Assembly (NCBI GenBank): GCA_028713675.1
Contig: JAQTNV010000016.1
Coordinates: 54 to 64,053 of the forward strand
Origin: a bacterium
GTDB lineage: Bacteria > Desulfobacterota > JAPLJL01
Length of the DNA stretch: 64,000 nt
Direction of reading: 5' to 3'
In this document: one piece after another, positions 1-64,000 of the stretch
Position numbering within the stretch: the stretch's first letter is position 1
Layout: every line of letters begins with the position of its first letter
Notes under the pieces: model-generated
What the model saw: only the letters and a program-made list of their open reading frames with translations
The model's database searches: none
What the model was told of the DNA's origin: nothing
Made by a program: the position numbers and the translations under genes

Positions 1-937
1 GATGGATGTTTCCCAGGACCCGGCTCTGCCAGAACTGGTCCGGCGTGATCCGGCCGTCCCAGTCCATCCCGGCGATCCCGATTCCGGAACGGTTGCCCGC
101 GTTCATTTTCAGCAGTGAATATATCATCTTGGCCCGGGCCGGATCGCGTTTTTTCACCTGGAGATACAGGTAGGGACCGTCGGCGTGGTTATCAACGGTG
201 AGAATTTCCGCTTTTCTCCCCTCCGAGAAAAGCACCCCGGAGAGCGAGATGATTGTGTCCATGGCCTGCCGGGTCTCCCAGGGAGTCAATGAGACCTCGA
301 GCAGATTGGTTCCCCGCCCGGTGCAGACCAGGTGATAGAAACAGGCCCGCACGATATTTTCCTTATCGATCAGATCAAAAACCGCCGGAATCTCGGTCAT
401 ATTCAGGCTGGTAATGGTAAACCTTAACCCGGTTTTTATCCCGGCGTCCTGGGCGTTGCGGATTCCATGCAGGGTTTTAAGATAAGCGCCGGAGACCCCG
501 CGGAAAAAATCGTTCCTTTCCCCCACCCCGTCCAGGCTTACGCCGGCATAGGCCAGGCCCGCCTTTTTCAATTCCCGCGCGGCGCTTTTAGTAATCATGG
601 TCCCGTTGGTGGACAGGACCGGCCGGAGCCCGAGGTCCCTGGCCTTGGCGACCAGCTCAAAAATACCGGGCCGGAGCAACGGCTCCCCCCCCGAAAAAAG
701 CACCACCGGGATTTTGGCGCCCGCGAGGTCCTCCAGAATCCGGAAGGCTTCTTCCTTCTTCACCTCCCCGGGATAAAAACGGTTTTTCGAGTCCGCATAG
801 CAGTGCCGGCATTTCAGATTGCAGCGGCGGGTGATATTCCAGACCACGATGGGCCTGGCTTGTTTCGGATCGCTCCGGTAACGGAGGCGGTCTCCCTCGC
901 TCTCATAATTAAACAAAAGCCGGCTTAGATTAATCAT
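1..937 (-). CDS. ahbC: Radical SAM heme-biosynthesis protein, AhbC/NirJ1-like (3' end outside window; absent from ORF track)
   Basis: Manual minus-strand translation from ATG at 937: MINLSRLLFNYESEGDRLRY...PIVVWNITRRCNLKCRHCYA (CxxxCxxC), FSGGEPLLR, LSTNGT, YHLVCTGRG, TVDNHADGPY. Lies directly downstream of cobA/hemD. Confidence 0.8.
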   Translation of the reverse strand, partial: MINLSRLLFNYESEGDRLRYRSDPKQARPIVVWNITRRCNLKCRHCYADSKNRFYPGEVKKEEAFRILEDLAGAKIPVVLFSGGEPLLRPGIFELVAKARDLGLRPVLSTNGTMITKSAARELKKAGLAYAGVSLDGVGERNDFFRGVSGAYLKTLHGIRNAQDAGIKTGLRFTITSLNMTEIPAVFDLIDKENIVRACFYHLVCTGRGTNLLEVSLTPWETRQAMDTIISLSGVLFSEGRKAEILTVDNHADGPYLYLQVKKRDPARAKMIYSLLKMNAGNRSGIGIAGMDWDGRITPDQFWQSRVLGNIH

Positions 938-944
938 ATTGAAG

Positions 945-976
945 TCTCTGGTTTCGAGTTTCTGGTTTCGGGTTAG
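945..976. repeat. Degenerate heptamer array (TTTCGAG/TTTCTGG family)
   Basis: tctctggtttcgagtttctggtttcgggttag. Confidence 0.8.
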
Positions 977-1000
977 AAATCAGCCCAAAACACTTTTTGA

Positions 1001-1119
1001 GGGCCGATCGGAGATCGGCCCCTACATTTATATATAAATAAAAAAAAATAATTGATAGCATTTGTAGGGTGCGTTCCCCGAACGCACCTCCTTCGGGCCG
1101 ATCGGAGATCGGCCCCTAC
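1001..1119. repeat. Cluster of three GTAG-type REP hairpins
   Basis: GTAGGGGCCGATCTCCGATCGGCCC on the minus strand at 1001-1025 and 1095-1119; GTAGGGTGCGTTCCCCGAACGCACC on the plus strand at 1064-1088. Confidence 0.85.
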
Positions 1120-1142
1120 ATTAATATTATTTATTAGATCAA

Positions 1143-2666
1143 TCATTTGCGTTTGTAATATCCAATTATCGCTTCCGCCAGATCGGGAATCGTCGGTTTC
1201 CGGGCCACGATCCCCGCCCTGATTTTATTTTCTTTCAGAGCCCGGGCGGTCACCTCCCCAATCGCGGCCACGAGCTTGCCTTTCAACAGGAGCCGGGCTT
1301 TGGCCTTCCCCATGATCCCCAGAAAATTTATCACCGTGGAGGAACTGGTAAAGGTGATCCCGTCGAAATCGCCCCGGGTCACCGCTTTCTTCACTTCCGG
1401 ATCCACCCGCTTCGCCCGCGCGGTCCGATAACAGATCACATCGGTAACCAGCCCCCCCGCGGCCCGGAGGACCCGGGGAAGATCCGGGTCCGCCTGCTCC
1501 GAACGGGCCAGCAGGATCCGTTTGCCCCGGATGTTTTTCCCGCCCATGGCCCGGGGCAGTTCGCTGGAATAATACTTCCCGGGCATCACCTCGGCCTTGA
1601 TCCCCCACCAGCCCAGCTCTTCCCTGGTCGCCGGGCCGATCACGGCGATCTTTACCCCTTTCAGGTCCCGCAGATCCCGGTCCAGGTCCAGCATCCTGCC
1701 GATCAGGCCTCTCACCCCGTTGGGACTGGTCAAAACCAGCCAGTCAAAATCAGAAATTTTCCCGATCGCCCGGTCCAGACCCGTGTTCCGCCGCGGCCCC
1801 AGGATTTCAATCGTGGGAAACTCGAGCGTCCAGGCCCCGGACGCCTGGAGCGTCTCTGCCAGGGCGGAAGCCTGTTCCCGGGCCCTGGTAATGACAATCT
1901 TTTTCCCGAACAGGGGTTTTTTCTCAAACCAATTCATTTCTTCCCGCAGGCGGACCACTTCACCCACAATAATCACCGCCGGCGGTTTGATCCCGGCTTT
2001 CCGGACCCGCCGGGAGATATCCCGTAAATCCCCGGTCACCGTTCTTTGAAACGGGTAGGTTCCATTCTCGACAATCCCGACCGGGGTCCGGGGAGAAAGA
2101 CCGGCCCGGGCCAGGCTCCCGGTAATTTTATCCAGGTTGGCCATCCCCATCAGGAAGACCAGGGTGCCCTTTCCCGAGGCCAGCGCCTTCCAATTAATCC
2201 CGGACTCGGTTTTGGCGGGATCTTCCTGCCCGGTGATCACGGAAAAACTCGAAGCGAAATCCCGGTGGGTCAGGGGAATTCCGGCATAGGTGGGAGCGGC
2301 AATCGCCGAGGTAACCCCCGGGACCAGTTCGATCCGCACCCCCTTCCGGACCAACGCCAGGGCTTCCTCCGCCCCGCGGCCCAGGACGAACGGGTCTCCC
2401 CCCTTGAGCCGGGCCACGATCCTGCCGGCCCGGGCCTTCCGGATCAGGAGTTCATTGATTTCCTTTTGCTTGGGTGAGGGCTTGCCGCCCCGTTTTCCGA
2501 CGGGGATAAGCTCCGCCCCGGTTCTGACCAGGGATAGAATGGATCGGTCCATCAAGGCGTCGTAAAGAACCACGTCCGCCCTGCCCAGGATTCTCTCCGC
2601 TTTCCTGGTCAGGAGCCCGGGATCCCCGGGGCCCGCGCCGATTAAATATACCTTTCCCGCCGCCAT
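1143..2666 (-). CDS. cobA: Bifunctional uroporphyrinogen-III C-methyltransferase / uroporphyrinogen-III synthase (CobA-HemD)
   Basis: KVYLIGAGPGDPGLLT, RLKGGDPFVLGRGAEE, VPGVTSA; C-terminal HEM4 part (LFGKKIVITRAREQA, FTSSSTV). Start moved to MAAGKV at 2666 because the longer ORF N-terminus is repeat-derived. Confidence 0.93.
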   Translation of the reverse strand: MAAGKVYLIGAGPGDPGLLTRKAERILGRADVVLYDALMDRSILSLVRTGAELIPVGKRGGKPSPKQKEINELLIRKARAGRIVARLKGGDPFVLGRGAEEALALVRKGVRIELVPGVTSAIAAPTYAGIPLTHRDFASSFSVITGQEDPAKTESGINWKALASGKGTLVFLMGMANLDKITGSLARAGLSPRTPVGIVENGTYPFQRTVTGDLRDISRRVRKAGIKPPAVIIVGEVVRLREEMNWFEKKPLFGKKIVITRAREQASALAETLQASGAWTLEFPTIEILGPRRNTGLDRAIGKISDFDWLVLTSPNGVRGLIGRMLDLDRDLRDLKGVKIAVIGPATREELGWWGIKAEVMPGKYYSSELPRAMGGKNIRGKRILLARSEQADPDLPRVLRAAGGLVTDVICYRTARAKRVDPEVKKAVTRGDFDGITFTSSSTVINFLGIMGKAKARLLLKGKLVAAIGEVTARALKENKIRAGIVARKPTIPDLAEAIIGYYKRK

Positions 2667-2694
2667 AACTTTCGAATTATAGCAATAAAAGTTG

Positions 2695-2946
2695 CCGGTG
2701 TCGGTGTCGGTGTCAGTTTTATCGCATAGAGCAGATGGTAAAGGGCAAAGCGCAGAAAGCAAATCGCATCAGGCAGGGAGCATAGGGTTTAACCCGAAAC
2801 TAGAAATCTGGATTCCGGCTTTCGCCGGAATGACGAACTTTTCCGTTTGATTGTTACTTTTATTTACCCTTAAAACCTTGAACCCCTTTTGCAAGGCTTC
2901 CCTCGGCCACAATACCTCGGGATCTAATCGTAAAGCCTTGCCCTAC
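2695..2946. repeat. Composite intergenic repeat block (hexamer GGTGTC array, GAGCATA heptamers, GGGTTTAACCC junction, CTGGATTCC...GGAATGAC hairpin, 56-bp composite REP)
   Basis: ggtgtcggtgtcggtgtcagt near 2697-2717; ctggattccggctttcgccggaatgac 2808-2834; gcaaggcttccctcgg...agccttgccctac 2891-2946. Confidence 0.85.
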
Positions 2947-2972
2947 TTTCCGTCTTTTTTGGCTTTTATTCG

Positions 2973-4091
2973 TCAATAGATTTCTTTGAGGATTTTTTCC
3001 AGGTCTTCCCGCCGGAGATCAACCGGGTTCAGAGCCGAGCTTTTTCCGAAGCCCCGCTCCGCCAGCCGGTAAAGGTCCTCCTCCTTCACGCCGATTTGCC
3101 GGAGGCAGATCGGGGCCTCGAGCTCCCGCATCAGGGTCTGGATTTTCCCTTCCAGGCTTTCCAGGTTTTCGAGGTTCAGGATCCGCAGGAGCCGGGCCAG
3201 GCGCTCCCCGATCGCCGGCCGGTTGATCCGTAAGAAAGACGGAATGAAAATGGCGCAGGCCAGGCCGTGCTCAAAGCCGAAGTCAAAAGTAAGCGGATAC
3301 GAAGCGGGATGAATGGCGGTGGTCCCCGTCTGGCTGATGGCCAATCCTCCCAGCATGCTGGCTTCCGACATCCCGGTCCGGGCGGCCGGATCGTCCCCGG
3401 TCCGGTAAGCCCGGACCAGGTGCTGAAAGATGAGTTCGATGGCGCGCTCGGCGAAAAGCGCCGCCAGGGGCTGGTGATTCTTCGACCAGAGGGATTCCAG
3501 GGCGTGGGCCAGGACGTCCAGTCCGGTGGCCGCGGTCTGCCGGGGGGGAAGCCCGACTGTTAAAAGCGGATCAATGATCGCGACCCGGGGATACAGAATC
3601 GGATTCCGCAGGGAAAATTTCAGGCGTTTTTCCGGAACGGTCAGGATCGAATAGGGGGTAACCTCGCTTCCGGAACCGGAAGTGGTGGGAATGGCGATCA
3701 AGGGCAGGCCCGGATGTTTCAGCGATTTTCCTTCCAGGTATTCCAGGACCCGGCCCGGGTTGCTGACCAGAACCGCCATCGCCTTGGCAGCGTCGAGAGG
3801 GCTTCCGCCCCCCAGGCCGATGATCAAACCGCATTTTTCCTTCCGGCAGACCTCGACGCCCCGGTCCACGGTCGCGGCGGACGGATTGGGCTCGACCTGG
3901 TCGAAGACCGCCACCCTTTCAGGGCCCAGTTCCGCAATGATTTTCCCGATCACCCCGGATTTCCGCATCGCGGTCTTCCCGGTCACCAGCAGGATCCGGC
4001 CCGGGCCGAAGCTGTCCGCCGCCTGGCGGAGATTTCCGAGGGCTCCCCAGCCGAAGATTATCCTGGTCGGATTTTGAAAATTAAAATCCAT
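2973..4091 (-). CDS. Iron-containing alcohol dehydrogenase family protein
   Basis: GLGGGSPLDAAK, IPTTSGSGSEVT, DVLAHALES, His ligands (IHPASY, FEHGLAC). Confidence 0.92.
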   Translation of the reverse strand: MDFNFQNPTRIIFGWGALGNLRQAADSFGPGRILLVTGKTAMRKSGVIGKIIAELGPERVAVFDQVEPNPSAATVDRGVEVCRKEKCGLIIGLGGGSPLDAAKAMAVLVSNPGRVLEYLEGKSLKHPGLPLIAIPTTSGSGSEVTPYSILTVPEKRLKFSLRNPILYPRVAIIDPLLTVGLPPRQTAATGLDVLAHALESLWSKNHQPLAALFAERAIELIFQHLVRAYRTGDDPAARTGMSEASMLGGLAISQTGTTAIHPASYPLTFDFGFEHGLACAIFIPSFLRINRPAIGERLARLLRILNLENLESLEGKIQTLMRELEAPICLRQIGVKEEDLYRLAERGFGKSSALNPVDLRREDLEKILKEIY

Positions 4092-4094
4092 TTT

Positions 4095-4216
4095 CGGTGT
4101 CGGTGTCTGTTTTATCGGGTCATAAGTGATAGGTCATAGGAAAACTTCCTGGATTCCGGCTTCCGCCGGAATGACAATCGTTTTTCCTTTGAACTTTGAC
4201 CTTTGATCTTTGAACT
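4095..4216. repeat. Intergenic hexamer/heptamer arrays plus CTGGATTCC...GGAATGAC hairpin
   Basis: ggtgtcggtgtc; gtcataagtgataggtcatag; ctggattccggcttccgccggaatgac; ctttgaactttgacctttgatctttgaact. Confidence 0.8.
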
Positions 4217-4219
4217 ATT

Positions 4220-5380
4220 TTATATGAATTGCTCCCGGATCTTGTTGATCGCCTCGTCCAGGTCCTCGGGGCTGTGGATGTTCAATCGTTCGAGGAGATC
4301 TTCGATGGCCTGGCGTTTATCGGAATCGTCAAGATCATCCAGATTGCGGAAAACCGAGCCCCCCACCGCCCCCAGTCTCCTTCCCACCCGGAAAACCAGT
4401 TTATCATCCGGGTCGAGCCCCAGGTAGCGCTCCAGGGCCGCGAGCATCCGGGGCTTTTCCTCCGGCAGTTTGCCCTCCACCTCCTCGAGCAGATTCATGA
4501 TGTGGTCGCTGGTCACCCGCGCATGGCATTCAAGCCTGGAAATAAAGGTATGAATCTCCCGGACTACGTCGTCCTCATCGAGCGTGCCGAATTCCCCGCT
4601 CTCCAGTTTTTCCCCCAACCGGGTGCCGGGCGAAACGACCAGGGACCTGATCCTGATAAAATGCGGATCTATTTCGTTCAGGACCGCGGCCGTCGCCTCG
4701 GCGTGCTCCCGGGACCATTTCTTCCCCCCCAGGCCCGGCATCACGTATTCCGAGAGCTCGATCCCGGACCCCCGGATCATCTTCCCACCCTTGATCTCAT
4801 CTTCCGCGGTGCATCCCTTGTCAATGTATTCGAGCAGCGGGTCATATCCGGTTTCGAGCCCGATGTGGATCCGGTCCAGGCCGGCGCTTTTCAATTCCCG
4901 GTATTCCTCCGGTTTTTTCCGGGCGGCGGTATGCGAGCGGGCGTAGCTCGTCACCCGCTTGAGATCGGGAAAGGTCTGGCGGAGGAATTTCAGGACCTCG
5001 ACCAGCTCCGGCGTTCTCATGATCAAAGTATTGGCATCCTGCAGAAAAGCTGATTCCCCCCCGAAATAAAGCCAGAGGGCCACCTGGCGGTAGGAATCGT
5101 TGGGCGCGTTCCGGTAGGCCAGGGCCGCGGCCTCCTGAGGACGGTCTCCGAGTCCCCCCTTCCAGGACATCGCCCGGATTTCGTCGGCGATTTCCCTGGC
5201 GGTCAGGATGTCTTTCTTTATCTCCTCCACGGTCCGGAGGCTGAATTTCTCACCCTTGTAGACCGGGCAGAAATGACAGCGGTTCCACGGGCAGTTTCGC
5301 GTGGCCCGGATCAGGAGGCTCTGGGCCTCGCTCGGCGGCCTGATCGGCCCGACTTCAAAATTCAGATCGGAACTTGGCAC
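4220..5380 (-). CDS. Radical SAM protein, function unknown
   Basis: GPIRPPSEAQSLLIRATRNCPWNRCHFC (CxxxCxxC), HIGLETG. Likely GTG start at 5380 behind TGGAGG. Confidence 0.88.
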   Translation of the reverse strand: MPSSDLNFEVGPIRPPSEAQSLLIRATRNCPWNRCHFCPVYKGEKFSLRTVEEIKKDILTAREIADEIRAMSWKGGLGDRPQEAAALAYRNAPNDSYRQVALWLYFGGESAFLQDANTLIMRTPELVEVLKFLRQTFPDLKRVTSYARSHTAARKKPEEYRELKSAGLDRIHIGLETGYDPLLEYIDKGCTAEDEIKGGKMIRGSGIELSEYVMPGLGGKKWSREHAEATAAVLNEIDPHFIRIRSLVVSPGTRLGEKLESGEFGTLDEDDVVREIHTFISRLECHARVTSDHIMNLLEEVEGKLPEEKPRMLAALERYLGLDPDDKLVFRVGRRLGAVGGSVFRNLDDLDDSDKRQAIEDLLERLNIHSPEDLDEAINKIREQFI

Positions 5381-5461
5381 TGGTATCCTCCAGGGTAATT
5401 CTACTACCCCGGCGGTTTTCTCCGCCATCCCACTCCCCGGCACTGACACTAACACCGACAC

Positions 5462-5490
5462 CCTGGCCGGCTTCGCCCGTCTCGGGCAGG
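5462..5490 (+). mobile_element. 29-bp CCTGGCCG...CTCGGGCAGG micro-element inserted in a GACACY hexamer array
   Basis: C[cctggccg gcttcgcccgt ctcgggcagg]C; the same ends recur at 41157, 60089 and 63684. Confidence 0.65.
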
Positions 5491-5547
5491 CTGACACTAT
5501 TTTCCCAACCCTTCCGATCCATACTTTTATCCTTTAAACTTATTTCA

Positions 5548-5838
5548 ATGAGGAAAAACAGACCCGATCTGAATTCCGTCCCGAGAATTACCCCCGGGAT
5601 CGCTTTCCGGATCATCGAGGGGGAAGCGGTGCTGGTTAACCCCGAAAACAAGATGATCTACGTTTTAAACCACACCGGGGCTTTTGCCTGGCAGAAAATT
5701 GACGGGAAAATCAACATTAAAAAAATCGCCCAGGCCCTTTCCCTGGAATACCAGGCAGACACCTCCAAAGCTGAAAATGATCTCCTGGAGCTTTTTGAAG
5801 GGCTGTCCGATCGCGGCCTGCTTTCCTGGAATAAATAA
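5548..5838 (+). CDS. PqqD-family peptide chaperone (RiPP recognition element)
   Basis: RIIEGEAVLVNPENKMIYVLNHTGAFAWQKIDG...DLLELFEGLSDRGLL, about 96 aa. Start at MRKNRP (5548). Confidence 0.88.
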   Translation: MRKNRPDLNSVPRITPGIAFRIIEGEAVLVNPENKMIYVLNHTGAFAWQKIDGKINIKKIAQALSLEYQADTSKAENDLLELFEGLSDRGLLSWNK

Positions 5839-5894
5839 TTTTTTCTTTTTCTTCCTTTCACCCTTGAGCTTTCAACTTTGACCTTTTTTTAATC

Positions 5895-6938
5895 ATGCCC
5901 GGTTACGAAAAAGTAATGAACCAGGCCGCGCGGCGGCTGACCCCAATTTCGGTATTAATTGAGCTGACGTACCGATGTAATCTTTCCTGCCGGCATTGCT
6001 ATATACCTCCCGGCCAACTCCATCCCAAATCCCCTTCCCAAAAATCCTCACTCACTCTAAAGGAATGGGCAAATATTTTTACCCAGCTGGCCGAATCCGG
6101 AACGCTGTTTCTGACTTTTACCGGGGGAGAAACCCTGCTCTATCCGAAATTCCCGGAACTGCTGAAAATCGCCCGGGAACAACGCTTCACCTTTCGTGTT
6201 TTTACCAACGGAACCCTGATTACGAGGGAAACCGTAAAAAAACTTTCCCGTCTGCACCCTTTCGAGGTTGAAATCAGTGTCTACGCCGCCGATCCCCGCC
6301 TTCACGACCTGGTCACCGGAAGGAAAGGCTCGTTCGAGCTCACCTGGAACGCTATCAGGATGCTCAAGAATGAGGGCATCAAGGTCAATTTAAAAACCCC
6401 GGTCATGACGCTTAATCAAAAAGAGGTCAAGCCACTGCGGGATTTGGCCCGCGACCTGGACCTTCCGATTCAATTTTCCTATGTCCTCTCCCCCCGTGAC
6501 GACGGTAACTCCGCTCCTTTGAAGCTTCAGCTCAAAACCCGGGAAATCCGGGCCTGTCTGTCGCGGGAATACGATTCCGAATCCTGCCCGGACCTGGCCC
6601 CCAATCCCGGACGCAAACCGGGTGACCCGATCTGCTCGGCCGGGAGAAATTCCCTGGCGATTTCCCCCGCAGGCAAGGTTTATCCCTGCGTTCAGATCCG
6701 CCGGGAAGCCGGCGATTTGAGAAAAGAGAAATTCGCGGCAATCTGGAAGAAATCCCCGGTGCTCCGGGAAATCAGGGGAATGACCATGGCGCAGGTTCCG
6801 GAATGCCTTTCCTGCCGTGACCTGGGATTCTGCTCTTTGTGTCCGGGAATGTCCCTGATTTTATCGGACGAAGTCGAGGAACCTTACTGGCCGTCATGCG
6901 AACTGGCCCGGGCGCGGGCAAAGGGAGGGAAAAAATAA
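5895..6938 (+). CDS. Radical SAM/SPASM domain maturase
   Basis: ELTYRCNLSCRHCY, FTGGE, FTNGT; SPASM cysteines CSAGRNSLAISPAGKVYPC...CLSCRDLGFCSLCPG...C. Confidence 0.9.
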   Translation: MPGYEKVMNQAARRLTPISVLIELTYRCNLSCRHCYIPPGQLHPKSPSQKSSLTLKEWANIFTQLAESGTLFLTFTGGETLLYPKFPELLKIAREQRFTFRVFTNGTLITRETVKKLSRLHPFEVEISVYAADPRLHDLVTGRKGSFELTWNAIRMLKNEGIKVNLKTPVMTLNQKEVKPLRDLARDLDLPIQFSYVLSPRDDGNSAPLKLQLKTREIRACLSREYDSESCPDLAPNPGRKPGDPICSAGRNSLAISPAGKVYPCVQIRREAGDLRKEKFAAIWKKSPVLREIRGMTMAQVPECLSCRDLGFCSLCPGMSLILSDEVEEPYWPSCELARARAKGGKK

Positions 6939-6939
6939 T

Positions 6940-6964
6940 GTAGGGCCTGATCCCCGATCAGGCC
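6940..6964 (+). repeat. GTAG-type REP hairpin
   Basis: GTAG GGCCTGATC CCC GATCAGGCC, 9-bp perfect stem. Confidence 0.8.
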
Positions 6965-7065
6965 GGAGAACGTTAGTCACCGTCCCCTTACCAGCCTGCC
7001 GCTTTTATAAACCCGAAAAATACGATTAAATTCATTTCTCCGTCATATGCAGGCGGCCTTTTTTT

Positions 7066-7163
7066 GTAGTTTGCCGATTCATTTATCCCGACAAAGGAGG
7101 GACGTGTCCCGTCAAGGGCGGGATCGGCGGTTTTCAAAAAAGCCCGATAGATCGGGCAACTAC
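7066..7163. repeat. Inverted REP pair (REPIN-like); first REP interrupted by a 35-bp insert
   Basis: gtagtttgccgattcatttATC[7088-7122]ATCggc, then gcccgatagatcgggcaactac at 7142-7163. Confidence 0.7.
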
Positions 7164-7247
7164 ATAATATCCGAAAATATTAACTGCATTTTTCGGGATA
7201 AAAGAAAGGAAAATTTAAGAAAGAATGGTTCGTTCGGGGAACGAACC

Positions 7248-8117
7248 CTACTTCTTCAGGAGGGGAAAGCCGCGGGCCTCGCGGCCCTGCAGATAAAGCT
7301 CGGCCGAGCGCCGGGCGAGATCGCGGACCCGGCCGATATAAGCGGCCCGCTCGGTGATGCTGATTACGCCGCGGGCGTTCAGGATATTGAAGACGTGAGA
7401 ACATTTCAAACAGTGGTCGTAGGCCGGAAGCGCCAGCCCCTTTTCCAACAAGGCCTTGCCCTCGGATTCGAAGATCTTGAAAAGCTCCTGCAGTTTCCCG
7501 CCGTCCGCCTCTTCGAAGTTATACTTGGAAAACTCCACCTCGTCCTGGTGATGCATTTCCCCGTAGGTCACCCCGTGGGCCCAGACAATATCGAAAATGC
7601 TGTTTACTCCCTGCAGATACATCGCGATTCTCTCAAGGCCGTAAGTCAGTTCCACCGGGATGGGATCCAGGTTGATCCCCCCGCTCTGCTGAAAATAGGT
7701 GAACTGCGTGACTTCCATCCCGTCGAGCCAGACTTCCCAGCCCACCCCCCAGGCCCCCAGCGTGGGAGATTCCCAGTCATCCTCGACAAACCGGAGATCG
7801 TGATCCTCCGGTTTAATCCCCAATGACCTCAGGCTGTTCAGGTAAAGATCCTGGACCTCGAGCGGTGAAGGCTTCAGAATGACCTGGAACTGGTAATAAT
7901 GCTGGAGGCGGTTGGGATTCTCTCCGTATCTGCCGTCGGTGGGGCGCCGGCAAGGTTCCACGAAGGCGACCTTCCAGGGCTCCGGGCCCAGGACCCGCAG
8001 AAAAGTCGAGGGATGGAAGGTCCCCGCCCCTTTTTCCAGGTCGTAGGGCTGGACGATCAGGCAGCCCTGGTCTTTCCAGAAATTCTGGAGATGAAGTATC
8101 AAGTCCTGAAAATTCAC
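7248..8117 (-). CDS. glyQ: Glycine--tRNA ligase alpha subunit
   Basis: [66 protein letters not shown]. Confidence 0.98.
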
Positions 8118-8244
8118 AAGTTCGAATCCTCTTCGATAATAAACATAAGCAAAAACGCAGTTTGAAAATTATAACTTTGCCTTGATAGTGTCAATTGCCC
8201 GATTCAAAACCGAGGAAGAAAGCCGATCCGTCACTGTTTCTGAT

Positions 8245-10146
8245 TTACCAGACAGGAAACCCTAGCGAAAAAACCACCAGGCAATATTCGTGAAGAACGG
8301 GGAGGACGAATTTGATTCTCTCCCCTTCCTCACTGTAGTTAAGCACACCCCCCGCCCCTCCCGGTTCCATCCACTCCAGTCCATACGAGCCGGACGGAGG
8401 CAGCCGGAGGGAAATGTTTATCCCTTCCTGCGGGACAAATCCAGACCCCTGGGAGTAGTTATAGTTGATCAGGTGGAGAAAGATTCGATCACTCGACCAG
8501 CCGGCTACGATCCCGATTTCCCGGGGAGCATCGGTCACGATCAAAGGATCGGAAACGGCGGCGGTAACCTGGTTCACGAACTCAGCTCGGGCGTCGGGAA
8601 ATTTGCTGTCCTTGCGATCCCGGAGCGACAGGTCCTTCATTTCCACAACCTTCCCGCCCTGGCTCCGGTAGTCGTTAATCACCCCGGTTTCCGCTTCGGA
8701 AAAGGAAAGGGGCGACGGCAAGATCACCGTCTTGAATTTTTCCAGCCCTAAAAGCGACAGGCCCCGTCCCGGGACGAAATCCTCATCCCCGACATAAACC
8801 ACCTCGAAAGGTATGTGCTCCTCTTCCAGGATCTCGGCGGCAGAAAGAAAAGCGAGATGAGAGGCTTCGGCGATCGACCAGGGGGTGGCATAGCCATAGT
8901 CGAAAAATTCATTCAAAACAGTGCGCTGATGATAGACCAGGCCGACTTCGGCGAGCAGTTCCGTCCCGAGGACCAGGTCCTGGTTTTCCTGAAAGAACTT
9001 GGTATAGGGCCTGATAATCTCCGGGGGAGCGGTCAGCCCGCCGGAAACCGTTTCCTGCCCTCCTCCGAAAACGTAGGCCTGATAAGGAATCAGCATTCCC
9101 TCCCCCGCGCTGGCGGCTTCCGCCATCCAATGCGTGAAGATATTCCAATCCATACTGTTTTCCTGGAAATCCAGCAGGACTCGGATATCCGGAAAGATAA
9201 AAGCCGGTTTTTTCGGATCCATCGCCCGGGCCAGGAGGTGCACCCCCAGGTGCTTCCCCAGGGGATTTAATTCGAGAGGATACTCATAGACCAGGAAATC
9301 CAGGTCAGGGATAAAAACCTGGCGGTGAGCGCTTAAAAGCACGGTATTAGCGGTGAAAGGAACCTGGCGTCCGGCATAATTGTTGGCGTGGCCGACAAGT
9401 CCTTTCAGCTGCTTTTGGCGGGCTTTTAACTGGAATCGGACAAATTCCCGGCGAAGATCAGGATTGGGGTCATCTTCCAGTTTCGACGCCCCCTTATCCT
9501 GGAGATAACTTTTATAATTAAATTCATCAAGCTGACCGATCCCCAGGCGAAAATTGATTTCAGGCGGCGAAAAATTGTCTTTCAGATACTGCCGGAAACC
9601 ATCCATACAGCTCGGGCAAAACCCGGCCAGGTAAAGATGCCCCGCGATCCCCTCCACTTCGTCGATGTCAATCGCGTCAGCTTCCCCGTGGAGATGTTCT
9701 TCCACCCGCGCGTTGAGAAAATCATTCCATTTGGAATTGTTATTGCAGGGAAGATAGGGGGAATCGGGAAAAATCCACAAAGCATAGGCCTTGGACCCGG
9801 CAAAAGTCTCGCAGGCGGTTTCGCTCAGCAGCTCGGGGTCATCGATAACACCGGGACTCCCCTGCATGGTGGCGAAGTTCGAGGCCACGATGATTCCCTT
9901 CCGATGGAGTTCCCGGACATATTGATGTTCTTCCGCGTTGAATCCCCCGTGATAGACCGACCAGGCCAGCCCAGTGCCTCCCACTGCTTCGATATATTCC
10001 AATGGCGGACGGCCGTAAATGAAAAAATTCATCCCGTTCAGCCAATCCCGGCCGGGATGGTATGATTTTCCGCCCGGGCAGGAATAAAACAGGAGAGAAG
10101 AACCGGCAATTAAGCAGCCTGCAATCAATTTATTCAGATTTTCCAC
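8245..10146 (-). CDS. Putative lipoprotein with a glycoside-hydrolase-like barrel and a class-I GATase-like trimerisation domain
   Basis: N-terminal hydrophobic stretch ending in LLFYSC; DAIDIDE, FCPSCMDGFRQYL, HIPFEVVY...FKTVILP, IFLHLINYNY resemble GH42-like architecture. Confidence 0.55.
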   Translation of the reverse strand: MENLNKLIAGCLIAGSSLLFYSCPGGKSYHPGRDWLNGMNFFIYGRPPLEYIEAVGGTGLAWSVYHGGFNAEEHQYVRELHRKGIIVASNFATMQGSPGVIDDPELLSETACETFAGSKAYALWIFPDSPYLPCNNNSKWNDFLNARVEEHLHGEADAIDIDEVEGIAGHLYLAGFCPSCMDGFRQYLKDNFSPPEINFRLGIGQLDEFNYKSYLQDKGASKLEDDPNPDLRREFVRFQLKARQKQLKGLVGHANNYAGRQVPFTANTVLLSAHRQVFIPDLDFLVYEYPLELNPLGKHLGVHLLARAMDPKKPAFIFPDIRVLLDFQENSMDWNIFTHWMAEAASAGEGMLIPYQAYVFGGGQETVSGGLTAPPEIIRPYTKFFQENQDLVLGTELLAEVGLVYHQRTVLNEFFDYGYATPWSIAEASHLAFLSAAEILEEEHIPFEVVYVGDEDFVPGRGLSLLGLEKFKTVILPSPLSFSEAETGVINDYRSQGGKVVEMKDLSLRDRKDSKFPDARAEFVNQVTAAVSDPLIVTDAPREIGIVAGWSSDRIFLHLINYNYSQGSGFVPQEGINISLRLPPSGSYGLEWMEPGGAGGVLNYSEEGERIKFVLPVLHEYCLVVFSLGFPVW

Positions 10147-10245
10147 AGGATATATCTCTTCTGCCCCAAATGATGCTTTTATTTATTGAAAAGGCATTAT
10201 AATTATAAAGATTTGTAAATTAATTTAATATCAAGGAGAGAAACC

Positions 10246-10800
10246 ATGAAGATCCATTTCTTCCAGCAATTTCCGGGAATCGAGCCGGACAAACTCAATG
10301 AAATCTGGTCGGACCCGGAAGTAATCGTCCGGATCGTCAAGGCCCTCCCCAATATCCAGGAGAGGGAGATCCTCGAGGAAAAACAGGACGAGAAGTTTCT
10401 CCGCCGGAAAGTCCGTTACCTGGCCAAGGGCCCGATTCCGGCCTTTGCCGAAAAAGTCCTGAGACCCGACATGTTATCCTGGGTCGAGGAAACTGTTTTT
10501 GACAAGAAAAACATGGTCTATCAGGTAAAATGCGTTCCGCATTTTTTCGCCGACCGGGTTGAAAACGAACTTACCATCCGGCTTCTTCCCGATGGAAAAG
10601 GCGGAACCCTGAGGGTTATCGAAGGCGTACTCAATTTGAAAGTCCCCTTCGTGGTCCGGGGCATGGCGGAGCATCTGGTCAACCGGTACCTGCAGGACAA
10701 TACCGAAAAGGAATATCAGGTCCTGAAATTCGAGGTGGAAAATTACCTGAGCAAGAAAGCCTCGGCCCGGAAAAAAACCAAGGAAAGCCGGAAAGCCTGA
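10246..10800 (+). CDS. DUF2505-like (START/SRPBCC-fold) protein
   Basis: AGGAG RBS; IPAFAEKVLRPDMLSWVEETVFD...G.TLRVIEG.L.LKVPFV pattern. Confidence 0.7.
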   Translation: MKIHFFQQFPGIEPDKLNEIWSDPEVIVRIVKALPNIQEREILEEKQDEKFLRRKVRYLAKGPIPAFAEKVLRPDMLSWVEETVFDKKNMVYQVKCVPHFFADRVENELTIRLLPDGKGGTLRVIEGVLNLKVPFVVRGMAEHLVNRYLQDNTEKEYQVLKFEVENYLSKKASARKKTKESRKA

Positions 10801-10844
10801 AGACCTCCTTCAATTGACAGAACACAATTGCTAGTGGAAAAACA

Positions 10845-11912
10845 TTGATAAAAACAGCACGCATAATTATTCTTTCCGCTTTTTTATTCCTGCCTTTTAT
10901 CTTCTCTTCGGCATATTCCGCGGAGATCCCGGCTTCCCCCGCCGTTTACTGGGCCCAGACCCAGGATGGCTGGGAGCTGGCGATTCACCGGTATCAACCA
11001 GAACCCCCGCGGGAAAACAGCGTACCGGTGGTCATGTTTAACGGCCTGGGGGCCAATCGGTACAACTTCGAAAGCGATGACCGGCACAGCATGGCCCGCT
11101 TTCTGGCCCGCCACGGGCTGGATGTCTGGATCGGTGAATGCCGCGGGATGGGCTTGTCCCGCCGTTCCGACGGGAAAAACCCCGATTATCTCTGGTCTTT
11201 CGAAGATTTCATCCTCACCGATATTCCCGCGATCCTGGAAAAGGTGAAGACTGAAACCCATGCCCGGCAGCTGGATTGGGTCGGCCACAGCATGGGGGGA
11301 ATGGAACTTTACGCCTACCTGGAGAGAGGCGACGCCAGCTTGATCCGCCGGGGAGTGGCAATCGCTTCCCCGGTATCGTTTCGCGTTCCCAATGACATCC
11401 TGGCTTCACAGGGAAAATTGTCCTTCTTTTTGAAAATTATCGACCGGATCCCGGTCAAGCAGCTAATCAAGGTTTTTCTTCTCTTCCATATGGAGTTCGG
11501 CTCCACCTTCAGTATCATCCAGTTCAACCAGGACAACATGGACCGTGATTTTATCCGTCAGCTCGCCCCTAAAGCTGTCGAAAACCTGCCTGCCAGGCTC
11601 CTCCTGCAGTTTTCCGACGCCATCAAGGAGGATAACTTTTCCGCTCACACCGATAAATACGATTACTCCGCTAATTTATCCCGGATAAAAAATCCGGTCC
11701 TGCTCGTGGCGGGGTCGCTCGACAACCTGGTCTCGCCCGCCGGAGTTCTGGAAGTCTATAACGGGATTTCTTCTCCGCGGAAGGAAATGGTGGTGGCGGG
11801 ACGGGGCAACGGCTTTCACCGGGATTACGGGCACATCGATCTTCTGCTCGGGGAAAACGCGCGCGAGGAAATCTTTCCCCTGGTCCTGGATTGGCTAGTA
11901 AAGCAGCCCTGA
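10845..11912 (+). CDS. Secreted alpha/beta hydrolase (lipase/PHA-synthase-like)
   Basis: Signal peptide; GHSMGG nucleophile elbow; GSLD acid; YGHIDLL His. TTG start. Confidence 0.88.
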   Translation: MIKTARIIILSAFLFLPFIFSSAYSAEIPASPAVYWAQTQDGWELAIHRYQPEPPRENSVPVVMFNGLGANRYNFESDDRHSMARFLARHGLDVWIGECRGMGLSRRSDGKNPDYLWSFEDFILTDIPAILEKVKTETHARQLDWVGHSMGGMELYAYLERGDASLIRRGVAIASPVSFRVPNDILASQGKLSFFLKIIDRIPVKQLIKVFLLFHMEFGSTFSIIQFNQDNMDRDFIRQLAPKAVENLPARLLLQFSDAIKEDNFSAHTDKYDYSANLSRIKNPVLLVAGSLDNLVSPAGVLEVYNGISSPRKEMVVAGRGNGFHRDYGHIDLLLGENAREEIFPLVLDWLVKQP

Positions 11913-12109
11913 CTTCGCCCGGCAAAGCAGGCGGATTGCTCCGCCTTGTTAAGGGCTACGTCGGGCTCGCAGAGCTCGTAAGCAGTAGCCGGAAACCGGA
12001 TACCGGTTAATTCAAACAAAATAAAAAGCTAAGTTCTTGATTTTTCTTCTTCTGACCGGTTACCTGCCCGTTTTTTGACTTTCACTCGTCAATCGTCAAT
12101 CTAAAATCG

Positions 12110-13264
12110 TCAATCTTTGAGTACATCCCTCGCGATGATCATCCGCTGGATCTCGCTGGTCCCTTCCACGATCCGGAACATCCGGGCATCCCGGTAAAGG
12201 TGCTCGATCGGCGCCTCTTTTATGTATCCGGTCCCGCCGTGGATCTGCAGAGACCGGTCGGTAACCCGGCAGAGCATCTCGCTGGCGAAAACCTTGGTCA
12301 TCGAGCACAGGGCATCCACCTTCTGGCCGGCGTCAAAACACGAGGCGGCGTCGATAAGCATGCACTTCGATGCGTAGATATCGGTGGCGCTGTCGGCCAG
12401 CATCCACTGAATCGCCTGGTTCTCGGCGATCGGCTTCCCGAACTGGACGCGGATCTTGGCGTAATCCCGCGCCAGCTTGAGTGCCCGCTCGGCAAACCCG
12501 ATCATCGAGGCCGAAAGGGTGAGCCGTCCCTCATTCAGGCATTTCATCGCCGTCCGGAAACCCTGCCCCACCATCTTGGGCCCCCCGATGATATTTCCTT
12601 CCGGTACCCGGCAATTTTCGAAGATAACCTCGGCCGGCTTGCTTCCGACGTTTCCCATCGCCTTGAATATCTTCCCGATGGTCAGGCCGGGGGTGCCCTT
12701 TTCCACGATAAAAGCCGTGATCCCTCCCCGGGCACGCTTCTCCTTATCGGTTAAGGCCAGGACGGTGAAAACCGAGGCCCGGGGGGCGTTGGTGATGAAA
12801 TACTTGGTCCCGTTGATCACCCAGTCATTCCCATTTTTCACCGCGGTGGTGGAAATGGCCGCGGCATCGCTTCCGGCCCCCGGCTCGGTCAGGGCGAAAC
12901 TGGCCATTTTTTCACCCGAGGCCAGGGAAGGAAGGTATTTTTTCTTCTGCTCCTCGGTTCCATCAAAAAGGATACCCTTGCAGCCGATCCCGTTATTGGT
13001 CGTGATCTGGGCGCGGACCGCGGCGTTGGTTTTGGAGAGTTCCATCAGGATCAGGCAGTAATCCAGGATTGAAAGGCCAAGGCCTCCGTATTCGGTCGGG
13101 GTGGTAACCCCGAAAAGCCCCAGCTGGCAAAGGCCTTTATAAATGTTTTCAGGGATCTCGCCTTTTTCCTCGATCTCCATTTCGACCGGGTAACATTCCT
13201 TTTCAACGAACTTGCGGACGGTTTCCAGAAACTGTTTCAGCTCGGCAGATGGCTCAAAAAACAT
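12110..13264 (-). CDS. Acyl-CoA dehydrogenase
   Basis: ASFALTEPGAGSDA, INGTKYFITNA, RVQFGKPIAENQAIQ, QIHGGTGY, RIVEGTSEIQR. Confidence 0.96.
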   Translation of the reverse strand: MFFEPSAELKQFLETVRKFVEKECYPVEMEIEEKGEIPENIYKGLCQLGLFGVTTPTEYGGLGLSILDYCLILMELSKTNAAVRAQITTNNGIGCKGILFDGTEEQKKKYLPSLASGEKMASFALTEPGAGSDAAAISTTAVKNGNDWVINGTKYFITNAPRASVFTVLALTDKEKRARGGITAFIVEKGTPGLTIGKIFKAMGNVGSKPAEVIFENCRVPEGNIIGGPKMVGQGFRTAMKCLNEGRLTLSASMIGFAERALKLARDYAKIRVQFGKPIAENQAIQWMLADSATDIYASKCMLIDAASCFDAGQKVDALCSMTKVFASEMLCRVTDRSLQIHGGTGYIKEAPIEHLYRDARMFRIVEGTSEIQRMIIARDVLKD

Positions 13265-13285
13265 GATTCCCCCCTTTTAAAATTT

Positions 13286-13446
13286 CGATTCTAGTTTCGA
13301 GTTTCTAGTTTGACGTTAAACCATTTTTTTCCGATTATTTCAACTAGAAACCAGAAAACCCAAACTCAAAACTTATTATATTTTCTGTTCTCTGGTCACT
13401 GGTTTTGATTTTTAACTCGAAACTAGAGACTGAAAACTCGAAACTG
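13286..13446. repeat. Inverted heptamer arrays (TTTCGAG... followed by ...AAACTAG/AAACTCG)
   Basis: ctagtttcgagtttctagttt, then aactagaaaccagaaaacccaaactcaaaact, then taactcgaaactagagactgaaaactcgaaact. Confidence 0.85.
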
Positions 13447-13448
13447 TT

Positions 13449-14072
13449 TTAAAACCCCATTTCCTTCCCGATCACGATTACCTCGATCTGGGACCGCATG
13501 GGAGCCCTGGTCAGGATCACCAGGGCCCGGCAGATCCGGGTAGGAAGGTCGCAATCCTTGCAGACCCCGGCCTTCACGCAGGGATTGGGCAGATTCAAGC
13601 TCTTGGCCCGCAGGGGCCCGGCCACCTCCCGGATCCGGCGGATCGCCGCTTTCCGGTCGGCCACGATTTTATTGATTCCGACCACCACCATGACTTTTTG
13701 CGGGCCAAAGATCAAAGCCGCCACCCGGTTGCCAACCCCGTCCATATTCACGATTTCACCCTCGCGGGTGATCGCATTGGCGCTGGTGAGAAACAGGTCG
13801 CAGGTCAGCTGGGCCTTCCGGATAACCTGGTCCTCCGCCGGGCTCAGCCCCTCCTGCCAGTGATCGTAAAGTTTTCCGGCTTTTTTCCGGATTTCCGGGA
13901 TCACGCCGAGATCACGAATGGTCTGGGAACCACCCACCCCGACCCCGCTCCCCGGCTCAACCCGGGAAAGCAGGTAGGAACCGGCCTCTTCGGGGGTGGG
14001 GAAAAAAACGGCCTGGTAGCCATTTTTCCGTAGGATTTTCAGAAAGGATTCGATTTCCGAAGGCAAAGCCAT
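13449..14072 (-). CDS. LUD-domain (LutC/YkgG-like) lactate utilisation protein
   Basis: GVGGSQTI, CDLFLTSANAITREGEIVNMDGVGNRVAALIFGP, VGINKIV. Confidence 0.88.
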   Translation of the reverse strand: MALPSEIESFLKILRKNGYQAVFFPTPEEAGSYLLSRVEPGSGVGVGGSQTIRDLGVIPEIRKKAGKLYDHWQEGLSPAEDQVIRKAQLTCDLFLTSANAITREGEIVNMDGVGNRVAALIFGPQKVMVVVGINKIVADRKAAIRRIREVAGPLRAKSLNLPNPCVKAGVCKDCDLPTRICRALVILTRAPMRSQIEVIVIGKEMGF

Positions 14073-14138
14073 AGTATGTTTGCCTGAATCCGTAAAGGAT
14101 GAGGGAGAATTTCTCTTTTGATCCGTGGGACTAGGGGA

Positions 14139-14627
14139 TTAATGAAAAATATTATTCAGCTTCTTTTCAATGGTGTCTTCTTCGGACTTGGTGGCGATGG
14201 AGAGTTCCCGGATGAGGAGGGAGCGCGCCGTGCCCAGCATCCGCTTTTCCCCAAAAGAAAGGTCCTTCTTGCGGCGCAGATGCTCGAGATCGCGGAGAAC
14301 CTCGGCGATTTCAAAGGCGGAACCGGTCTTCAGTTTTTCGTTATATTCCTTCTGACGGCGATTCCAGGAAAGATCCAGGCGGATATTGACTTTGCGGTCC
14401 TTTAAAATCTGGAAAATGCGGGAAGCCTCGTTCTGGTTGACCACCTCCCGGAGACCGATCTGCACCGCCGAGTCAGTCGGGACGAGCAAAACCATCCCGT
14501 TATCAAGAATCCGGAGGACATAAAACGTGCTCTCGTTGCTGGTCGAGATCCGTCTGGTTTCGATGGCTTCGATAACCCCCACGCCGTGATAAGGATACAC
14601 CGCCAAATCACCGATCTTAAAATTCAT
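14139..14627 (-). CDS. carD: CarD family transcriptional regulator
   Basis: FKIGDLAVYPYHGVGVIE, WNRRQKEYNEKLKTGSAFEIAEVLRDL, LSFGEKRML. Confidence 0.93.
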   Translation of the reverse strand: MNFKIGDLAVYPYHGVGVIEAIETRRISTSNESTFYVLRILDNGMVLLVPTDSAVQIGLREVVNQNEASRIFQILKDRKVNIRLDLSWNRRQKEYNEKLKTGSAFEIAEVLRDLEHLRRKKDLSFGEKRMLGTARSLLIRELSIATKSEEDTIEKKLNNIFH

Positions 14628-15074
14628 TGGGAGCCCTCCATTTACTAAAGTTAATGATATTCTACTATAGTAATTGTGTTTCTGTCAATTATTCTCCACG
14701 GAAAATATATAAAAGTTAGTGTCAACTATCCTTAAATCAATCTTATAAAATCAATTGTTTGGGAAGAAGTAAAAGGAAAAACATCCCCTTTATCCCCGGG
14801 ATAATCCCTTGGGTCAAGGGATGAAAACCGTTCAGCCTTTCCAGGTTGGTCTGTTTCCCCTCTCCCGGAAAGACCGGTTTTAGCAATAAATCTGTCACCT
14901 TCTAAAGCTGCCTCAAAATGCTGTTTTGTATTATAACCTTATTTCTTGATTTCGTCTACCAACCCATTCTTGACCTTGGCCAAGGCCTTCATCCCCACGG
15001 GAAACAACTCCATGGCCGGCCCCTTTTTTTAAAAAATTAAATACGAAACGTGTTTATACTTATAACACAGCGTG

Positions 15075-16280
15075 TCATGAATTGCAAATAAAGAATTCGG
15101 CAAATTCCTTGACAATGTAATCTAAATCCCGTGTTTCCAGGCCCGCATATAAAGGCAGATTAACAGTGGTCTGGGAGCAGAGAAAAGCGTTCGGACAGGA
15201 ACCGGTTCTGTATTGCCGAAAGGCCGGAATTTCCGGGACGGAATATTCGATCAGCCAGCCGAGCTGGATCCCCTTCCGGTACATGGCCTCGATGGTTTCG
15301 ATCCGGTCCGGAACGCGGACCACGTAGTGGGAATACGTGGCTCCATCCATCAACGGCGGAAGAGCGACTTTATCCCTGATCGGCTGCAGATGCCGGTCGT
15401 AATACCCGGCCATTTCCTCTTTCCGCCTGAGAATTTCCGGGTATTTTTTCAGCTGTTCGATCCCGACCCTGGCCTCGAGATCCACCATCCGCTCGAGATA
15501 ATCCCCGGGCATGGTAATTTTGTTTTCATCATAATCAGAGGTGAAATAATCAAGCCAGGAGGTTTTTTCCTCCAGGAAATCCACCAGCCGGTAAAGCGGA
15601 TCGTTCAAGGTCATGAAGGCCAGGGATAAATATACCAATCTGGTCCATCTTTTCCGAAATCCCCCGGGGGAAAAGCGGGAGTCCCGGTACTCCTGAAGTG
15701 ATCGGTAAATGCCTTCGTCGTTGGTGGTTACCATCCCCCCAAGAATCGAGGTGATCATCTTGTTGATGCCCAGGCCGAAGATGGCCGCGGCCCCTTCGTT
15801 CGCGACCGGTTTTCCCCCGGAAGCTGCGCCAAAAGAATGGGCGCAGTCCTGGAAAACCAGGATTTCCCTTCCGGTCCGTTTGACCATTTCCGACAGGCGC
15901 CGCGTGTTGCCGGGGTAACCGAAAAGACTGGTGGAAATGATCACCCTGGTCTTATCGGTGATGGCGTTTTCCAGCAAATCCAGGTCCAGGTTATAGTCAG
16001 CCAGTGATATATCAACGAAGCGGGGAATATTGCCCGAGGACACCACCGCGTTGGGAACCACCACGCAGGTATAGGCGGGCATGATAACTTCCGCTCCCTC
16101 GATTGCCAGGGCTTTCAACAGGGCATACAGCCCGCTCCTCCCATAGGGGAAAGCCAGGGCGTGTTTGGCCTGCAGGGCGCGGGCGAATTTCAGTTCGAAT
16201 TCTTCGACCGCCGGGCGGCCCCAGGCCCAGGCGGCGCGGAACTCATCCCAGCCGAGATAAGGTCTAAAACGGGGGATCAT
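15075..16280 (-). CDS. DegT/DnrJ/EryC1/StrS family PLP-dependent aminotransferase
   Basis: VIMPAYTCVVVPNAV, QDCAHSFG, FGLGINKMITSILGG (PLP Lys), VNLPLY. Confidence 0.88.
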   Translation of the reverse strand: MIPRFRPYLGWDEFRAAWAWGRPAVEEFELKFARALQAKHALAFPYGRSGLYALLKALAIEGAEVIMPAYTCVVVPNAVVSSGNIPRFVDISLADYNLDLDLLENAITDKTRVIISTSLFGYPGNTRRLSEMVKRTGREILVFQDCAHSFGAASGGKPVANEGAAAIFGLGINKMITSILGGMVTTNDEGIYRSLQEYRDSRFSPGGFRKRWTRLVYLSLAFMTLNDPLYRLVDFLEEKTSWLDYFTSDYDENKITMPGDYLERMVDLEARVGIEQLKKYPEILRRKEEMAGYYDRHLQPIRDKVALPPLMDGATYSHYVVRVPDRIETIEAMYRKGIQLGWLIEYSVPEIPAFRQYRTGSCPNAFLCSQTTVNLPLYAGLETRDLDYIVKEFAEFFICNS

Positions 16281-16396
16281 TTTACTAACATTGACGATTG
16301 GGGAGCGCCGACTAACACCCTCGCTCCCAAAATAATTCTGACTATCACGAAAACTCGCAAAGCTAAATCAAAGAAATAATTTGAGGCGGGAGATTT

Positions 16397-17116
16397 TCAA
16401 GCCTTGGGAAAATGGCCTCTCAGCATCGAAATAATGAAGCGATCCAGGCTCAGATCGCTCTTAGTGGGGCTGTACGGGGTATAGTTGATAATCCGCACCA
16501 TCCCGTGATCCGGCATTCCCTCCCTGGGAATGTAAACAATCAGGTTGAGGGCGGCGGGATCCTGGTCAATCCGGGCCAGTCCTTCCATCTGCATCGGCAG
16601 GCCGAAAAGATCCGCCAGGATTACCCGGTTTACCCCGCCGTGCGCCGCCACCAGGACCGGGCCTTCCTTCCCCTCGGTGGACACCAGTCGCTTCCAGGCT
16701 TTCAGCACCCTTCCCTCGAACTCCGAAAGGCTCTCTCCCCCGGGGAATTTCCCCTGCAGGGAAAACTGGGCCCGGAAATCCGCGGGGGACTGAGCGTCCC
16801 GGGCCGCGGGAAAATACCGGTCGATCGCCTCGGAAACCGTGATCCCCTCGAGCTGTCCCACCGAAAACTCCCGGAGCTCGGGGTCGGTTTTGACCTTCAT
16901 CCCCCGGCCCTCGACCACGATTTCGGCGGTGTGGAGGGAACGCTGCAAATCGCTGGCATAAACCGCCGAGAATTCCGTGTCGCGGAAAAAATCCCGGAGG
17001 GCCTGGGCCTGCAGGATCCCTTTTTCGGTCAGATCAGCCCCGGTGTAATTGCGGATGATGCCTTCCTCATCCAGCGTCCGGGCTTGGCCATGACGGACCA
17101 GAAAAAATGATCGCAT
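16397..17116 (-). CDS. Histidine phosphatase family protein (CobC/PGM-like)
   Basis: LVRHG, YASDLQRS, LREFSVG, AHGGVNR. Confidence 0.9.
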   Translation of the reverse strand: MRSFFLVRHGQARTLDEEGIIRNYTGADLTEKGILQAQALRDFFRDTEFSAVYASDLQRSLHTAEIVVEGRGMKVKTDPELREFSVGQLEGITVSEAIDRYFPAARDAQSPADFRAQFSLQGKFPGGESLSEFEGRVLKAWKRLVSTEGKEGPVLVAAHGGVNRVILADLFGLPMQMEGLARIDQDPAALNLIVYIPREGMPDHGMVRIINYTPYSPTKSDLSLDRFIISMLRGHFPKA

Positions 17117-17125
17117 GATTCAAAA

Positions 17126-17240
17126 TTGTCAGTTATCAGTTTTTAGTTATTAACTGTCATCTATCAGCTTCCAACCAAATAACGGACTTTGAAGTTTGAA
17201 CTTTAAACCTTGAACCTTGAACTTTGAACGCTGAACTTTG
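17126..17240. repeat. Heptamer arrays (TTATCAG; CTTTGAA/CCTTGAA)
   Basis: gtcagttatcagtttttagttat; ctttgaagtttgaactttaaaccttgaaccttgaactttgaacgctgaactttg. Confidence 0.85.
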
Positions 17241-17243
17241 TTT

Positions 17244-18032
17244 TTATATGTTCCTGAAATCCGGGTCCCGTCTCTGCATGAAAGCCATCGCCCCCTCGGT
17301 GAATTCCCCGTTTCGCACCGCGTTAATCTGGGCCTTGGTCTCCATTTCCAGGACTTCCATCATGTTCCCGTTCAGGCCCCGGTAAATGGCCGCCTTGGTG
17401 GCCGCCATCGCCCGCCGTGGGCCCCGCTCCAGTTTCTTGGCCAGCTCGTTCACCACCCGGTCCAGGTCGGCCACCGGGACCACCCGGGTGGCCAGACCGA
17501 TCTCCTCGGCTTTTTTCCCTTCGACAAAATCGCCGGTGAAAACCAGCTCGAAAGCCTTGCGCAGGCCCACCAGTCGGGGCAGGATGAAGGCGCCTCCCCC
17601 ATCGGTAGCGAGCCCGACCTTGACGAAGATCTCACTGAAGCGGGCCCGCTCCGAAGCGATGACCAGGTCCCCGGCCAGGGCCAGGTTGCAGCCGAAACCC
17701 ACCGCCGGTCCGTCCACCTTGGTGATCACCGGTTTGGGCATAGTGACCATCCAGGTGATGATCCTCTGGGCCGCCCGCGTGGTCAGTTCCATCATCCTCT
17801 CCACCGGCTCATCACCTTCCATGCCCTCCTTCAGGTCGGCCCCGGCCGAGAATGACCCGGGAACTCCGCTGAGAATCACGACCCGGGCTTCCTCGTCCTC
17901 TGCCGCCATGCCCATCTCCCTGGCCAGCATAAGCAGGGTCTGATATCGGACGGCGTTCTTGCGCTCCGGCCGGTTGATGGTAATAGTCGTAATCCCTTCA
18001 TTCTTTTCCGCAAATACTTCCAGCTTTTCCAT
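17244..18032 (-). CDS. Enoyl-CoA hydratase/isomerase family protein
   Basis: FSAGADLKE, KPVITKVDGPAVGFGCNLALAGDLVIAS, GLATDGG. Confidence 0.93.
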   Translation of the reverse strand: MEKLEVFAEKNEGITTITINRPERKNAVRYQTLLMLAREMGMAAEDEEARVVILSGVPGSFSAGADLKEGMEGDEPVERMMELTTRAAQRIITWMVTMPKPVITKVDGPAVGFGCNLALAGDLVIASERARFSEIFVKVGLATDGGGAFILPRLVGLRKAFELVFTGDFVEGKKAEEIGLATRVVPVADLDRVVNELAKKLERGPRRAMAATKAAIYRGLNGNMMEVLEMETKAQINAVRNGEFTEGAMAFMQRRDPDFRNI

Positions 18033-18084
18033 GAGCTCCTCCTTGGATAGGTGACTATTAATTATTCAATTCCAGAATCTATTT

Positions 18085-18149
18085 GTAGTTGCCTCATTTA
18101 TGAGGCTTCCAAAGTTTTACTTTCTTAGCCCGATGAATCGGGCAACTAC
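18085..18149. repeat. Inverted GTAGTTGCC REP pair (REPIN-like)
   Basis: gtagttgcctcatttatgaggc at 18085-18106 and gcccgatgaatcgggcaactac at 18128-18149. Confidence 0.8.
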
Positions 18150-18197
18150 ATTAAATATTGAGCAACCTTGGAAAACCCCGCCCCTGCCTTATTATTC

Positions 18198-19691
18198 CTA
18201 GCCTATCAGCCCATGGGCAATATCAGAAGCGACGATTTCCGAGCACTCGATCCCGCTCTGGGTAGCGAGTTCGGTTCCGACTCCGCGTCCCCCGGCGCAG
18301 TCCCCGGCGAAATACAATCCCCGGATGGGGGTGCGGATGGAAGGCCGCTTTTTTCCAACCTGGTCGATGGTCTGGGCGGTGGAAATGGCGGGTCCGAACT
18401 CCTTCCCGATCCAGTTGGCGATGAACTTGGTGTCGAAACGGTCGACCCACATGATATGCTTTTTTAGTCCGGGAATCAGCTCATCCAAGGCCTCGACCAT
18501 CTCGTCCATCCATTTTTCCGCCGGTTCCTGGAGTTCCACGTCGGTGGTGGGGCCGGCGGTGCAGGCGGTAATCAACTGTTTCCCGGGAGGGGCAAGCGAA
18601 GGGTCAAAATTGCTGGGCACGGGACCGTAAATCATGGTCACCATCGGAATCTTGCCTTCCATGATTTCCTGGTATCCCTGCTTGACCTCTTCCATGGTGA
18701 CCTGGGTCGGATCAAAGTTCTTGTCCCGGATCCGGGCGCCGAAAATCGCCCCCGGCTCGAAAATTTTCTGGTCCAGGGCGATCTTCACCTGGAAAGCGAT
18801 GATGGATTTCTTCAGCTTGCGCACCTTTTCGCGGTAGGCCTCCGGAAAGTGTTCCTCCCCCACCAGGTGGAAAACGCTGTCCCGGAGCGAAGTGGTGCTG
18901 ACCACCGCCCGGGCGGGGAAAAACTGGCCGCCATCGACTTCCACACCCTGGACCTGCCCGTTTTCCACCCTGATCCTGGTCACCTTGCTCCCGGTCCGGA
19001 GATCCGCGCCCAGTCCTTCGGCCGCCTCGCAGAAAACGGAAGGGATCCGGTGCGCCCCGCCCCGCGGGTAAGAAAGCGTCCGCTCCCCGAACATCCGCTT
19101 GTAGCACCAGATCGCCTCTCCGGCCGAAGCGTCCCAGAAGGGGATCACGAAAAAGAGCCCCAGGAGACCGCCCAGGTAACCGAGCAGGCGCAGGTTTCCG
19201 CCTACATACTTGGCCACGAATTCGTCCACCGGCCGCTCGTTCCATTTTTCGATCTCGGAATCCGGCATCATGACCAGGTCATAGAAAAGTTTGGTCACCG
19301 AGTAAAAATCCTTGAGGGGGATCTTCAGCTCCCGGTAAAGCTCAAGGTAGAATGCGGGGTACCGATAGGCCTCCTTGGGGAGAGTTATGGTATACCCTCC
19401 CCCCGTCATGAGGGCCAGGTCGTGAGTCTGTTTGAACTGGATCCGATTCGGGATCCCCAGGCGCTTCTGGACCTCACCGAACGGGCCCCGGTTCCCGCGG
19501 GTGAACATGTGGGTGCCGATATCAATTTTGAAACCGTCTTTTTCGTAATAGGAGCACGACCCCCCGATCCTTTCATTTTTCTCAAGAATCAGCGTCCTGA
19601 GCCCGGCCTTGGCGAGGAGAGCCCCGCAGGCGCTGCCACCCATCCCGGTCCCGATTACCGCCACATCGTATCCGTTCTTTGGAATTTCCAT
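18198..19691 (-). CDS. Phytoene desaturase-like FAD-dependent oxidoreductase
   Basis: DVAVIGTGMGG, LEKNERIGGSC, YPRGG, TPIRGLYFAGD. Start MEIPK behind AAGGAGG. Confidence 0.85.
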   Translation of the reverse strand: MEIPKNGYDVAVIGTGMGGSACGALLAKAGLRTLILEKNERIGGSCSYYEKDGFKIDIGTHMFTRGNRGPFGEVQKRLGIPNRIQFKQTHDLALMTGGGYTITLPKEAYRYPAFYLELYRELKIPLKDFYSVTKLFYDLVMMPDSEIEKWNERPVDEFVAKYVGGNLRLLGYLGGLLGLFFVIPFWDASAGEAIWCYKRMFGERTLSYPRGGAHRIPSVFCEAAEGLGADLRTGSKVTRIRVENGQVQGVEVDGGQFFPARAVVSTTSLRDSVFHLVGEEHFPEAYREKVRKLKKSIIAFQVKIALDQKIFEPGAIFGARIRDKNFDPTQVTMEEVKQGYQEIMEGKIPMVTMIYGPVPSNFDPSLAPPGKQLITACTAGPTTDVELQEPAEKWMDEMVEALDELIPGLKKHIMWVDRFDTKFIANWIGKEFGPAISTAQTIDQVGKKRPSIRTPIRGLYFAGDCAGGRGVGTELATQSGIECSEIVASDIAHGLIG

Positions 19692-20013
19692 GATTACTGT
19701 CCCCTCCTTGATAAAAAACTTAATTTTAAATATCAAAATCTAAATATAGTATCAAAGTCAAATCATACCAACTCCCGGATACCGCATCCCCCGCCTTTTC
19801 CGGGCGGAGAGGAAGTCGGGGCCGAAATATTATAATGAAGCGCGGGTGTATTTTTCACCCCGGGGGTTATTTATGACCCAGATCCCCGGCCGGCCTTTTT
19901 TCCCCTCTCCGTCGGATATTCCCGATTACAACCTTGCTCATTTCCTGGCACGGGGCTTGCATTCCTCTAAAGCAGAGGCAAATGAAAGCGAAATGAAACG
20001 AAAGGAGAACATC

Positions 20014-20448
20014 ATGGATAAAAGAGAAAATATAACGAATCTGATCCTGCTGATCGGCTTTCTTCTGGCAGTTCTGATCTGGGCGCCGCAGTTCCTGCAT
20101 GCGGAAGTCTTAACGGTTAATTCCTCCGCCGCCACCGTAATCGAAGAAAACGAAAGCGGCGGAATCATCAGTCAGGAAGAAATAACCGGGGATACGGTGA
20201 TAATTGCTGACTTGATCGATGTGGAAGAGCCCGTCGAAAGCGATAATTCGGTCCTTCAGGACAGCATAAATGATCTTGCCGATCCAACCGTTCAAAAACA
20301 AGTGGAAGCAATCGCGGCCGACAATGCCAAATATCTTGATAATCTCCTGGCCCAAGAGGTCAAGACGGATAACTTCGAAACCGTAGCCCGGGCCAATAAT
20401 GAGCCCCTCCCCCAGGAGCTTTATTCCATGAATATGGATCCGCAATAA
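20014..20448 (+). CDS. Hypothetical exported acidic protein
   Basis: AGGAG RBS, ATG at 20014, signal peptide (LILLIGFLLAVLIWAPQFLHA), then D/E-rich sequence. Confidence 0.6.
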   Translation: MDKRENITNLILLIGFLLAVLIWAPQFLHAEVLTVNSSAATVIEENESGGIISQEEITGDTVIIADLIDVEEPVESDNSVLQDSINDLADPTVQKQVEAIAADNAKYLDNLLAQEVKTDNFETVARANNEPLPQELYSMNMDPQ

Positions 20449-20472
20449 ATTCCCTCCCCAATCCCGCAAGAT

Positions 20473-20499
20473 CGCCCCCCTGGGATTACCAGGGGGGCG
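20473..20499. terminator. GC-rich hairpin between convergent genes
   Basis: CGCCCCCCTGG GATTA CCAGGGGGGCG, 11-bp perfect stem; no long U-tract. Confidence 0.5.
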
Positions 20500-20575
20500 C
20501 CCCCACGGCCCGCAACACCAGCGGGCCGCTTCATTTTGAATAATTGAAAGGAATGGGTTGAAGGCCGTCGAAGGA

Positions 20576-21337
20576 TTAAAATCCCGGGAGGTGCTTCATC
20601 ATAAAGTCGGCCAGGAGATCCTCATCCGACTTGGCCGCGGCCTGGGCTTTCTTGGCCTCCTCCGGCTTGTCGGCCGCGGCGGCCGCATTCGCGGCGGCCA
20701 TAGCCGAGGCAGGCACCCCGATGAAACCGGACTCAATCTCGTAAACGACATCATTATAAATAGCCGAGTTATGGTAGGCATCCACGCCCATTTCCTTCAC
20801 TTCCTTCTCGGTCTTGACCTTGCCCACCAGGTCAAACTTATCTTCGCCCTCGGTCTCCTGCTTGAGAAAACGAAAAGCCGGGACCACTTCGTAAACCCGC
20901 TCCAGGCCGTCGGGGCCGGCGATCGCGATCCGATTTCCGTCAATCTTGATCTTGTCCTCGTCATTCAGGGAATCCAAAACCTTCTGAGTAAAAAACACCT
21001 TGTTGGATATGCCCTTGGACCCTTCCATCTTGGCTCCCGAGGTTTTGGTATTGACCAGATTGCTTCCGCTCAAGTCCGCGTGGGTCAGGTCCGCTTCCCT
21101 AAGATCGGCTTCCGAGAGATTGACCCCCAGCATCAGGGCGTGCCGGAGATTCGCGTCCCGGAGGTCGGCTTTGGAAAGGTCGGCGCCGCTCAGATTCGCG
21201 TACCTTAGCTGCGCTCCCTTGAGATTTGCACCGGGAAGTTCGGCTTTCTGGAGGTCGATTCCCCGGAGATCAAAACCCGACAGGTCCTCTCCCCGCTGAA
21301 CCTTGTCCAGAACTTCCTCACGACTTAGCTTCTTCAA
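20576..21337 (-). CDS. Pentapeptide-repeat protein fused to an uncharacterised C-terminal domain
   Basis: A(D/N)Lxx repeats (ANLSGADLSKADLRDANLRHA...); C-terminal DLVGKVKT and SDEDLLADF. TTG start. Confidence 0.85.
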   Translation of the reverse strand: MKKLSREEVLDKVQRGEDLSGFDLRGIDLQKAELPGANLKGAQLRYANLSGADLSKADLRDANLRHALMLGVNLSEADLREADLTHADLSGSNLVNTKTSGAKMEGSKGISNKVFFTQKVLDSLNDEDKIKIDGNRIAIAGPDGLERVYEVVPAFRFLKQETEGEDKFDLVGKVKTEKEVKEMGVDAYHNSAIYNDVVYEIESGFIGVPASAMAAANAAAAADKPEEAKKAQAAAKSDEDLLADFMMKHLPGF

Positions 21338-21377
21338 TTTTCAATCTTTATTCGCGGGTAACAGGGGGATCCCGGGA

Positions 21378-21749
21378 TCAAAAGGTTATTCCCTTCTGCT
21401 CGGCTTCATGGGCGATGAAATCCTCGATCCTTTTCTTTTCCCGATGATCCAGGTTGCGAAATTGGATTCCCATGCCCGGGATCAGGTTGCTCTTGGATTT
21501 TTTATCGTACTCGCTCACCCAAACCACCTCCCCCTCGATATTCAGGGGAACCTCGGCGTCCGGAAAGCCGACCTTCAGGGCGATCCGGGTTCCCAGGGGA
21601 AGCGGGTTGCGGGTGGAGATAAACAACCCGCCCTGGCTGATGTTCATCGAATAATCCGAGATGAAGCCTTCCAGGCTCTGGTAGCGGACATCCAACTGGA
21701 TCGGAAGTCTTTTTTCCAGACGTTTATCCGACTCCGGATCTTTCGCCAT
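21378..21749 (-). CDS. PilZ-domain protein (TIGR02266-like)
   Basis: RLEKRLP (RxxxR), NISQGGLFI (D/NxSxxG), GEVVW, GMGIQF. Confidence 0.9.
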   Translation of the reverse strand: MAKDPESDKRLEKRLPIQLDVRYQSLEGFISDYSMNISQGGLFISTRNPLPLGTRIALKVGFPDAEVPLNIEGEVVWVSEYDKKSKSNLIPGMGIQFRNLDHREKKRIEDFIAHEAEQKGITF

Positions 21750-21935
21750 TTACGTCCTCCTGGTTAGTTCTTATCGAAAGTCAATCTACCCCGGATACGA
21801 ACTCTTTGTCAATTTCTAATTCTTGACAAAAACATGGTTTTTCCCTTCGGAAAAACCATGTTTTCTGTCTGGATAAATCCGGGAAATGCGGTTATTAATC
21901 TGTCTAATATTTGATATTTTATGGAGTGCAATAGC

Positions 21936-21957
21936 CTTGTCCTCGAGCAAAGCGAAG
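21936..21957 (-). mobile_element. 22-bp CTTCG...GGACAAG micro-element (variant)
   Basis: Minus strand tc[cttcgctttgctcgaggacaag]gc, lying between the inverted arms gcaatagc/gctattgc. Confidence 0.5.
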
Positions 21958-21971
21958 GATTGCTATTGCAT

Positions 21972-22005
21972 TGCATCCCGCCCTGGCGGGATGCAGTTCC
22001 TCTAC
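21972..22005 (-). repeat. GTAG-type REP hairpin overlapping the C25 gene stop codon
   Basis: TGCATCCCGCC CT GGCGGGATGCA perfect 11-bp stem; the minus-strand GTAG contains the TAG stop. Confidence 0.7.
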
Positions 22006-25000
22006 TCAAGTCTGGCCGAAGGGTCTCCGAACAGATGATAGCTTCTGAGAATATCAGGCGACCCTCCACCCTGGACCTGGCTGATTTTCGCCTTCAGGAA
22101 ACTGGAGCCCAAAGTCTCGCCGTCAACCAGTGAGTGCAGGAAAACATTATTCAATTGAATCTGCTGTTCGGGATAAGTGAACCCGGAAGAGAACAGGCCG
22201 GCATAGGCCCCTCCGTTCGGAAGGCGGACCAGCTCCTCGCCCAGGGACTCAAGGTAAGGCACGTCAAAATATCCGCCCAGACAACTCAAGGCAACGGCCA
22301 GGAAGGTCTTCCCGTTCCCCGCGAGAGACGAGACATCAGCAACCCCGAAAATATCCTCCTGGGCATACTTATCGATGGCGGAATGGCCCGCATATTCAAA
22401 GATCCCCCGCCCTTCCAGGAGGGAGTTCAGAATCATCTGCCGGGTCGCCTCCAGGCCCAGGCTCCCCAGATAGGCCCGGGTGATATCGAAGCCCGGAGTC
22501 AGAATCGCCGCCGCCGCTTCCATTCCCTGCTCAAAAATCGGGTCATCGTTGTCCGCGGAAACCAGCACCTTTTCCCCGGCAAGTGTCCTGCCCTTCAGGG
22601 CCAGAATCTTCGCCACCATCGTCTGTACCTCGGCCGGGGTCCGGGCCGGCAGGCGGCCGATGGCCAGGTCGGGAATCTCGTCCGTTCCGTCCACGCAGGC
22701 ATACCAGTTGTCGGAAGGAGCGGTAAGTTCCAGGTAATCGTTGGTCACCTGCGGGGCCGGGATAAATCCGGTGTTCCCGGTGCCCATGTAATCCTTGAAA
22801 TCGTAGCTCGCGTCCCCGACCAGAAGCACATAAGCCGGGGCCGGGGAAACCCACTGATGATAGGTGAAGCCGATGAAATCCCTGATGGCCTGGGGATCGG
22901 CCTGGCCGTAATTAAACTCGTCGTAAATGTCCTGCACGTCCACCAAACTGACCCGCAGGCCCTCCTCAGCCCGGGCCGAAGCCAGGGGAGCCAGATCATT
23001 ACGGAAAGCGCTGGGACTGATGATAATCAAATCCGCCTCGTTACTCGGGTCCTTGAGCATGGAGGACTGGTCCCTCAAGAGGAAGGTCTGAGCGGTCAGC
23101 GCTCCTGCCGTCAGGACCATATATTCACCGGTCGCAGCCCGGAATTTCACCTGGTACCCGGATTCCTGCTGCGTAATGTTCAGGTCAATCACCCGGGCCT
23201 GGTCCGTCCTGGCCCCCAGCCGGTAAACCATAATATCGCCGCCGGGGAACCCGGGGATTTCCACGTTCGCGTCCGTAGGTACCTGGAACCTGACTTTCCC
23301 GGAACTTCCCGAAAGCGACCGCAGGTAGCTGACCTCGATGCTGTTCAGCAAAATCACGTTGTTGACCGCCCCGGTATCCCCGACCAGGGTCAGGGTCAGG
23401 GTATTTCCGGACGCGTTCATAACGCCGGCCGGGATGGAGAAGGATGCCGAAATCTCGCCCCGGCCTCCCCAGGAAATCTCCCCGATCACAACCCGGTTCA
23501 GGACCACCCGGAGGTGATTTTCATTCTCGATCGCGGGATCTTCCAGGAGACCGATCACGGACAGATTAATACTGCCTTCCGCGCCCGCTGCCGGATCGGG
23601 AATTTCCAAGGCGAAATCCTTGGGCTGATCGGAAACCAGGTAATCCCAATACCAATGATCGACCGGATCGCCGCCGGGCATGTTCGCGAAGTAATTCTTA
23701 TTCTGCTCCAGGAGCTGAACCTGGGTAACCTTGCTCAGGCCAGGCAGGCCCGATTCGGGAGAACCGGAAACCCTGGGCAGGGAGGAACCCATCCGGAGGT
23801 CGGGAACAATCCAATAAACCGAGGTCCGGGTGTATTTGCTGTCGGGTTTCCGCCCCACGAAACGCAGTTCGAGATTATTATCCTTGGCGCCCGCCAGCCA
23901 TTGCAGGAATCTTTTCTGCACATCCCGGGAATCGGACACACCTGCCCCGGCTACGGCCAATTCAACCGGGATCTCCTCGCCCTGGTAAAACACCCGGAGG
24001 CCCCTGGTCCGAAGTCCGAGGCTGCTCAGATTATTGAGAGGAACGCGGCAGATTCCGTCTTTGTCAATTCCCAACTTCACGGCCTGGCCGGAAAGGGTAA
24101 TCAATTTCCACTGTTCGTCCGCTTCCAGATACTTCAACCACTGCCCAAACGGGAGGGAATGCCTCGCGCCCAATCCCTGGGATAACCTTCCTAAACCTCT
24201 GAAGATGCCGCTTAAAAGGTCAGAATCCAGAAGCGGATCGGTTGCGCGGCATTCCCCGAGGTTCAGCTTGATTTCGATGGTTTCGGATACCTGGTATGTC
24301 CCAACTCCGGCACCGGGTTGGACCGGGTTAACCTTGAGGACCGCGATCCTCTGCCCCCGGAGGTAACCGGCTTCAGCGATTTGAACCAGCGGCGCGTTAA
24401 GCCGATTGGCACTGGTGGATGACATCCGGCTCAAGCCCAAGGGGTCCAGGTTTTTCTGGGCGTTGTTCCACTCGCGGTTCTGCTGCCGGAAAATTTGGCC
24501 CACGTCGGCGGATACCTGCCGGATATCGGTGGAACGAACCTGTCCCAGGCTCACGTTTTCGCAATCGGGAATCGCGACCACCCGTTCGAAAGGTATGGCC
24601 TGCCACTGGGATGGATTACCGGCCAGGCCGGGGAACTGGAGAAGAATCACGTTCCCGTTTTGAGTGTTCTTTCCTCCCCCGTTCGCCGGCGGCGGATTCA
24701 CCGGGTTAAGATTGCCGTTCGCGGGCGGATTGTGATCCTGATTACCGCCGGTGTCGGAATTCTGATTCTGGCTTCTGCCGCTGATATTTTCAGACAAATT
24801 CGGATTGTTATTGTCCGCCGGCAACAAATTTTCCGGAGAAGAAATTATTCCGGAAGCGGAAAGCGCAACGGCGGAAACCGGCCCGTGCGACTTGGTCTTC
24901 CCGTCAAACTCGACATCCTCAAGGAGGTAGTAATAGGTCGTTCCCGGCTCCACATCGTAATCGGTGTAATCGTAGTTCGACCCGAGGGCCGAAGTACCCA

Positions 25001-25919
25001 ACCCAGCGATCAGATATTTATTTATTTGAACATAGCCATCGTAGGGGCGGGGCTGGTCCCCGCCCGAACTGACGGTTGACCGGTAAAGGTTGAAGCCCAA
25101 ATTCCGGATCTCGGTTCCCGTGGCCCAGTTGAGCTTTATCCCTCCGACGGTCCCGGTAGCGTTGAATGAAATCAACTCGACGGCGGTAGGATTGGGTTTC
25201 ACGCCTTGGGAATTGCCGGAAAGAAAAGCGGTTGAATAGGTGGAAAAAGTATCCGTGTAAATTATTTTCAACGCGAAATAATAAATATCGGTATTGTTCG
25301 GCGTCGTAACAGTATAAGTAGTGCCGGTGATCAAACTCGCATTTGCCTTAGTCCAGGTATCGGCATCGGTGGGCAGATAACTTGTGCTCGTTGTCTGGTA
25401 GTAGTAAACGTCATACCCGGCAATCACATTGGTAGTCCCGGCATACTGCGCCGCAGCCCAGGATAAATCAACCTGACTGGATCTGACTGCAATTATCTGT
25501 GGAACTGGAATCGTTTGGAGCGTCGCCTCCGGGAAGAAGGTAATCCCTCCATCATCCCGGATCACGTCGCTGGTCACCGCATAATATCCGGTATGGGACG
25601 AACCTCCGCCACCTGACTGGTAATCTATCTTGGTTACGAATGTTTCTCCTAAAATATAAGTATCAATATTACCGGCGTCGGAATACCAAATATCAGAGGA
25701 AACATTACCGGAAAAAGGCAGGTCATCGTTATCATTGAATTTCCAGGTGGTAAAGGCAGTGCTTGAGCCTCCCGTGTTGGAAGCAACATGCCCGGACACC
25801 GCCCAGGAAGCTCCTGGCGGGGCCGCCTTTACAAATGAAGGGAACCCAGCAAGCAATAAAATCCCGCAAGATACACTGATAATATGCCTGAACTTATTCA
25901 TGATGTTAAATTTTAGCAT
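22002..25919 (-). CDS. Secreted C25 family (gingipain-like) cysteine peptidase with N-terminal FN3-like domains
   Basis: Signal peptide; PTAVELISF...GFNLYRS module; ADLIIISP, YVLLVGDASYD, SDNWY, LAIGRLP, YAGHS (His), LSCLGG (Cys), LFGDP. Confidence 0.9.
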   Translation of the reverse strand: MLKFNIMNKFRHIISVSCGILLLAGFPSFVKAAPPGASWAVSGHVASNTGGSSTAFTTWKFNDNDDLPFSGNVSSDIWYSDAGNIDTYILGETFVTKIDYQSGGGGSSHTGYYAVTSDVIRDDGGITFFPEATLQTIPVPQIIAVRSSQVDLSWAAAQYAGTTNVIAGYDVYYYQTTSTSYLPTDADTWTKANASLITGTTYTVTTPNNTDIYYFALKIIYTDTFSTYSTAFLSGNSQGVKPNPTAVELISFNATGTVGGIKLNWATGTEIRNLGFNLYRSTVSSGGDQPRPYDGYVQINKYLIAGLGTSALGSNYDYTDYDVEPGTTYYYLLEDVEFDGKTKSHGPVSAVALSASGIISSPENLLPADNNNPNLSENISGRSQNQNSDTGGNQDHNPPANGNLNPVNPPPANGGGKNTQNGNVILLQFPGLAGNPSQWQAIPFERVVAIPDCENVSLGQVRSTDIRQVSADVGQIFRQQNREWNNAQKNLDPLGLSRMSSTSANRLNAPLVQIAEAGYLRGQRIAVLKVNPVQPGAGVGTYQVSETIEIKLNLGECRATDPLLDSDLLSGIFRGLGRLSQGLGARHSLPFGQWLKYLEADEQWKLITLSGQAVKLGIDKDGICRVPLNNLSSLGLRTRGLRVFYQGEEIPVELAVAGAGVSDSRDVQKRFLQWLAGAKDNNLELRFVGRKPDSKYTRTSVYWIVPDLRMGSSLPRVSGSPESGLPGLSKVTQVQLLEQNKNYFANMPGGDPVDHWYWDYLVSDQPKDFALEIPDPAAGAEGSINLSVIGLLEDPAIENENHLRVVLNRVVIGEISWGGRGEISASFSIPAGVMNASGNTLTLTLVGDTGAVNNVILLNSIEVSYLRSLSGSSGKVRFQVPTDANVEIPGFPGGDIMVYRLGARTDQARVIDLNITQQESGYQVKFRAATGEYMVLTAGALTAQTFLLRDQSSMLKDPSNEADLIIISPSAFRNDLAPLASARAEEGLRVSLVDVQDIYDEFNYGQADPQAIRDFIGFTYHQWVSPAPAYVLLVGDASYDFKDYMGTGNTGFIPAPQVTNDYLELTAPSDNWYACVDGTDEIPDLAIGRLPARTPAEVQTMVAKILALKGRTLAGEKVLVSADNDDPIFEQGMEAAAAILTPGFDITRAYLGSLGLEATRQMILNSLLEGRGIFEYAGHSAIDKYAQEDIFGVADVSSLAGNGKTFLAVALSCLGGYFDVPYLESLGEELVRLPNGGAYAGLFSSGFTYPEQQIQLNNVFLHSLVDGETLGSSFLKAKISQVQGGGSPDILRSYHLFGDPSARLE
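25041..25065 (+). repeat. GTAG REP hairpin inside the C25 coding sequence
   Basis: GTAG GGGCGGGG CTGGT CCCCGCCC; read as GGDQPRPY on the minus strand. Confidence 0.7.
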
Positions 25920-25925
25920 AACCTT

Positions 25926-28900
25926 TTAATAATGAGTTGGCTGCCAGGTACTATTCCCGGTTATTCTAACGTAATAACCCATGCCCGGGGTTAAGGCGAA
26001 ATTTTCCCCGATCCAGAATGGCGTGAATGGAACTTTGGTCCCGCTGTGATAACAACCTCCGATGCCGCAATTCCCACCCGGATCCAAGTAACCGACGCTC
26101 GCGCAATTAGGTACGCTGGAGCATAAAGTCTTTGCGTCCGCATAATTGTGGTGGAAAGGCAAAGAGAAATAATTATTATTGGTTTTTCCGCTATAGAACG
26201 TCTTGGATATCATGGTGATTTGATTATGAGATCCTACTAAAACCATATTTGAGTTCGCGGTAATCCGAACATAATATCCTTGGCTCGGATCAATTGTGAA
26301 ATTCTCCCCTATCCAAAAAGGCGAGAATGGAACCTTGGTCCCGCTATGATAGCATCCTCCCACTCCGCAATTCCCGCCCGGATCCGAGTAACCGATGCTT
26401 GCGCAATTAGGAATATCCGCGCAGAGGCTTTTGGCATCAGTGTAATTATGGAAATATGGAATTGTCACCCAGTTATTGTCTGTTTTACCGGCATAATAAG
26501 TTAAAGCCCTGTTAAGCTTGAATCCCATATTGGAATCCATTGACTCCAGACCCCAGATATTCACCGAAGTGATCAAATAATAATAGTTTTTATTCGTATC
26601 CTGAATTACCCAGGGATCGATATATTCGGCACTGGGTGATGTTCCGATAAGATTGCTAAAGCCGACTTTGTCTGGAACGAAATTCGGGGTTTCGCCACGG
26701 TAAACTCGGTAATAATTAATAGTGGTAGGATCACCATCCACCGTTTGAGTTACCGCTGTCCAATAAAGACGCAGGTCAGTCCCAGATTTATTCGCTTTCA
26801 AATCCGAAATCGCCTTCGGGGGGCTGGAAGGATAGAAACTGATAATAGTGCTTCCCGAAGCGCTCCCGCCGTAGGCGATGTCGTCGGCGCTGATACTGGC
26901 AATACCGTCGATGATGGCGGACTGAACGACAAATGAAATCATTCCCCCGCTCGTGCTGGCTTGGATTCCAGGTGTTAATGCATCCATATCGGAGGAAATA
27001 ATTATTCCCCAGCTGGTTGCAATCGTGATGTAAGTACCATCCGGAACGGTATTGCCGTATGCGTCCTTAATCACATCGCTGGTGACCGTGCTGGTGCTGG
27101 CTCCGTCCGCGGGAATAGCGCCCGGATTGGGAAGAAGGGTTATCGTCCCGGCGGGCGGGCCCGGGGTTAAGGCTACCGTCGTGCTTCCCGAAGCTGTCCC
27201 TCCGTAAGCGCTGTTGTTGGCGCCGAGATGGGCGGTACCGGCTAATGTCCCGGCCCGGAGAACAAACGTAATAATCCCTCCTGAAGTAGCAACTTCCTGC
27301 GTCCCCGGCGTCGCCGGATCAGCATCAGCGGTGGTTATCGTCCCCAGGTCCGTCGAGACAGTTATATATTCCCCATTCAGGACCTGGTTGCCGTAAGCGT
27401 CGTGGATTATCCCGCTGGTAATGGTGCTGGTATCGCTCCCGTTGGCCGTGATCGTTGCTGGGACCGGGGTAAGAGTAATAGGCCCCGTCGGGATATTGGA
27501 AAGGACCTGAACCGCGTCGGAGACCGAACGAGTCTGATTGTTGGTTCCCCCATCGGTCAGATAAAGTGTCGGAAAATAGGAACCCAGGGTGAAGCTTCCG
27601 CTCACCGCCTGGGAGTTGAAAATCAGATGCTGCGTGGCGCCAGCCGGGATGGAAACCAAAGAGTTAAGATCGGCGGTGTAAGTCCTCGTTCCATCGGTGA
27701 AGGTGAAATAAGATCCGGTAGCCAGGCTTACCCCCTGCCCTCCCATATTTATCACGTCGAGCCCGAAGGAAACCGGGTCTCCCGCGCGGGCGGAGGTTGG
27801 CGACAGAGTGCTTCCAATATAAAGAAGGTTTGACCCCACGTAACCGGTGAAATAAAGGACCTGGGCAGCCGTGGCTCCCAAATAAGAAGCGGTAACAACG
27901 GATTGGGTATTCACGGAGGAAACCGGAGCGGTCAAGGTCACCCTGGCCACCCCGGAACCGTCGGTCACCGCCGTCCCGGAGGAAAGTGTGCCGGAGGTCG
28001 CGGTAAAGCTGACTGTCTGGCCGGAAAGCGGTGTTCCTCCGGAGGTCAACAGCGCGTCAACCGCATAAACGCTGGAACCATCCGCGGGAAGCGGTCCGGC
28101 CGGGATGTTGGAAAGCGAAACTTCATATAGAGTCACCAGGACTTTATCCGACGCCGTCCCCAGGTAATTATTACCCTGCCTGAATACCGCTTGGATAACA
28201 TATTCGGTGTTTTCCGGGCGGGCCGGGACTGCGGAGCAAACAACGCTGAAGGTCGCCGAGCCGCCAACCGGGAGGTTGGCTCCAGTTCCGCCCGCCGAGG
28301 CCGCGCGGAAAGTCAGGTTGTTTCCTTGGATGGTAAGGGCCCAGTTCCCCAGCGGGGCACCCGGACCGGTCGCACTGACAACAGTAAAACCGGTCGGGAC
28401 GATAAACCACATCCGGTCAACCGGGGTTGAACCGTTGTTAGCCACGGTTAAATTAAGCGTCCAATTCGGGGGAACGCTGCCTGACGCCACGGTGTCCGGG
28501 TTTAATATCAGGTAATACGGAACCAGCTGGCCGGACTGCGAAACGGCTGTATTAGTGGTAGTCGGCCCATTGGCCGTAGCATCACCCTGGAATTGGTAAG
28601 TATCCCCGCCAACGCCGTTTACTTGATAAATCCAGGTAAATGTTCCGGAACCTCCGGGAGGAAGACTGGCAATGGACTCCGGAGATGGACCTGACTGCAA
28701 TGTCTTGCTGGCAGTTCCAAGAAAGGTCAAAGCCGAAGGAACAATATTTCCAAGAGAAATTGTGCCGTTATTGGTCACGCGCATGGAAACAGTCACGTTA
28801 TAACCCGAACCGATGCTGACCGGGTCGAGAGCAAGTTCGGCGGTGAAATTCCCGATTACGATAGTATTGGATGAAGTTTGATTGGAGGAAACCATCCCGT

Positions 28901-30452
28901 TGGAAGCCAGATTGGAGAAAGTTACCGTCCCGACCGTTGCCGCCTGATAATTATAAATTGTCGACCCTGATATGCCTGAAGCCAAATTTAAAGTGCCTGG
29001 AACGGGTCCCGAAACCCAGTTTGCTAAACCGGTGTTGCCGGAACCCGGAGGAAACAACATGGTGCCCGGGGTGATCCCATTCTGCTGAACCGTCGAACGA
29101 TTGGTAATTAAAAAGTCGAGATTAATTCCACCGATGACCCCAAGTGATCCGGGGGCAGCGAAAATCTGCGGCTTCAGGCCTTTTCTCGGCCAGCCGGGAA
29201 GGCCCCCCTGCCGGGTCAGAGGGTTGGTCGTAAAATCCGATCCTCCCCAGGCTAAAGCATCTGCCATGGTATCGTTCTGGTCCGAGGCGGCGGCGGGAAT
29301 GGGATTCTCTCCGTTGGGCCGGCCGGTAATCTCGGCTTTAAAGATGAGCGAACCGCCGGGAGGAATGGCCTTGGCCGGGTCCGTGGTCCAATATTCGACG
29401 GGCGCGTTGTTCCCGACCACGTTGACATTCCAGCCCGGAGGAGCTGAGCTTCCCGAGCCCGACTCGTAAATGTTATTGCCGCCGCCGAAAAAGTTGGTCC
29501 GGATCGACATAATGGACCGACCGGGGCTTGAAGTGGTGTTCGTAACCAGGAAGTAAACAACCCCCGAACCGTCACCCATCGTCACTTCCGAGGAAACCGT
29601 GGTAATGGTGAATTGCGCTGAGCTGATAGCCACGGCATTGGAAGTAACCGCCGGAGAAGTAACCGTGCTGGCGCCGTTGCGCGCCGAGTCGGAAAAAGTC
29701 GTGGTTCCTTCGGCCGCAGCCTTGTAAGTGTACATAAAGTTGCCCGATGCCCCGGAGGCTAAATTCCGGCTCGTGGGTGTCGGCCCGGTGAGCAATGTCG
29801 CCGAGCCGGTTGGCGTCACGGTCATGGTATTAGGGACAATGTTATTCTGGGTACCAGTAGTGCGGTTGGTAACGGCGAAAGTCAGGGTAATCGTCCCGTC
29901 GATACCTACTGAACCTGGTGCAGCCGAAAGCTGGGCGGCAAGTCCGTTCCGGGTCCAGGCCGGTAGAACTCCCTGGCGGGCAAAGGCAGCGCCGGTATTA
30001 TCATAGGCTGCCGCCGCCGAAAGTGAATCAGTCACGTTTGCAGCGGCGCTGGGAATAACGGATGAACTGGGCCCGGTAAGGGTGATATTGAAAATTAAAT
30101 TCGCGCCCTTCGCTATTGGATTTGTGGTGGTCGTGCAATTAATAACGTTGGCGGCCGTGGTGCAACTCCACCCCGTCGGAGGAGTCTGGCTGGAACTGAC
30201 ATAATAGGTAGCGATGGGAAAGGTTAATTGAACCCGGTAAATCGATTGATTGCTGTTCCCAGTATTAGAATTGGCAATCTGGAGTGAAACCGTCCCGGAA
30301 GCATCACCCATAGTCACGCTGCTGGATGAGGTTGTGGGAGTAAAACGCATGGCCGCATGGACATTCCCGGAATAAAATAAAATCAGCAAACCAATAATGC
30401 AGGAGAAAACCTGGCTTGGGAAAAATAACTTTAAGGAAGAGATTTTCATCAT
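25926..30452 (-). CDS. 1508-aa secreted Ser/Thr/Gly-rich adhesin-like protein with Big_1/invasin-like and FN3 domains and internal repeats
   Basis: Signal peptide; two ~245-aa N-terminal repeats; ADGSS...PLSGQTVSF and DAYGN.V..G..IT Ig-like modules; two ~90-aa Cys-containing C-terminal repeats. Confidence 0.8.
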   Translation of the reverse strand: MMKISSLKLFFPSQVFSCIIGLLILFYSGNVHAAMRFTPTTSSSSVTMGDASGTVSLQIANSNTGNSNQSIYRVQLTFPIATYYVSSSQTPPTGWSCTTAANVINCTTTTNPIAKGANLIFNITLTGPSSSVIPSAAANVTDSLSAAAAYDNTGAAFARQGVLPAWTRNGLAAQLSAAPGSVGIDGTITLTFAVTNRTTGTQNNIVPNTMTVTPTGSATLLTGPTPTSRNLASGASGNFMYTYKAAAEGTTTFSDSARNGASTVTSPAVTSNAVAISSAQFTITTVSSEVTMGDGSGVVYFLVTNTTSSPGRSIMSIRTNFFGGGNNIYESGSGSSAPPGWNVNVVGNNAPVEYWTTDPAKAIPPGGSLIFKAEITGRPNGENPIPAAASDQNDTMADALAWGGSDFTTNPLTRQGGLPGWPRKGLKPQIFAAPGSLGVIGGINLDFLITNRSTVQQNGITPGTMLFPPGSGNTGLANWVSGPVPGTLNLASGISGSTIYNYQAATVGTVTFSNLASNGMVSSNQTSSNTIVIGNFTAELALDPVSIGSGYNVTVSMRVTNNGTISLGNIVPSALTFLGTASKTLQSGPSPESIASLPPGGSGTFTWIYQVNGVGGDTYQFQGDATANGPTTTNTAVSQSGQLVPYYLILNPDTVASGSVPPNWTLNLTVANNGSTPVDRMWFIVPTGFTVVSATGPGAPLGNWALTIQGNNLTFRAASAGGTGANLPVGGSATFSVVCSAVPARPENTEYVIQAVFRQGNNYLGTASDKVLVTLYEVSLSNIPAGPLPADGSSVYAVDALLTSGGTPLSGQTVSFTATSGTLSSGTAVTDGSGVARVTLTAPVSSVNTQSVVTASYLGATAAQVLYFTGYVGSNLLYIGSTLSPTSARAGDPVSFGLDVINMGGQGVSLATGSYFTFTDGTRTYTADLNSLVSIPAGATQHLIFNSQAVSGSFTLGSYFPTLYLTDGGTNNQTRSVSDAVQVLSNIPTGPITLTPVPATITANGSDTSTITSGIIHDAYGNQVLNGEYITVSTDLGTITTADADPATPGTQEVATSGGIITFVLRAGTLAGTAHLGANNSAYGGTASGSTTVALTPGPPAGTITLLPNPGAIPADGASTSTVTSDVIKDAYGNTVPDGTYITIATSWGIIISSDMDALTPGIQASTSGGMISFVVQSAIIDGIASISADDIAYGGSASGSTIISFYPSSPPKAISDLKANKSGTDLRLYWTAVTQTVDGDPTTINYYRVYRGETPNFVPDKVGFSNLIGTSPSAEYIDPWVIQDTNKNYYYLITSVNIWGLESMDSNMGFKLNRALTYYAGKTDNNWVTIPYFHNYTDAKSLCADIPNCASIGYSDPGGNCGVGGCYHSGTKVPFSPFWIGENFTIDPSQGYYVRITANSNMVLVGSHNQITMISKTFYSGKTNNNYFSLPFHHNYADAKTLCSSVPNCASVGYLDPGGNCGIGGCYHSGTKVPFTPFWIGENFALTPGMGYYVRITGNSTWQPTHY

Positions 30453-30814
30453 GCTTCTAATCGAACCCGGGTTTCGGCCATGACCCGGTAAATTTTTGAC
30501 AAAACGATGGCCTTCATACCTGCCGATATTTTAAATAAATCCTGATTTTTATCGGTGACCCTGGTCACCCGGTCGACTCGCCCGAAAACCCGCTCCTTTT
30601 CAACCGGCGGATCGAAATTCCGACAACGATCTCCCTTGGTTAGAAACATTCCATTCTTGGATCCATACAGGCGGTGGACAAACAGGCTGGAATTTCTCCA
30701 GAAAGCGATAACGTCACCCTTGCGTAATTCTTCGACCCCGCAGGCTCTGACCTCTACCTGGTCACCATGGTTAATGGTCGGAACCATGGATTTGCCTTTA
30801 ATTTCGATTTGCAT
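30449..30814 (-). CDS. S24/S26 family peptidase (signal-peptidase-like, no transmembrane anchor)
   Basis: GKSMVPTI (Ser), GDVIAF, FVHRL (His in the Lys position), LTKGD. The stop overlaps the ATG of the adhesin gene. Confidence 0.85.
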   Translation of the reverse strand: MQIEIKGKSMVPTINHGDQVEVRACGVEELRKGDVIAFWRNSSLFVHRLYGSKNGMFLTKGDRCRNFDPPVEKERVFGRVDRVTRVTDKNQDLFKISAGMKAIVLSKIYRVMAETRVRLEA

Positions 30815-31063
30815 TTTAAAATGGTCAAAATTTAGCTATTCAACATTGAGCACAAGCCAACCACTACCTTCCCTGGCGGAGCCGGGGCGCATATCCCTGC
30901 CCTTCCCTCAATTTTTTCCTCTAAAATAATCCTGGGTTTTTCATAAGGTTTCTTCTGAATATTTTTGACTTCTTTTTTGAGCTTTTTTTCAGACATATTT
31001 TCCCGCCTTTTCCTGTTGTGCCCGCGGTTAATTACATTTACTCAATTTTCCCGGTAAAAACTC

Positions 31064-31090
31064 GGCAAATGTTCAGGAACATTTGCCTAC
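31064..31090 (-). repeat. GTAG-type REP hairpin
   Basis: GGCAAATGTTC AG GAACATTTGCC followed by TAC; 11-bp perfect stem. Confidence 0.75.
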
Positions 31091-31180
31091 CAAGCCTTAA
31101 GTATATTGTATGGAGGTAATCTTATTAAGTCAATTATATATAGGCAACAATATTATATGGTTTCAGTGCCAGTGTTTTTG

Positions 31181-31545
31181 GTCTGTCTCGTCTGTCTAGT
31201 CTATCTAGTCTATCTGGTCTATGAATGGCATGGAGCATAAGGCATAAGGCATAGAGCAAAGAACAAAGAACATAGAGCAAAGCACAGTGAGCAAAGAGTC
31301 CATTGCGTCTATTGAGTTCATTGCATCCGTTGTGTCTGTTAATCGTTTCGTCTTTCTGGTCTGTTTGGTTTCTCTGGTTTCTCTGGTTTCTCTGGTTTCT
31401 CTCGTTTCTTTGGGTTTAACTCGAGACTAGAGATCCGAAACTCGAAACTTGTTTTCTTTGGCTTAACTCTAAACAAGAGACTGGAGACTAGAGATGACCT
31501 TTTACTATTCCGCAATCCACAATCTGCATTCCGCAATTATCAGTT
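31181..31545. repeat. Block of 7- and 9-bp arrays
   Basis: gtctatcta 9-mers, ggcataa/gagcaaa heptamers, tttctctgg 9-mers, aactcgagactagagatccgaaactcgaaact, tccgcaatccacaatctgcattccgcaa. Confidence 0.85.
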
Positions 31546-31554
31546 GATATTTTG

Positions 31555-31672
31555 TGGTTTATTCTGACCTACCGGGTCGATCCTGACCCCCTTTTTCAAA
31601 TCCCGGTTATTTCCATTCCTCGTCGGCAAACCATAAATACCTTCCCCGTAAAACCTTGGCACGGACCTTGCA
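31555..31672 (+). promoter_or_regulatory. Sigma-54 promoter with tandem enhancer sites
   Basis: TGGCACGGACCTTGCA at 31657-31672; GGGTC-GATCCT-GACCC at 31574-31589 and TGGTT-TATTCT-GACCT at 31555-31570. Confidence 0.8.
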
Positions 31673-31739
31673 ACTTAAAGATGACATGGGTGAAAAAATT
31701 CAGTTCAACCTGAACCAAAAAGGAAGAAGGAGAAATTTA

Positions 31740-32714
31740 ATGAACTCACTAAAAAACCAAAAAATGGGGAAGAATATCAGGCCTCTAATAATCGCTTTTG
31801 TTCTTCTGTTGGTTTCCCTTTATTCGGGACCGGTTCTTGCCGCCCCCCAAGGCGAATCCTGGCCTGCCGTTGGGAGCTTGCTTTCTGTAACCCCGTGTTC
31901 CGAATGCACTTACACAACCTGGAAAACAAGCAATACGGACAGAACCTTTATTAGTTCCACCCTTGACCCATCAAACTGGTGGTATTCCGATCTGGGAAAT
32001 ATTACCAATTGGAGTTGGGGGGACACCTTCATCACCAAGCTGGATTTCCTGTCGGAAAGTTCCGATGCCAACCACGCAGGATTCTATGCGGTAACGAGCA
32101 AGATTATTCAAGACGATGGAGGATATACTGTTTTCCCGGAGTCTACCCTTCGCCCCATCCCGATCCCTCAGGTTGTTGACACTAGAGAATCCGGAGAGGT
32201 TGATCTGTCCTGGTCCGCAGGGCAATCGGCGGGGGATGCAGATCTTATTACCGGATACCTGCTTTATTCATTTAAAACCACCGACGAAAATTATCAGCCC
32301 ACCGATAACGACACCTGGAATCAGGTCGATGAATTGATTACCGAAACCAGCCGTACCCTTACCGGTCTAGATTCTGAAAACACCTACTATTTCGCGCTTC
32401 GAATCGTTTATCCGGACGGTTTTTCCACCACCCATATTTCCGGGAATTCGGCGGCGGTGAGAGTAAATCCTCCCGCCCCTCTTATCCCCGATGTACCGGA
32501 GCTCAGTCTGTTTATTGAACCGATTAATGATCCCCCGGCGGATGAACCGTCCGCGAACGATCCTCAGCCATCCGATCCCTCGGTTGAAAGCCAGATAAAT
32601 CCGGATCTGGGCGGCGGAACTTTCCCCGGCCTGGGCGGCTGCGGCGCCGATGGCCACCTGGGGTTCGGGTTTCTTCCCCTCTTCGGAATATTCTTCCTGA
32701 AAAGAAAGAATTAA
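31740..32714 (+). CDS. Exported protein with an FN3-like domain, Pro/Asp linker and GC-CTERM-like sorting signal
   Basis: Start at 31740 behind GGAG and downstream of the sigma-54 promoter; signal peptide; C-terminus GLGGCGADGHLGFGFLPLFGIFFLKRKN. Confidence 0.8.
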   Translation: MNSLKNQKMGKNIRPLIIAFVLLLVSLYSGPVLAAPQGESWPAVGSLLSVTPCSECTYTTWKTSNTDRTFISSTLDPSNWWYSDLGNITNWSWGDTFITKLDFLSESSDANHAGFYAVTSKIIQDDGGYTVFPESTLRPIPIPQVVDTRESGEVDLSWSAGQSAGDADLITGYLLYSFKTTDENYQPTDNDTWNQVDELITETSRTLTGLDSENTYYFALRIVYPDGFSTTHISGNSAAVRVNPPAPLIPDVPELSLFIEPINDPPADEPSANDPQPSDPSVESQINPDLGGGTFPGLGGCGADGHLGFGFLPLFGIFFLKRKN

Positions 32715-32724
32715 GGAGGAAACC

Positions 32725-33255
32725 ATGTCAAAGAAAGATAAAATCTGCAAAATCTGTCTGATCTCATTCCTTACCCTGCTCGGGGTTGGCGGGATGACCA
32801 GCTTCGCCCTTTCGGAGGAGCCGGTCGCCATCCCGGCAACCGATCAGTCGCCGGAAAACATCAAAGCCGGCCCCGAGGGTTACCAGGCTCTGAACGAAAT
32901 CGGAGTTTATCTCGACCTTTTAAACAAAGTTGAGAACGAAAATCTTGCTCCGCTTGAGCAAACCGGTTCGGATCAGGAATCCCTGGACGTCAAATCATCC
33001 GAGTATCGTGGAGACGCCACCCTGGCCATCCTTAATGAACTCGCCTTCTATCTCGGATCGATAAAACGGATGGAAACCGCCGTCACGGGAGACACCAAAA
33101 GCTCGGGGGTAAAACCCGCGGCCGAACCGGAAAATACAACTCCAGAGGTTATCGAGATTTCCCGCGATCAGAATGGCGAACTGAATTATCTCAAGGTGGT
33201 CTGGGACAACCGGGACAACGAATCCGGCAATGAAAAAGATTCCTTTAATCAATAG
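32725..33255 (+). CDS. Hypothetical exported protein
   Basis: AGGAGG RBS, signal peptide, internal repeated ALNEIGVYL / ILNELAFYL helix. Confidence 0.7.
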   Translation: MSKKDKICKICLISFLTLLGVGGMTSFALSEEPVAIPATDQSPENIKAGPEGYQALNEIGVYLDLLNKVENENLAPLEQTGSDQESLDVKSSEYRGDATLAILNELAFYLGSIKRMETAVTGDTKSSGVKPAAEPENTTPEVIEISRDQNGELNYLKVVWDNRDNESGNEKDSFNQ

Positions 33256-33297
33256 GCGACCAAAACAAATCGAGCAGAAAATACAGGAGGGATAACC

Positions 33298-33930
33298 ATG
33301 AACCAGAATCTGCTAAATGTAATAATCGTAGATGATGACGAGCTGGTCGTAAAATCCCTCCAGCGTGTCCTCCAGAGTGAAAGCTATTACCTCTGGGCAA
33401 CCACTTCGGCGAAAAAAGCTCTTTCCTTGCTTGCTTCGCAGGAAACGGCAGTGATCGTTTCCGATCACCGCATGTCTGAAATGACCGGCATTGAACTTCT
33501 GGAGAAGGCGAAAAATATTTCCCCGGCCACCGTCCGAATCCTTTTGACCGGGTATGCCGACGTGGAGGTCGCCCAGGAATCGGTCAACCGCTGCGGGGTC
33601 TACAAATTATTGTTCAAACCGTGGAACGATCAGGAATTGAAAGGAACGATAATTTCCGCGATCGGTTTATTCAAACATTTAAAAGAAAAAAACCGGTTGG
33701 TCAACGAGTCTCAGTTACTGAACAAACGAAACCAGGAACTGACGGAATTAAATGTGTTTCTCCAGGATTCCGTGGATAAGGGAAAATTGCAGATTCAAAA
33801 GCTGACGGCGGAAAAACCGAGACCGGAAAATACCATGAATTTGAGGGCAACCCTGCCGCGGCCGGAAAGCATGCGCCATCAACCCGGTCCAAATTCCCAC
33901 GTTGACGATCGTCTTCTTTACTTGGGATAA
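33298..33930 (+). CDS. Response regulator (REC plus coiled coil)
   Basis: IIVDDDE, IVSDHRMSEMTG, LLTGYAD, KPW. Confidence 0.9.
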   Translation: MNQNLLNVIIVDDDELVVKSLQRVLQSESYYLWATTSAKKALSLLASQETAVIVSDHRMSEMTGIELLEKAKNISPATVRILLTGYADVEVAQESVNRCGVYKLLFKPWNDQELKGTIISAIGLFKHLKEKNRLVNESQLLNKRNQELTELNVFLQDSVDKGKLQIQKLTAEKPRPENTMNLRATLPRPESMRHQPGPNSHVDDRLLYLG

Positions 33931-34400
33931 AAAGAGCACAGCGCAAAAGGCATCCTCCTACGCAAAGAAGCTTCGGAGGACAGATCGAGCAAAGCACATG
34001 GGCAGTAGCTTTACCATTGACGATTGCAAATTGACGATCTCATAAAACACATTGACGATTTACGATTGACGATTGTAGATTAAGGGAAAGAATCATCTGA
34101 ATCATCTGAATCATCTGAATCATCTGAATCATCTGAATCATCTGCTATTCTTTATTCATAATTCATCGTTGTTATTATTCTTGGTTTTAATCCGTCAATC
34201 TACAATCTGCAATCGTCATTTCTTCTTTGGTTTTCACTCGTCAATCGTCAAGTTTTGCAAGGCTTCCCTCGGCCACAATGCCTCGGGATCTAATCGAAAA
34301 GACTTGCCAGACATTCCGTTTCTCTTGCTTTTCATTCGTCAATCCTTCGACTTCGCTCAGGACAGGTCGTAAATCGTCAATCGTCAATTCTTTTTCATTC
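33931..34400. repeat. Large intergenic repeat block with nested micro-elements
   Basis: TTGACGA arrays and inverted TCGTCAA arrays; AATCATCTG x6 at 34091-34144; inserts at 33954-33983 and 34345-34366; composite REP at 34257-34312. Confidence 0.9.
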
Positions 34401-35495
34401 TTTCATTTTTTCATAAATCTTCCGGAACTCATCTTTAATCTTACGGAAAGCAACTATCACCTGGGGATCAAAATGTTTGCCGGAACCATCCAACACCTGG
34501 GCGCAAGCCTGCTCGTGGTCCAGGGCCGACCGATAAGCCCGTCGCGAGCAGAGCGCGTCGTAAACATCCGCCACCGCCACGATCCGGGCAGGGAAAGGAA
34601 TTTTATTTCCCGAGAGCCCCTGGGGGTAGCCGGTGCCGTCCCATTTTTCATGATGCGAAAGCGCGATCTCCATTCCCATATTTAAAAACATGTTCCCCGG
34701 GTGCTTATCCATCACCGCTTTCAACGTGCCGGCCCCCAGGGTGGTGTGGACCTTCATTTCCTCGAACTCCTCCGGGGTCAACGGACCGGGGTTCAGAAGC
34801 ACTTGGTCGCGCACCCCCACTTTTCCGATATCATGCATGGCGCTGGCCTGGGAAATATATTCGGCGTACTCGGAATCCGCCCCGCCGTGGGAAAGGGAAG
34901 TCGCGCCTAAATGAGCCGCCAGAAGCCAGCTCAGCGCCGCCACTCTTTCGATGTGCCTGCCGGTGACGGGGTCGCGCGAATCGGCCAACTTGGCCAAGGC
35001 GAAAATGGTCGCCATCTGAGCATCGGTTATTTTCCGTACTTGCTCCCGGACCAGATCCTGAAGATGGTGGTTCTTGTATTCGAGTTCAACCTGAAGCTGC
35101 CGAATTTTAAGATGGGTTTCCACCCGCGCCCGGACTTCCTCAAGCTGAAACGGCTTGATGATGTAATCAACTCCCCCGGCCCGGAAACCCTCCACCTTGT
35201 CTTCAATCCCCCCCATTCCGCTCAGAAACAACACCGGAATATCTTTAAGCCGCTCGTCTTTTTTCATCTCCCGGCAAACCTCGTAACCGTTCATCCCGGG
35301 CATTTTGATATCGAGAATAACTAGGTCGGGGGGATCGCTCCGGGCCGATTCCAGAGCCAGCTCCCCTTCCGATATGGGGCGAACCCGGTGTCCCTGGGTT
35401 CTAAGTATCCGGGTGAGAACCTTCAGATTATCCAATTCATCATCAACAACAATGACGCTCCGGCCTAACGGTTTTGCTTCGGCAATTGTGTCCAT
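34395..35495 (-). CDS. REC + HD-GYP (RpfG-like) c-di-GMP phosphodiesterase
   Basis: VVDDE, ILDIKMP, HIERV, MHDIGK, HHEKWDGTGYP, VADVYDAL. Start MDTI behind AGGAGG. Confidence 0.93.
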   Translation of the reverse strand: MDTIAEAKPLGRSVIVVDDELDNLKVLTRILRTQGHRVRPISEGELALESARSDPPDLVILDIKMPGMNGYEVCREMKKDERLKDIPVLFLSGMGGIEDKVEGFRAGGVDYIIKPFQLEEVRARVETHLKIRQLQVELEYKNHHLQDLVREQVRKITDAQMATIFALAKLADSRDPVTGRHIERVAALSWLLAAHLGATSLSHGGADSEYAEYISQASAMHDIGKVGVRDQVLLNPGPLTPEEFEEMKVHTTLGAGTLKAVMDKHPGNMFLNMGMEIALSHHEKWDGTGYPQGLSGNKIPFPARIVAVADVYDALCSRRAYRSALDHEQACAQVLDGSGKHFDPQVIVAFRKIKDEFRKIYEKMKE

Positions 35496-35524
35496 CGTGT
35501 CCCTCCTAATCGCAAATTGCACAG

Positions 35525-35645
35525 AGTCCGTAGTATCCGTAGTGTCTGTTGTGTCTCTGGTCTCTGGTCATTGTTAGCAAAGGGCCTAGAGCATAGGGCA
35601 TAGGGTTTAACCCAAAACTAGAAACTAGAGACTCGAAACTCGGAA
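35525..35645. repeat. 9-mer and heptamer arrays with GGGTTTAACCC junction
   Basis: tccgtagtatccgtagtg; gggcctagagcatagggcatagggtttaacccaaaactagaaactagagactcgaaact. Confidence 0.85.
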
Positions 35646-35649
35646 CGTT

Positions 35650-37251
35650 TTATATTAACGATGCCGGATCGATCACGAACGCCGGTTGTCCACTGGCCAG
35701 GGTAATCACGCCGATCACCCCCGGCAATCGATTCAGGGGCGGGCCCAGCGGCCGGACCACGGCTTCCATAAAATTCCCGATCTGATTTATTCCCAGGGCT
35801 ATCATTTTCTCATCCCGGCCTTCCGTAACCAGCGCCGCCCTGAATCCATTCTCTTTTTCGCTCCACCCCAATACCTTCGCCAACGGGAAAACCGGAATCC
35901 AGGAGTCGCCGGGTTCGATCGCGCCTTCAAATTGGACCGCCTTCATGATTCTATTTACCGGAATGGCGCAAATCTCGTTCTCCAGCTTTACCGTAAGCAG
36001 TTTCAGGATCGCCGCCGAAACCGGGAGCTTGATCTCAAACCGGCTCCCCTTTCCCGGGATGGAACCGATATTCAGGCTTCCTCCCATTCTTTTAACGGTC
36101 TGGTAAACCAGGTCCATCCCCACTCCCCGGCCCGAAACCCCGGTCACCTTTTCCGCGGTGCTGAAGCCGGGAGAGGTAATTAGAAACAAGGCCTCGGCGT
36201 CCGAAAGACCGGCGGCCTTTTCCGCCGTCAGGAAACCTTTTTCCACCGCCCTTTCTTTCAGCCGGGCCGGATCCATTCCTTTCCCGTCATCTTCAATCCG
36301 GATGATGACCCAGTCCCGCTTGCGCTCCGCGGAGACCTGCAGTTTACCCGCCGGAGGTTTGCCCCGGGCGGTCCGGTCTTCCGCCGTTTCGATTCCATGA
36401 TCCACCGCGTTCCGGATGATATGGAAAAGAGGGTCCTGGATCGCCTCGACCAGGGACCGGTCCAGCTCCACGTCCTCTCCCCGGCAGGAAACCTCCACTT
36501 TTATCCCTTTCCCGCGGGAAAGATCCCGAACCAGGCCGGGAACCCGGGAAAGAACCAGGTCCAGAGGCAGGAGACGCAGGTTAAGAACCCCCTGGTATAA
36601 GCCGGACATGACCCGGTTGAATTTCCGAAATTCCGGCTCGTTTTCCTCGATCAAGCCATTTTCGCCCGTCCCGGCATGGAAACCGCCGCCTTCCTTTTTT
36701 ATGGCCCGGAGGCTTTCTTCCCACTTGTTTTTAATCAGAATGATTTCGCTCAAGGAACCGAGGACATAATCCAGGAAGGCCGGATCGATCCGGACCTGGG
36801 GGGTAAGCATGGCCGACGATTCCTGATAATCCTCGAAATTAACCCCGGTGCCCTCCGGACTTTTTATCGGGGTGGGAGACTCACCGATAATTTTTCTCTT
36901 GATTAATTGTTCCAACCCGGAGAGAGACTGGTAGAGAAAATCGACGATTTTGGACATCTTCCCCAAAATCTCGCCCGCGGCGCCGGCCGCAGCGGTCTTT
37001 TCGCCCTTTTGCAGCTCCGCCCGCAGGCTTTCCAGGCGGTCCTCCATCCGATGGGCCAGCTCGGCGACGTCGGAAAAACCCATCGTCCCGGACATCCCCT
37101 TTATAGAATGCGCGACGCGAAAAAGCCGGTGGATAATCTCGATATTACCCGGTTCTTTTTCCAGCTCGGGGACGAGCTTCCTCATCACCTCGAGCTTGAT
37201 CTCGGCTTCACTGAAAAAAAGCGTTCGAAATTTATTGAGATCGAGTTCCAT
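35650..37251 (-). CDS. cheA: Chemotaxis histidine kinase CheA
   Basis: Hpt LFRVAHSIKG; DPLFHIIRNAVDHGIE; EDDGKG; SGRGVGMD; C-terminal CheW-like domain. Confidence 0.93.
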   Translation of the reverse strand: MELDLNKFRTLFFSEAEIKLEVMRKLVPELEKEPGNIEIIHRLFRVAHSIKGMSGTMGFSDVAELAHRMEDRLESLRAELQKGEKTAAAGAAGEILGKMSKIVDFLYQSLSGLEQLIKRKIIGESPTPIKSPEGTGVNFEDYQESSAMLTPQVRIDPAFLDYVLGSLSEIILIKNKWEESLRAIKKEGGGFHAGTGENGLIEENEPEFRKFNRVMSGLYQGVLNLRLLPLDLVLSRVPGLVRDLSRGKGIKVEVSCRGEDVELDRSLVEAIQDPLFHIIRNAVDHGIETAEDRTARGKPPAGKLQVSAERKRDWVIIRIEDDGKGMDPARLKERAVEKGFLTAEKAAGLSDAEALFLITSPGFSTAEKVTGVSGRGVGMDLVYQTVKRMGGSLNIGSIPGKGSRFEIKLPVSAAILKLLTVKLENEICAIPVNRIMKAVQFEGAIEPGDSWIPVFPLAKVLGWSEKENGFRAALVTEGRDEKMIALGINQIGNFMEAVVRPLGPPLNRLPGVIGVITLASGQPAFVIDPASLI

Positions 37252-37326
37252 TCTTATCTCTGGTCTCTGGTCATTGTTAGCAAAGGGCAAAGGGCAGAGA
37301 GCATAGGGTTTAATTCGAAACCTTTT

Positions 37327-37452
37327 TGTCTCTTGTCTCTTGTCTCTTGTCTCTTGTCTCTTGTCTCTTGTCTCTTGTCTCTTGTCTCTTGTCTCTGGTC
37401 TCTGGTCTCTGGTCTCTGGTTAACTCGAAACTCGAAACCCGAAACCCGAAAC
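37327..37452. repeat. TGTCTCT x10 + GGTCTCT x3, followed by an AAACTCG array
   Basis: Direct count at 37327-37417, then taactcgaaactcgaaacccgaaacccgaaact overlapping the cheW 3' end. Confidence 0.92.
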
Positions 37453-37971
37453 TATCTTTCGCCTGAACTCGGCCAGATCTAAAAGATACGCCGCGATTGA
37501 TTCCCCCCGCGCATCTTTAAACCCAAGGCTTTTTTCAAAGATTGCGTTTTGATTTAAAACGCCGTCCGCGGCTTCCGAAACAGCTACTGCCTTTCCATCT
37601 TCCCTCCGAAACACCCCGCGAACCCGGTCGGCCCGCAAAGCGATTCTCATTGCCCCCCCAAAAACCGGCACCGGGTTTAAAAGGATTATCTTTTCTTCCA
37701 GTTCATATTTCCCGTCCGGTGATGGCGGCATCTTGGGTTTAGACCCAAATTGATTCTCCGCCGGGGATTGGATCCTGATTACCGTGAAAGCGTCCCCCCG
37801 GTATCCGATGATTCCCTCAGCCATTTCCGGATCGCCGGGGATTCGGATCAGTTGCAAAGGAAGGATCACCTCCAAAACCTGCTCCAGGGGAATTCCGAAA
37901 TTCTCATTTTCAACCTGGAAAAGCAGGAGAAAACCGTTTTCAACACCAGCCGAAGGATTTTTCATGATCAA
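37420..37971 (-). CDS. cheW: CheW-like adaptor
   Basis: LLFQVENENFGIPLEQVLEV, GIIGYRGDAFTVI, RIALRADRVRGV. Confidence 0.8.
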   Translation of the reverse strand: MIMKNPSAGVENGFLLLFQVENENFGIPLEQVLEVILPLQLIRIPGDPEMAEGIIGYRGDAFTVIRIQSPAENQFGSKPKMPPSPDGKYELEEKIILLNPVPVFGGAMRIALRADRVRGVFRREDGKAVAVSEAADGVLNQNAIFEKSLGFKDARGESIAAYLLDLAEFRRKIVSGFGFRVSS

Positions 37972-38055
37972 CTTACCAAAATTAATAGGGTCCCAGGAGT
38001 CGAGGGTTCCTGGGTTCGAGGGTTCAAGAGAAAATTAGAAATCAAAGATAATAAC

Positions 38056-38119
38056 GTCATTCCCGCGAACGCGGGAATCCAGAAAAACAGACTGGATTCC
38101 GGGTCAAGCCCGGAATGAC
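38056..38119. repeat. Inverted pair of GTCATTCC...GGAATCCAG hairpins (REPIN-like)
   Basis: gtcattcccgcgaacgcgggaatccag and ctggattccgggtcaagcccggaatgac. Confidence 0.85.
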
Positions 38120-38190
38120 AAGAATTTATTAACCCCCTGCTCCCTGCTTCTTGCCCCATGCTTTATGCTCTCTGCGCTTTGCCCTTTGCG

Positions 38191-39459
38191 CTATGCACCG
38201 GCGCTGACCCGGAATTTCTCCACCCCGGCTCTAAGCTCTTCAGCGATCCGGGCCAGTTTTTGGGCGTTCTCCGCCAGGTATCCCATCGAGGCGGTCTGCT
38301 CCTCCGTGGCGGTGGATATCTGTTCGGTCTCGACCGCGCTGTTCTGGGTGACCCGGGAAACCTCTTCCACCGCGCCCGCGACTATATCGGCCCGTTCTCC
38401 CTGGGCCTGGGTCAGCTCGGAGATCCTTAAAACTTCTCCCCGGCCTTCCTGCACCCGACTGGCCATCCCGTTCAGCGACACCCAGATATTATTCAATTCC
38501 TCCCGGGCCTCGCAGATTTCCTGCGCCGCCAAGCTTACCTTTCCCATCACCTGGCTGCTTTCCGAGCGGATCCGATCAACCGAAGCGGAAACCTGGGCGG
38601 CCGAAGACTCACTCGAATCGGCCAGCTTCCTCACCTCGTCCGCCACCACCGCGAAGCCCTTCCCGGCCTCTCCGGCCCGGGCCGCCTCAATCGTGGCGTT
38701 CAGGGCGAGCAGGTTGGTCTGCTGGGCGATCCGGGTGATCATGTCGGTCATCCGGTTGATTTCACCGATCCGGTTGCCGAACTCTTTCAGGATCGCCTCA
38801 AAACCTTCAACCGAAGAGAATGCCTTCATCATCCGTTCGATCGCTTTGCGTACGTTTTCCGTTTCTTCCCGGGCCGATTGGGCGGTATCTTCCGCCGCCT
38901 CCGCGTTTTTTATCGATTGCTCCACGACTTGTTTCACGAATCCCCGGAATTCGCGCATCTCCACAAAAACCTTCTCGGCCTGCTCGGCCTGTTTGGAAGC
39001 CCCCGTAGCGATGTTCCCGATCGAACGGGCCACCTCCCGGCTGGAGGTTGCCATCTCTTCCGCCGTCGTGGAAAGGTTCTGGGCGGATTCCGAAACCTGG
39101 AAAGCGGACTGCCGGAACCGGCAGACCAGATCCTTAAGGTTTTCCAGCATCCGGTTCAAAGCCCGGGCCAGTTCGTCGCTTTCATCCTCAAAAACGCGGG
39201 GCTTGATCTCAACCTTGCAATCCAGGTCTCCCCCGCTGATCTTCTCAGCCACTAAAACTAATTTTCGGAAATTCCTGGGCAGGTTGCGGGAGATGAACCA
39301 GCTGATGGAAAACCCGGCCAGGATCGCCGCGGATACCGAGCCCAGCTCTTTCCAGGTCCCTTCCACCCCCGCCCAATCGAACACGTAAGGAATGATCACC
39401 ACCACCCCAATCACGACCAGGAATCCCAGGATGAATTTATTTCCGATCTCTATCCGCAT
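38191..39459 (-). CDS. Methyl-accepting chemotaxis protein, two TM helices without a periplasmic sensor (DifA-like)
   Basis: Start MRIEIGNK behind GGAGGAG; HAMP domain; [37 protein letters not shown]. Confidence 0.93.
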
Positions 39460-39721
39460 CACTCCTCCATATGTAATAGAATTCGAGGATCCAAGGGTCC
39501 CAGGGTGTTTAATAATTTCGTTAAGAGCGTCCATTGCGGAATGCGGATTGCAGATTGCGGATTGGAGAGAATAAGAATGTTGCGAGAGTCTATTGTTTTC
39601 ATTGGGTTTATTTGGTCTATAAATGGCATTGGGCAAGGAGCACGAAGCATAGCGTTAGTAGCTTTCTTTGCTTTAGCTGATCTATTTGTTGGTTTTCATT
39701 CCACAATCCGCAATTTTCTGG

Positions 39722-41302
39722 TCACATCGCTTGTTCTTTCGCGTTTTCTTCCTCGAACTTTACCCCTGAGGACTTCATGATCCGGCGGAAATTGCTGCGG
39801 TCGAGCTCGGCCTTCCGGGCGGCCTCGGACATATTTCCGTCCGCCTGCGAAAGTAATCGGCCGAAATACACCTGGTGAAACCTGTCCAAGGCCTGGGACT
39901 TGGCTTCCTTGTAGCCCAGATTGACCAGTTCGCCCCACTCATCGTCTTTCCGCAGGGGCTTGAGCTCACGGCTCAGGATCGCGGGCGGAAGATCGGAGGG
40001 ATGAATCGTTTCCCCTTTTTGCACGATTACCGCGTGCTCAATCGCGCTCGCCAGCTCCCGAACGTTGCCGGGCCAGGGGTAATCCAGGATGATTTTCATC
40101 GCTTCGGGGGATATCTGCTTAAGTTCGGGACCGATTTTCCGGCAGGAGCGGGTTAAGAAATGACGGGTAAGAATGGGGATATCATCGACCCTTTCCCGGA
40201 GGGGGGGGAGATGAATGGTAACCACGCTCAACCGGTAGAAAAGGTCCTCCCGGAATTTCTTTTCCGCGACGGCCCGGGAAAGGTCCTTGTTACTGGCGGC
40301 GATAACCCGGACATCCACCTTGATGGATTCGTTCCCGCCAACCCGCCGGATTTCCCCTTCTTGGAGAGTCCGGAGCAGTTTGGCCTGGACCGTAAATGGT
40401 ATCTCGGCCACCTCATCCAGGAAAATCGTGCCCCCGTTAGCCGCCTCGAAAAATCCGGCCCGGCGGGTGTTGGCCCCGGTGAACGAGCCCTTTTCGTGGC
40501 CGAAAAGCTCGCTCTCGAAAAGGCTCTCAGTAATAGCGGAACAATTAAAGGGAATGAAGGGTTTGCTCTTTCTCGGGCTCAGGGAATGCAGGGCCTTGGC
40601 TACCAGCTCCTTACCCGTCCCGCTCTCACCCTGGATCAGAGCGGTGGTATCGGTGGCCGCCAGCCTCTCGGTCAACTGGTAGACCGGAAGCATTTTAGCG
40701 CTCTGCCCGATCAGGCCGGCGAATGATTCCGGCTTGCCCGCCTCCGCTTCGAGTTTCTGTGTTTTGAAGACCAGGGCGCGGTGCTCCAGGGCTTTTTCCA
40801 CCGAGATGTTCACTTTCTCGATCGGGTCGAAAGGCTTGGTCAGGAAATCGTAAGCCCCCAGGCGCACCGCCTCGACCGCCTGTTCCATTGTCCCGAAACC
40901 GGTCATCATGATCACCTCGATTTCGGGATACTGCAGTCGGACCCTCCGGAGCACCTCCATTCCCGAGGGTCCTGGCATTTTCAGATCAAGCAGGATCACG
41001 GAGACCCGGTCGGGATCGGCTTCCAAATATTTCAGGGCCTCGTCCCCCCTCCGGGCCAGTGTCACCTCGTGCCCGGATGAGGAAAGTACCAGGTTGATCA
41101 CCTTTAAAATGGCTTCCTCGTCGTCCACAACCAGAATGACAGGTTTCGAGTTTCGGCCTGCCCGAGCCGATGGCTCGTGTCGGCCAGGGGTTTCTGGTTT
41201 CGAGTTCAACTCGAGCACAGCCGAGAGGCTGGCCTTTTCCCTGTTGGTCTGTCCAACTGCTGATCTGTTGGACTGCTGGTCTTTAGTCATTTTTTCCATC
41301 AT
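39722..41302 (-). CDS. Sigma-54-dependent REC-AAA+-HTH activator (NtrC/AtoC family)
   Basis: GESGTGKELVA, ESELFGHEKGSFTGA, FLDEV, FREDLFYRL, WPGNVREL. Confidence 0.95.
   Translation of the reverse strand: MMEKMTKDQQSNRSAVGQTNREKASLSAVLELNSKPETPGRHEPSARAGRNSKPVILVVDDEEAILKVINLVLSSSGHEVTLARRGDEALKYLEADPDRVSVILLDLKMPGPSGMEVLRRVRLQYPEIEVIMMTGFGTMEQAVEAVRLGAYDFLTKPFDPIEKVNISVEKALEHRALVFKTQKLEAEAGKPESFAGLIGQSAKMLPVYQLTERLAATDTTALIQGESGTGKELVAKALHSLSPRKSKPFIPFNCSAITESLFESELFGHEKGSFTGANTRRAGFFEAANGGTIFLDEVAEIPFTVQAKLLRTLQEGEIRRVGGNESIKVDVRVIAASNKDLSRAVAEKKFREDLFYRLSVVTIHLPPLRERVDDIPILTRHFLTRSCRKIGPELKQISPEAMKIILDYPWPGNVRELASAIEHAVIVQKGETIHPSDLPPAILSRELKPLRKDDEWGELVNLGYKEAKSQALDRFHQVYFGRLLSQADGNMSEAARKAELDRSNFRRIMKSSGVKFEEENAKEQAM
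41157..41188 (-). mobile_element. 32-bp CCTGGCCG...CTCGGGCAGG micro-element inside the activator 5' coding region
   Basis: Minus strand aaacC[cctggccg acacgagccatcgg ctcgggcagg]Ccgaaac; 32+1 = 33 nt, which keeps the frame. Confidence 0.65.
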
Positions 41303-41465
41303 TCCCCCGTTTTCCTTAGTTTCGAGTCTCGGGTTTGTGGTTTCTAGTTAATAAACCTTGAACATCTTTTCCTTCTTGTTGCTAACCCAAAACTCGAAAC
41401 TTGTTTTCTTTGGTTCAACTCAAAACTTGGTTTTTCCCCTCTTTTATTTAACTCGAGACTCGAAA

Positions 41466-42170
41466 CTATTTTTTCTTGTCCAGTCCGCATGATTCTTGGA
41501 ACCCCCTGATCGCATCCCTCCCCCGAAGGCACGCGCTTTCAATCTCCTTGAGCTCTTCGACCGGGGCTCCCTCCTCCTTTTGATATAAAATCAGCTGGGT
41601 ATTGGCGAGAATGGCGCAGAGAATGTTGTTAAGTTCATGCACCATCTTGTCCGTCATTAGCCGGAGCCCGTCAGAGGCGTCGTCCGGTTTCGCGGGTTCT
41701 ATGGGTTTCAGGTTTTCTTCCTGGGAATTCGAAGGCAAGTCCCGCTTTTGGCCCGTCCGGTAAAATTCCAGTGCCTGCCAAATGATTTCCTTCAGGTCCT
41801 GGTCATTCCAAGGCTTGGTCATCAGTTTAAAAATCCTGCATTTATTGATGGAATCCTCGGCCACCCCAAAATCTGCGTAACCGGTGAGAAGAATACTTAT
41901 GGTTCGCGGGGACACTATCCGCGCCTTTTCCAAAAGTTCCGTCCCATACATCCCCGGCATCCGGTGGTCGGAAATGATCAGGGCGACTTCCTCTTTGAGC
42001 AGAATTTCCAGTGCCTCCATCCCTGACGACGCCGTGAGTAGGTTGAAATCCTCCTTTCGGAGCGAACGTTTGAGGGCGTTCATCACCAGCTCCTCGTCAT
42101 CAACGAGCATAACGTTAAGTTTCGAGTTTCGAGTTTCTGGCTTCGGGTTCATTTCGTTAGGAGCGTTCAT
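41466..42170 (-). CDS. REC domain plus HisKA-like helix pair, without an ATPase domain
   Basis: MLVDDEE, IISDHRMP, KPW; C-terminal KMVHELNNILCAILANTQL, then stop. Confidence 0.85.
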   Translation of the reverse strand: MNAPNEMNPKPETRNSKLNVMLVDDEELVMNALKRSLRKEDFNLLTASSGMEALEILLKEEVALIISDHRMPGMYGTELLEKARIVSPRTISILLTGYADFGVAEDSINKCRIFKLMTKPWNDQDLKEIIWQALEFYRTGQKRDLPSNSQEENLKPIEPAKPDDASDGLRLMTDKMVHELNNILCAILANTQLILYQKEEGAPVEELKEIESACLRGRDAIRGFQESCGLDKKK

Positions 42171-42329
42171 TTGGTCTATCTCGTCTGTCTGGTTTATTTG
42201 GTTTATTTGGTTTCTCTGGTTTATTTGGTTTAACCCGAAACTATTCGCAAGGCTGAAGCCTTGCCCTACTTTCTGGTTTCTCTAGTTTCTTTGGTTTTCA
42301 TTCCGCAATCCGCAATCCGAAATCCGCGA

Positions 42330-45300
42330 TTATTGGTCTCCTATTACTTGTTTAATGACTTCCGCCATTTCCTCAAAACGATAAGGCTTGGCGATAACCC
42401 CGCGGAAGCCGTATTTCCGTGGATCCGACATGATCGGGTCGTTGGAGTAGCCGCTGGAAACGATTACTTTCACCTGGGGATCAATCTCGATTAATTTCTG
42501 AACGGCGATTTTGCCTCCCATCCCTCCCGGAATGGTGAGGTCCATTATCACCGCGGCGAACGGATGGGACGATTCCCCGGCCTTTTGATAAATCTCGATG
42601 GCTTCCTGCCCGTCCTTGGCGAATTCCACCTCATAACCGATTTGTTTCAACATTCTCCCGGTGACTTTCTGCACCATCAGCTCATCATCCATCACCAAGA
42701 CCCGCTTGGTCCCGTTGGTCTTTTCGAGCATGGGTTTAGCCTCTTCCCGGCCGTTTTCCCGGCGGGCAGGAAGATAAACGGAAAAGGTCGCGCCCCGTCC
42801 CGGGGTCGAATCCACCGTAATATGCCCTTCATGCCGTTTGATGATCGAGTAAACCGCCGAAAGACCGAGGCCGCTCGATTCTGGCCGGGTGGTGAAAAAC
42901 GGGTCGAAGATCTTCGACAGGTTTTCCGGGGTGATTCCCTTCCCCGAGTCGCGGAAACTGATCTTCACGTATTCCCCTTCCGAAAGATTGTCTCCGAATT
43001 CCTTCCCGACTCTCACGTTTTTCGCCCGGACTCCTATTTTTCCGCCTTCCGGCATGGCTTGGACGGCGTTGATCACCAGGTTGCTGACCACCTGTCCTAA
43101 TTGACCCGCATCCACCTCCACCGGCCATAGGTTTTCCGGCAAAATATACTCGCATTCCACCCGGGAGCCGGAGAGGGCCATCTGGACGTCGACTTTAATT
43201 AATTGTCCGATCGCCATCTGCTTTTTGATCGGGGTTCCGCCCCGGGAAAAGGTAAGTAATTGTTGGACCAGGCCGCTGGCCCGGTGGGAAGCGGTCTCCA
43301 CGTCTTTTAACAGTTCATGCATCTCACTCTGGGAATCGGTGGTGTTTAAGGCCACGGAGACATTCCCCAGGATCGCGGCCAGGAGATTATTGAAATCGTG
43401 AGCGATCCCCCCGGACAATACCGCGAGGGACTGGAGCTTTTCGTTCTTCAGCAGTTCCTCTTCCATCTTCTTCTTTTCGGTAATATCCCGGGAAATCAGC
43501 AATATGTTAAAACCGTCGGGCTTTTCGATCAGGTCGGCGGTAGTTTCCAGTTGACGAATCTCTCCATACTTGTCGATAATCCGGTAGATTAACCGCTCGG
43601 GATTTTTCCCATGTTTCAGGCGGGCAAGCTCCTCGTCGGGGGAAAAGATGAACTTCATAATCGCCGGCAGGATTTTGTCCCGGTCTTCCGGATGAATAAA
43701 ATCAAGGGAATTGTTCCCGATAAGCTCATCGGGTTTAAAACCCAAACGCTTATAGGAACTGCTCGCGTAAGTAAATTCCCCCGTCTCGTTGATAATAGTG
43801 ATGAAATCGGAGGTGTTTTCCGAAATCAGACGTAAACGCTCCTCGCTCCGATGCAGAGCTTCTTCCGCCTTTTTGCGATCGGTAACATCACGAGAAACAA
43901 ACAAAATATTAAAATCCCCGGTTTCATTGTTTGGCACAATATTTGTAGTTGATTCCAGGTAATGAATATTCCCGGATTTATCATCAACCCCGTAAATATA
44001 ACGATCAGAATTTCCTTCTTTTAACATCCTATCCAAATCCTCTTTTTCCACTTGAATCAATAATTGCAATAACGAGTTGATTTTTTCCTTATCAACCGCG
44101 CTCACAAAATCCAATACCGGTTTTCCGACAATTTCTTTGAGATCGTAACCAAGCAGCTGGTGGGAAGGGCTGGCATAAAGCATTATCCCTTTCCGATTGA
44201 TTATGTTGATGAAGTCCGAGGCATTTTCCGTAATCAGGCGGAAGCTCTCCTCACTCCGGCGCAGGGCTTCTTCCGTATTTTTGCGCTCGGTTATATCCTG
44301 TCCCTGGGCAATGGTGGAAAGCAGTGTCTTGCCATCCTCGCCGTATACGTTCGCCGAATTCCAGAGTACCCAACGCACTTCCCCGGTCTTGCGTTGGATC
44401 GGGATCTCCACCGTCTCCCAGAACTTCCCCGTAGCCGTACGATCAATCTCCAATAGGGAAGACTCCTTGCTCTCCGCGGGGAAAAGCATCTCCAGGTCCC
44501 GGCCGATTACCTCCCCGACGGCATAACCGGTCATCCGCTCAAAAGCCCGGTTGAATCGAGTGATTTTCCTGGCCGGATCCCAGACAATTACCGGAGCGTT
44601 GGAATACGCCAACAGCTTTTCCAGATAATCCCGGGTCGTCCGCAGTTCCTCTTCCGCCTGTTTACGCTCGGTGTTGTCATGAAAAAATCCCATCAAATAT
44701 TTTTTCCCAGCACTTGTAACGATTGTAGAATTAATGTCGGCATATAAAACAGTGCCGTCTTTTCTCTTTACGGGTAAATCCCGAGCTGAAACTATTTCTC
44801 CTTTGGCCTGCTTCTCAAATTGAGCGATAACATAGGGAATATCTTTTTCCGGATGAATATCCATCACCCCTAAATTATGAATTTCTTCCGGGCTGTAGCC
44901 GAGCATCCGGCAAATCGCGTTATTACCCATAAGAAATGTCTTCTTCTCTATATCGGCTACCATTATTCCATCTCCGGCACTATCAAAAATATTTTCGAAC
45001 CTTTCCGCTGATTCCCTTACTCTCTCCTCCGCCTTCTTCCTCTCGGTAATATCCCGGACGATGGCCTGCAAAGCCTGCTTTCCTCCGATTTCGATCCGGC
45101 TGAGCAAAACCTCGGCTGGAAACACCGTCCCATCAATGCGTTGATGCAGCCATTCAAAGGATTGGCCGCCAGTCGTGAACGCCGCTTCAATGCGTTCCTG
45201 GGCAGCGGTCATTGAATCCTTGCCATCCGGCTGGATTGGTGGCGATAACTCGCTGGGATGTTTGAAAATGAATTGATCACGGGATGAGCAACCGAAAACA

Positions 45301-46265
45301 TTAAGAGTAGCCCGATTGCAATCCAGAAATCCCTGGCGGTCCAAGGTCATGATCGCGTCCCGGGACGATTCGAACATGGCGCGGAACTTGTCTTCGCTTT
45401 CCCGCAAGATGTTTTCCATCCGCTTGCGCTCGCTGACATCCCGGGCCAGGCTTAAAACCGACGCCACCCGGCCGTCTTCAAAAATCGGGACAGCGTTTAT
45501 CTCAATTTCAACGATTTTGCCCTGGGAGTTGCGGACCTTCAGATTCAGGCCATCAACCGAATGACCCTGGCGCAGTCCATCAGCGAGGCTAACCAACTCT
45601 TCCTGGTTGTCTCCGGCAAAGTAATCCAGGTAACTCTTCTTTTTAAGTTCCCCGAGTGAAACATCGAAAACCTTGAGTACAGCGGGATTCGCGTCCAGAA
45701 AAGCCCCATTCACATCGTTGATGTAAATATAATCCGGGCTGTTGTTGAAAACCGAGCTATATTTTTCCTCGCTTAGCCTCAGCCTTTCGGCGATGCGCTT
45801 GTTCTCGGTGATGTCCCGCATCACATGAACCGAACTGACGACCCGGCCGGAATCGTCAAGTATCGGGCTGGTGGAAACGAGAAAATCTTTTTTCAGACCG
45901 GGATGACTGATTTCTGCCGAATGCGCTTTGCCGTCCGCCATAGTTTGCTGATGAACGCAAGTTCTAATCGGACAGTCGGTCCCGTGGATTAATCGAAAAC
46001 ATTGTTTGCCGATAATTTCTTTGAATGGAAGTCCCAGCATTTTGCTGGTCGCCATATTTACTCGCGCAATTCGATGATCCAGGTTAATCAGCATTACCGA
46101 ATCTTCCATGGCATCAAACGTTGTTCTCCATTCATCCGAGGCATGCTTCAGTTTTCCAACCATTTCCTTCCGCCGGATGATATCGCGTTCGACAGCCGTC
46201 CCTTTTAACAAGCGTGGATTTTTATTTAATATTTTCCCGTCTTTTTTCTTTTTTCCCGGCATCAT
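42330..46265 (-). CDS. Cytoplasmic multi-PAS hybrid histidine kinase (about 7 PAS, HisKA, HATPase, REC)
   Basis: Repeated RD(I/V)(T/S)ERK PAS termini; GIAHDFNNLL; NLVINAVQAM; GLGLS; VMDDE...MDLTIPG. Confidence 0.95.
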   Translation of the reverse strand: MMPGKKKKDGKILNKNPRLLKGTAVERDIIRRKEMVGKLKHASDEWRTTFDAMEDSVMLINLDHRIARVNMATSKMLGLPFKEIIGKQCFRLIHGTDCPIRTCVHQQTMADGKAHSAEISHPGLKKDFLVSTSPILDDSGRVVSSVHVMRDITENKRIAERLRLSEEKYSSVFNNSPDYIYINDVNGAFLDANPAVLKVFDVSLGELKKKSYLDYFAGDNQEELVSLADGLRQGHSVDGLNLKVRNSQGKIVEIEINAVPIFEDGRVASVLSLARDVSERKRMENILRESEDKFRAMFESSRDAIMTLDRQGFLDCNRATLNVFGCSSRDQFIFKHPSELSPPIQPDGKDSMTAAQERIEAAFTTGGQSFEWLHQRIDGTVFPAEVLLSRIEIGGKQALQAIVRDITERKKAEERVRESAERFENIFDSAGDGIMVADIEKKTFLMGNNAICRMLGYSPEEIHNLGVMDIHPEKDIPYVIAQFEKQAKGEIVSARDLPVKRKDGTVLYADINSTIVTSAGKKYLMGFFHDNTERKQAEEELRTTRDYLEKLLAYSNAPVIVWDPARKITRFNRAFERMTGYAVGEVIGRDLEMLFPAESKESSLLEIDRTATGKFWETVEIPIQRKTGEVRWVLWNSANVYGEDGKTLLSTIAQGQDITERKNTEEALRRSEESFRLITENASDFINIINRKGIMLYASPSHQLLGYDLKEIVGKPVLDFVSAVDKEKINSLLQLLIQVEKEDLDRMLKEGNSDRYIYGVDDKSGNIHYLESTTNIVPNNETGDFNILFVSRDVTDRKKAEEALHRSEERLRLISENTSDFITIINETGEFTYASSSYKRLGFKPDELIGNNSLDFIHPEDRDKILPAIMKFIFSPDEELARLKHGKNPERLIYRIIDKYGEIRQLETTADLIEKPDGFNILLISRDITEKKKMEEELLKNEKLQSLAVLSGGIAHDFNNLLAAILGNVSVALNTTDSQSEMHELLKDVETASHRASGLVQQLLTFSRGGTPIKKQMAIGQLIKVDVQMALSGSRVECEYILPENLWPVEVDAGQLGQVVSNLVINAVQAMPEGGKIGVRAKNVRVGKEFGDNLSEGEYVKISFRDSGKGITPENLSKIFDPFFTTRPESSGLGLSAVYSIIKRHEGHITVDSTPGRGATFSVYLPARRENGREEAKPMLEKTNGTKRVLVMDDELMVQKVTGRMLKQIGYEVEFAKDGQEAIEIYQKAGESSHPFAAVIMDLTIPGGMGGKIAVQKLIEIDPQVKVIVSSGYSNDPIMSDPRKYGFRGVIAKPYRFEEMAEVIKQVIGDQ

Positions 46266-46304
46266 TTACTCCTTAATTTTCTCTGATATGTCTGGTCTTT
46301 TTTA

Positions 46305-46632
46305 GCAAGGAGCAGGGAGCATGGCGCATAGGGTTTACCCCAAAACCAGAAACCTGGATTCCTGCTTTCCTTCGATCATACTCAGGACAAGTCGCAGTAA
46401 TGACGTTATGATTTTTCATTCGTCTTTTATTGTTTGGTTTTCACTCCGCATATCTCAGCAAGGTTGAAGCCTTGCCCTACATTTCCCCTTGGACCCTCGA
46501 ACCCTATTTTCTTTCTTCGCAGCCTAAAGGCTGCGGCTACCTTGGACTCTATTTTTTCTCTGCTCTTACCCTTGAACCCTGGAACCCTGTTTTTTTTCCA
46601 TTCCGCAATCCGCATTCCGCAATCCGCAATTA
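46305..46632. repeat. Intergenic block: heptamer arrays, hairpin with 22-bp insert, GTAG REPs
   Basis: ctggattcctgcttTC[46370-46391]TCgcag; gcaaggttgaagccttgccctac at 46458-46480; gcagcctaaaggctgcggctac at 46519-46540; tccgcaa array. Confidence 0.85.
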
Positions 46633-46635
46633 CCG

Positions 46636-48531
46636 TTATTCTCCCGTTGGGAGAAAAACGGTAAATCTCGTTCCTTCCCCGACCTTGCTGTCCACCTCGA
46701 TCCGACCTTTATGCTTCTCGACAATCCCATAGGCCACCGAAAGACCGAGCCCGGTTCCCTCTCCGGGGGCCTTGGTGGTAAAGAACGGATCGAAAATCCG
46801 GGGAAGATTCTCTTCCGGAATCCCGGCGCCGGTGTCATTTATCTCCACTCCCACATTTCCGTCCTGGGCGAAGGTCCTGATCCTGATCTCGCCCCGCTTG
46901 GGAATCGCCTGGGCGGCGTTGACCAGGAGGTTTAAAAACACCTGGTTCAGTTCCCCGGGTATACCCATGACGCTGGGAATGTCGCCGAATTCCCGAATTA
47001 CTTCGGCTTTATACTTGAGCTCGTTATTGATTACCGTCAGGGTCTCTTCAAGCCGTTCGTTCAGGCTAACCGGCTCGGGCTTTCCCGAATCCGCCCGGGC
47101 AAAGGCCTTGAGGTTTTTCACGATCTTGGAAACCCTCTCTGTCCCCTGCCGGGTTTCGTCCACCAGCCTCCCAAGGTCCAAGACCAACCCGTCAAGATTC
47201 ATCTTCCGCCCGAGTTCGTCCAGCTCCCGGGCCAACCCGGCGATTTTCACCCGGTCGTTTTTTTTCCAGGCGGAGAGGAACTCCGTCTGCCGGGAAATCA
47301 ACCCGAGTAGATCCTGAAAATACTCATGGAGGGAATTCAGGTTCGACTGGATATATCCGATCGGGTTGTTGATCTCATGGGCCACCCCCGCGGCCAACTG
47401 GCCCAGGCCGGCCAGTTTTTCCGATTGGATCAACTGGGCCTGGGCGTGCTTCAACTGCGCGTTCGATTTTTCCACATCGCCTAATGCTCGGGAAAGTTCG
47501 CGGGTTCTTTCCTTCACCCGCGACTCGAGTTTTTCATGCGACTTTTTAAGGTCATCAGTGATCCGGGCATTTTCGATCGCCACCGCGATATGGGGGCCGA
47601 AGGAAAGCAGAAGCCCAAGGTCGGATTCCGAAAAAGCTCGGCCGTCTTTACGGTTGATCACCTCGATCACCCCCACCACCTTCCCCCGTACGAGAAGTGG
47701 GGCAGCCAAGAGCGAGCGGGTCTGAAAACCGGAGTTCCGGTCAAAGTTTTTATCGAAGCGGGAATCCCGGGAGGTATCGGGGACGAGGAGAGGCATCCTT
47801 TCCGCCGCCACCCACCCGGCGACTCCCTGACCAAGCTTGATGGTCTGGTGTTCAAGTTTTTCCGCCCTAGGTCCCAAAGCCACCGCGATCCTGAGTTCCT
47901 GACCGCTCTCGTCCAAAATCATTAATGAAGAAGCCTCGGCCTGGAGCAGGTTCTGGGTATGCTCCATTACCAGGTTTAAAAGGGGGTCGAGTTCCAGCGT
48001 GGAGGTAATCGTGGTGGAGATCCGCCCGATCAGCTCCAACTGGCGGACCTGGCCGACGAGTTCGCCCACCAAGCGGCGGTTTTCCGCCCGGAGATCGAAC
48101 TTTTCCCTCCCCCGGCGGACGGCGTTCGCCAAGTCTTCCGGCTGAATAGGCTTGACCACATAATCGTATGCCCCCGAATGAATGGCTTCGACCGCAGTGT
48201 CTAGGCTGGCATGGGCGGTGATGATAAGAACCGAGGTGTCCGGGCAGATCTCCAGGAACTGGGGCAGGATCTTGATCCCGTTTTCATCCCCGAGAAACAG
48301 ATCAAGGAGGACCACCCCGGCCGGATTTGCCCGGAAAGCCTCGATCGCTTCCGTGACTGTTCCGAAGGCGGAAACCCGGTAGCCGGCCTTGCGTAATATT
48401 TCGGAATATACCTCCCGCAAAAAAAGATCATCATCCAATATCAAAACATCAAAAGACAGTTTCGAGTTTCGAGTTTCGGGTTTCGGGTTGTCAGTTTCGA
48501 GTTTCTGGTTCATTTCGTTAGGAACGCTCAT
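46636..48531 (-). CDS. REC-GAF histidine kinase
   Basis: LILDDD, LLDLFL; GAF ([16 protein letters not shown]); GVAHEINNP; NLLVNAAQA; GTGLGL. Confidence 0.93.
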
Positions 48532-48633
48532 TTGGTTTCTTTGGTTTCTGGTTTCTGGTTTCTTGTTAAATACCTTGGGTATCTTTTTCTTTTTTTTCTA
48601 ACTCGAAACTCGAAACTACAAACTCGAAACTAT

Positions 48634-49137
48634 TTATATAAGGATGTTTCCCTTCTCGTCCTTCTCTACCATACCGATTCCCGGGTGCTCCAACTCCAGG
48701 TCTTTCAGGATCTGCTTTTGTTTATTAACCTCCGCGGACAGGGCCCGGTTTTCGCGCTGGATCTTGAGATGCTCCAGGGCCAGGCGGATCGTGATCCGCA
48801 GATCCTGGTCGTCCCAGGGCTTGGTCAGGAACCGGTAAACCCCCGCCGAATTGATGGCCTCAATCGCCGCCTCCATGTCGGCATGACCGGTCAGGATAAT
48901 CCGGATGGTATCCGGGTAATCGGCGGCGACCCGTTTCAGGAACTCGACGCCGTCGTGCACCGGCATCTTGTAATCGCTGATTATGAGGTCGATCGGGCTC
49001 GCATAAAGCTTGTTTAATCCCTCCATCGCGGAGCCGGCGATCAAAACCTCATATGACTCCTTCCGAAGCGACCGGGCCAGGGCATTCAAGACGTTCACCT
49101 CATCATCAACCAAGAGGACTTTATATGCCTTTTCCAT
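48634..49137 (-). CDS. Response regulator (REC)
   Basis: LLVDDE, IISDYKMP, ILTGHAD, KPW. Confidence 0.92.
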   Translation of the reverse strand: MEKAYKVLLVDDEVNVLNALARSLRKESYEVLIAGSAMEGLNKLYASPIDLIISDYKMPVHDGVEFLKRVAADYPDTIRIILTGHADMEAAIEAINSAGVYRFLTKPWDDQDLRITIRLALEHLKIQRENRALSAEVNKQKQILKDLELEHPGIGMVEKDEKGNILI

Positions 49138-49227
49138 TTCCCACCCCCAATCTGGTTTATCTGTTTTTTTTAGTTTCTTTAGTTTCTTTGGTTTTCATTC
49201 CGCAATCCGCATTCCGCAATTTATATG

Positions 49228-49343
49228 AGCAATGCTTGTGCCAGGTATAAATAGACTGGGTAAAAACTGTCACCGACGGTGATAATGTTTGATGGAGCCC
49301 TGACATCCGGGTCACAATTTACCCAGGGAGTCACAATCGACCC
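49228..49343 (-). promoter_or_regulatory. Sigma-54 promoter with tandem enhancer sites
   Basis: TGGCACAAGCATTGCT at 49243-49228; GGGTC-ACAATT-TACCC at 49309-49324 and GAGTC-ACAATC-GACCC at 49328-49343. Confidence 0.82.
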
Positions 49344-49349
49344 ATGCAA

Positions 49350-50165
49350 ACATCTGTTTCGGGTTTCTAGTTTCTGGTTTCGGATTGTCAGTTTCGAGTT
49401 TCTGGTTTCGAGTTTCGAGTTTTAAATCTAATTTATTAATCTGATTTTCTTGGTCTTTTTGGTTCATTTGAATCTTTTTGATTAACCGGAATCTAAAAAC
49501 AACTTTTTATTCCCTTGTTTTAACTAGAAAATAGAGACGAGAAACTCAAAACTTGGTTTTCCCTTCTTTTATTTCAACTCGAAACTGTCTTCATCGTTTT
49601 TATTCAGTACTTCTTTGTTGCCTTAAACCCGAAGCTGTTTTTATTGTCCGCTGAACAATCTCCACACCAGAACCGCCCCGATCGCCAAAGCAAAAAGGAC
49701 CGGATAAAGCACCTCCTTGCTGAAAATCTGCCTTTCCAACCTCCGGCGGCGGTGATGGCGCCTTCCGATTGCGGAATGCGGATTTCGGATTGCGGATTGG
49801 CTATTTGTTATTTCGGCCTGTCCGTTACCTTGATCAGTCAGGGATTGATCGTTCTCAATCGTTGAGGTGATTTCTTTGCTCTCCATCTGTTTTCTCCGGT
49901 TTTTTTAGTCTCTGATCTTGGGCCATTGTTAGCAAAGGGCATAGGGTTGAGAGCAAAGGGTTAAAGAACGAATCTGGATTCCCGCTCCCGCGGGAACGAC
50001 GTTATGATTTTTCATTCCGCATTCCGCAATCCGCAATTCCCTAGACCCCTCGAACCCTTTCTTCGCAAGGCTGAAGCCTTGCCCTACTTGAATTACGCAA
50101 CCTAAAGGTTGCGGCTACCAACTTTCTTCGTTTTTCATTCCGCAATCCGCATTCCGCAATCATCA
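49350..50165. repeat. About 0.8 kb repeat-rich intergenic region (TTTCGAG, AAACTCG and TCCGCAA arrays; REPs at 49974-50001, 50065-50087, 50097-50118)
   Basis: Direct reading of multiple arrays and hairpins. Confidence 0.85.
49641..49886 (-). CDS. Small putative membrane protein with repeat-derived segment
   Basis: GGAGA RBS; Arg-rich RRHHRRRR followed by one TM helix; SQSAIRNPHSA encoded by a TCCGCAA array. Confidence 0.45.
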   Translation of the reverse strand: MESKEITSTIENDQSLTDQGNGQAEITNSQSAIRNPHSAIGRRHHRRRRLERQIFSKEVLYPVLFALAIGAVLVWRLFSGQ

Positions 50166-52250
50166 ATTCTGTATGACTCTTTCGAGTGTTTCCTGCAGTT
50201 CCTTCACCGTATATGGCTTTACCATCACGCCGATAAATCCGTAATTTTTATAATTGGACATGAGGTCTTCGTCGGAATATCCGCTGGAAACGATCAATCT
50301 GGCCTTCGGATCAATTTCATTGATAATCCCGGCCGCTTCTTTTCCTCCCATTTTGCCCGGAACGGTCAGGTCCATGATCGCCGCGGCATAATTCTTTCCG
50401 CTTTCCTTCGCTTTTCGATACATTTCGATGGCCTCTTCCCCGCAGACGGCAAAATCAACCCGGTAATTCATGAAACCCAGCAGGCGGCCGAGGGTCTTCC
50501 TAATGCTCTCTTCGTCGTCCATCACCAGGACTTTGCCTTTCCCATTTTCAGTTTGGCCATCGCCCGGGCTGATCATTTCAACCCTGGCTTCTTCATCCGA
50601 AGCCAGGGCCGGCAGGTAAACCTCAAAGATGGTCCCTTCCCCCACTCTGGATCCAACATCTATATGCCCGCCGTGGTTCTTGATAATCGAGAAAGTGACC
50701 GCCAGCCCCAGCCCGCTCCCTTCTTTCTTGGTGGTGAAGTAAGGGTCGAATATCCTGGCCAGGTTTTGCTCGGGTATGCCCTCCCCCTCGTCCTTCACGG
50801 ATACCCTTACGTACCGGCCCGGTTTCAAATTCGGCGCCGATTCTTCGCCCGCGACAATATTCTCGCCCCGGATCTCGAGAATCCCTCCTTTATTCATGGC
50901 CTGCTTGGCGTTGATCACCAGGTTCTCGAAAACCTGGTAAATCTGCCCGGCATTGGCCTCGATGGGCCAGAGGTTGTCCGATATGACGAAACGAGGGGCG
51001 ACACTCGATCCGCTGAGAATAAAACCGGTCACCTCCCGCAGAAGGCCGGCCAGGGAGGTGAATTCCCGGGCCTGGTTCCCGCCCCGGGCGAAAAGCAGTA
51101 ACTGCCGGATCAGGTCCCGCGCCCGAAGCGAGGCCTGCTCGGCGTCCATGATCGGCTCCAGGGCTTCCTCTCCCGGCTTGATCATGTTCCGGGCAATGGA
51201 GATGTTGGCCATGATCCCGGTGAGGATGTTGTTGAAGTCATGCGCGATTCCCCCCGCCAACAGCGAAAGCGACTCGAGCTTGCTGGTTTTCAACAATTCC
51301 TTTTCCATCCGCCGATGGTCAGTAATATCAATAAAAGTCCCCTCAATTCCCCCCGACCGTTCGGGTACATCCTTTACCAGGTGGGCATTGGCCAGGGCCA
51401 CGAATTTTTCATTCGTGATTTTTTTAGCGTTTATCAGGTAGTTCTTGATCAATCCTTTGGCCTTGAATTCTTCCAAATATTGTTTCCGGTCATCCGGGTT
51501 TTGCCAGAAATCTGGCAGTTTTTCTCCCTTCAGATTTTTTTCAATATCGAAGCCGAGGATGCGATTGAACGCCTTGTTGTGCTCGAGCAAAACACCTTCC
51601 ATAGTGCAACGGTAATATGCTTCATCCATACGGGTAACGATTTCACGATACTTTTGTTCGCTATCCAGCAGTTCTTCCCCATGCTTTTTAATTTCGGTGA
51701 TATCGCGCTCGGTGGAGGCAATCGCGATTACTTTTCCCTCGTCGTCTACCAGTTTCGTTACCGTCAGCCAGACGTCTAACAAGCGCCCGTCTTTGGTCAA
51801 CCGCTGGGTCTCGAACGAGGAGACCTTTTCACCTGCAAAGATCCGGCGGGTAAATTCCTCTTGTTCTGCCACTTTAAGGGGTGAGGCGAGTTGCCATATT
51901 TTCATCTGTAGCGCCTCTTGTTCACTGTAACCAAACATCTGTTCGGCGCCGTGATTCCAGGCAAGGATCTTTCCTGCTGAATCTTGTATCGTAATCGCAT
52001 CATTCGAGTCACACACTACCGTAGCTAAGCGCCTTAGATCCCCACCTTTATTCAAGAATTCTAATGATTTATTAAGGTTTGCAATTCGGGCAAGATTCTC
52101 CAATTTAGTCAGACTCTTTCGCAAACCGGCTAATTCGTCTAGAAGCTCAGGCTTGGACATGTTTTTATCTTTGGGCATTGGGCAAAGATATTTCTTTCCC
52201 TTGGGTTTCAAGGATTTTTTCTTTGAGTGGGAGATTTTATTCTTTTTCAT
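50163..52250 (-). CDS. PAS-PAS hybrid histidine kinase with C-terminal REC
   Basis: GIAHDFNNILT, NLVINAKQAM, GSGLGL, VMDDE, MDLTVPG. Confidence 0.93.
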   Translation of the reverse strand: MKKNKISHSKKKSLKPKGKKYLCPMPKDKNMSKPELLDELAGLRKSLTKLENLARIANLNKSLEFLNKGGDLRRLATVVCDSNDAITIQDSAGKILAWNHGAEQMFGYSEQEALQMKIWQLASPLKVAEQEEFTRRIFAGEKVSSFETQRLTKDGRLLDVWLTVTKLVDDEGKVIAIASTERDITEIKKHGEELLDSEQKYREIVTRMDEAYYRCTMEGVLLEHNKAFNRILGFDIEKNLKGEKLPDFWQNPDDRKQYLEEFKAKGLIKNYLINAKKITNEKFVALANAHLVKDVPERSGGIEGTFIDITDHRRMEKELLKTSKLESLSLLAGGIAHDFNNILTGIMANISIARNMIKPGEEALEPIMDAEQASLRARDLIRQLLLFARGGNQAREFTSLAGLLREVTGFILSGSSVAPRFVISDNLWPIEANAGQIYQVFENLVINAKQAMNKGGILEIRGENIVAGEESAPNLKPGRYVRVSVKDEGEGIPEQNLARIFDPYFTTKKEGSGLGLAVTFSIIKNHGGHIDVGSRVGEGTIFEVYLPALASDEEARVEMISPGDGQTENGKGKVLVMDDEESIRKTLGRLLGFMNYRVDFAVCGEEAIEMYRKAKESGKNYAAAIMDLTVPGKMGGKEAAGIINEIDPKARLIVSSGYSDEDLMSNYKNYGFIGVMVKPYTVKELQETLERVIQN

Positions 52251-52306
52251 CCTGATAAAAATTTCTTTAATTACAGAGTATTTATTATATGTTTAAGGTA
52301 AATGCT

Positions 52307-52322
52307 TGCAAATATCATTCCA
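52307..52322 (-). promoter_or_regulatory. Possible sigma-54 promoter
   Basis: TGGAATGATATTTGCA, correct GG/GC spacing, 57 bp upstream of the kinase start; no enhancer motif seen. Confidence 0.4.
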
Positions 52323-52701
52323 TTCAGTATCGATTATATATAACATATTAATTTTTATAAATAAATTATATATATTTATTTATATTATAAATCATTTAAT
52401 TAATAAAAAAAAACAACAGAAATTCCTGAATAATTCCATATAATTATCAATGATTTCAATATGTTATATTTATATTGATGAAATTTTCAACAGGTATAGC
52501 AAAATCATATAGGATTAGATGTTAAATTCGGATTAGGGGCCGATTGAGGAGTGAAAAATAGGTAGCCGGCAGCCAATGACAAGTAGCCGGCAAACAAAGG
52601 AAATCAGGATAATGATTGGAACAGATCTGATTTTAGAGAGAATGGGGCTTATTATTTCTTTTCGTAGTGCGACTTTTTAGGGTAGATCCTTTGAACTCTA
52701 T

Positions 52702-54051
52702 TTATTCGAACTTGTATTTTTTCAATTTATAAACGAGCGTGGTGCGATGTATACCCAGGTTCTTCGCGGCTAGGGATTTGTTGTTTTTGCACATCTTAAG
52801 AACATTTTGAATGTGTGCCTTTTCCGAACCTTCTAAGGATAAATCGGCTTTCCCGGTGGAAATTTCCCGGCTACTTACTCTCTTTCTGACCTCTTCGGGT
52901 AGATGTCCGGCCTGGATAACCCCTTCCGAGCAAATCAAGACCGCCCGCTCGATAATATTTCGCAATTCCCTGATATTCCCCGGCCAGTAATAAGAATGCA
53001 ATAAAACTTCCGCCTCTTCGGAAATTCCCGAAACGTTATGTTTGAGGGACCGGTTGAATTCCTCCAGCATGATCCGGGCTAATGGCAGGATATCTTCCCG
53101 CCTCTCCCGGAGCGGCGGAAGCCGGAGCGGCATTACCTTCAAGCGATAATAAAGATCTTCGCGGAACTTCTTCTCCTTGACCATTTCATCTAAGTCGATG
53201 TTGGAGGCGGCCATGATCCTGACATCCGCGTTGATATTTACCACCCCCCCGAGCCGCCGGAAGGACTTTTCCTCGATTACCTTGAGAAGCTTGGCCTGGA
53301 CGGAAAGCGAAAGATCCCCGATCTCGTCCAGAAAAACGCTTCCCCCGGCGGCCACTTCCAGGAGGCCGCGCTTCTGGCTTCTGGCATCGGTGAAAGCCCC
53401 GGCTTCATGGCCGAAAAGCTCGGATTCCAGCAGGTTCTCACTCAGGCCCGCGCAGTTGAGGTCCACGAAGGCTCTTTCCCGCCGATCGCTTAAATCATGG
53501 ATAATCCGGGAAATCATTCCTTTCCCGGTTCCCGTTTCCCCCAGGATTAATACGTTCACGGAGGATTTTTCGGAAAGTAATTTGATGCCACGGTAAATCT
53601 CCTCGGGCTGGCGGAGTTTAGAATATGTTTCCTTGCCTTCCAGCTTGGAAAGCTTTTCCCGGAGATACTGAGCCTCTATGCGCCGGGCGTAATTTTCCAG
53701 GCAGTTATTCACAATCACCAGCAGGGAAGCCAGCTCGATCGGCTTGAGGACGAAATTGTCCGCTTTCAGCTTGATCGCTTCGACCGCGGTTCTCACGTCC
53801 CCGTAGGCGGTAATGATAATCACCGCCTGGCCCGGAGAAATAGCCTTGATCTGCGACAATACTTCGAGCCCGGACAGGTCAGGAAGCTTGAGATCCAGAA
53901 GGACGATGTCTACGTGCCGGCTCCGGCAAATCTCGATGCCGCTTTTCCCATCGGCGGCGGTTTCGACGTTGAACCCCTGGGAGACGAAATACGTCTTCAG
54001 GTTCCGGCGGATGGAATCTTCATCGTCAACGATCAGAATGGTGTTGATCAT
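52702..54051 (-). CDS. Sigma-54-dependent REC-AAA+-HTH activator (AtoC-like)
   Basis: GETGTGKG, ESELFGHEAGAFTDA, FLDEIG, FREDLYYRL, WPGNIREL, Fis-type HTH. Confidence 0.95.
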   Translation of the reverse strand: MINTILIVDDEDSIRRNLKTYFVSQGFNVETAADGKSGIEICRSRHVDIVLLDLKLPDLSGLEVLSQIKAISPGQAVIIITAYGDVRTAVEAIKLKADNFVLKPIELASLLVIVNNCLENYARRIEAQYLREKLSKLEGKETYSKLRQPEEIYRGIKLLSEKSSVNVLILGETGTGKGMISRIIHDLSDRRERAFVDLNCAGLSENLLESELFGHEAGAFTDARSQKRGLLEVAAGGSVFLDEIGDLSLSVQAKLLKVIEEKSFRRLGGVVNINADVRIMAASNIDLDEMVKEKKFREDLYYRLKVMPLRLPPLRERREDILPLARIMLEEFNRSLKHNVSGISEEAEVLLHSYYWPGNIRELRNIIERAVLICSEGVIQAGHLPEEVRKRVSSREISTGKADLSLEGSEKAHIQNVLKMCKNNKSLAAKNLGIHRTTLVYKLKKYKFE

Positions 54052-54255
54052 ATGAATGCTCGTTTCGAGTTTCGGGTTTCGAGTTTCGAGTTCAGATTAA
54101 ACCCAATAATATTCAAATAACAGAGGCCATGAGTTCGAAACATCGTTTGTAATTTATTAGTCATATGAATGCTCGTCTCGAGTTTCGAGTTTCGAGTTTC
54201 GAGTTCAGATTAAACCCAAAAATAATCAAAAAACAGAAGTTATGAGTACGAAACC
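54049..54255. repeat. 113-bp-period tandem duplication containing a heptamer array and the start-codon context
   Basis: catatgaatgctcg...gagttcagattaaaccca...gag..cgaaac occurs at 54049 and at 54162. Confidence 0.9.
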
Positions 54256-54645
54256 TCATTTGTACTTGTTACCTTTTATTTCAGATCTCCGCAAATAATT
54301 CATCAAGCCGCCAGCCAATTTCCCCACTTCAGTTACCTTAACAAATAGCTGGTTAAAAGAATCCTGATTCAGATAACCCTGATCAAGGGCAACATAGAGT
54401 TGGCTTTTAACTTCACCGCTAGAACCTTTCGAAACGGAGAGAAATTGGATGAATTCCTTGGTCCCACCTCTCTCGAAACCTTCGGCTATGTTTGAAGTAA
54501 TTGAAACACAAGCTTTTCTCAATTGCTCTCGCAAACCGATATCTCTGTTGAATTTGCCTATATTTGACAAGGCGTAAATTTCATTGGTAAGTTCCCGACC
54601 TTTCTGCCAGGCTTCAATATCTTCGAAACATTTAAAGGTCGCCAT
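54256..54645 (-). CDS. Four helix bundle protein (23S rRNA IVS-protein / Avd-like family)
   Basis: FEDIEAWQKGREL, LREQLRKACVSITSNIAEGFERGGTKEFIQFLSVSKGSSGEVKSQL. Confidence 0.93.
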   Translation of the reverse strand: MATFKCFEDIEAWQKGRELTNEIYALSNIGKFNRDIGLREQLRKACVSITSNIAEGFERGGTKEFIQFLSVSKGSSGEVKSQLYVALDQGYLNQDSFNQLFVKVTEVGKLAGGLMNYLRRSEIKGNKYK

Positions 54646-54669
54646 CTTCTTTCTCCCTTCTTCCTTATT

Positions 54670-54767
54670 AGTTTCGGGTTTGTAGTTTCTAGTTTCTGGT
54701 TAAAAACTTTAAAACATTTATCATCTCTTTTATTTAACTCGAAACTCGAAACCCGAAACTCGAAACT
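54670..54767. repeat. Inverted heptamer arrays upstream of the four-helix-bundle gene
   Basis: agtttcgggtttgtagtttctagtttctggtt, AT-rich spacer, aactcgaaactcgaaacccgaaactcgaaact. Confidence 0.9.
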
Positions 54768-57700
54768 ATTTTATCGGTAGCTCCACGATAAACTTCGCTC
54801 CTTTTCCCGGTTCTGACTCCACCCGGATGTCGCCGCCGTGATCCAGGATGATCCGCCGGGAGATCGCAAGGCCCATTCCGTAGCTCCCCTTTTTGGTGGT
54901 GAAGAAAATCTCGAATATCTTATCCTTCATCTCCTTCGGAATCCCCGGGCCCATGTCCTTCATCGAGACAATCAGCGTTTTTCTCTTTTCGTCGGCCCTG
55001 GCTTCGATCTCGATGACATCCCCCTTCCCGGAAACCTCGATGGCGTTCTGCAAAAGGTTGATAAACACCTGGATCATCTCGCCCTTTTCCACCATCACCG
55101 GAGGCAAGTCCGGCGGCATCTTCTTTTCGACCTTTATTCCATTGACCTTCATTAATCCCGAATTCAGGGAAGCAACCTCATCCACGACTTCCCGCATGTC
55201 TACGGGGGCGAAAGCAATCTCGTTCAGAGCGCGATGGCGGCCGTAATCCAGAAGCTGTCTGACCAGGTAATCCATCCGGATGGTTTCCCTCAAAATAATT
55301 TCCAGGGTTTCTTTCTGAGCGCCCCCCAGTTTCAGGTGGTCGTGCAGGATCTCAATCCCGCTGGAAATCGCGAAAAGCGGGTTTTTGATCTCGTGAGCGA
55401 TATTACCGGCGATTTCCCCGATGGCGGCCATTCTCTCGGATTCCTTCAACCGTTTTTGGAGCTTTTTCTCCTCAGTGATATCGCGGGTCACATGGATCAC
55501 CCCATAACACTTATTTGCCGCGTTGAACATCGGGGTAGTCGTAATCAGGTAATCTCTCTGCAATCTCTCCGAGCGGACCATGTAGTTGCAGGATTTTCCC
55601 TCGGAAATACACCGCGATTGTCGGCAATATTCCGGGGGCGCGTCGGTCTTATGAATAAGGCGAAAGCATTGCTGTCCGATGATCTCGGGAAAGGAAAGCC
55701 CCAAAAAATCCGCCAGGGCCTGGTTGGCGCGGAGGATCCGGTAATTCAGGTCCTGCACCATGATCATATCGGGAATAGAGTCGAAAGTGATTCTCCAGGC
55801 GGTGGAGGCGTTTTTGATCATTTCCTCGGCTTGGATCTGTTCGGTAACGTCATGCAGGATCATCCCCAGTCCATCTCCTACCTTGAAAATGTCTATACAA
55901 ACGTATCTAAATTCCCCCATTGATACAGATATTTTCTGCCTCGACCGGTGAAAAGGCTTTCCCGTTTTCAATACATCCAGGTATTTGTCGAGCATATCGG
56001 AATCCCGAATCGTGGGAGAAACTTCGGTTAATTTTTTCCCGATCGCTTCCCGGCGGGAAAAGCGTTCGGCCAGCTCCGGGGATAGTGCCCGGTTGAAATC
56101 GACCAGGTTCAAATCCTGATCGAAAATATAGAAAAGGTCCGTCGCGGCGCAGGAAAAACGGCTCCATCGTTCCGTGATCACCTTTTTTTCCTCCTGAAGC
56201 CTTTTTAGCTCGGTGATGTCGACCACCGCGCCTTCAATGTGTTCCGTCCCCGGTATCATCTTGACCGAATAATTGACCCAGATTGGCGAGCCGTCGGCCT
56301 TTACCCCCCTGGCCTCGTAACCCGTGATCTCGCCGCTTTCTTTCAGTTTCCTGAGCAATCGTCTCTGATCGTCCAGATCGTTAAAATGCCGGGCCACCGA
56401 ATAATCCCGCAGGCATTCTTCCCGGCTTTTATAGCCGAGCATTCCGGCGAACCGCTCGTTGCATTCGATCACCTGCCCGTCGGTAATCCGGGTCCGGTAC
56501 AAGCCCACCTGTGCGTTATGGAAAAAGTTTCGATACTTCTCTTCGCTCAACCTTAGCTTATCTTCCGCCTGCTTAAGATCGGTGATGTCCTGCATAGTGC
56601 CAACAATCCGGTATGGGTGGCTTGATTGGTTACGGTATGCGACTGCGTGCTGGTTAATATGCTTGATCGTACCATCCGGCAGAAGAAGCCGAAACTGGAT
56701 TTCGGCATGATCTTCTTTTTCTAAAAGCAGATTGATAAAAGAATTGTTTTTATTCCGATCATCTGGATGAATCAAAGCCACGATACCATCGAAGGTGAGT
56801 GGTATTTCCCGGCCTAACCCGAACATTTGATATACCGTCTCAGACCAAGTCAATTTGTTGCCTTCAACATCCCAATCCCAGTTCCCGAGTTTGGCGATAT
56901 CCTGGGCCTGGACCAATTTATTTTCGTTCTCCTTTAGTATTTCCTCCGCCCGCTTGCGCTCGGTGATGTCGCGGGAAAAAACAAAAAGTCGGCCGCCGCT
57001 GATATCCATGAAATTGACGCTGATTTCGAAATCTATAATTTTTCCGTCTTTATGGCGGAGTTTGGTTTCAAAACGATCCCCTCCCGTTGCGATGATTTTT
57101 CTGATGCGAGCGCCGGTTTCTTCCGGTTTTTCCTCAACCACGATATCCGAAATCTTCATTCTCAGAAGTTCGCTACGGCTGTAACCAAGCATGCGGGAGC
57201 AGGCGTCGTTCGCCTCTTGAATATTTCCCTGCAGATCGTCAATCCAAAATCCGTCTATCGAAGTGTCAAGAATGGCCTTATATATCTCCTCGCTTTGGCG
57301 GAGACTATTTTCGGCCCGTTTCCGCTCGCCGATATCCCGGGCCAGGCTCAAAACCGATACCACCCGGCCGTCTTCAAAAATCGGTACCGCGTTTATTTCC
57401 ATTTCAATGATTTTGCCCTGGGAGTTTCGGGTCTTCAGATTCAGGCCATAAATCGGATGGCCCTGGCGCAGTTCATCAGCGAGGCGAATCAACTCTTCCT
57501 GGTTGTCTCCGGCAAAGTAATCCAGGTAACTCTTCTTTTTGAGCTCCTCGAGCGACACACCCAGAATTTTGAGCACCGCGGGATTCGCATCCAGAAAATT
57601 CCCATTCACATCATTGATGCAAATGAAATCCGGGCTGTTGTTGAAAATAAAGCGATATCTTTCCTCGCTTAGCCTCAGTCTCTCGGCAATGTTCTTTTGC

Positions 57701-57840
57701 TCAGTGATGTTTAATTTTAGTGCGCTTAAATCCCGGGGGGGCTTCTTCATTTTTACGGCCGTTGACTTCACCAAACGCGGCTGCCTACGAGGCCTGCCTT
57801 TCTTTATTTTTTTTCTGTTTTTTTTCTTTTTTTCCGGCAT
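54766..57840 (-). CDS. Cytoplasmic multi-PAS histidine kinase
   Basis: About 6 PAS domains; NIAHEIKNPL; NLLQNAIE; GMGLAI. Start MPEKKKK at 57840. Confidence 0.93.
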   Translation of the reverse strand: MPEKKKKNRKKIKKGRPRRQPRLVKSTAVKMKKPPRDLSALKLNITEQKNIAERLRLSEERYRFIFNNSPDFICINDVNGNFLDANPAVLKILGVSLEELKKKSYLDYFAGDNQEELIRLADELRQGHPIYGLNLKTRNSQGKIIEMEINAVPIFEDGRVVSVLSLARDIGERKRAENSLRQSEEIYKAILDTSIDGFWIDDLQGNIQEANDACSRMLGYSRSELLRMKISDIVVEEKPEETGARIRKIIATGGDRFETKLRHKDGKIIDFEISVNFMDISGGRLFVFSRDITERKRAEEILKENENKLVQAQDIAKLGNWDWDVEGNKLTWSETVYQMFGLGREIPLTFDGIVALIHPDDRNKNNSFINLLLEKEDHAEIQFRLLLPDGTIKHINQHAVAYRNQSSHPYRIVGTMQDITDLKQAEDKLRLSEEKYRNFFHNAQVGLYRTRITDGQVIECNERFAGMLGYKSREECLRDYSVARHFNDLDDQRRLLRKLKESGEITGYEARGVKADGSPIWVNYSVKMIPGTEHIEGAVVDITELKRLQEEKKVITERWSRFSCAATDLFYIFDQDLNLVDFNRALSPELAERFSRREAIGKKLTEVSPTIRDSDMLDKYLDVLKTGKPFHRSRQKISVSMGEFRYVCIDIFKVGDGLGMILHDVTEQIQAEEMIKNASTAWRITFDSIPDMIMVQDLNYRILRANQALADFLGLSFPEIIGQQCFRLIHKTDAPPEYCRQSRCISEGKSCNYMVRSERLQRDYLITTTPMFNAANKCYGVIHVTRDITEEKKLQKRLKESERMAAIGEIAGNIAHEIKNPLFAISSGIEILHDHLKLGGAQKETLEIILRETIRMDYLVRQLLDYGRHRALNEIAFAPVDMREVVDEVASLNSGLMKVNGIKVEKKMPPDLPPVMVEKGEMIQVFINLLQNAIEVSGKGDVIEIEARADEKRKTLIVSMKDMGPGIPKEMKDKIFEIFFTTKKGSYGMGLAISRRIILDHGGDIRVESEPGKGAKFIVELPIK

Positions 57841-57859
57841 TGCTCTCTCTCTAAATTTC

Positions 57860-58190
57860 TCTGGTCTATGAATGGCATAGGGCAAAGGGCATGGCGCAAA
57901 GAGCAGGGAGCATGGCGCAGGGAGCATGGCGCATATGATTTAACCCCAAACCAGAAACCTGGATTCCTGCTTTCCTTCGACCATACTCATGACAAGTCGC
58001 AGGAATAACTTTATAATTTTTCATTCGTCAGATTTTTGGGGCTCACTCGTCATTCGTCAATCGTCACTTCTTCTTCGGTTTTCATTCGTCATTCGTCAAT
58101 TCTTTTTTGTTTTTCATTCCGCAATCTACAATCCGCAATCCGCAATTCTTTCTAACTCGAAACTCGAAACTAGAGACTCGAAACTAGTAT
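57860..58190. repeat. Intergenic repeat block, paralogous to 46305-46420
   Basis: gggagcatggcgca arrays, ctggattcctgcttTC[57975-57996]TCgcagg, tcgtcat/tcgtcaa, tccgcaa and aaactcg arrays. Confidence 0.85.
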
Positions 58191-58277
58191 TACCCTGCCG
58201 ATTTCATAAAACTGGCAGATATAGGTGCCACAGGGAATATTGTCGACGATGCTTATCCCGAATTTTCTCATTTTCAT
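58170..58277 (-). pseudogene. Truncated N-terminus of a MEDS sensory domain
   Basis: MKMRKFGISIVDNIPCGTYICQFYE resembles the MEDS start R.SGI..IG..PWGTHFCQFY, then runs into a heptamer array and stops. Confidence 0.6.
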
Positions 58278-58350
58278 TTTCCAGAACTGATTGTAGTTGA
58301 TTATTTTATTCATTGTATTCCGAATAGATAATTTATCAATTAAAAAAAAG

Positions 58351-58376
58351 GGGAGCCGGCTGGGCGGCTCCCCTAC
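58351..58376 (-). repeat. GTAG-type REP hairpin
   Basis: GGGAGCCG GCTGGG CGGCTCCC followed by CTAC. Confidence 0.75.
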
Positions 58377-58411
58377 GAAAGAAACATTCTTTCTAATAAC
58401 TGACCCTCGCA

Positions 58412-59713
58412 TTACCTCGGCTCGTCGGCGACCGTGATCTCGATCGATCCGGAATCGGCTCCGCCTTTGCCGTCGTTCACTACCACCTGAATGGTGTATA
58501 CTCCGGCGGCATCCGGGGCCTGCCATTCGATCACGCTCTCATCAGAAAGAGAAAGCATCCCGCCGTCGGTTTTCCAATAATAGGTCAGATAATCCTGATC
58601 CGGATCGGCGGCCTGAACCGCGACTTTCACGGTAGCTCCCAGGCCAACCTCGCTTTCGAAGGTGACGGAATCGATCACGGGAGGCATGTTATCAACCCGA
58701 AAATCGCCGACCTGGACCGTCGGTCCGTCGTTTTCGTCAACCGTGACGGTGATTGATTCCATCAGGTTACCGTTCTCGTCCACGAAAATACCCAGGGCCT
58801 GGCTGGCAAACCGCAGTTGGTATTCCCCCGGCAAAATGAAGGGGATCCGGAAGTTACCTTCGCGGTCAACGGTACCCGGCAGACCGGAAGTCTGGTTGGA
58901 GTTTTTCAGGAAAACCAGGGTCGGATGGGACTCGCCCAGAAGATTAACCCCGGAGAGCGGGGTTTCTCCGTCACGGAAGAAAATCCGGCCGGTCACAGTA
59001 TTGTAGGTATGATCCACCTGGGGAACCATCTGGACGGGATATTCGAGCGTCAGGGTCTGTCCGGTCTGAACCTCAAGCCCGGGAATCGTCACATCCTCAA
59101 AACCGGGGGCATATATCCGAAGCGTGACTTGGCCGGGAACCATTCCGAATACCGAGAAGTCCCCGTTTATATTAACGTAGCTGACCGGGGAGCGGAACCC
59201 GCATTCACTCTCGGCGTAGATTACGGCTTCTTGGAGCGGGGCGCCTGAAACAGCATTCGTCACCCGTCCCTGGATAGTGCCGTTAACATCAACCTTGCAC
59301 TCAATCTGATAATCAACCTGGTTCCATTTTCCTCCATCCCACTGAAAGCCGACCTTCAAGATTCCGATCATGGGGCCGTTGATCTCGTCATTGTAGACAA
59401 AAGCATAAATAATATTTCCGGCGGGGGGATCCACATCATAATCGGTTTCGGTTTTCATCTCACTGATCCAGAAAGTAATATTGGCGCCGGTATCAGTATT
59501 GACCATTGGATTGATCGAAGCTGATTGGGCTCCCAGGAGATTCTGTTCCGAACAGGTCCCAGCCTGGGCCGCACGGGCCAAAAGGCTCTGAATCTCGACA
59601 TTTTCCGGGGCCGCCAACTTTAAATCGGCCATATTCACACCGTTGTTTCCGCAGCCGACCGCGGTCAGGCCGAACAGTACCGCCGCCACGAAGAATTCTT
59701 TCAGGTTTTTCAT
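58412..59713 (-). CDS. Lipoprotein with carboxypeptidase-regulatory-like and Ig/PKD-like domains
   Basis: GAGGAG RBS; lipobox LTAVGC; GTIQGRVTNAVSGAPL; NMPPVIDSV...ADPDQDYLTYYW...YTIQVVVNDGKGG. Confidence 0.85.
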   Translation of the reverse strand: MKNLKEFFVAAVLFGLTAVGCGNNGVNMADLKLAAPENVEIQSLLARAAQAGTCSEQNLLGAQSASINPMVNTDTGANITFWISEMKTETDYDVDPPAGNIIYAFVYNDEINGPMIGILKVGFQWDGGKWNQVDYQIECKVDVNGTIQGRVTNAVSGAPLQEAVIYAESECGFRSPVSYVNINGDFSVFGMVPGQVTLRIYAPGFEDVTIPGLEVQTGQTLTLEYPVQMVPQVDHTYNTVTGRIFFRDGETPLSGVNLLGESHPTLVFLKNSNQTSGLPGTVDREGNFRIPFILPGEYQLRFASQALGIFVDENGNLMESITVTVDENDGPTVQVGDFRVDNMPPVIDSVTFESEVGLGATVKVAVQAADPDQDYLTYYWKTDGGMLSLSDESVIEWQAPDAAGVYTIQVVVNDGKGGADSGSIEITVADEPR

Positions 59714-59784
59714 CTTTGCTTCTCCTCTTTTTGTTTGATGTTTTTTCATCCTTTTAAACGCTTTCGCTGCCGCATTATTAGAAA

Positions 59785-59928
59785 TGCATGAACCGTGCCA
59801 CGGTTTGAAAATACCGCGATATCTTTGGTTTTACCGTCGGTGCGGATGCAATATTGGTACCCTGTTCAGGTCCAATCCCGCGGGTTGATTTTGTGGTTCT
59901 TTTTGACCCTGAGGGGTGGAACAAACCG
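59785..59928 (-). promoter_or_regulatory. Sigma-54 promoter with enhancer site
   Basis: TGGCACGGTTCATGCA at 59800-59785; TGGTT-CTTTTT-GACCC at 59894-59909, with a weaker site 19 bp further on. Confidence 0.72.
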
Positions 59929-60003
59929 GGGCCAATTAAATTGCGGATTTTTGATTGCGGATTGCGGATTGAAATTCAAAGCCATGGAACCGGGGGTCCG
60001 AGG
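59883..60003 (+). repeat. 121-bp direct repeat, copy 1
   Basis: Near-identical to 62623-62743. Confidence 0.92.
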
Positions 60004-60076
60004 GAAACCTGCGTGTTTCAGGTTTAAAGTTTCAAGTCAAAAGAAAAGGAGCGGCATTTGACGGCCGCCCGATAAA

Positions 60077-60132
60077 GGGAGCCCGCGGCCTGCCCGAGCC
60101 GGGCAAATCCGGCCAGGGAGGGGCTCCCCTAC
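60077..60132 (-). repeat. GTAG REP carrying a 29-bp CCTG...CAGG micro-element (60089-60117)
   Basis: Minus strand gtaggggagcccctC[cctggccg gatttgcccgg ctcgggcagg]Ccgcgggctccc. Confidence 0.75.
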
Positions 60133-60203
60133 TCCAGTCTCTGATTTTGATTTTGAACCCGAAACCCGAAACTAGAAACCCGAAACCATTGAAAGCAACG
60201 CTT

Positions 60204-61199
60204 TCAATGAACTGGTTTGGGAGCTGCCGCCGGCTTCCGACAAGTCGAGCAAACAAAATTGCCCCGCAGCTCGCGGTTCCCGTTTTCCCCCTTAACAGTC
60301 AGGTCCAGAACCATGGGTTTTCCGCAATCGGTGCATCGGTAACCCTGGTCGATACCCAGGGTCTGGGCCAAGCTGGGGGCATCGAGCACGGTTTCGATGA
60401 TTTCGATCCGGAAATGCCGCTCCGGGGTCTTCTTCAATAAGGTCTGGACCTTCGAAATCATCTCATCAAGGTTGGCTTTTCCCTTCACCAGGAAATCATT
60501 GGCCCCCATGAGCATGGCTTTTTTAACCTCTTCGGGCTGGTCATGAGCCGAAACCACGAGGATCGGGATCCTGGTGGTGAGTGAATCCGCCCTGATCTTC
60601 CAGATCGCCTCGTAGCCTTTCATCTTGGGAAGCATCAGATCCATGATGATGAGATCGGGTTTATGCTTTTTCAGGATTTCCATCCCTTCCTCCCCATCGG
60701 CGGCGATCCGGACGATAAAATTTCCCTGTTCCAGAACTTTCCGGTAGAGCTCCGAAAAAAAACTGTCGTCTTCGAAAACCAGGATTTCCGGGGTTTTCTT
60801 TTCTTCCGATTCCTCCACTCCCCGGCCCTGGTAGAGAAGCTCCTTGATCTTGGCGACCACTTCATTCAGCCTCGATTTCCCCTTCACCAGGTAGGCATCG
60901 GCTCCCATACCCTTTACTTTCTGGATGTCCTCAAACTGGTCCCGGGCCGAGAGAACCAGGATCGGCACCCGGGCGAACCGCGCGTCCGCCCGGATTCGAT
61001 GAATGGCTTCCACCCCGTTCATCCCGGGCATCATCAGATCCATGAGAATCAGGTCGGGCCGGGACGTTTCCAGGGACTGCAGACACTCTTCCCCTCCGGT
61101 AACCATCCGTACCTCTAATTTTTCCATATCAAATTTCCTCTGATAAATTTCGCGGGTATACTGGTTATCTTCCACCATCAGGATTCTCGCCATTTTCAT
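60204..61199 (-). CDS. Tandem REC-REC response regulator with C-terminal CxxC...CxxC zinc-ribbon-like motif
   Basis: LMDLMMP and IMDLMLP phosphoacceptors; CTDC...CSTC. Confidence 0.9.
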   Translation of the reverse strand: MKMARILMVEDNQYTREIYQRKFDMEKLEVRMVTGGEECLQSLETSRPDLILMDLMMPGMNGVEAIHRIRADARFARVPILVLSARDQFEDIQKVKGMGADAYLVKGKSRLNEVVAKIKELLYQGRGVEESEEKKTPEILVFEDDSFFSELYRKVLEQGNFIVRIAADGEEGMEILKKHKPDLIIMDLMLPKMKGYEAIWKIRADSLTTRIPILVVSAHDQPEEVKKAMLMGANDFLVKGKANLDEMISKVQTLLKKTPERHFRIEIIETVLDAPSLAQTLGIDQGYRCTDCGKPMVLDLTVKGENGNRELRGNFVCSTCRKPAAAPKPVH

Positions 61200-61205
61200 T
61201 CTCCT

Positions 61206-62489
61206 TTAGTTTAGGGGAGGAGCCGGGGAACGGGACGGGAGATCCCCGGTGTTTTCCGCCCGGTTTTCCGCGCTGGAAAAAATAAAATCCACCGGCAGTT
61301 CTACGGTAAACGTGCTGCCGGCCCCGGGCCGGCTCTCCACACTGATCCGTCCATTCAATAGCCGGACATAGTCTTTCACGATGGCCAGTCCCAGCCCCAA
61401 CCCTTTTTCCGCCTGTTCCGCCTGGTTATCAACCCGGTAAAATTTATTGAAAATTAACGGCAATTCCTTCTCCGCGATCCCGATCCCGGTATCGGAGACC
61501 GCGGCCACCACCCCGCTGGAATCCAGGCTGGGTGCGGCCAGTATCTCGATCCCGCCTTTGCGGGTGTATTTGACCGCGTTGGAGAGAAGATTGATTAATA
61601 TATATTTAACCCGGTTCGGATCGGTCGTAATCAAGGGGGTTTTCTCATTATATTTAATTTCGATCCCGAGCCCCTTCAGCTGCGCCAGGGGTTGGACCAG
61701 GGGGAGCACTTCCTGGATAAGGCTTTTCAGATTGATCTCGGCCAGGTCGCTCTTTTCGATCTTGCCTTGTTCCAGGCGGGAGGAATGTAAAAGGTAATCC
61801 AGCATTTCCCCGATTTCATTGGTATTGATATCCATTTTTCCCAGAACTTGGCCGACTTCCTCCGAGATTTCGCCGAACGCGTTTTCCCGGAGCAGGGAGA
61901 TGTACCCCGAGATGGCATTAACCGGGGTACGGACCTCGTGAGAAATGATGTTTAGAAGCTCCTTCTGAAACCCGACCGCGATCTCCAGTCTTTGATTGGC
62001 GAGCCTGAAGTCCAGGGTCCGTTCCTCCACCGATTCTTCCAGCCGGGCGTTGATTTCCTTCAGGGAGAGATTTTTTTCCTCAATCAGCCGCAAAAGTTCG
62101 CGGTTGTGGCTAACCAGTTCGTAATTTTTCCAGGCGCCCCTGACCGAACTTCTCAGATCCGCGTTTTCCCAGGGTTTGATGATAAATTTATCCACCCTGC
62201 CCCGGTTGACCGCCTGCTCGACAATCCCAAAATCCTGGTTGCCGCTCATGACCATCCGGACCGTATCGGGGGAAATGGCTTTGATTTTCTCGAGAAGCTC
62301 CACCCCGTTAGCCCCGTTCATGGTGTAGTCGGTGATAATCAGGAAAATCGGTGTCCCGTCGAACCGGGCGACCGCCTCGTCCGGGCCGGCGGCCGTGATA
62401 ATTTCATAGCCGTCGGCAGCCAGGGTCCGGCCCAGGACTTTCAGGATCTGCGGATCGTCGTCAACTATAAGAATGATCGGGTTACCCAT
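61206..62489 (-). CDS. REC-histidine kinase
   Basis: LIVDDD, ITDYTM, KPW; ISHEVRTP; NLLSNAVKY; GLGLGL. Confidence 0.93.
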   Translation of the reverse strand: MGNPIILIVDDDPQILKVLGRTLAADGYEIITAAGPDEAVARFDGTPIFLIITDYTMNGANGVELLEKIKAISPDTVRMVMSGNQDFGIVEQAVNRGRVDKFIIKPWENADLRSSVRGAWKNYELVSHNRELLRLIEEKNLSLKEINARLEESVEERTLDFRLANQRLEIAVGFQKELLNIISHEVRTPVNAISGYISLLRENAFGEISEEVGQVLGKMDINTNEIGEMLDYLLHSSRLEQGKIEKSDLAEINLKSLIQEVLPLVQPLAQLKGLGIEIKYNEKTPLITTDPNRVKYILINLLSNAVKYTRKGGIEILAAPSLDSSGVVAAVSDTGIGIAEKELPLIFNKFYRVDNQAEQAEKGLGLGLAIVKDYVRLLNGRISVESRPGAGSTFTVELPVDFIFSSAENRAENTGDLPSRSPAPPLN

Positions 62490-62524
62490 GATTCTCTCCT
62501 TTTTTTCTCCTCATTTATACAGGA

Positions 62525-62668
62525 AGCAAGAAGAGGGCCAAGGAGCGGAAATAACGCGGAATATTTGTATTCGCCGTCGGCGCTGCAGAAACATTGGTTC
62601 CTCATCCGGGTACGATTCTTCTGGTTGATTTTGTGGTTCTTTTTGACCCTGAGGGATGAAATATACCG
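62525..62668 (-). promoter_or_regulatory. Sigma-54 promoter with enhancer site
   Basis: TGGCCCTCTTCTTGCT at 62540-62525; TGGTT-CTTTTT-GACCC at 62634-62649, the same 94-bp spacing as at 59.8 kb. Confidence 0.72.
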
Positions 62669-62743
62669 GGGCTAATTAAATTGCGGATTTTTGATTGCGG
62701 ATTGCGGATTGAAAGTCAAAGCCATGGAACCGGGGGGCCGAGG
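62623..62743 (+). repeat. 121-bp direct repeat, copy 2
   Basis: Near-identical to 59883-60003. Confidence 0.92.
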
Positions 62744-62773
62744 TTAGCCTCAGGCTTAAGACTGCATAATCAA

Positions 62774-62829
62774 GTAGGGCAAGGCTTCTCGATCAGATCC
62801 CGAAGCATTGTGGCCGAGGGAAGCCTTGC
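62774..62829 (+). repeat. 56-bp composite GTAG REP
   Basis: gtagggcaaggcttctcgatcagatcccgaagcattgtggccgagggaagccttgc; reverse complement of the 2891-2946 family. Confidence 0.85.
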
Positions 62830-62927
62830 AAATCAACAAAAATGGTCGAAGGAAGGCTGCGGCCACCTTCGGACCCTAGGCCCCCTGGGACCCTTTTTAC
62901 TGGTCCAGGTATGCTATATTTGGGGCT

Positions 62928-63602
62928 ATGGAGCAGGTAATTCAGGACATCGCCTTGATGCTGGTGCCGATGCTGTTCGCGGTTTCCTTTCACGAAGCCG
63001 CCCACGGGTATGTCGCCGACCGTCTGGGCGACCCCACCGCCCGCCTGGCCGGACGCCTGACCCTGAACCCTTTCAAACACCTGGACCTGGTGGGAACCAT
63101 CGTATTTGTCGTAACCCGCATGATCGGCTGGGCCAAGCCCGTCCCGGTCAATCCTTTCAATTTGCGCGATCCCAAGCGGGACATGATGTGGGTTTCGCTG
63201 GCCGGCCCGGGATCCAACCTGGTCCTCGCCATTATCTCCGCCATGCTGCTCCGCCTGCTGGCCTGGTATGATCCCTCCCTCCCTCTCCAAACCCAGTTTC
63301 CCAAGTTCGCTTCCAGTTCGTCTTTTTTCCTGGTTCCCCTTTTCCTGATGATTCAAATCAGCGTCGTTATGAATATCGCCCTGGCGGTTTTTAACTGCCT
63401 GCCCATTCCCCCGCTCGACGGGAGCAAGATTCTCATGGGTCTCCTGCCCCTCGATAAAGCCCAGGCCTTCGCCCGGATCGAGCCTTACGGTTTTATCATC
63501 CTGCTCGGTCTTATTATATTTCCAGGTCTTCTAGGGATTCCTAGCATAGTAGATATTTTAATTAGCCCACTCATTAATTTAGTGATCAGATTGTTACTTT
63601 AG
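62928..63602 (+). CDS. Site-2 protease (M50 family)
   Basis: HEAAH, AGPGSN, FNCLPIPPLDG. Confidence 0.95.
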   Translation: MEQVIQDIALMLVPMLFAVSFHEAAHGYVADRLGDPTARLAGRLTLNPFKHLDLVGTIVFVVTRMIGWAKPVPVNPFNLRDPKRDMMWVSLAGPGSNLVLAIISAMLLRLLAWYDPSLPLQTQFPKFASSSSFFLVPLFLMIQISVVMNIALAVFNCLPIPPLDGSKILMGLLPLDKAQAFARIEPYGFIILLGLIIFPGLLGIPSIVDILISPLINLVIRLLL

Positions 63603-63606
63603 CGAC

Positions 63607-63723
63607 AGTTTCGAGTTTCTAGTTTCGGGTTTCGGGTTAAACCCTATGCTCTTTACGCTCTGCTCTGACACCGACACCGGCACCCTGGCCGGCACAAGTC
63701 GTCAGCTCGGGCAGGCTGACACT
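63607..63723. repeat. Heptamer/hexamer arrays with a 32-bp CCTG...CAGG micro-element (63684-63715)
   Basis: tttcgagtttctagtttcgggtttcGGGTTAAACCCtatgctc; gacaccgacaccggcaC[cctggccg gcacaagtcgtcag ctcgggcagg]Ctgacact. Confidence 0.8.
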
Positions 63724-63772
63724 AAAATAGGTTTCAAGTTCAAACCTTTTCGTTTATAATCTGCCGTTAATT

Positions 63773-64000
63773 ATGAATGATTCTAAAAAACCCCGGGTTC
63801 TTTCCGGGATGCGGCCGTCGGGAAAACTCCACCTGGGACACCTGGCCGGAGCCCTGAAAAACTGGGTTGATCTCCAGAAACAATACGAGTGTTTTTATTT
63901 CGTGGCCGACTGGCACGCCCTGACCACCGAGTACGCCGACCCGGCCAATATTTATAATGACGCCCGGGAAATGGTGGTGGATTGGCTGGCCTGCGGGATC
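63773..64000 (+). CDS. trpS: Tryptophan--tRNA ligase (5' part; truncated by window)
   Basis: RVLSGMRPSGKLHLGH (HIGH-like), FVADWHALT, WLACGI. Confidence 0.95.
   Translation, partial: MNDSKKPRVLSGMRPSGKLHLGHLAGALKNWVDLQKQYECFYFVADWHALTTEYADPANIYNDAREMVVDWLACGI

Follow-up and report, generated by a model that had tools for sequence, protein, structure and literature searches.

The stretch of DNA analyzed here (the window) comprises 64,000 nucleotides from a landfill metagenome and is assigned to a member of the Desulfobacterota/Thermodesulfobacteriota. Co-oriented genes on its minus strand are flanked by putative regulatory elements and by a divergently oriented gene on the plus strand:

Positions 31105 to 31133, minus strand: sigma-70-like promoter (TTGACT-17-TACAAT), assigned by consensus match only (10/12 matches)
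Positions 31064 to 31087, minus strand: hairpin and U-run in the 5′ leader, between promoter and peptide gene (10-pair stem followed by GAGTTTTT)
Positions 30832 to 30996, minus strand: gene for a 54-aa precursor-like peptide, a conserved ORF directly upstream of the peptidase gene
Positions 30449 to 30814, minus strand: gene for a 121-aa S24/S26 peptidase (ORF list and translation)
Positions 25926 to 30452, minus strand: gene for a 1508-aa giant repeat protein (the adhesin, P0002; ORF list and translation)
Positions 22002 to 25919, minus strand: gene for a 1305-aa PorU-like C25 peptidase (ORF list and translation)
Positions 21973 to 21994, minus strand: GC-rich stem-loop (GCATCCCGC-CAGG-GCGGGATGC) read from the sequence, 8 nt past the C25 stop codon
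Positions 31656 to 32714, plus strand: gene for a divergently oriented, 352-aa exported protein with an N-terminal module paralogous to the N terminus of the C25 protein (44% identity)

The peptidase and adhesin genes overlap by 4 bp (ATGA), and 6 bp (AAGGTT) separate the adhesin gene from the C25 gene. ORF list, translations and junction sequences agree on this point with an earlier note on this DNA, which had described three co-oriented genes with such an overlap and gap in a non-Bacteroidetes host, and the phylum assignment bears out the host. The 54-aa ORF (30832-30996, minus strand) was overlooked in that note. Among sequencing runs searched, including those of RNA, the locus sequence was present only in landfill DNA metagenomes. 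The promoter hexamers are kept 5′ of the peptide gene in four relatives (L014, L016, L021, and L076), and L014 has a comparable leader hairpin with a T-run; the hairpin in the window is a possible attenuator. The stem-loop past the C25 gene has no U-run and so is not a classical intrinsic terminator; it probably marks the end of the operon. The 352-aa protein ends in a GC-motif, a membrane helix and a KRKN tail and is a candidate surface anchor or C25 partner. Scanning the peptide, the 352-aa protein and a 176-aa protein against NCBIfam and Pfam returned nothing useful.

The peptide (MSEKKLKKEVKNIQKKPYEKPRIILEEKIEGRAG/ICAPAPPGKVVVGLCSMLNS) has an invariant leader, KKPYEKPRIILEEKIEGRA, and a variable core with two Cys residues, a GK pair and a terminal Ser (alignments A2 and A3), the Ser being invariant within the window's clade. 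The leader (KKPYEKPRI...IEGRA) includes a lasso-like YxxPxI motif. Besides the invariant leader and variable core, three observations argue that the peptide gene is real: its ORF adjoins the peptidase start in every related contig; comparison with L016 over codons 15 to 34 gave 8 synonymous versus 2 nonsynonymous codon changes, a sign of purifying selection; and public data hold at least 44 clusters of the peptide family, all annotated as hypothetical. No curated precursor family in NCBIfam or Pfam was matched by the peptide, which nonetheless has the general attributes of a RiPP precursor (conserved leader, variable core, and maturation enzymes encoded next to it in relatives). Homologous peptides are encoded inside cassettes for PqqD, radical SAM/SPASM and ScmC proteins on seven contigs, and such cassette peptides often lie directly 5′ of an S26-like peptidase. 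Cores are Cys-free in the two type-A cassettes that have no radical SAM gene (L048 and L049), and in radical SAM-bearing cassettes a Cys immediately follows GPAQT.

The 121-aa peptidase passes the Pfam Peptidase_S24 model (29.3 bits; cut-off 23.3), scores 48.1 bits on the NCBIfam model of archaeal-type signal peptidase I (TIGR02228; below the cut-off of 51.85) and only 25 on the SodX model (TIGR02754; far below the cut-off of 63). Eight residues precede the catalytic Ser in its ORF, whose start is itself preceded by an in-frame stop codon, and alignment to Staphylococcus aureus SpsB places Ser9 in a GxSMxPT box and His47 at the position of the catalytic Lys of bacterial enzymes. His47 is invariant in the family (10/10 members); Ser9 is found in all seven members with a complete N terminus, the other three gene calls starting at Met10. 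A peak 19-residue hydropathy of 0.96 indicates no membrane segment, and as there is no signal peptide either, the enzyme is predicted to be cytoplasmic. Hydropathy and the SpsB alignment thus uphold the earlier description of a 121-aa peptidase with a Ser/His dyad and no transmembrane anchor. Structure prediction, which had been proposed as a check, was run for the peptidase with AlphaFold2 (10-sequence alignment), and the model was too poor to be used in a fold search (pLDDT 46.5). The close family is rare (10 clusters in 5.8 billion proteins; one other GTDB species), and more distant relatives, at ∼180 aa, are encoded within peptide cassettes throughout the phylum.

The giant repeat protein has a Sec signal peptide, two ∼250-aa repeats (residues 34 to 280 and 280 to 535), a DUF7507/CARDB-like region and two Big_1/invasin-D3-like domains (the latter at 985 to 1211), and two Cys-rich repeats of ∼110 aa at its C terminus (1285 to 1495). 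No C-terminal sorting signal is visible in it, and no T9SS C-terminal domain (CTD) was detected by profile. Similar proteins with shuffled domain content come after the peptidase in all close relatives, an arrangement seen in this narrow clade only. A metagenomic relative encodes a single protein of 2874 aa that combines adhesin-type domains with the C25 domain; its gene sits between those for the peptide and the S24 peptidase, in a neighborhood that also holds ScmC, PqqD and radical SAM genes. BLAST of P0002 against the C25 proteins of 25 loci, including the N termini of cassette C25 proteins, gave no match, so that the idea of a split giant C25 protein draws on domain type and on the 2874-aa fusion, not on sequence homology.

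The C25 protein is built of a signal peptide, an N-terminal module (residues 2 to 246), a GFNLYR beta-sandwich (∼243 to 351), an N/P/G-rich linker and a PorU-like region (610 to 1304), with the Pfam Peptidase_C25 match at residues 965 to 1304 of 1305 (267 bits). PorU (PDB 6ZA2) was its sole PDB sequence match, and alignment to that structure puts His1179 (YAGHS) and Cys1213 (LSCLG) at the catalytic positions. The chain stops at the catalytic domain, and a profile scan found no T9SS C-terminal sorting domain, in line with the earlier statement that the protein keeps its GHS/SC residues and ends after the catalytic domain without such a domain. The missing CTD fits the absence of matches to SprA and PorV (TIGR04189 and NF033710) in the 91%-complete genome, the SprA profile also being silent in control genomes. 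In a tree of PorU-like regions, the window's C25 forms a long branch outside every cassette subtype.

Neighborhoods were compared across the phylum. Matches to the S26-like A1 profile and to C25 shared a contig in 6 of 401 sampled phylum genomes, always within 8 kb, a co-localization beyond chance. BLAST of C25 neighborhoods found S26-C25 adjacency in six genomes (G140, G288, G171, G260, G231, and G164), and across the phylum the two genes neighbor each other in no fewer than 12 genomes besides the window's, drawn from 7 further families and with varying gene order. The neighborhood search suggested in the earlier note therefore does find S26 and C25 together elsewhere. Cassettes in the Desulfobacterota encode a homologous peptide, an S26-like peptidase, PqqD, a radical SAM/SPASM enzyme and a ScmC/HprK-like kinase, often with a PorU-like C25 and an ABC transporter as well. 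Outside the window's clade, the conserved neighbors of the peptidase are the small Cys peptide, PqqD, radical SAM and ScmC-like kinase genes, with no adhesin. C25 is facultative: several cassettes have none, and five loci (L038, L054, L056, L057, and L059) carry PorU-like C25 genes with no cassette nearby. The peptidase tracks the peptide module even without C25, as in the cassettes of the C25-free genomes G203, G271, G181 and G084. The window's locus encodes no exporter.

Two further parts of such a cassette lie elsewhere in the window, ∼24 kb from the peptide gene:

Positions 5548 to 5838, plus strand: gene for a PqqD-family peptide-binding (RRE) protein, identified by NCBIfam matches and conservation
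Positions 5895 to 6938, plus strand: gene for a 347-aa radical SAM/SPASM enzyme, identified by homology to cassette radical SAM genes

In NCBIfam the PqqD protein matched ScmD best (35.9 bits), followed by lasso PqqD (33.7 bits), with neither score reaching its cut-off. Both genes of the pair are homologous to cassette genes (33 to 35% identity to G350/G374), and in G002 the pair shares a contig with C25, at the same spacing from the C25 gene. The 12 best relatives of the radical SAM enzyme outside the genus show 32 to 37% identity, and six of these 12 (G180, G374, G350, G203, G181, and G084) lie in cassettes alongside one or more of the genes for PqqD, the ScmC-like kinase, the S26-like peptidase and the homologous precursor. 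A lower-ranked relative in G271 also lies in a cassette, and the relative in G061 is directly followed by two precursor-like peptides. The radical SAM/SPASM enzyme of the window is a candidate modifier of the 54-aa peptide, and the peptide is, conversely, a candidate substrate for this “orphan” pair. The genome's kinase-like gene lies on another contig between rnc and der, a housekeeping context; its product had no ScmC match at E ≤ 0.001, and its role in the peptide system is uncertain. Homology and the finding of no other precursor suggest that the PqqD/radical SAM pair and the kinase act on the 54-aa peptide, in a genus where the cassette has been split.

We consider it probable that the operon has four genes instead of three, the 54-aa peptide gene included, and that it is a piece of a RiPP-like peptide-maturation system that is akin to SynChlorMet but falls outside it, with the S26 enzyme acting as a cytoplasmic leader peptidase and the adhesin and C25 as an extracytoplasmic partner. 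Weighing against this reading are the distances between its parts in this genome, the absence of an exporter gene from the locus, the facultative nature of C25, the long branch of the window's C25 outside the cassette subtypes, the failure of the peptide to match a curated precursor family, and the poor structure model of the peptidase. Gene content, conservation, co-localization and catalytic residues are observed; the enzymatic steps, where the leader is cut and how the two window loci are connected are inferred, as follows. All four genes, from the precursor to the PorU-like C25, would be expressed from the sigma-70-like promoter. The PqqD-type protein would bind the invariant leader, and the radical SAM/SPASM enzyme would modify the two-Cys core, probably with a thioether-type cross-link; the dispersed ScmC/HprK-like kinase may phosphorylate the terminal Ser. 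The anchorless Ser9/His47 enzyme would then cut off the leader after EGRA, where positions −3 and −1 have the small residues favored by signal peptidases. Together, the secreted giant repeat protein and secreted C25, possibly a split form of the giant C25 surface proteins of relatives, would be the extracytoplasmic partner of the peptide module; once exported, the peptide might be trimmed by them or consumed in a sortase-like reaction.

Alternatively, the transcript may carry two independent modules, the peptide and its leader peptidase forming a RiPP fragment and the adhesin and C25 serving adhesion or protein degradation, biochemically unlinked. This we regard as unlikely. The facultative nature of C25 in cassettes, the existence of cassette-free PorU-like C25 genes, the position of the window's C25 outside the cassette subtypes, and the dissimilarity of P0002 to the N termini of cassette C25 proteins are all consistent with such independence. 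However, the pairing of C25 with the cassette recurs in 7 or more families other than the window's, with the genes variously ordered, and in one relative the fused adhesin-C25 gene is placed between peptide and S24 genes. When the cassette was split, moreover, it was the peptide and peptidase genes, not the radical SAM gene, that the C25 and adhesin genes remained beside, and this retention of precursor, S26, surface protein and C25 genes together points to a functional link between peptide and surface protease.

The earlier note had proposed a dedicated system for the maturation of a surface protein, made up of processing peptidase, substrate and gingipain-like protease. On such a model the adhesin would be processed by the S24/S26 peptidase and further matured or anchored by C25, and the small upstream ORF would be irrelevant. 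The tight coupling of the three genes, the constant position of a P0002-like protein after the peptidase in the close clade, and the co-occurrence of S24, adhesin-type domains and C25 in a distant relative all favor this model, and one part of it stands, in that S26, an adhesin-type protein and C25 recur together beyond the genus (S26 next to C25 in at least 12 genomes; the 2874-aa fusion). Processing of the adhesin by the peptidase is not supported, since the peptidase has neither signal peptide nor anchor while the adhesin is Sec-exported, cassettes without C25 exist, and beyond the clade the neighbors of the peptidase belong to the peptide module and include no adhesin. The upstream ORF, for its part, shows purifying selection and is a member of a peptide family linked to the cassettes. 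We therefore find the model very unlikely as a whole; most likely the peptidase trims the 54-aa peptide, not the giant adhesin. That C25 is a PorU orthologue, removing a sorting domain from the adhesin and attaching it to a surface glycolipid as in Bacteroidota, is extremely improbable and was rejected, for although PorU is the sole solved-structure match and the match to NF033707 (positions 4 to 732 of 1095) takes in the region preceding the catalytic domain, the score of 226 bits falls far short of the required 420, the final third of the PorU profile has no counterpart, the protein's own CTD is missing, no CTD was detected in the adhesin, and PorV/SprA gave no match in the genome (with SprA controls also blank).

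Within the preferred RiPP-like reading, a more speculative extension, which we think unlikely, is that the cross-linked and possibly Ser-phosphorylated peptide is not a free natural product but a dedicated partner of a PorU-like, sortase-type C25. Once freed of its leader by S26 and exported, the peptide would serve C25 as substrate, acceptor or anchor, so that the giant repeat protein would be tethered or activated on the cell surface, a T9SS-independent, peptide-dependent mode of attachment in Desulfobacterota and other phyla. C25 may be docked via the N-terminal module that it has in common with the divergent, membrane-anchored 352-aa protein. If the RiPP-like reading is true, many “hypothetical” small ORFs (the clusters counted above) would gain a role, relatives of SynChlorMet would obtain both a precursor and a leader peptidase, and a cytoplasmic leader peptidase would prove to have arisen by recruitment of an anchorless homologue of ER-type signal peptidases. 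The reading would likewise connect the many unexplained PorU-like C25 proteins found outside Bacteroidota with a small modified peptide.

We found no published description of this cassette in the literature, where the one precedent to emerge was that of the lasso kinases described below. Among curated systems, the SynChlorMet (SCM) cassette of TIGRFAMs/NCBIfam comes closest, and the two have in common a ScmC/HprK-like P-loop protein, a PqqD-type protein (ScmD) and a radical SAM/SPASM enzyme (ScmE/ScmF). ScmC, ScmD and ScmE were the best or near-best curated matches of the cassette homologues, and precomputed Pfam annotation places the kinase-like cassette neighbor in PF27840 (ScmC). Nevertheless, every window and cassette protein tested scored below the cut-offs of the Scm models, and far so (ScmC, 33 to 43 versus 125; ScmD, 36 versus 100; ScmE, 107 versus 400). 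The cassettes described here also differ in having one radical SAM gene instead of two and in the addition of an S26-type peptidase, often with a PorU-like C25 and an ABC-2 transporter, and in the window's genome the parts are spread over three loci. To our knowledge, SynChlorMet-like cassettes have no known precursor.

Kinase-containing lasso clusters of the paeninodin type share the YxxPx(I/L) leader motif, and the PqqD-type partner scores as well on lasso PqqD models as on ScmD. An HprK-like kinase and a precursor ending in Ser are also common to both, and HprK-type kinases phosphorylate the C-terminal Ser of lasso precursors (PMC8498205). Neither a lasso (Asn-synthetase-like) cyclase nor a transglutaminase-type B2 protease was found in the cassettes inspected, which have a radical SAM/SPASM enzyme, an S26-type peptidase and a C25 peptidase in their place. 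With PorU, the type IX secretion sortase (6ZA2; NF033707), the window's C25 shares secretion, a catalytic domain in which His and Cys align, and the PorU-specific region that precedes this domain; in contrast to PorU, it lacks the C-terminal third and CTD, carries extra N-terminal modules, and is encoded with a peptide-maturation module and not with T9SS genes. The peptidase resembles ER/archaeal/SipW-type signal peptidase I (TIGR02228; MEROPS S26B) in the Ser of its SMxPT box, the His in place of the bacterial Lys and the GD box, whereas it has no N-terminal membrane anchor of the kind that places the active site of true signal peptidases outside the cytoplasm, and its proposed substrate is a RiPP-type leader instead of a Sec signal. 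A parallel in layout is offered by SodX, the S26 protease that removes the pro-peptide of Ni-SOD: SodX is small and anchorless and its gene adjoins that of its short, N-terminally extended substrate, just as the peptidase of the window is small, anchorless and encoded beside a short peptide.

The operon lies on the minus strand of the window and is composed as follows (the three larger genes from the ORF listing):

31133-31105, minus strand: putative near-consensus promoter, TTGACT-17-TACAAT, preceding the 54-aa ORF
31087-31064, minus strand: 10-pair hairpin and then a U-run, between promoter and peptide start codon
30996-30832, minus strand: 54-aa ORF, MSEKKLKKEVKNIQKKPYEKPRIILEEKIEGRAGICAPAPPGKVVVGLCSMLNS, 17 nt upstream of the peptidase
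30449-30814, minus strand: S24/S26 peptidase, 121 aa
25926-30452, minus strand: giant repeat protein (“adhesin”) P0002, 1508 aa
22002-25919, minus strand: C25 peptidase, 1305 aa

The 54-aa ORF was overlooked in the earlier note, whose account of three co-oriented genes with a 4-bp overlap and a 6-bp gap is exact in its coordinates: ATGA is common to the peptidase stop and the giant-gene start, and 6 nt (AAGGTT) separate the TAA of the giant gene from the C25 ATG. The host, a member of the Desulfobacterota/Thermodesulfobacteriota from a landfill metagenome, is also non-Bacteroidetes as claimed. Promoter and ribosome-binding region of the peptide gene are conserved among relatives, and a similar hairpin/U-run element occurs in one of them (L014); the 5′ hairpin and U-run may be an attenuator or regulatory leader. 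The AT-rich intergenic region between divergent genes (window 31140-31560) is full of short tandem arrays of the GAGAAACCA and TAGACTAGA types.

The 54-aa ORF is found directly 5′ of the peptidase in every related contig. Alignment of relatives showed residues Y18-A33 (YEKPRIILE.KIEGRA) to be unchanged except at one position (E/D). The last 20 residues vary, yet two Cys, a GK pair and the terminal Ser are kept. Comparison with the most divergent relative over codons 15-34 gave 8 synonymous and 2 nonsynonymous changes, and the ORF is therefore read as a protein. Profile search returned 44 clusters in the peptide family, all source-named members of which are labelled hypothetical, and a tblastn search of the window's genome gave no second copy.

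The 121-aa protein passed Pfam Peptidase_S24 (29.3 bits; cut-off 23.3) and narrowly missed the archaeal/ER-type signal peptidase I model (48.1; cut-off 51.85). Aligned to S. aureus SpsB, it has Ser9 in an SMxPT box and His47 at the catalytic Lys position; within its family, His47 is invariant and Ser9 is kept in every member with a complete N-terminus. The ORF starts 8 residues ahead of the catalytic Ser, and a hydropathy scan found no hydrophobic segment (highest KD19 0.96), bearing out the Ser/His dyad and lack of a TM anchor noted earlier; the predicted location is cytoplasmic. Close relatives of the peptidase are few: they form ten 90% clusters and, among GTDB species, occur in just one besides the host's own, represented by a MAG of this genus from Lac Pavin sediment.

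Across 401 genomes of the phylum, a peptidase profile search identified weaker S26-like relatives in 49, and a C25 search identified PorU-like genes in 47. Where both were on one contig they were always ≤8 kb apart, and directly adjacent everywhere except the window. Neighborhood conservation of the proposed peptidase-adhesin-protease set was partial: S26-like/C25 adjacency recurs in the phylum, but no P0002 homologue was present outside the clade among the relatives compared. Inspection of 30 neighborhoods revealed a recurring cassette:

Type A, in order: PqqD, ~35-aa precursor, radical SAM (rSAM)/SPASM enzyme, ScmC/HprK-like P-loop protein, PorU-like C25 protein (~1100 aa), S26-like peptidase (~180 aa)
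Type B: ScmC-like protein, PqqD and 347-aa rSAM/SPASM enzyme, then ~50-aa precursor, then S26-like peptidase, with or without C25

Type A (families f35, f54, f82 and f24), whose opposite strand often carries an ABC-2 transporter, has precursors of the pattern M.KKYEKPxVITYSEEDI..IIGPAQT followed by a core of 7-11 residues. Type B (f104, f46, f79, f10, f82 and metagenomic contigs) has KKYEKPKIIYRKEIETLAAxC...C...C...S, with which the window peptide can be aligned (Y18, P21, I23 and both Cys invariant). Two type-A cassettes are without an rSAM gene, and their precursor cores are Cys-free:

L048 13931-14047, minus strand: precursor, core YNSFMEDELG
L049 6636-6746, plus strand: precursor, core ITSDAGV

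In all rSAM-bearing cassettes Cys immediately follows GPAQT, a natural experiment that links the rSAM enzyme to Cys. This correlation, together with retention of the peptidase beside the peptide module in C25-free genomes (G203, G271, G181 and G084), supports enzymology on the peptide. It is also worth recording that type-A cassettes with Pro/Ser/Thr-rich cores are flanked, in three genomes of two families (L037 17484-18973; L044 17946-19000; L045 1782-3268), by genes encoding EF-P and a lysyl-tRNA-synthetase homologue of EpmA/PoxA-like type; this arrangement may be coincidental or may reflect a translational link. In one type-B cassette, a PF14907 nucleotidyltransferase (L079 4559-5653) lies ahead of the PqqD gene, which recalls phospho-glycosylated lasso peptides, tailored by a kinase together with a nucleotidyltransferase.

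The window's own genome has these parts dispersed (the first two located by tblastn with cassette proteins):

Window 5548-5838: PqqD gene
Window 5895-6938: rSAM/SPASM gene, 347 aa
Contig C25 (a contig name, unrelated to the peptidase family) 36537-37385: ScmC/HprK-like P-loop gene, 282 aa, flanked by rnc and der, at a distance from any cassette

The 282-aa protein has a terminal hF(R/K)PD motif, as in cassette kinases. The window rSAM enzyme shares 33-35% identity with its type-B counterparts in G350 and G374. Of its best 12 relatives outside the genus, those of G180, G374, G350, G203, G181 and G084 belong to cassettes that also contain PqqD, ScmC-like kinase, S26-like peptidase and/or homologous precursor, while that of G061 has two precursor-like peptides directly downstream; a lower-ranked relative (G271) is cassette-located too. 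In the sister species (G002), the PqqD/rSAM pair and the C25 gene share one contig, spaced as in the window. The natural precursor candidate for the window's PqqD/rSAM pair is the 54-aa ORF, and this link and the split arrangement give the window its particular value.

On balance, the observed genes, conservation and catalytic residues favor RiPP-like peptide maturation with the S26 enzyme as cytoplasmic leader peptidase, each enzymatic step of which we infer. The PqqD protein would bind the YxxPxI leader, the rSAM/SPASM enzyme would cross-link the Cys core, and the kinase-like protein might add phosphate to the terminal Ser, in the manner of HprK homologues acting on lasso precursors (PMC8498205). 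The anchorless Ser/His S26 enzyme would cut off the leader after EGRA, in the cytoplasm; this junction has small residues at −3 and −1, a pattern that the type-A (AQT/C) and type-B (AAA/C) junctions fit. Secreted C25 and repeat protein would work extracellularly, on the peptide or together with it. That two unrelated modules occupy a common transcript is unlikely, although C25 is facultative for the cassette, as such an arrangement would allow. Still less probable is the earlier note's model, in which the S24/S26 peptidase processes the adhesin: the peptidase's predicted compartment and its conserved neighbors both speak against that.

P0002 comprises a signal peptide, two ~250-aa repeats, a DUF7507-like region, two Big_1-like domains and two Cys-rich C-terminal repeats. 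In all close relatives a P0002-like protein of shuffled domain content follows the peptidase; in the sister species its gene is split in a different way. The C25 protein has a signal peptide, matches Pfam C25 at residues 965-1304 (267 bits) and ends where the catalytic domain ends; His1179 and Cys1213 align to PorU (PDB 6ZA2), its sole solved-structure match, and a profile scan detected no T9SS sorting domain, in agreement with the earlier description. It is very improbable that this is a true T9SS PorU orthologue, as it failed the cut-off and is without the CTD, and no PorV or SprA match was found in the window's 91%-complete genome, though for SprA the control genomes gave none either. In the tree it forms a long-branch PorU-like lineage grouped with no cassette subtype, and a BLAST comparison of P0002 with C25 proteins from 25 loci found no sequence similarity. 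On one type-B contig, directly downstream of the precursor, a 2874-aa protein combines Big_5, CarboxypepD_reg, SdrD_B and BACON_2 domains with Peptidase_C25 (next come genes for PDZ, S24 peptidase and ABC transporter proteins). Because of this fusion, adhesin-type and C25 domains can share one polypeptide in the cassette system, and the window's adhesin and C25 genes look like a split form of such a protein.

Residues 2-246 of the C25 protein, its N-terminal module, share 44% identity with a divergently encoded 352-aa protein (31656-32714), whose C-terminal end combines a GC motif and a membrane helix with a KRKN tail. In the sister species the same two genes have a different, unrelated module in common (L021 737-1576 and 7671-8216; 46% identity). 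The module has therefore been replaced in both genes together, which points to homotypic docking or a shared target and hints at the anchored 352-aa protein as a docking site or partner for the C25 enzyme. In this genome, five or more large proteins have a C-terminus that joins a G-C-(G/S) motif to a hydrophobic helix and a tail rich in Arg/Lys:

Contig C1 13701-15608
Contig C1 222389-224266
Contig C4 64709-66538
Contig C14 15013-19359
Window 31656-32714

Such a C-terminus is a MYXO-CTERM-like putative sorting signal, and would imply a dedicated sorting enzyme.

No published description of the cassette was found in the literature, and we rate it as a peptide-maturation cassette of the rSAM/PqqD kind whose pair of peptidases is without precedent. 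Among curated systems, the SynChlorMet cassette comes closest; every component here falls far below its cut-off, and the present cassette adds S26 and C25 enzymes to it.

Follow-up and report, generated by a model that had tools for sequence, protein, structure and literature searches.

The 64 kb stretch of DNA analysed here (the window, 64,000 nucleotides) encodes two NtrC-family activators amid many signalling genes, which raises the question of whether the sigma-54 promoters around them share one enhancer as a local regulon and which activator would bind it. The host of this DNA is an uncultured landfill bacterium. Considering the evidence below, the window probably carries a local sigma-54 regulon of five three-part promoters, with the activator EBP1 predicted to act on them under positive feedback.

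A sequence-only reading had proposed a regulon of four promoters, with -24/-12 boxes at 31657+, 49243-, 59800- and 62540-. All four boxes were present upon direct reading; the count is five, with a further promoter at 19946+ outside the range covered by that reading. The promoters were named P5 (19946+), P1 (31657+), P2 (49243-), P3 (59800-) and P4 (62540-), and their boxes, each read directly, are:

19946..19961, + strand: P5 sigma-54 box, TGGCACGGGGCTTGCA, a perfect box with an ortholog in L097
31657..31672, + strand: P1 sigma-54 box, TGGCACGGACCTTGCA
49228..49243, - strand: P2 sigma-54 box, TGGCACAAGCATTGCT
59785..59800, - strand: P3 sigma-54 box, TGGCACGGTTCATGCA
62525..62540, - strand: P4 sigma-54 box, TGGCCCTCTTCTTGCT, the weakest among the five

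The general form at all five promoters is TGGCAC-N5-WTGC, with GG and GC 10 bp apart in a TGGCAC-N5-TTGCW-like sequence upstream of a gene, and start codons follow 36-83 bp downstream of every box. For TGGC-N7-TTGCW, four matches were obtained versus 0.86 expected; the remaining one of the five promoters has ATGCA at -12. TGGCAC and TGC were kept in every relative found for P1, P2, P3 and P5 (P4 had no relative sequence).

Upstream of each box lies a 16-bp imperfect palindrome, always as a tandem pair with an offset of 19 bp (20 bp at P5, by the left halves 19844/19864). The shared enhancer had been written as GGGTC-N6-GACCC; the shared motif is real, but its better form is GGGT-N8-ACCC. The sites are:

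19844-19860, + strand: P5 distal site, GGGTGTATTTTTCACCC, spacer longer by one base
19864-19879, + strand: P5 proximal site, GGGTTATTTATGACCC, top matrix match in the window
31555-31570, + strand: P1 distal site, TGGTTTATTCTGACCT, 19 bp upstream of its proximal partner
31574-31589, + strand: P1 proximal site, GGGTCGATCCTGACCC, perfect match, ends 67 bp before TGGC
49343-49328, - strand: P2 distal site, GGGTCGATTGTGACTC, one mismatch
49324-49309, - strand: P2 proximal site, GGGTAAATTGTGACCC, one mismatch, offset 19 bp, ends 65 bp before TGGC
59928-59913, - strand: P3 distal site, CGGTTTGTTCCACCCC, degenerate, 19 bp further upstream
59909-59894, - strand: P3 proximal site, GGGTCAAAAAGAACCA, ends 93 bp before TGGC
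62668-62653, - strand: P4 distal site, degenerate, 19 bp further upstream
62649-62634, - strand: P4 proximal site, GGGTCAAAAAGAACCA, ends 93 bp before TGGC

Direct reading reproduced the 19-bp-offset pairs of 16-bp sites that had been described for 31657 and 49243 (31555/31574 and 49309/49328), as well as the far-upstream site (93 bp) at 59800 and 62540 with a weaker one 19 bp beyond. The proximal sites of P3 and P4 are weak against GGGTC-N6-GACCC, but have one mismatch only to GGGT-N8-ACCC; their distal partners (59928 and 62668) match the motif poorly. The distance from enhancer to TGGC is 93 bp in P3 and P4 versus 65-67 bp at the other promoters. In the whole 64 kb, GGGT-N8-ACCC has exactly three occurrences, each of them 65-67 bp upstream of a sigma-54 box. 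When 128,000 positions were ranked by a matrix made from the relatives' sites only, ranks 1-7 went to seven enhancer sites of these promoters. Being dyad-symmetric, in tandem, upstream of -24 and specifically associated with promoters, the sites qualify as a UAS.

A third element, missed by the earlier reading, was found at all five promoters, namely a palindromic (TCN)CCGWCGG(NGA) box. It lies 28-33 bp upstream of TGGC, and the proximal palindrome precedes it by 28-31 bp, or by 52-53 bp in the modules of 59800 and 62540:

19909..19915, + strand: P5 box, CCGTCGG, 30 bp before TGGC
31621..31626, + strand: P1 CGTCGG box (TCGTCGG), 30 bp before TGGC
49270..49282, - strand: P2 box, TCACCGTCGGTGA, perfectly palindromic over 13 bp, with the CGTCGG core ending 29 bp before TGGC
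59834..59840, - strand: P3 box, CCGACGG, 33 bp before TGGC and 53 bp past the proximal enhancer site
62574..62580, - strand: P4 box, CCGACGG, 33 bp before TGGC

At the P1 box, TTTCCATTCCTCGTCGG is invariant across the aligned orthologs, and the P3 box of the ortholog in L105 reads CACCGTCGGTG. Enhancer site, CGWCGG and TGGC-N8-TGC were present in combination five times in the window versus zero times in 200 simulations (first-order Markov sequences, n = 200). The box occupies the position of IHF sites in classical sigma-54 promoters, and its most likely partner is a dimeric protein, bending or accessory, that would help or gate the loop. The IHF consensus WATCARNNNNTTR was not matched at <=1 mismatch on either strand in any of the five modules, and the IHF-assisted class of sigma-54 promoters was rejected for lack of this consensus between enhancer and promoter.

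In orthologous loci from related uncultured bacteria, the part that is kept is the module itself, with the distal site at one end and the -12 box at the other, and both flanks diverge. Among six orthologous P1 loci, conservation begins sharply at the distal site, which is invariant but for its first base, includes most of the proximal site as invariant positions, and stops at the -12 box; the flanks are not alignable, and the protein encoded downstream is only 46-59% identical. Orthologous modules were also found for P2 in L096 (sites GGGTCAATATCAACCC and GGGTAAATTGTGACCC), for P5 in L097 (both enhancer sites conserved) and for P3 in L105 (sites TGGTTATTTCTGACCC and GGGTTCGAAAGAACCT, 19-bp offset). 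A further, non-homologous module with the same three parts precedes a 169-aa gene in relatives (L081, L089, L104). Genes of the relatives have 75-91% nucleotide identity to the window, so part of this conservation is shared ancestry.

Such likeness could also arise if a promoter cassette had been copied to new genes without a common regulator, or if the smaller motifs were due to chance. Modules can indeed spread by copying, as P3 and P4 are clearly duplicated: a near-identical stretch of ~120 bp lies upstream of both (59883-60003 and 62623-62743) and includes the proximal and distal enhancer sites of P4. Because of this common stretch, P3 and P4 are one duplicated module, a recent pair and not independent instances. 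P1, P2, P5 and the extra module of the relatives, however, have no alignable sequence outside the three elements, and it is these elements that stay invariant among the orthologs of each group; together with the absence of the composite from all 200 simulations, this makes copying or chance a very improbable account of the set.

The predicted targets are listed below; their operon extents, like the transcription start sites of the five promoters, are what we infer from the sequence:

20014-20448, + strand: gene of a 144-aa exported acidic protein, predicted to be driven by P5
31740-32714, + strand: P1 target with signal peptide, FN3-like region and C-terminal membrane anchor
32725-33255, + strand: P1 target, small secreted acidic protein
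33298-33930, + strand: P1 target, receiver plus coiled coil
49137 down to 34395, - strand: P2 gene string, co-directional, ~15 kb, containing EBP1
59713-58412, - strand: P3 target, lipoprotein with CarboxypepD_reg plus PKD/Big_9 domains
62489-61206, - strand: P4 target, REC-histidine kinase
61199-60204, - strand: P4 target, double-receiver gene

The P2 string encodes a receiver, a REC-GAF kinase, a PAS hybrid kinase, a receiver, EBP1, MCP, CheW, CheA and a REC-HD-GYP protein, and no strong intergenic terminator was found in it before 33963-33941. A strong terminator at 58374-58349 closes the P3 lipoprotein gene, and a terminator at 60070-60049 follows the P4 genes.

Two sigma-54 activators with GSFTGA and GAFTDA loops are encoded in the island, just as the sequence-only reading had it:

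39722..41302, - strand: EBP1, NtrC-family response-regulator activator, GSFTGA loop, divergent Fis-type HTH ELDRSNFRRIMKSSGV
52702..54051, - strand: EBP2, second NtrC-family activator, GAFTDA loop, canonical HTH_8

In each, a receiver at the N-terminus is followed by a central AAA+ domain for sigma-54 interaction, whose loop is of the GAFTGA type, and by an AAA lid. The two loops, GSFTGA and GAFTDA, figure among the variants expected to retain activator function (PMC4641369), and both proteins look like competent activators. The C-terminus of EBP2 matched HTH_8 at 4.6e-13. For the C-terminal HTH of EBP1, no Pfam match was obtained at 1e-3; every column of this C-terminus, however, lines up with the HTH of homologues that do match HTH_8 (GNMSEAARKAELDRSNFRRIMK), and EBP1 is counted as having a Fis-type HTH on this basis. 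EBP1 and its ortholog share 96% identity and have the same DNA-binding domain; between EBP2 and its ortholog in L105 the identity is 84%, and the recognition helix carries four substitutions. The EBP2 operon (PAS kinase, Avd-like protein, EBP2) appears to be sigma-70-driven, with a sigma-70-like promoter at 58339-58312 ahead of it.

An activator encoded on a more distant contig, L106, is 65% identical to EBP1 and has an identical recognition helix. On L106, sites of the type GGGTC-N6-(G/A)CCCC precede three sigma-54 boxes, in tandem at two of them (offsets 19 and 21 bp) and singly at the third; at the PilZ gene, the enhancer sites lie 64 bp from the -24 element. The CCGWCGG box is absent from the L106 sigma-54 modules, and no EBP2-like gene is present on the 19.6 kb of this contig.

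The modules would stand exactly as described if GGGT-N8-ACCC were bound by EBP2, made constitutively from its sigma-70-type promoter; the surface genes and the EBP1 operon would then be switched on by EBP2, as a cascade instead of autoregulation. EBP2 carries a textbook Fis-type helix-turn-helix and one of the loop variants cited above, its operon is directly downstream of the P3 target gene in an order kept in L105, and its promoter would solve the bootstrapping problem of a self-activated regulator. However, four positions of its recognition helix have changed between the window and L105, although that same assembly (L083, L105) retains the enhancer motif, and on L106 this motif type adjoins an EBP1-type protein with no EBP2 visible. 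We hold EBP2 to be an unlikely binder. A still less likely candidate, and a rather improbable one, is an activator encoded elsewhere, with EBP1 and EBP2 controlling other targets and their proximity a coincidence in a signalling-rich island. Bacteria of such kind often carry dozens of activators, 37 being reported for D. vulgaris (PMC4641369), but a span of 43 kb holds all five modules together with the genes of EBP1 and EBP2, one of the modules heads the EBP1 operon, and the synteny of module and EBP1 is kept in the relatives and in L106.

EBP1 is the likelier binder of the GGGT-N8-ACCC sites, because its DNA-binding domain is invariant, its gene is in the P2-headed operon and it co-occurs with such sites on L106; the choice draws on co-occurrence in this one more distant contig and on relative conservation. 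The proposal that one activator links the surface-protein genes to signalling is strongly supported as to the shared motif, by statistics and by orthologous loci, and the identity of that activator, like the looping below, is what we infer. EBP1 may receive its phosphoryl group from the Che-like module or from one of the numerous kinases encoded nearby, whereupon two EBP1 dimers, side by side on the tandem palindromes, would assemble the active ring, and this ring would open sigma-54 closed complexes through DNA looping. The outputs would be exported or surface proteins (31740-33255, 20014-20448, 59713-58412) and more signalling proteins, among them EBP1 itself via the operon headed by 49243, which would give positive feedback. 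The autoregulation suggested earlier is plausible in this respect, with EBP1 inside the P2 string, uninterrupted by a strong internal terminator, and with the same arrangement kept in a more distant relative. A self-activated promoter of EBP1 would need basal expression or a second activator.

The local gene-control circuit is well-defined but fairly ordinary, and its parts may be compared with known systems. NorR at norVW uses three GT-N7-AC inverted repeats plus an IHF site (PMC2831303). Likewise, the window has inverted-repeat activator sites with a GT...AC core, clustered ~70-120 bp upstream of a -24/-12 promoter, and a putative additional protein site between enhancer and promoter. In contrast to NorR, the core is GT-N8-AC in all strong sites, two sites stand at a fixed 19-bp offset instead of three, the activator has a receiver domain in place of a GAF domain, and the intervening element is the GC-rich palindrome CCGWCGG rather than an IHF site; a NorR-type enhancer class was rejected, since the GT-N7-AC core is absent from the strong sites.

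At qrr1 of Vibrio fischeri, LuxO and SypG both act on a single sigma-54 promoter (PMC10162802). Likewise, two NtrC-family activators are encoded near one another in the window, and each of its promoters has two distinct conserved upstream elements. Unlike there, an activator-binding role of the second element is unsupported here: only ~30 bp separate the CCGWCGG box from the -24 element, an unusually short distance for an enhancer.

The PrsK/PrsR system of sediment bacteria (PMC1569441) likewise combines an NtrC-type response regulator with a repeated upstream motif, a ~60-bp spacer from motif to sigma-54 box at PEP-CTERM genes, and targets that are exported, C-terminally anchored surface proteins. 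A PrsR/PEP-CTERM regulon was rejected, as the activators scored 393 and 361 bits versus the TIGR02915 cut-off of 502.6; no PEP-CTERM model matched the target proteins. The enhancer motif is unrelated to PrsR motif 1, which contains TTTACA (PMC1569441), and, unlike in the PrsR regulon, signalling genes are proposed to receive feedback as well.

In the Che3 chemosensory system of Myxococcus xanthus, whose output CrdA is NtrC-like (PMC3147164), as in the window, an MCP-CheW-CheA module adjoins a sigma-54 activator of the response-regulator type, a likeness in which phosphotransfer to EBP1 is putative. Unlike Che3, the window cluster is devoid of CheB and CheR and has an HD-GYP-type receiver protein and several hybrid kinases; neither the targets nor the binding site of CrdA can be compared with those here. 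By analogy, the arrangement suggests a chemosensory-like pathway with transcriptional output in the window.

All four -24/-12 boxes claimed by the sequence-only reading were present on direct reading of the sequence, as were its 16-bp enhancer sites. Its count of four promoters left out a fifth, perfect box at 19946 (+), one of 4 matches to TGGC-N7-TTGCW (0.86 expected) in a pattern search of the 64 kb. Two sigma-54 activators are indeed encoded in the island, both NtrC-family response regulators, which are listed here with the promoters.

Sigma-54 promoters (boxes P1–P4 from direct reading, P5 from the pattern search) with their predicted target operons, and the two activator genes
P1, 31657, + strand, TGGCACGGACCTTGCA: exported FN3-like protein anchored in the membrane at its C-terminus, small secreted acidic protein, receiver/coiled-coil protein
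P2, 49243, - strand, TGGCACAAGCATTGCT: co-directional string of about 15 kb including EBP1
P3, 59800, - strand, TGGCACGGTTCATGCA: lipoprotein carrying CarboxypepD_reg and PKD domains; strong terminator after the gene
P4, 62540, - strand, TGGCCCTCTTCTTGCT: REC-kinase and double receiver
P5, 19946, + strand, TGGCACGGGGCTTGCA: 144-aa exported acidic protein
EBP1, 39722-41302, - strand: activator with GSFTGA variant; Fis-type HTH too divergent for Pfam, aligning with HTH-positive homologues
EBP2, 52702-54051, - strand: activator with GAFTDA variant; HTH_8 present

A listing for D. vulgaris (PMC4641369) gives both variants as compatible with an activator role. Further genes of the island are an MCP-CheW-CheA-REC/HD-GYP set and numerous PAS, GAF and hybrid kinases and receivers. 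No strong intergenic terminator was found in the P2 string before 33963-33941. The adhesin/C25-protease and EBP2 operons carry sigma-70-like promoters instead. The former (S24-like peptidase, giant adhesin, C25 protease; promoter at 31133-31105) begins with a conserved 54-aa gene (30832-30996, -; MSEKKLKK...GICAPAPPGKVVVGLCSMLNS), which has called homologues in the related loci L081 (3512-3676) and L086 (6618-6785) and might encode a precursor peptide. The double-receiver protein of P4 has a CxxC...CxxC zinc-ribbon-like tail (60204-60406, -; DYRCADCGKP...FVCSSCRKP in the ortholog of locus L105), and this region is 88% identical at the nucleotide level in L105 (1-203). Plus-strand ORFs at 20558-21208 and 21303-21767 appeared non-coding on translation and were set aside, and Rfam gave no match within 19000-64000.

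The enhancer consensus GGGTC-N6-GACCC of the sequence-only reading holds exactly at 31574, with a second site 19 bp upstream at 31555; GGGT-N8-ACCC fits the whole set better, the sites at 59909 (-) and 62649 (-) being weak under the former and a single mismatch from the latter (GGGTCAAAAAGAACCA). The pair at 49343 (-) and 49324 (-), spaced by 19 bp, carries one mismatch per site. Exact GGGT-N8-ACCC occurs only 3 times in the window, each time ending 65-67 bp upstream of a sigma-54 box. Both window strands were scanned with a position matrix built from the relatives' sites only, and the top seven positions were enhancer sites of the five promoters. A composite, defined as a matrix score >=12 located 20-59 bp upstream of CGWCGG, itself 27-34 bp upstream of [TC]GGC-N8-TGC, was found 5 times in the window vs. 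0 in 200 first-order Markov simulations; the arrangement is non-random. Some candidate sites were dropped: GGGTCGGTTTTGACCT at 16881, inside a coding region; GGGTTTAATCTGAACT at 54104 and 54217, the recurrent head of heptamer arrays with no sigma-54 box after it; and TGGAAT-N5-TTGCA at 52322, lying in extremely AT-rich spacer without enhancer or box. That 450-bp spacer (52251-52701) separates EBP2 from the kinase gene after it; TGGAATGATATTTGCA at 52322 (-) and several hexamer pairs of sigma-70 type lie in it, and neither an enhancer site nor the CCGWCGG box described below.

P3 and P4 are duplicates of each other. A near-identical direct repeat of ~120 bp (59883-60003 and 62623-62743) bears their enhancer pairs; the DNA downstream of it is alignable and much more diverged, yet CCGACGG and the box spacing are kept in both. 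An enhancer module visibly copied onto another operon, from P3 to P4, could teach something new. Landfill contigs matched against 59650-62800 revealed co-occurring related strains, but no usable promoter variants. Contigs of two runs (X1, X3) join 62504 to 62630, so that 125 bp with the P4 core promoter are skipped or replaced, which suggests a different P4 in a related, co-occurring strain.

The window DNA comes from landfill metagenomes; a search for RNA runs containing it returned none, and exact look-ups of two of its proteins matched no contigs. Few homologues (46-59% identity) were obtained for the target proteins of P1 and P3; their contigs are syntenic with the window, and one belongs to NCBI assembly GCA_026388655.1, deposited as 'Proteobacteria bacterium'. 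Scanning the metagenome collection for the exact pattern gave 17 loci, 10 of which were discarded on inspection as chance, mostly GC-rich and apparently coding DNA; the other 7 come from relatives and bear nine modules in total (P1, P2 and P5 orthologs and one extra type). The comparison covers P1, P2, P3 and P5, whose modules are conserved. Six P1 orthologous loci, neither flank of which aligns, are essentially invariant in the distal site GGTTTATTCTGACCT, in CCGGGT..ATC.TGACCCCCTT, in TTTCCATTCCTCGTCGG and in AAAACC.TGGCAC...CC.TGCA. Orthologs of P2 and P5 were found in L096 and L097, respectively, the latter with the distal site also visible. In the P3 ortholog (L105) the distal site (TGGTTATTTCTGACCC) is better than that of the window; the 19-bp offset is unchanged, CACCGTCGGTG is present, and the -24/-12 region is identical. 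A non-homologous extra module (tandem sites, CCGTCGG, TGGCACGGCCCTTGCA) stands ahead of a 169-aa secreted-protein gene in L081 (5760-5860), L089, L090, L102 and L104; its counterpart in the window starts 10 bp after the P1 gene (junction 32714-32725) and lacks a separate promoter.

Short intergenic tandem 7-mer arrays (ATTGCGG/CCGCAAT, AACTCGA, GGTTTCT, GACGAAT and others) occur throughout the lineage, in the window at 31140-31540, 49130-50200, 54050-54790 and 57930-58200 and in L081, L086, L096 and L105. The arrays change from one orthologous locus to the next, with unchanged promoter modules in between. An 81-aa ORF upstream of the P2 enhancer (49641-49886, -) contains an in-frame CCGCAAT-type heptamer array and a C-terminal hydrophobic segment, and its region is 86% identical in L096. 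Between an Avd-like gene and EBP2, a segment of ~110 bp ending 'gagcattcatATG' is tandemly duplicated (54060-54250, -), and the real translation start of EBP2 is thus preceded by a short decoy copy.

The unexplained feature of the regulon is a box between enhancer and -24 element. When the promoters were aligned on TGGC, CGWCGG lay 28-33 bp upstream in 5/5 and CCGWCGG in 4/5; throughout the clade, all strong sigma-54 promoters that were found have the box at this distance from the -24 element. With its flanks the box is palindromic (TCACCGTCGGTGA at P2, 13 bp; CACCGTCGGTG in the P3 ortholog), and its central base is A or T, as expected at a dyad centre. The proximal enhancer site is 28-31 bp from the box in P1, P2, P5 and the extra module of the relatives vs. 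52-53 bp in P3 and P4, so the box is fixed in distance relative to the promoter rather than the enhancer. CGTC as an ECF-type -10 element was considered and rejected: orthologs have either A or T at the central base, and a -35 element at constant distance is missing. No IHF consensus (<=1 mismatch) was present in any of the five modules, and a literature search on the motif words returned primer sequences only. It is conceivable, though improbable, that (TCN)CCGWCGG(NGA) is a new lineage-specific sigma-54 core element, which would bind either EBP2, each promoter then acting as a logic gate for two activators, or an undescribed dimeric factor in place of IHF. An invariant box at IHF's normal place of action could teach something new.

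That one of the local activators binds the enhancer had been proposed without a choice between them; the orthologs favour EBP1 as the probable binder. In L081, EBP1 has an ortholog of 96% identity whose DNA-binding domain is unchanged. EBP2 is 84% identical in L105, with 4 recognition-helix substitutions, despite which the enhancer motif is kept in that assembly. Searching genome contigs with EBP1, a search dominated by generic AAA+ motifs, gave among the matches listed only distant, paralogue-level ones (<=44% full match, <=50% best segment). These outgroup loci have the enhancer motif at 0/9 strong sigma-54 boxes and CGWCGG at comparable distance in only 1/9. A search with the DNA-binding region of EBP1 retrieved a more remote protein, with 65% overall identity and the same recognition helix (LDRSNFRRIMKSSG). 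Its 19.6-kb contig (L106) parallels the P2 operon in gene order, and no EBP2-like gene was found on it.

Enhancer-type sites at sigma-54 boxes of L106
~15750, - strand: tandem GGGTC-N6-(G/A)CCCC-type sites, offset 21 bp, ending 64 bp from -24; ahead of a PilZ gene
1869, + strand: weaker tandem pair, offset 19 bp, ~110 bp upstream
14010, - strand: single palindrome

Together with the ortholog comparison, L106 indicates that the enhancer type travels with the EBP1-type DNA-binding domain. No CGWCGG box was found at the corresponding promoters of L106, and the box appears confined to a narrower clade.

Once phosphorylated by a presumed phosphodonor, EBP1 would occupy the tandem palindromes as two adjacent dimers, oligomerise and activate the sigma-54 holoenzyme by looping, with transcription from the predicted start sites. 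A box-bound factor would shape or gate the loop, and P2 would provide positive feedback on EBP1 and the sensory apparatus. A compact regulon (35-bp tandem operator, candidate activator, five promoters) is defined in an uncultured landfill/sediment lineage, with base-level predictions, and it ties a dense signalling island (hybrid kinases, Che-like module, HD-GYP protein) to exported/surface proteins.

The design is a classical multi-site enhancer and the architecture that of textbook enhancer-dependent transcription. Tested against the PrsR, NorR-box and IHF-site classes, the regulon fell into none. It resembles NorR (GT-N7-AC x3 + IHF; PMC2831303) in its multi-site enhancer, but NorR boxes and IHF sites are lacking here. 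With PrsR/PEP-CTERM, where sorted surface proteins are under a sigma-54 activator (PMC1569441), it shares surface proteins under such control, but not the features of the PrsR class. With Che3-CrdA (PMC3147164) it has in common a chemosensory module coupled to an NtrC-like output.

Follow-up and report, generated by a model that had tools for sequence, protein, structure and literature searches.

Short runs of a 7-base repeat occupy the intergenic gaps of an uncultured landfill bacterium, and the locus described here raises the question of whether such runs are also read into proteins and what they would do there. In the stretch of DNA that was analyzed (64,000 nt; hereafter, the window), GAAACTC-type heptamer arrays follow an upstream ATG and precede REC strand beta-1 in three signalling genes, all on the minus strand: a response regulator (RR), a REC-GAF kinase, and a sigma-54 activator. 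These genes, their leaders, and their arrays are located as follows:

41466-42170, minus strand: RR gene (234 aa, P0001; REC followed by a helical C-terminal region), from its ORF and translation.
42153-42170, minus strand: native RR 5′ leader, ATGAACGCTCCTAACGAA (MNAPNE); the identical 18 nt open the array-free RR allele L009.
42118-42152, minus strand: second ATG plus one 32-nt family-A module (4 units + 4 nt), read as peptide from sequence and ortholog comparison.
46636-48531, minus strand: gene for a hybrid kinase (REC-GAF-HisKA-HATPase, 631 aa, P0002), from its ORF; a public annotation uses the same ATG.
48514-48531, minus strand: native kinase 5′ leader, ATGAGCGTTCCTAACGAA (MSVPNE), from the array-free allele L016.
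48458-48513, minus strand: second ATG and, after it, a family-A array of 53 nt (7 units, two modules, GAC joint), 3′ arm of the junction hairpin, from sequence.
39722-41302, minus strand: sigma-54 activator gene (REC-AAA+, 526 aa, P0003) with a 55-residue N-terminal extension, from its ORF and domains.
41139-41207, minus strand: repeat segment of the activator, read as translated from sequence, fold, and alleles; it comprises a family-A remnant (41190-41207), family-A units (41139-41156), and between them a 32-nt hairpin micro-element (41157-41188).

The window contains two copies of the 16-mer TCCTAACGAAATGAAC where 0.04 were expected, and 46 matches to GAAACTCGAAAC, with ≤1 mismatch allowed, where 0.66 were expected. 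Arrays belong to family A (peptide KPETRNS), family B (peptide NPQSAIR), or a third family, C, and are naturally built from modules of ~32 nt, two of which, with GAC as the joint, make up each 7- or 10-unit array. Repetition within the coding arrays is imperfect, with at most ~3 identical consecutive units, and on inspection of the repeat units, GAAACTC and TCCGCAA have no stop codon in any frame of their T-poor strands. Arrays lie ≤120 nt upstream of 13 of the 43 ORFs in the window, and outside the three genes they are mostly non-coding. A window scan flagged four ORFs with arrays in their first 40 codons, including the RR and the kinase, and did not flag the degenerate arrays of the activator; the two other candidates were discounted, one (54766-57927) as a first-ATG artefact and the other (57989-58300, plus strand) as probably spurious.

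For the RR and the kinase, the original prediction had described a leader, then 4 and 7 units, respectively, and then REC, and all of these features were found on the minus strand. The RR opens with an ATG at 42170-42168 and a second ATG at 42152-42150, followed by the array AACCCGAAGCCAGAAACTCGAAACTCGAAACT (42149-42118; 32 nt, 4 units + 4 nt) and then TAACGTTATGCTCGTTGATGAC, i.e., REC beta-1. Pfam places REC at RR residues 20-130, and in the AF2 model residues 19-23 form beta-1 while residues 1-18 are low-confidence coil. The kinase opens with ATGs at 48531-48529 and 48513-48511, and its 53-nt, 7-unit array (48510-48458) runs into CTG TCT TTT GAT GTT TTG ATA TTG GAT GAT GAT. Also as predicted, the kinase has no alternative start ahead of this point, with no in-frame ATG, GTG, or TTG from the leader to TTG-30, which would give M-I-L-D-D-D. 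Possible starts at REC profile position 2 are an ATG or TTG in the RR (giving MLVDDE) and a TTG in the kinase (giving MILDDD). Neither leader ATG has a Shine-Dalgarno sequence (SD), nor do those of array-free alleles.

The leader common to both genes has the sequence described and does not belong to the array; it represents the native first 5–6 codons, as seen in the array-free L016 kinase and L009 RR. In L009, the 18 leader nucleotides begin a head with a 9-nt period, MNAPNEPNATNDLNAERLNV, and RR alleles have the common start context AAAYCAGATGRAY, the window carrying CAA where others carry CAG. In L016, ATGAGCGCTCCGAAC abuts ATATTGATTTTGGATGAC to give MSAPN-ILILDDD; the kinase, with the leader sequence of the window, begins MDQMSAPN-ILILDDD, and a family-C arm sits in its 5′ UTR. 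The activator reads ...LELNSKPET-PGRHEPSARAG-RNSKPVILVVDD; the LNSKPET array proposed for it is present, but the proposed 33-nt in-frame insertion is actually the 32-nt hairpin micro-element plus one base. Its SD (GGGGGA), ATG, and 30 codons are conserved without indel or stop in the window, L008, L009, and L012, ahead of four different repeat segments, and no usable start codon was found downstream of the activator array in the window, L008, or L012. In L008, a family-B array replaces the micro-element and the distal family-A units in frame while the proximal family-A remnant is kept, and L012 combines a micro-element variant with family B. Other activator alleles are short-headed and read MDKKKNGIGQILVVDD. 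In the public annotation of this contig, the activator begins at a GTG, giving MDDEE (P0319).

The coding arrays belong to inverted pairs: each forms the arm nearer the gene, with a partner of the same family just past the upstream stop codon. The partner arms and their junctions are located as follows:

48634-49137, minus strand: upstream single-domain response-regulator gene (ORF), whose stop codon abuts the 5′ arm of the kinase junction.
48600-48631, minus strand: 5′ arm AGTTTCGAGTTTGTAGTTTCGAGTTTCGAGTT, beginning 2 nt past that stop codon, from inverted pair and fold.
42232-42242, minus strand: short 5′-arm remnant AGTTTCGGGTT, which complements the beginning of the RR coding array and pairs with AACCCGAAGCC in the centroid fold.
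41317-41468, minus strand: RR-to-activator junction with nested family-A arms, from inverted pairs and fold; 5′ arms at 41450-41468 and 41387-41404, 3′ arm at 41317-41335 within the activator 5′ UTR.

The kinase coding array and 48600-48631 form the top inverted repeat of the window (pair I1; 32 nt, 88% complementary), and the kinase junction RNA fold has z = -5.87. Word depth at 48600-48631 is 20-30× that of its flanks in four metagenomes, indicating a multi-copy sequence. The RR-to-activator junction (fold z = -5.02) holds a pair that is 95% complementary with a common GAGAC/GTCTC variant (I20) and a second inverted pair (I23), and the activator repeat segment pairs in the fold with arms past the RR stop codon. 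The window RR junction, the weakest of the three, folds no better than its shuffles (z = 0.03). Across alleles, six junctions gave RNA folds better than those of dinucleotide shuffles (z = -5.9, -5.0, -4.9, -10.3, -6.8, -9.1, -3.3).

Arm families are concordant in all five alleles of the kinase junction (A/A in the window and L015, B/B in L001 and L014, C/C in L016), where gene order is also kept in L001, L014, L015, and L016. At the RR-to-activator junction, the window is A/A, and L008, L009, and L012 carry family-B arms on both sides plus a family-A remnant. The 10-unit coding array of L008 pairs with two upstream modules, and three coding modules of L014 pair with three upstream arms. The concordance of arm families may stem from origin, e.g., inverted duplication or whole-junction swaps, rather than from selection for pairing.

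Relatives at 78-92% protein identity have, for each of the three genes, both short array-free heads and differing arrays, with at least seven head architectures for the kinase, at least nine for the RR, and four extended plus one short for the activator. We observed proteins ≥90% identical alternating among a family-A head, a family-B head, and no array, and RR orthologs carry 4, 10, or zero units at the same site. The distance from the ATG to the DD motif is a multiple of three in 13/13 alleles with DNA, and the survey of ortholog unit counts modulo 3 suggested beforehand returned 4, 4, 7, 10, and 10 units past ATGAAC, all frame-keeping. No frame-broken allele was visible among DNA or protein-only alleles (~13 array-bearing of ~40, from >10 metagenomes); one truncated-looking protein was rejected as such an allele, its contig ending within the array. 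Gene bodies evolve under purifying selection (dN/dS 0.08-0.23), while the first 33 codons of the activator evolve faster than its body (0.40 vs 0.08). The expectation that the arrays are translated and selected for frame is thus supported by the 13/13 in-frame alleles with conserved upstream starts, the absence of broken alleles, and the dN/dS of the gene bodies. Arrays are also stable across samples: three independent metagenomes carry one and the same 590-nt stretch, including a 10-unit array, although their whole loci are only 96.6% identical, arrays are likewise identical in Logan contigs from two landfill samples, and the length of a 4-unit array is unchanged across dS ~0.55. Differences between alleles consist of whole modules or of the repeat family, and a single-unit change was never seen in this survey of contigs, where rare variants stay hidden.

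Given these patterns, we consider it probable that heptamer modules of several sequence families sit at many gene junctions of this lineage, and that the coding arrays are the 3′ arms of such inverted intercistronic modules, frame-filtered and translated as dispensable, variable N-terminal heads. Specifically, an in-frame insertion would have placed an arm after the native start, with its 1 to 30 native codons, and before REC beta-1 in the three REC-domain genes. The ribosome would initiate at the native ATG and continue through the arm on its T-poor strand, stop-free in all frames, to yield a polar extension, 10 to 80 residues long, with predicted disorder and a predicted location on the REC face away from the phosphorylation site. 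Such an extension would be dispensable and turn over rapidly between strains via whole-module or whole-junction replacement, while purifying selection on the downstream gene would eliminate frame-breaking lengths and hence leave only 4, 7, or 10 units past ATGAAC. Overall, the arrays are almost certainly translated, and the array peptide probably has no function of its own.

Alternatively, the arrays could be untranslated 5′ UTR, with the RR and kinase starting at REC position 2, the activator at its GTG or a non-canonical codon, and the open frame a by-product of stop-free repeats. Stop-free T-poor strands would indeed keep any frame open, and most window genes have their arrays upstream of the start, but only about one-third of alleles would be expected in frame if frame were irrelevant, as opposed to 13/13 with a conserved upstream ATG. 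Although the leader ATGs of the RR and kinase lack an SD, that of the kinase is the start used by the array-free L016. REC position 2 carries ATG in the window RR, and four orthologs and three kinase alleles have TTG there; however, L002, L007, and L016 have this TTG at a clearly internal place, and a start at position 2 would cost two of five beta-1 residues. The annotated MDDEE start would remove the entire beta-1 of the activator, whose upstream SD, ATG, and 30 codons persist over four repeat architectures. We therefore regard an untranslated position as unlikely.

Still less likely is the contingency locus of the original prediction, in which slipped-strand gain or loss of single heptamers would frequently toggle the RR and kinase on and off. 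The model is the poly-psi tract of neuO, the CUS-3 prophage O-acetyltransferase of E. coli K1 (Deszo et al. 2005; Schulz et al. 2011, PMC3046976), in which 2-93 perfect AAGACTC copies show frequent single-unit changes and off-phase alleles are common (PMC3046976). The anatomy here is similar: a 7-nt array sits a few bases past the ATG, so a one-unit change would shift the frame, and N-termini are hypervariable among close relatives. Yet this variability takes the form of whole modules or family changes, the arrays are short and imperfect, against the perfect copies of neuO, and are identical across samples, and the ~13 array-bearing alleles are all in frame, with the caveat that contigs hide rare variants. 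The products are, moreover, cytoplasmic signalling proteins and not surface structures. Least probable of all is the proposed functional tag selected for localisation, partner docking, or regulated proteolysis, since the similar KPETRNSK peptides of three neighbouring signalling genes, and the precedent of neuO, where heptad number tunes enzyme activity (PMC3046976), are outweighed by a peptide that is not conserved on ≥90% identical proteins, tracks a DNA repeat family matching the non-coding partner arm, and derives from arrays mostly non-coding elsewhere in the window, and by the faster evolution of the 33 leading codons of the activator.

Returning to translated arms of intercistronic modules, the arm pair probably acts as an RNA hairpin, which could be a site of intercistronic processing or stability control, or could couple to upstream translation, since the 5′ arm would be melted by ribosomes that reach the stop codon of the upstream gene. 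Processing fits poorly for coding-arm alleles, because an RNase III cut in the stem would part the start codon from the ORF.

Compared with known systems, the arrays share with neuO a heptanucleotide array a few bases past the start, translated as an unstructured N-terminal heptad domain, with full-length protein only at frame-keeping unit counts. Unlike neuO, they comprise 4-10 imperfect units from 32-nt modules, are sample-stable and always in frame, and each has an inverted partner array outside the gene. Heptamer arrays are also known as the cyanobacterial STRR and the GGGAATC/GGGGAYT repeats of Xanthomonas and Nostoc (Rehm et al. 2015, PMC4692102), and as the TAACTGA repeats of Beggiatoaceae, cyanobacteria, and Bacteroidetes (MacGregor 2015, PMC4679880). 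These similarly form short, mostly non-coding arrays of lineage-specific 7-nt units, with about four units preferred, just past stops or upstream of starts, and sometimes as inverted tandems. They are described as under-represented in coding DNA, with only a few in ORFs and in reverse orientation according to MacGregor, and in-frame insertion from start to domain, hypervariable N-termini of near-identical alleles, and arm-family concordance are absent from both reports. Rickettsia palindromic elements (RPEs) and other MITE-like repeats translated in frame (reviewed in PMC10969869) likewise are multi-copy, selfish-looking repeats tolerated in frame in conserved genes; they vary in presence among orthologs and add peptide segments at tolerant positions. 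An RPE, however, lies within the ORF as an entire palindrome, whereas here only one arm does, with its partner beyond the upstream stop and the host's own start codon in the loop. That such hairpins can act at the RNA level has been documented in H. influenzae, where RNase III processes an (ATCTTTC)n hairpin in the hmw1A 5′ UTR (Rapun-Araiz et al. 2025, PMC12721329); as predicted here, the mRNA leader of the downstream gene contains a long hairpin with a heptamer array as one of its arms. The hmw array, in contrast to our predicted hairpins, has at least 11 perfect units, is phase-variable and wholly untranslated, and pairs with a G-rich non-repeat arm. Finally, as in Borg tandem repeats (Schoelmerich et al. 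2023, PMC9879509), fast-evolving repeats in ORFs add disordered polar segments to conserved proteins; the Borg units have lengths divisible by three, whereas the 7-nt units described here keep frame only via the total length of the insert.

Three genes in the window, all on the minus strand, bear heptamer arrays at their 5′ ends:

41466–42170, minus strand, response regulator (RR); reads ATGAACGCTCCTAACGAA-ATG-AACCCGAAGCCAGAAACTCGAAACTCGAAACT-TAACGTTATGCTCGTTGATGAC
46636–48531, minus strand, REC-GAF kinase (HK); reads ATGAGCGTTCCTAACGAA-ATG-AACCAGAAACTCGAAACTGACAACCCGAAACCCGAAACTCGAAACTCGAAACT-GTCTTTTGATGTTTTGATATTGGATGATGAT
39722–41302, minus strand, sigma-54 activator; 55-residue head with LNSKPET-PGRHEPSARAG-RNSKP

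The RR and kinase arrays begin 3 nt past an ATG and 18 nt past the first ATG, with a unit of 7 nt. A full-length REC domain (PF00072) follows directly after each array, with Pfam placing the first profile position at residues 20 (RR), 29 (kinase), and 56 (activator). The original prediction had described a shared leader followed by 4- and 7-unit arrays and a REC domain in the RR and kinase, as well as an insert between LNSKPET and RNSKP in the activator: the sequence and the Pfam positions 20 and 29 bear out the former, and PGRHEPSARAG between the two activator repeats the latter. Within the window, the 16-mer TCCTAACGAAATGAAC occurs at the RR and kinase starts only (0.04 expected), and GAAACTCGAAAC-like words occur 46 times (0.66 expected). 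The activator insert is itself a translated micro-element, i.e., a 32-nt hairpin at 41157–41188 (minus strand), present at ~10× the depth of its flanks in four metagenomes and replaced at the same site by ASGPLGPTARRE in L012 (about 612–650) and SLRPSRAYGPEG in P0318, all in frame.

We then compared alleles from relatives, obtained through homolog searches and cluster look-ups at 78–92% protein identity, with DNA available for 13 (DNA loci are denoted L, proteins P). Every one of the 13 DNA alleles keeps its DD motif in frame with the start ATG (spacing of 0 mod 3), and the number of units after ATGAAC was 4, 4, 7, 10, and 10 only. Purifying selection acts on the gene bodies, with dN/dS values of 0.086 (kinase), 0.15–0.23 (RR), and 0.078 (activator) at dS ~0.4–0.55; the first 33 activator codons were under weaker constraint than the body (dN/dS of 0.40). 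Across four repeat architectures, no indel was observed in the activator Shine–Dalgarno sequence (GGGGGA), its ATG, or the next 30 codons, and the only downstream in-frame start candidate is a GTG (leading to MDDEE). In an AF2 model of the RR, the first REC strand (beta-1) spans residues 19–23 after a low-confidence coil. Starting at Met21 in the RR or at Leu30 in the kinase would shorten beta-1. Taken together, the intact frame of all 13 alleles, the purifying selection, the conserved activator start, and the truncation of beta-1 by later starts indicate that translation of the arrays is very probable and that selection maintains their reading frame. The original prediction of arrays selected for frame thus held: every DNA allele was in frame, with gene-body dN/dS of 0.078–0.23.

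Public annotation handles these heads differently: in a public annotation of this contig, the activator at 39722–41302 (P0319) is started at the GTG, giving a 468-aa protein beginning MDDEEAIL that lacks REC beta-1, and a relative (P0317, from L012) is called from MVDDEE although a 542-aa ORF is open from the conserved ATG. Both are probably mis-annotated starts, owing to the repeat-built head. This calls for caution in annotation, as the public GTG start drops activator beta-1 and assemblies break inside arrays.

Selection for frame had also been taken to suggest a contingency locus, in which gain or loss of a single unit would switch the gene off. The anatomy fits, in that the 5′ array is coding and its 7-nt unit is no multiple of 3, as in neuO, but the coding arrays are short and imperfect rather than long and perfect: the longest run of identical units is ~2.7–3 (GAAACTCGAAACTCGAAAC), and the remaining units differ (CCGAAGC, CAGAAAC, TGACAAC). 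A 590-nt stretch comprising the arms and a 10-unit array was, moreover, identical in L005, L008, and L010, which derive from three independent samples and elsewhere share 96.6% identity with 15 gaps, and the 4-unit array kept its length between the window and L006 while its units diverged by substitution. Where alleles did differ, they differed by whole modules (~32-nt heptamer arrays) or by repeat family. No off-frame allele was found among the 13 DNA alleles, nor any 7-nt indel in contigs of two metagenome runs (X1 and X2), all of these being consensus contigs in which rare variants, including length variants, would be hidden. One apparent off-allele, P0304 (LLVDDE...), was discarded since its contig begins inside the array. 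Given short imperfect arrays, cross-sample identity, whole-module differences, and the lack of an off-frame allele, the switch originally predicted is not supported: unit counts of 4, 7, and 10 only, 13 of 13 alleles in frame, and one array identical in three samples (from consensus contigs) do not bear it out.

Other accounts of the shared leader and array also fell short. Recent gene duplication was rejected with RR and kinase REC domains only 27% identical; the leader is no dispersed element, since its search across GTDB genomes returned a single chance match at an unrelated proA/nadD junction and its word depth equals that of single-copy flanks; and read depth gives no support to a high-copy mobile element carrying its own ATG.

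The arrays are matched by inverted partners outside the genes. The best inverted repeat in the window pairs the kinase coding array (48458–48489) with an array at 48600–48631 that begins 2 nt past the upstream stop codon (32 nt, 88% complementary). Predicted RNA folds were strong at the kinase junction (z = −5.87) and at the RR-to-activator junction (z = −5.02), where the partners of the activator's coding units are arms located past the RR stop; the window RR junction folded no better than shuffles (z = 0.03). Arms at the kinase junction belonged to the same repeat family in all five alleles (A/A, A/A, B/B, B/B, and C/C, where A is KPETRNS-type and B NPQSAIR-type), the family-C arm of L016 lying within the UTR. 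At the RR-to-activator junction, the window is A/A, and L008, L009, and L012 have family-B arms on both sides with a family-A remnant retained. Variant units also co-vary between arms (GTCTC with GAGAC at 41450–41468 and 41317–41335, and likewise in L006), and module numbers can match, with two upstream arms facing a two-module coding array in L008 (z = −10.3) and three arms facing three modules in L014 (z = −9.1); further folds gave z = −6.8 for L015, −4.9 for L001, and −3.3 for L016. From these same-family arms, co-varying units, matching module numbers, and folds, we conclude that the coding arrays are the 3′, gene-proximal arms of intercistronic inverted-array modules. In L014 (1501–1750), a family-B coding arm plus spacer occurs three times over, and the three copies pair with the three upstream arms; their period of 63 nt, equal to 9 heptamers or 21 codons, is divisible by 7 as well as by 3.

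Heads of the three genes varied widely between alleles:

Head architectures of kinase, RR, and activator alleles
Kinase, window: MSVPNE, MN, 7 units, family A
Kinase, L015/P0315: MN, 10 units, family A
Kinase, P0312: MNQIGQENQINKLD, family A
Kinase, P0310/P0313: MKPETLNLKPSFD
Kinase, L001/P0004/P0311: family B (TCCGCAA), one module
Kinase, L014/P0314: three family-B modules, 63-nt period
Kinase, P0316: MNAPD, family B
Kinase, L016/P0309: MDQMSAPN-ILILDDD, without coding array
RR, window, P0305, L006, P0308, P0326: 4 units
RR, L005, L008, L010: 10 units
RR, L007 and P0327: array-free (MDQDERLNV, MDQIDQKLNV)
RR, L009: 9-nt-period head (MNAPNEPNATNDLNAERLNV)
RR, P0130 and P0131: other repeat-built heads
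Activator, window: window form
Activator, L008: family-A remnant, family B
Activator, L012: micro-element variant, family B; 542-aa ORF from conserved ATG
Activator, P0318: another micro-element variant
Activator, short alleles: MDKKKNGIGQILVVDD

At least seven head architectures occur on kinases ≥90% identical. The window kinase has 22 more codons than that of L016, the RR alleles P0326 and P0327 are set apart by an insert of 30 nt that keeps the frame, and activator alleles come in short as well as extended forms. This variety of heads indicates that the extensions are, as judged from allele comparison, dispensable and hypervariable. The heads of L016 and L009 show that the leader is the native start of these genes, with arrays inserted between about codon 6 and beta-1. 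Arrays would be translated at gene 3′ ends too, given that three RR alleles (P0127, P0129, and P0326) show an alternative C-terminal tail (...RNSF(E/G)(F/S)...) whose reading frame crosses both the 5′ arm downstream and a 3′ arm. An orphan 51-codon ORF (49312–49467, minus strand) consists of the leader and a two-module family-A array with no domain attached, and is nearly identical to the leader and array at the N-terminus of the kinase allele P0312, so that leader-plus-array modules seem to move between junctions. A search of JGI metagenomes for further array-REC junction alleles returned none beyond the contig already known, and Rfam had no family at the locus, with one sub-threshold chance match.

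Across the window, we identified 48 arrays with a period of 7, which fall into six or more unit families (AACTCGA, ATTGCGG, ATTGACG, CTTTGAA, TTGTCTC, and GCAKAGG), many exactly 32 nt long, and 13 of 43 ORFs had an array ≤120 nt upstream of the start. On the mRNA strand, arrays of the AGTTTCG type come after stop codons, whereas those of the complementary CGAAACT type lie ahead of starts or overlap them. Array words reached 20–100× the depth of their flanks in landfill and sediment metagenomes. A window scan, which missed the degenerate arrays of the activator, flagged four ORFs as having arrays within their first 40 codons: the RR, the kinase, ORF 54766–57927, read as a first-ATG artefact, and plus-strand ORF 57989–58300, probably spurious. 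With so few ORFs affected, coding arrays are the exception in the window. The longest near-perfect array (TTGTCTC, 13 copies, 98% matches, 37326–37417) maps to the 5′ UTR region of gene 35650–37251 (minus strand) and would be the best slippage candidate, if any window array changes length. A short TCAGTTA array (17124–17150) adjoins an ACTTTGA array; on the opposite strand its unit reads TAACTGA, as described from Beggiatoaceae, cyanobacteria, and Bacteroidetes. A TIGR02436 four-helix-bundle (23S-rRNA-IVS-type) gene (54256–54645, region 54030–54790, minus strand) has a PAS kinase on one side and a sigma-54 activator on the other. An inverted pair of family A comes before it, and after it a 113-nt segment is directly duplicated, with a family-A array in each copy; family-A arms may originate from, or be carried by, this gene.

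Translation of the coding arrays, as arms of intercistronic modules, is probably incidental, and tolerated because the REC N-terminus, judging from the CheY fold, should lie opposite the active site. Candidate roles for the hairpin include processing, mRNA stability, and coupling to upstream-gene termination, and the predicted stems would be candidates for RNase III processing, as for an intercistronic or IVS-type stem. Arm concordance could originate from inverted duplication or whole-junction exchange. We consider it unlikely that an active, lineage-specific process writes same-family inverted modules around starts and even into first codons, with reshuffled in-frame survivors tuning signalling between strains. 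Such a process, placing modules to either side of translation starts, might be linked to the IVS-type four-helix-bundle cassettes that share these arms, and only in-frame products would survive, yielding strains with rapidly reshuffled hairpin-enclosed starts and N-terminal extensions on two-component proteins. If true, signalling components would be tuned from one strain to the next in their translation, coupling, or stability, a regulatory diversification unlike phase variation by slippage.

The usual view of repeats with a unit length indivisible by three is that coding DNA excludes them or uses them as switches for phase variation. Neither applies here: the heptamer modules are stable, open conserved signalling genes without breaking their frame, yet differ wholesale between strains otherwise >90% identical, with a matching partner arm outside the gene. 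What is new is the combination of one inverted-pair arm in frame between start codon and first domain, arm-family concordance across alleles, and at least seven heads on kinases ≥90% identical. Intergenic repeats can thus build new disordered protein termini, and the natural allele series (no arm, UTR arm, coding arm; families A, B, and C) offers a means to probe heptamer-hairpin effects on mRNA and translation.

Among known systems, neuO, with 2–93 perfect units changing singly (PMC3046976), is alike in anatomy, but its defining features fail here. In-ORF repeat units of Borgs are divisible by three (PMC9879509), unlike these 7-nt units. The behaviour is closer to that of RPE-type in-frame repeats (PMC10969869), i.e., a multi-copy in-frame repeat present or absent among orthologs, although only the 3′ arm is coding here, the 5′ arm lying after the upstream stop, rather than a whole palindrome within the ORF. 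The hmw1A 5′-UTR heptamer hairpin, cut by RNase III (PMC12721329), is a precedent for such hairpins having a role at the RNA level. Overall, its many small arrays, built of 7-nt units from a few families particular to the lineage and concentrated at gene boundaries as for STRR, TAACTGA, and GGGAATC, place this locus among the known short heptamer arrays of intergenic DNA (PMC4692102, PMC4679880).
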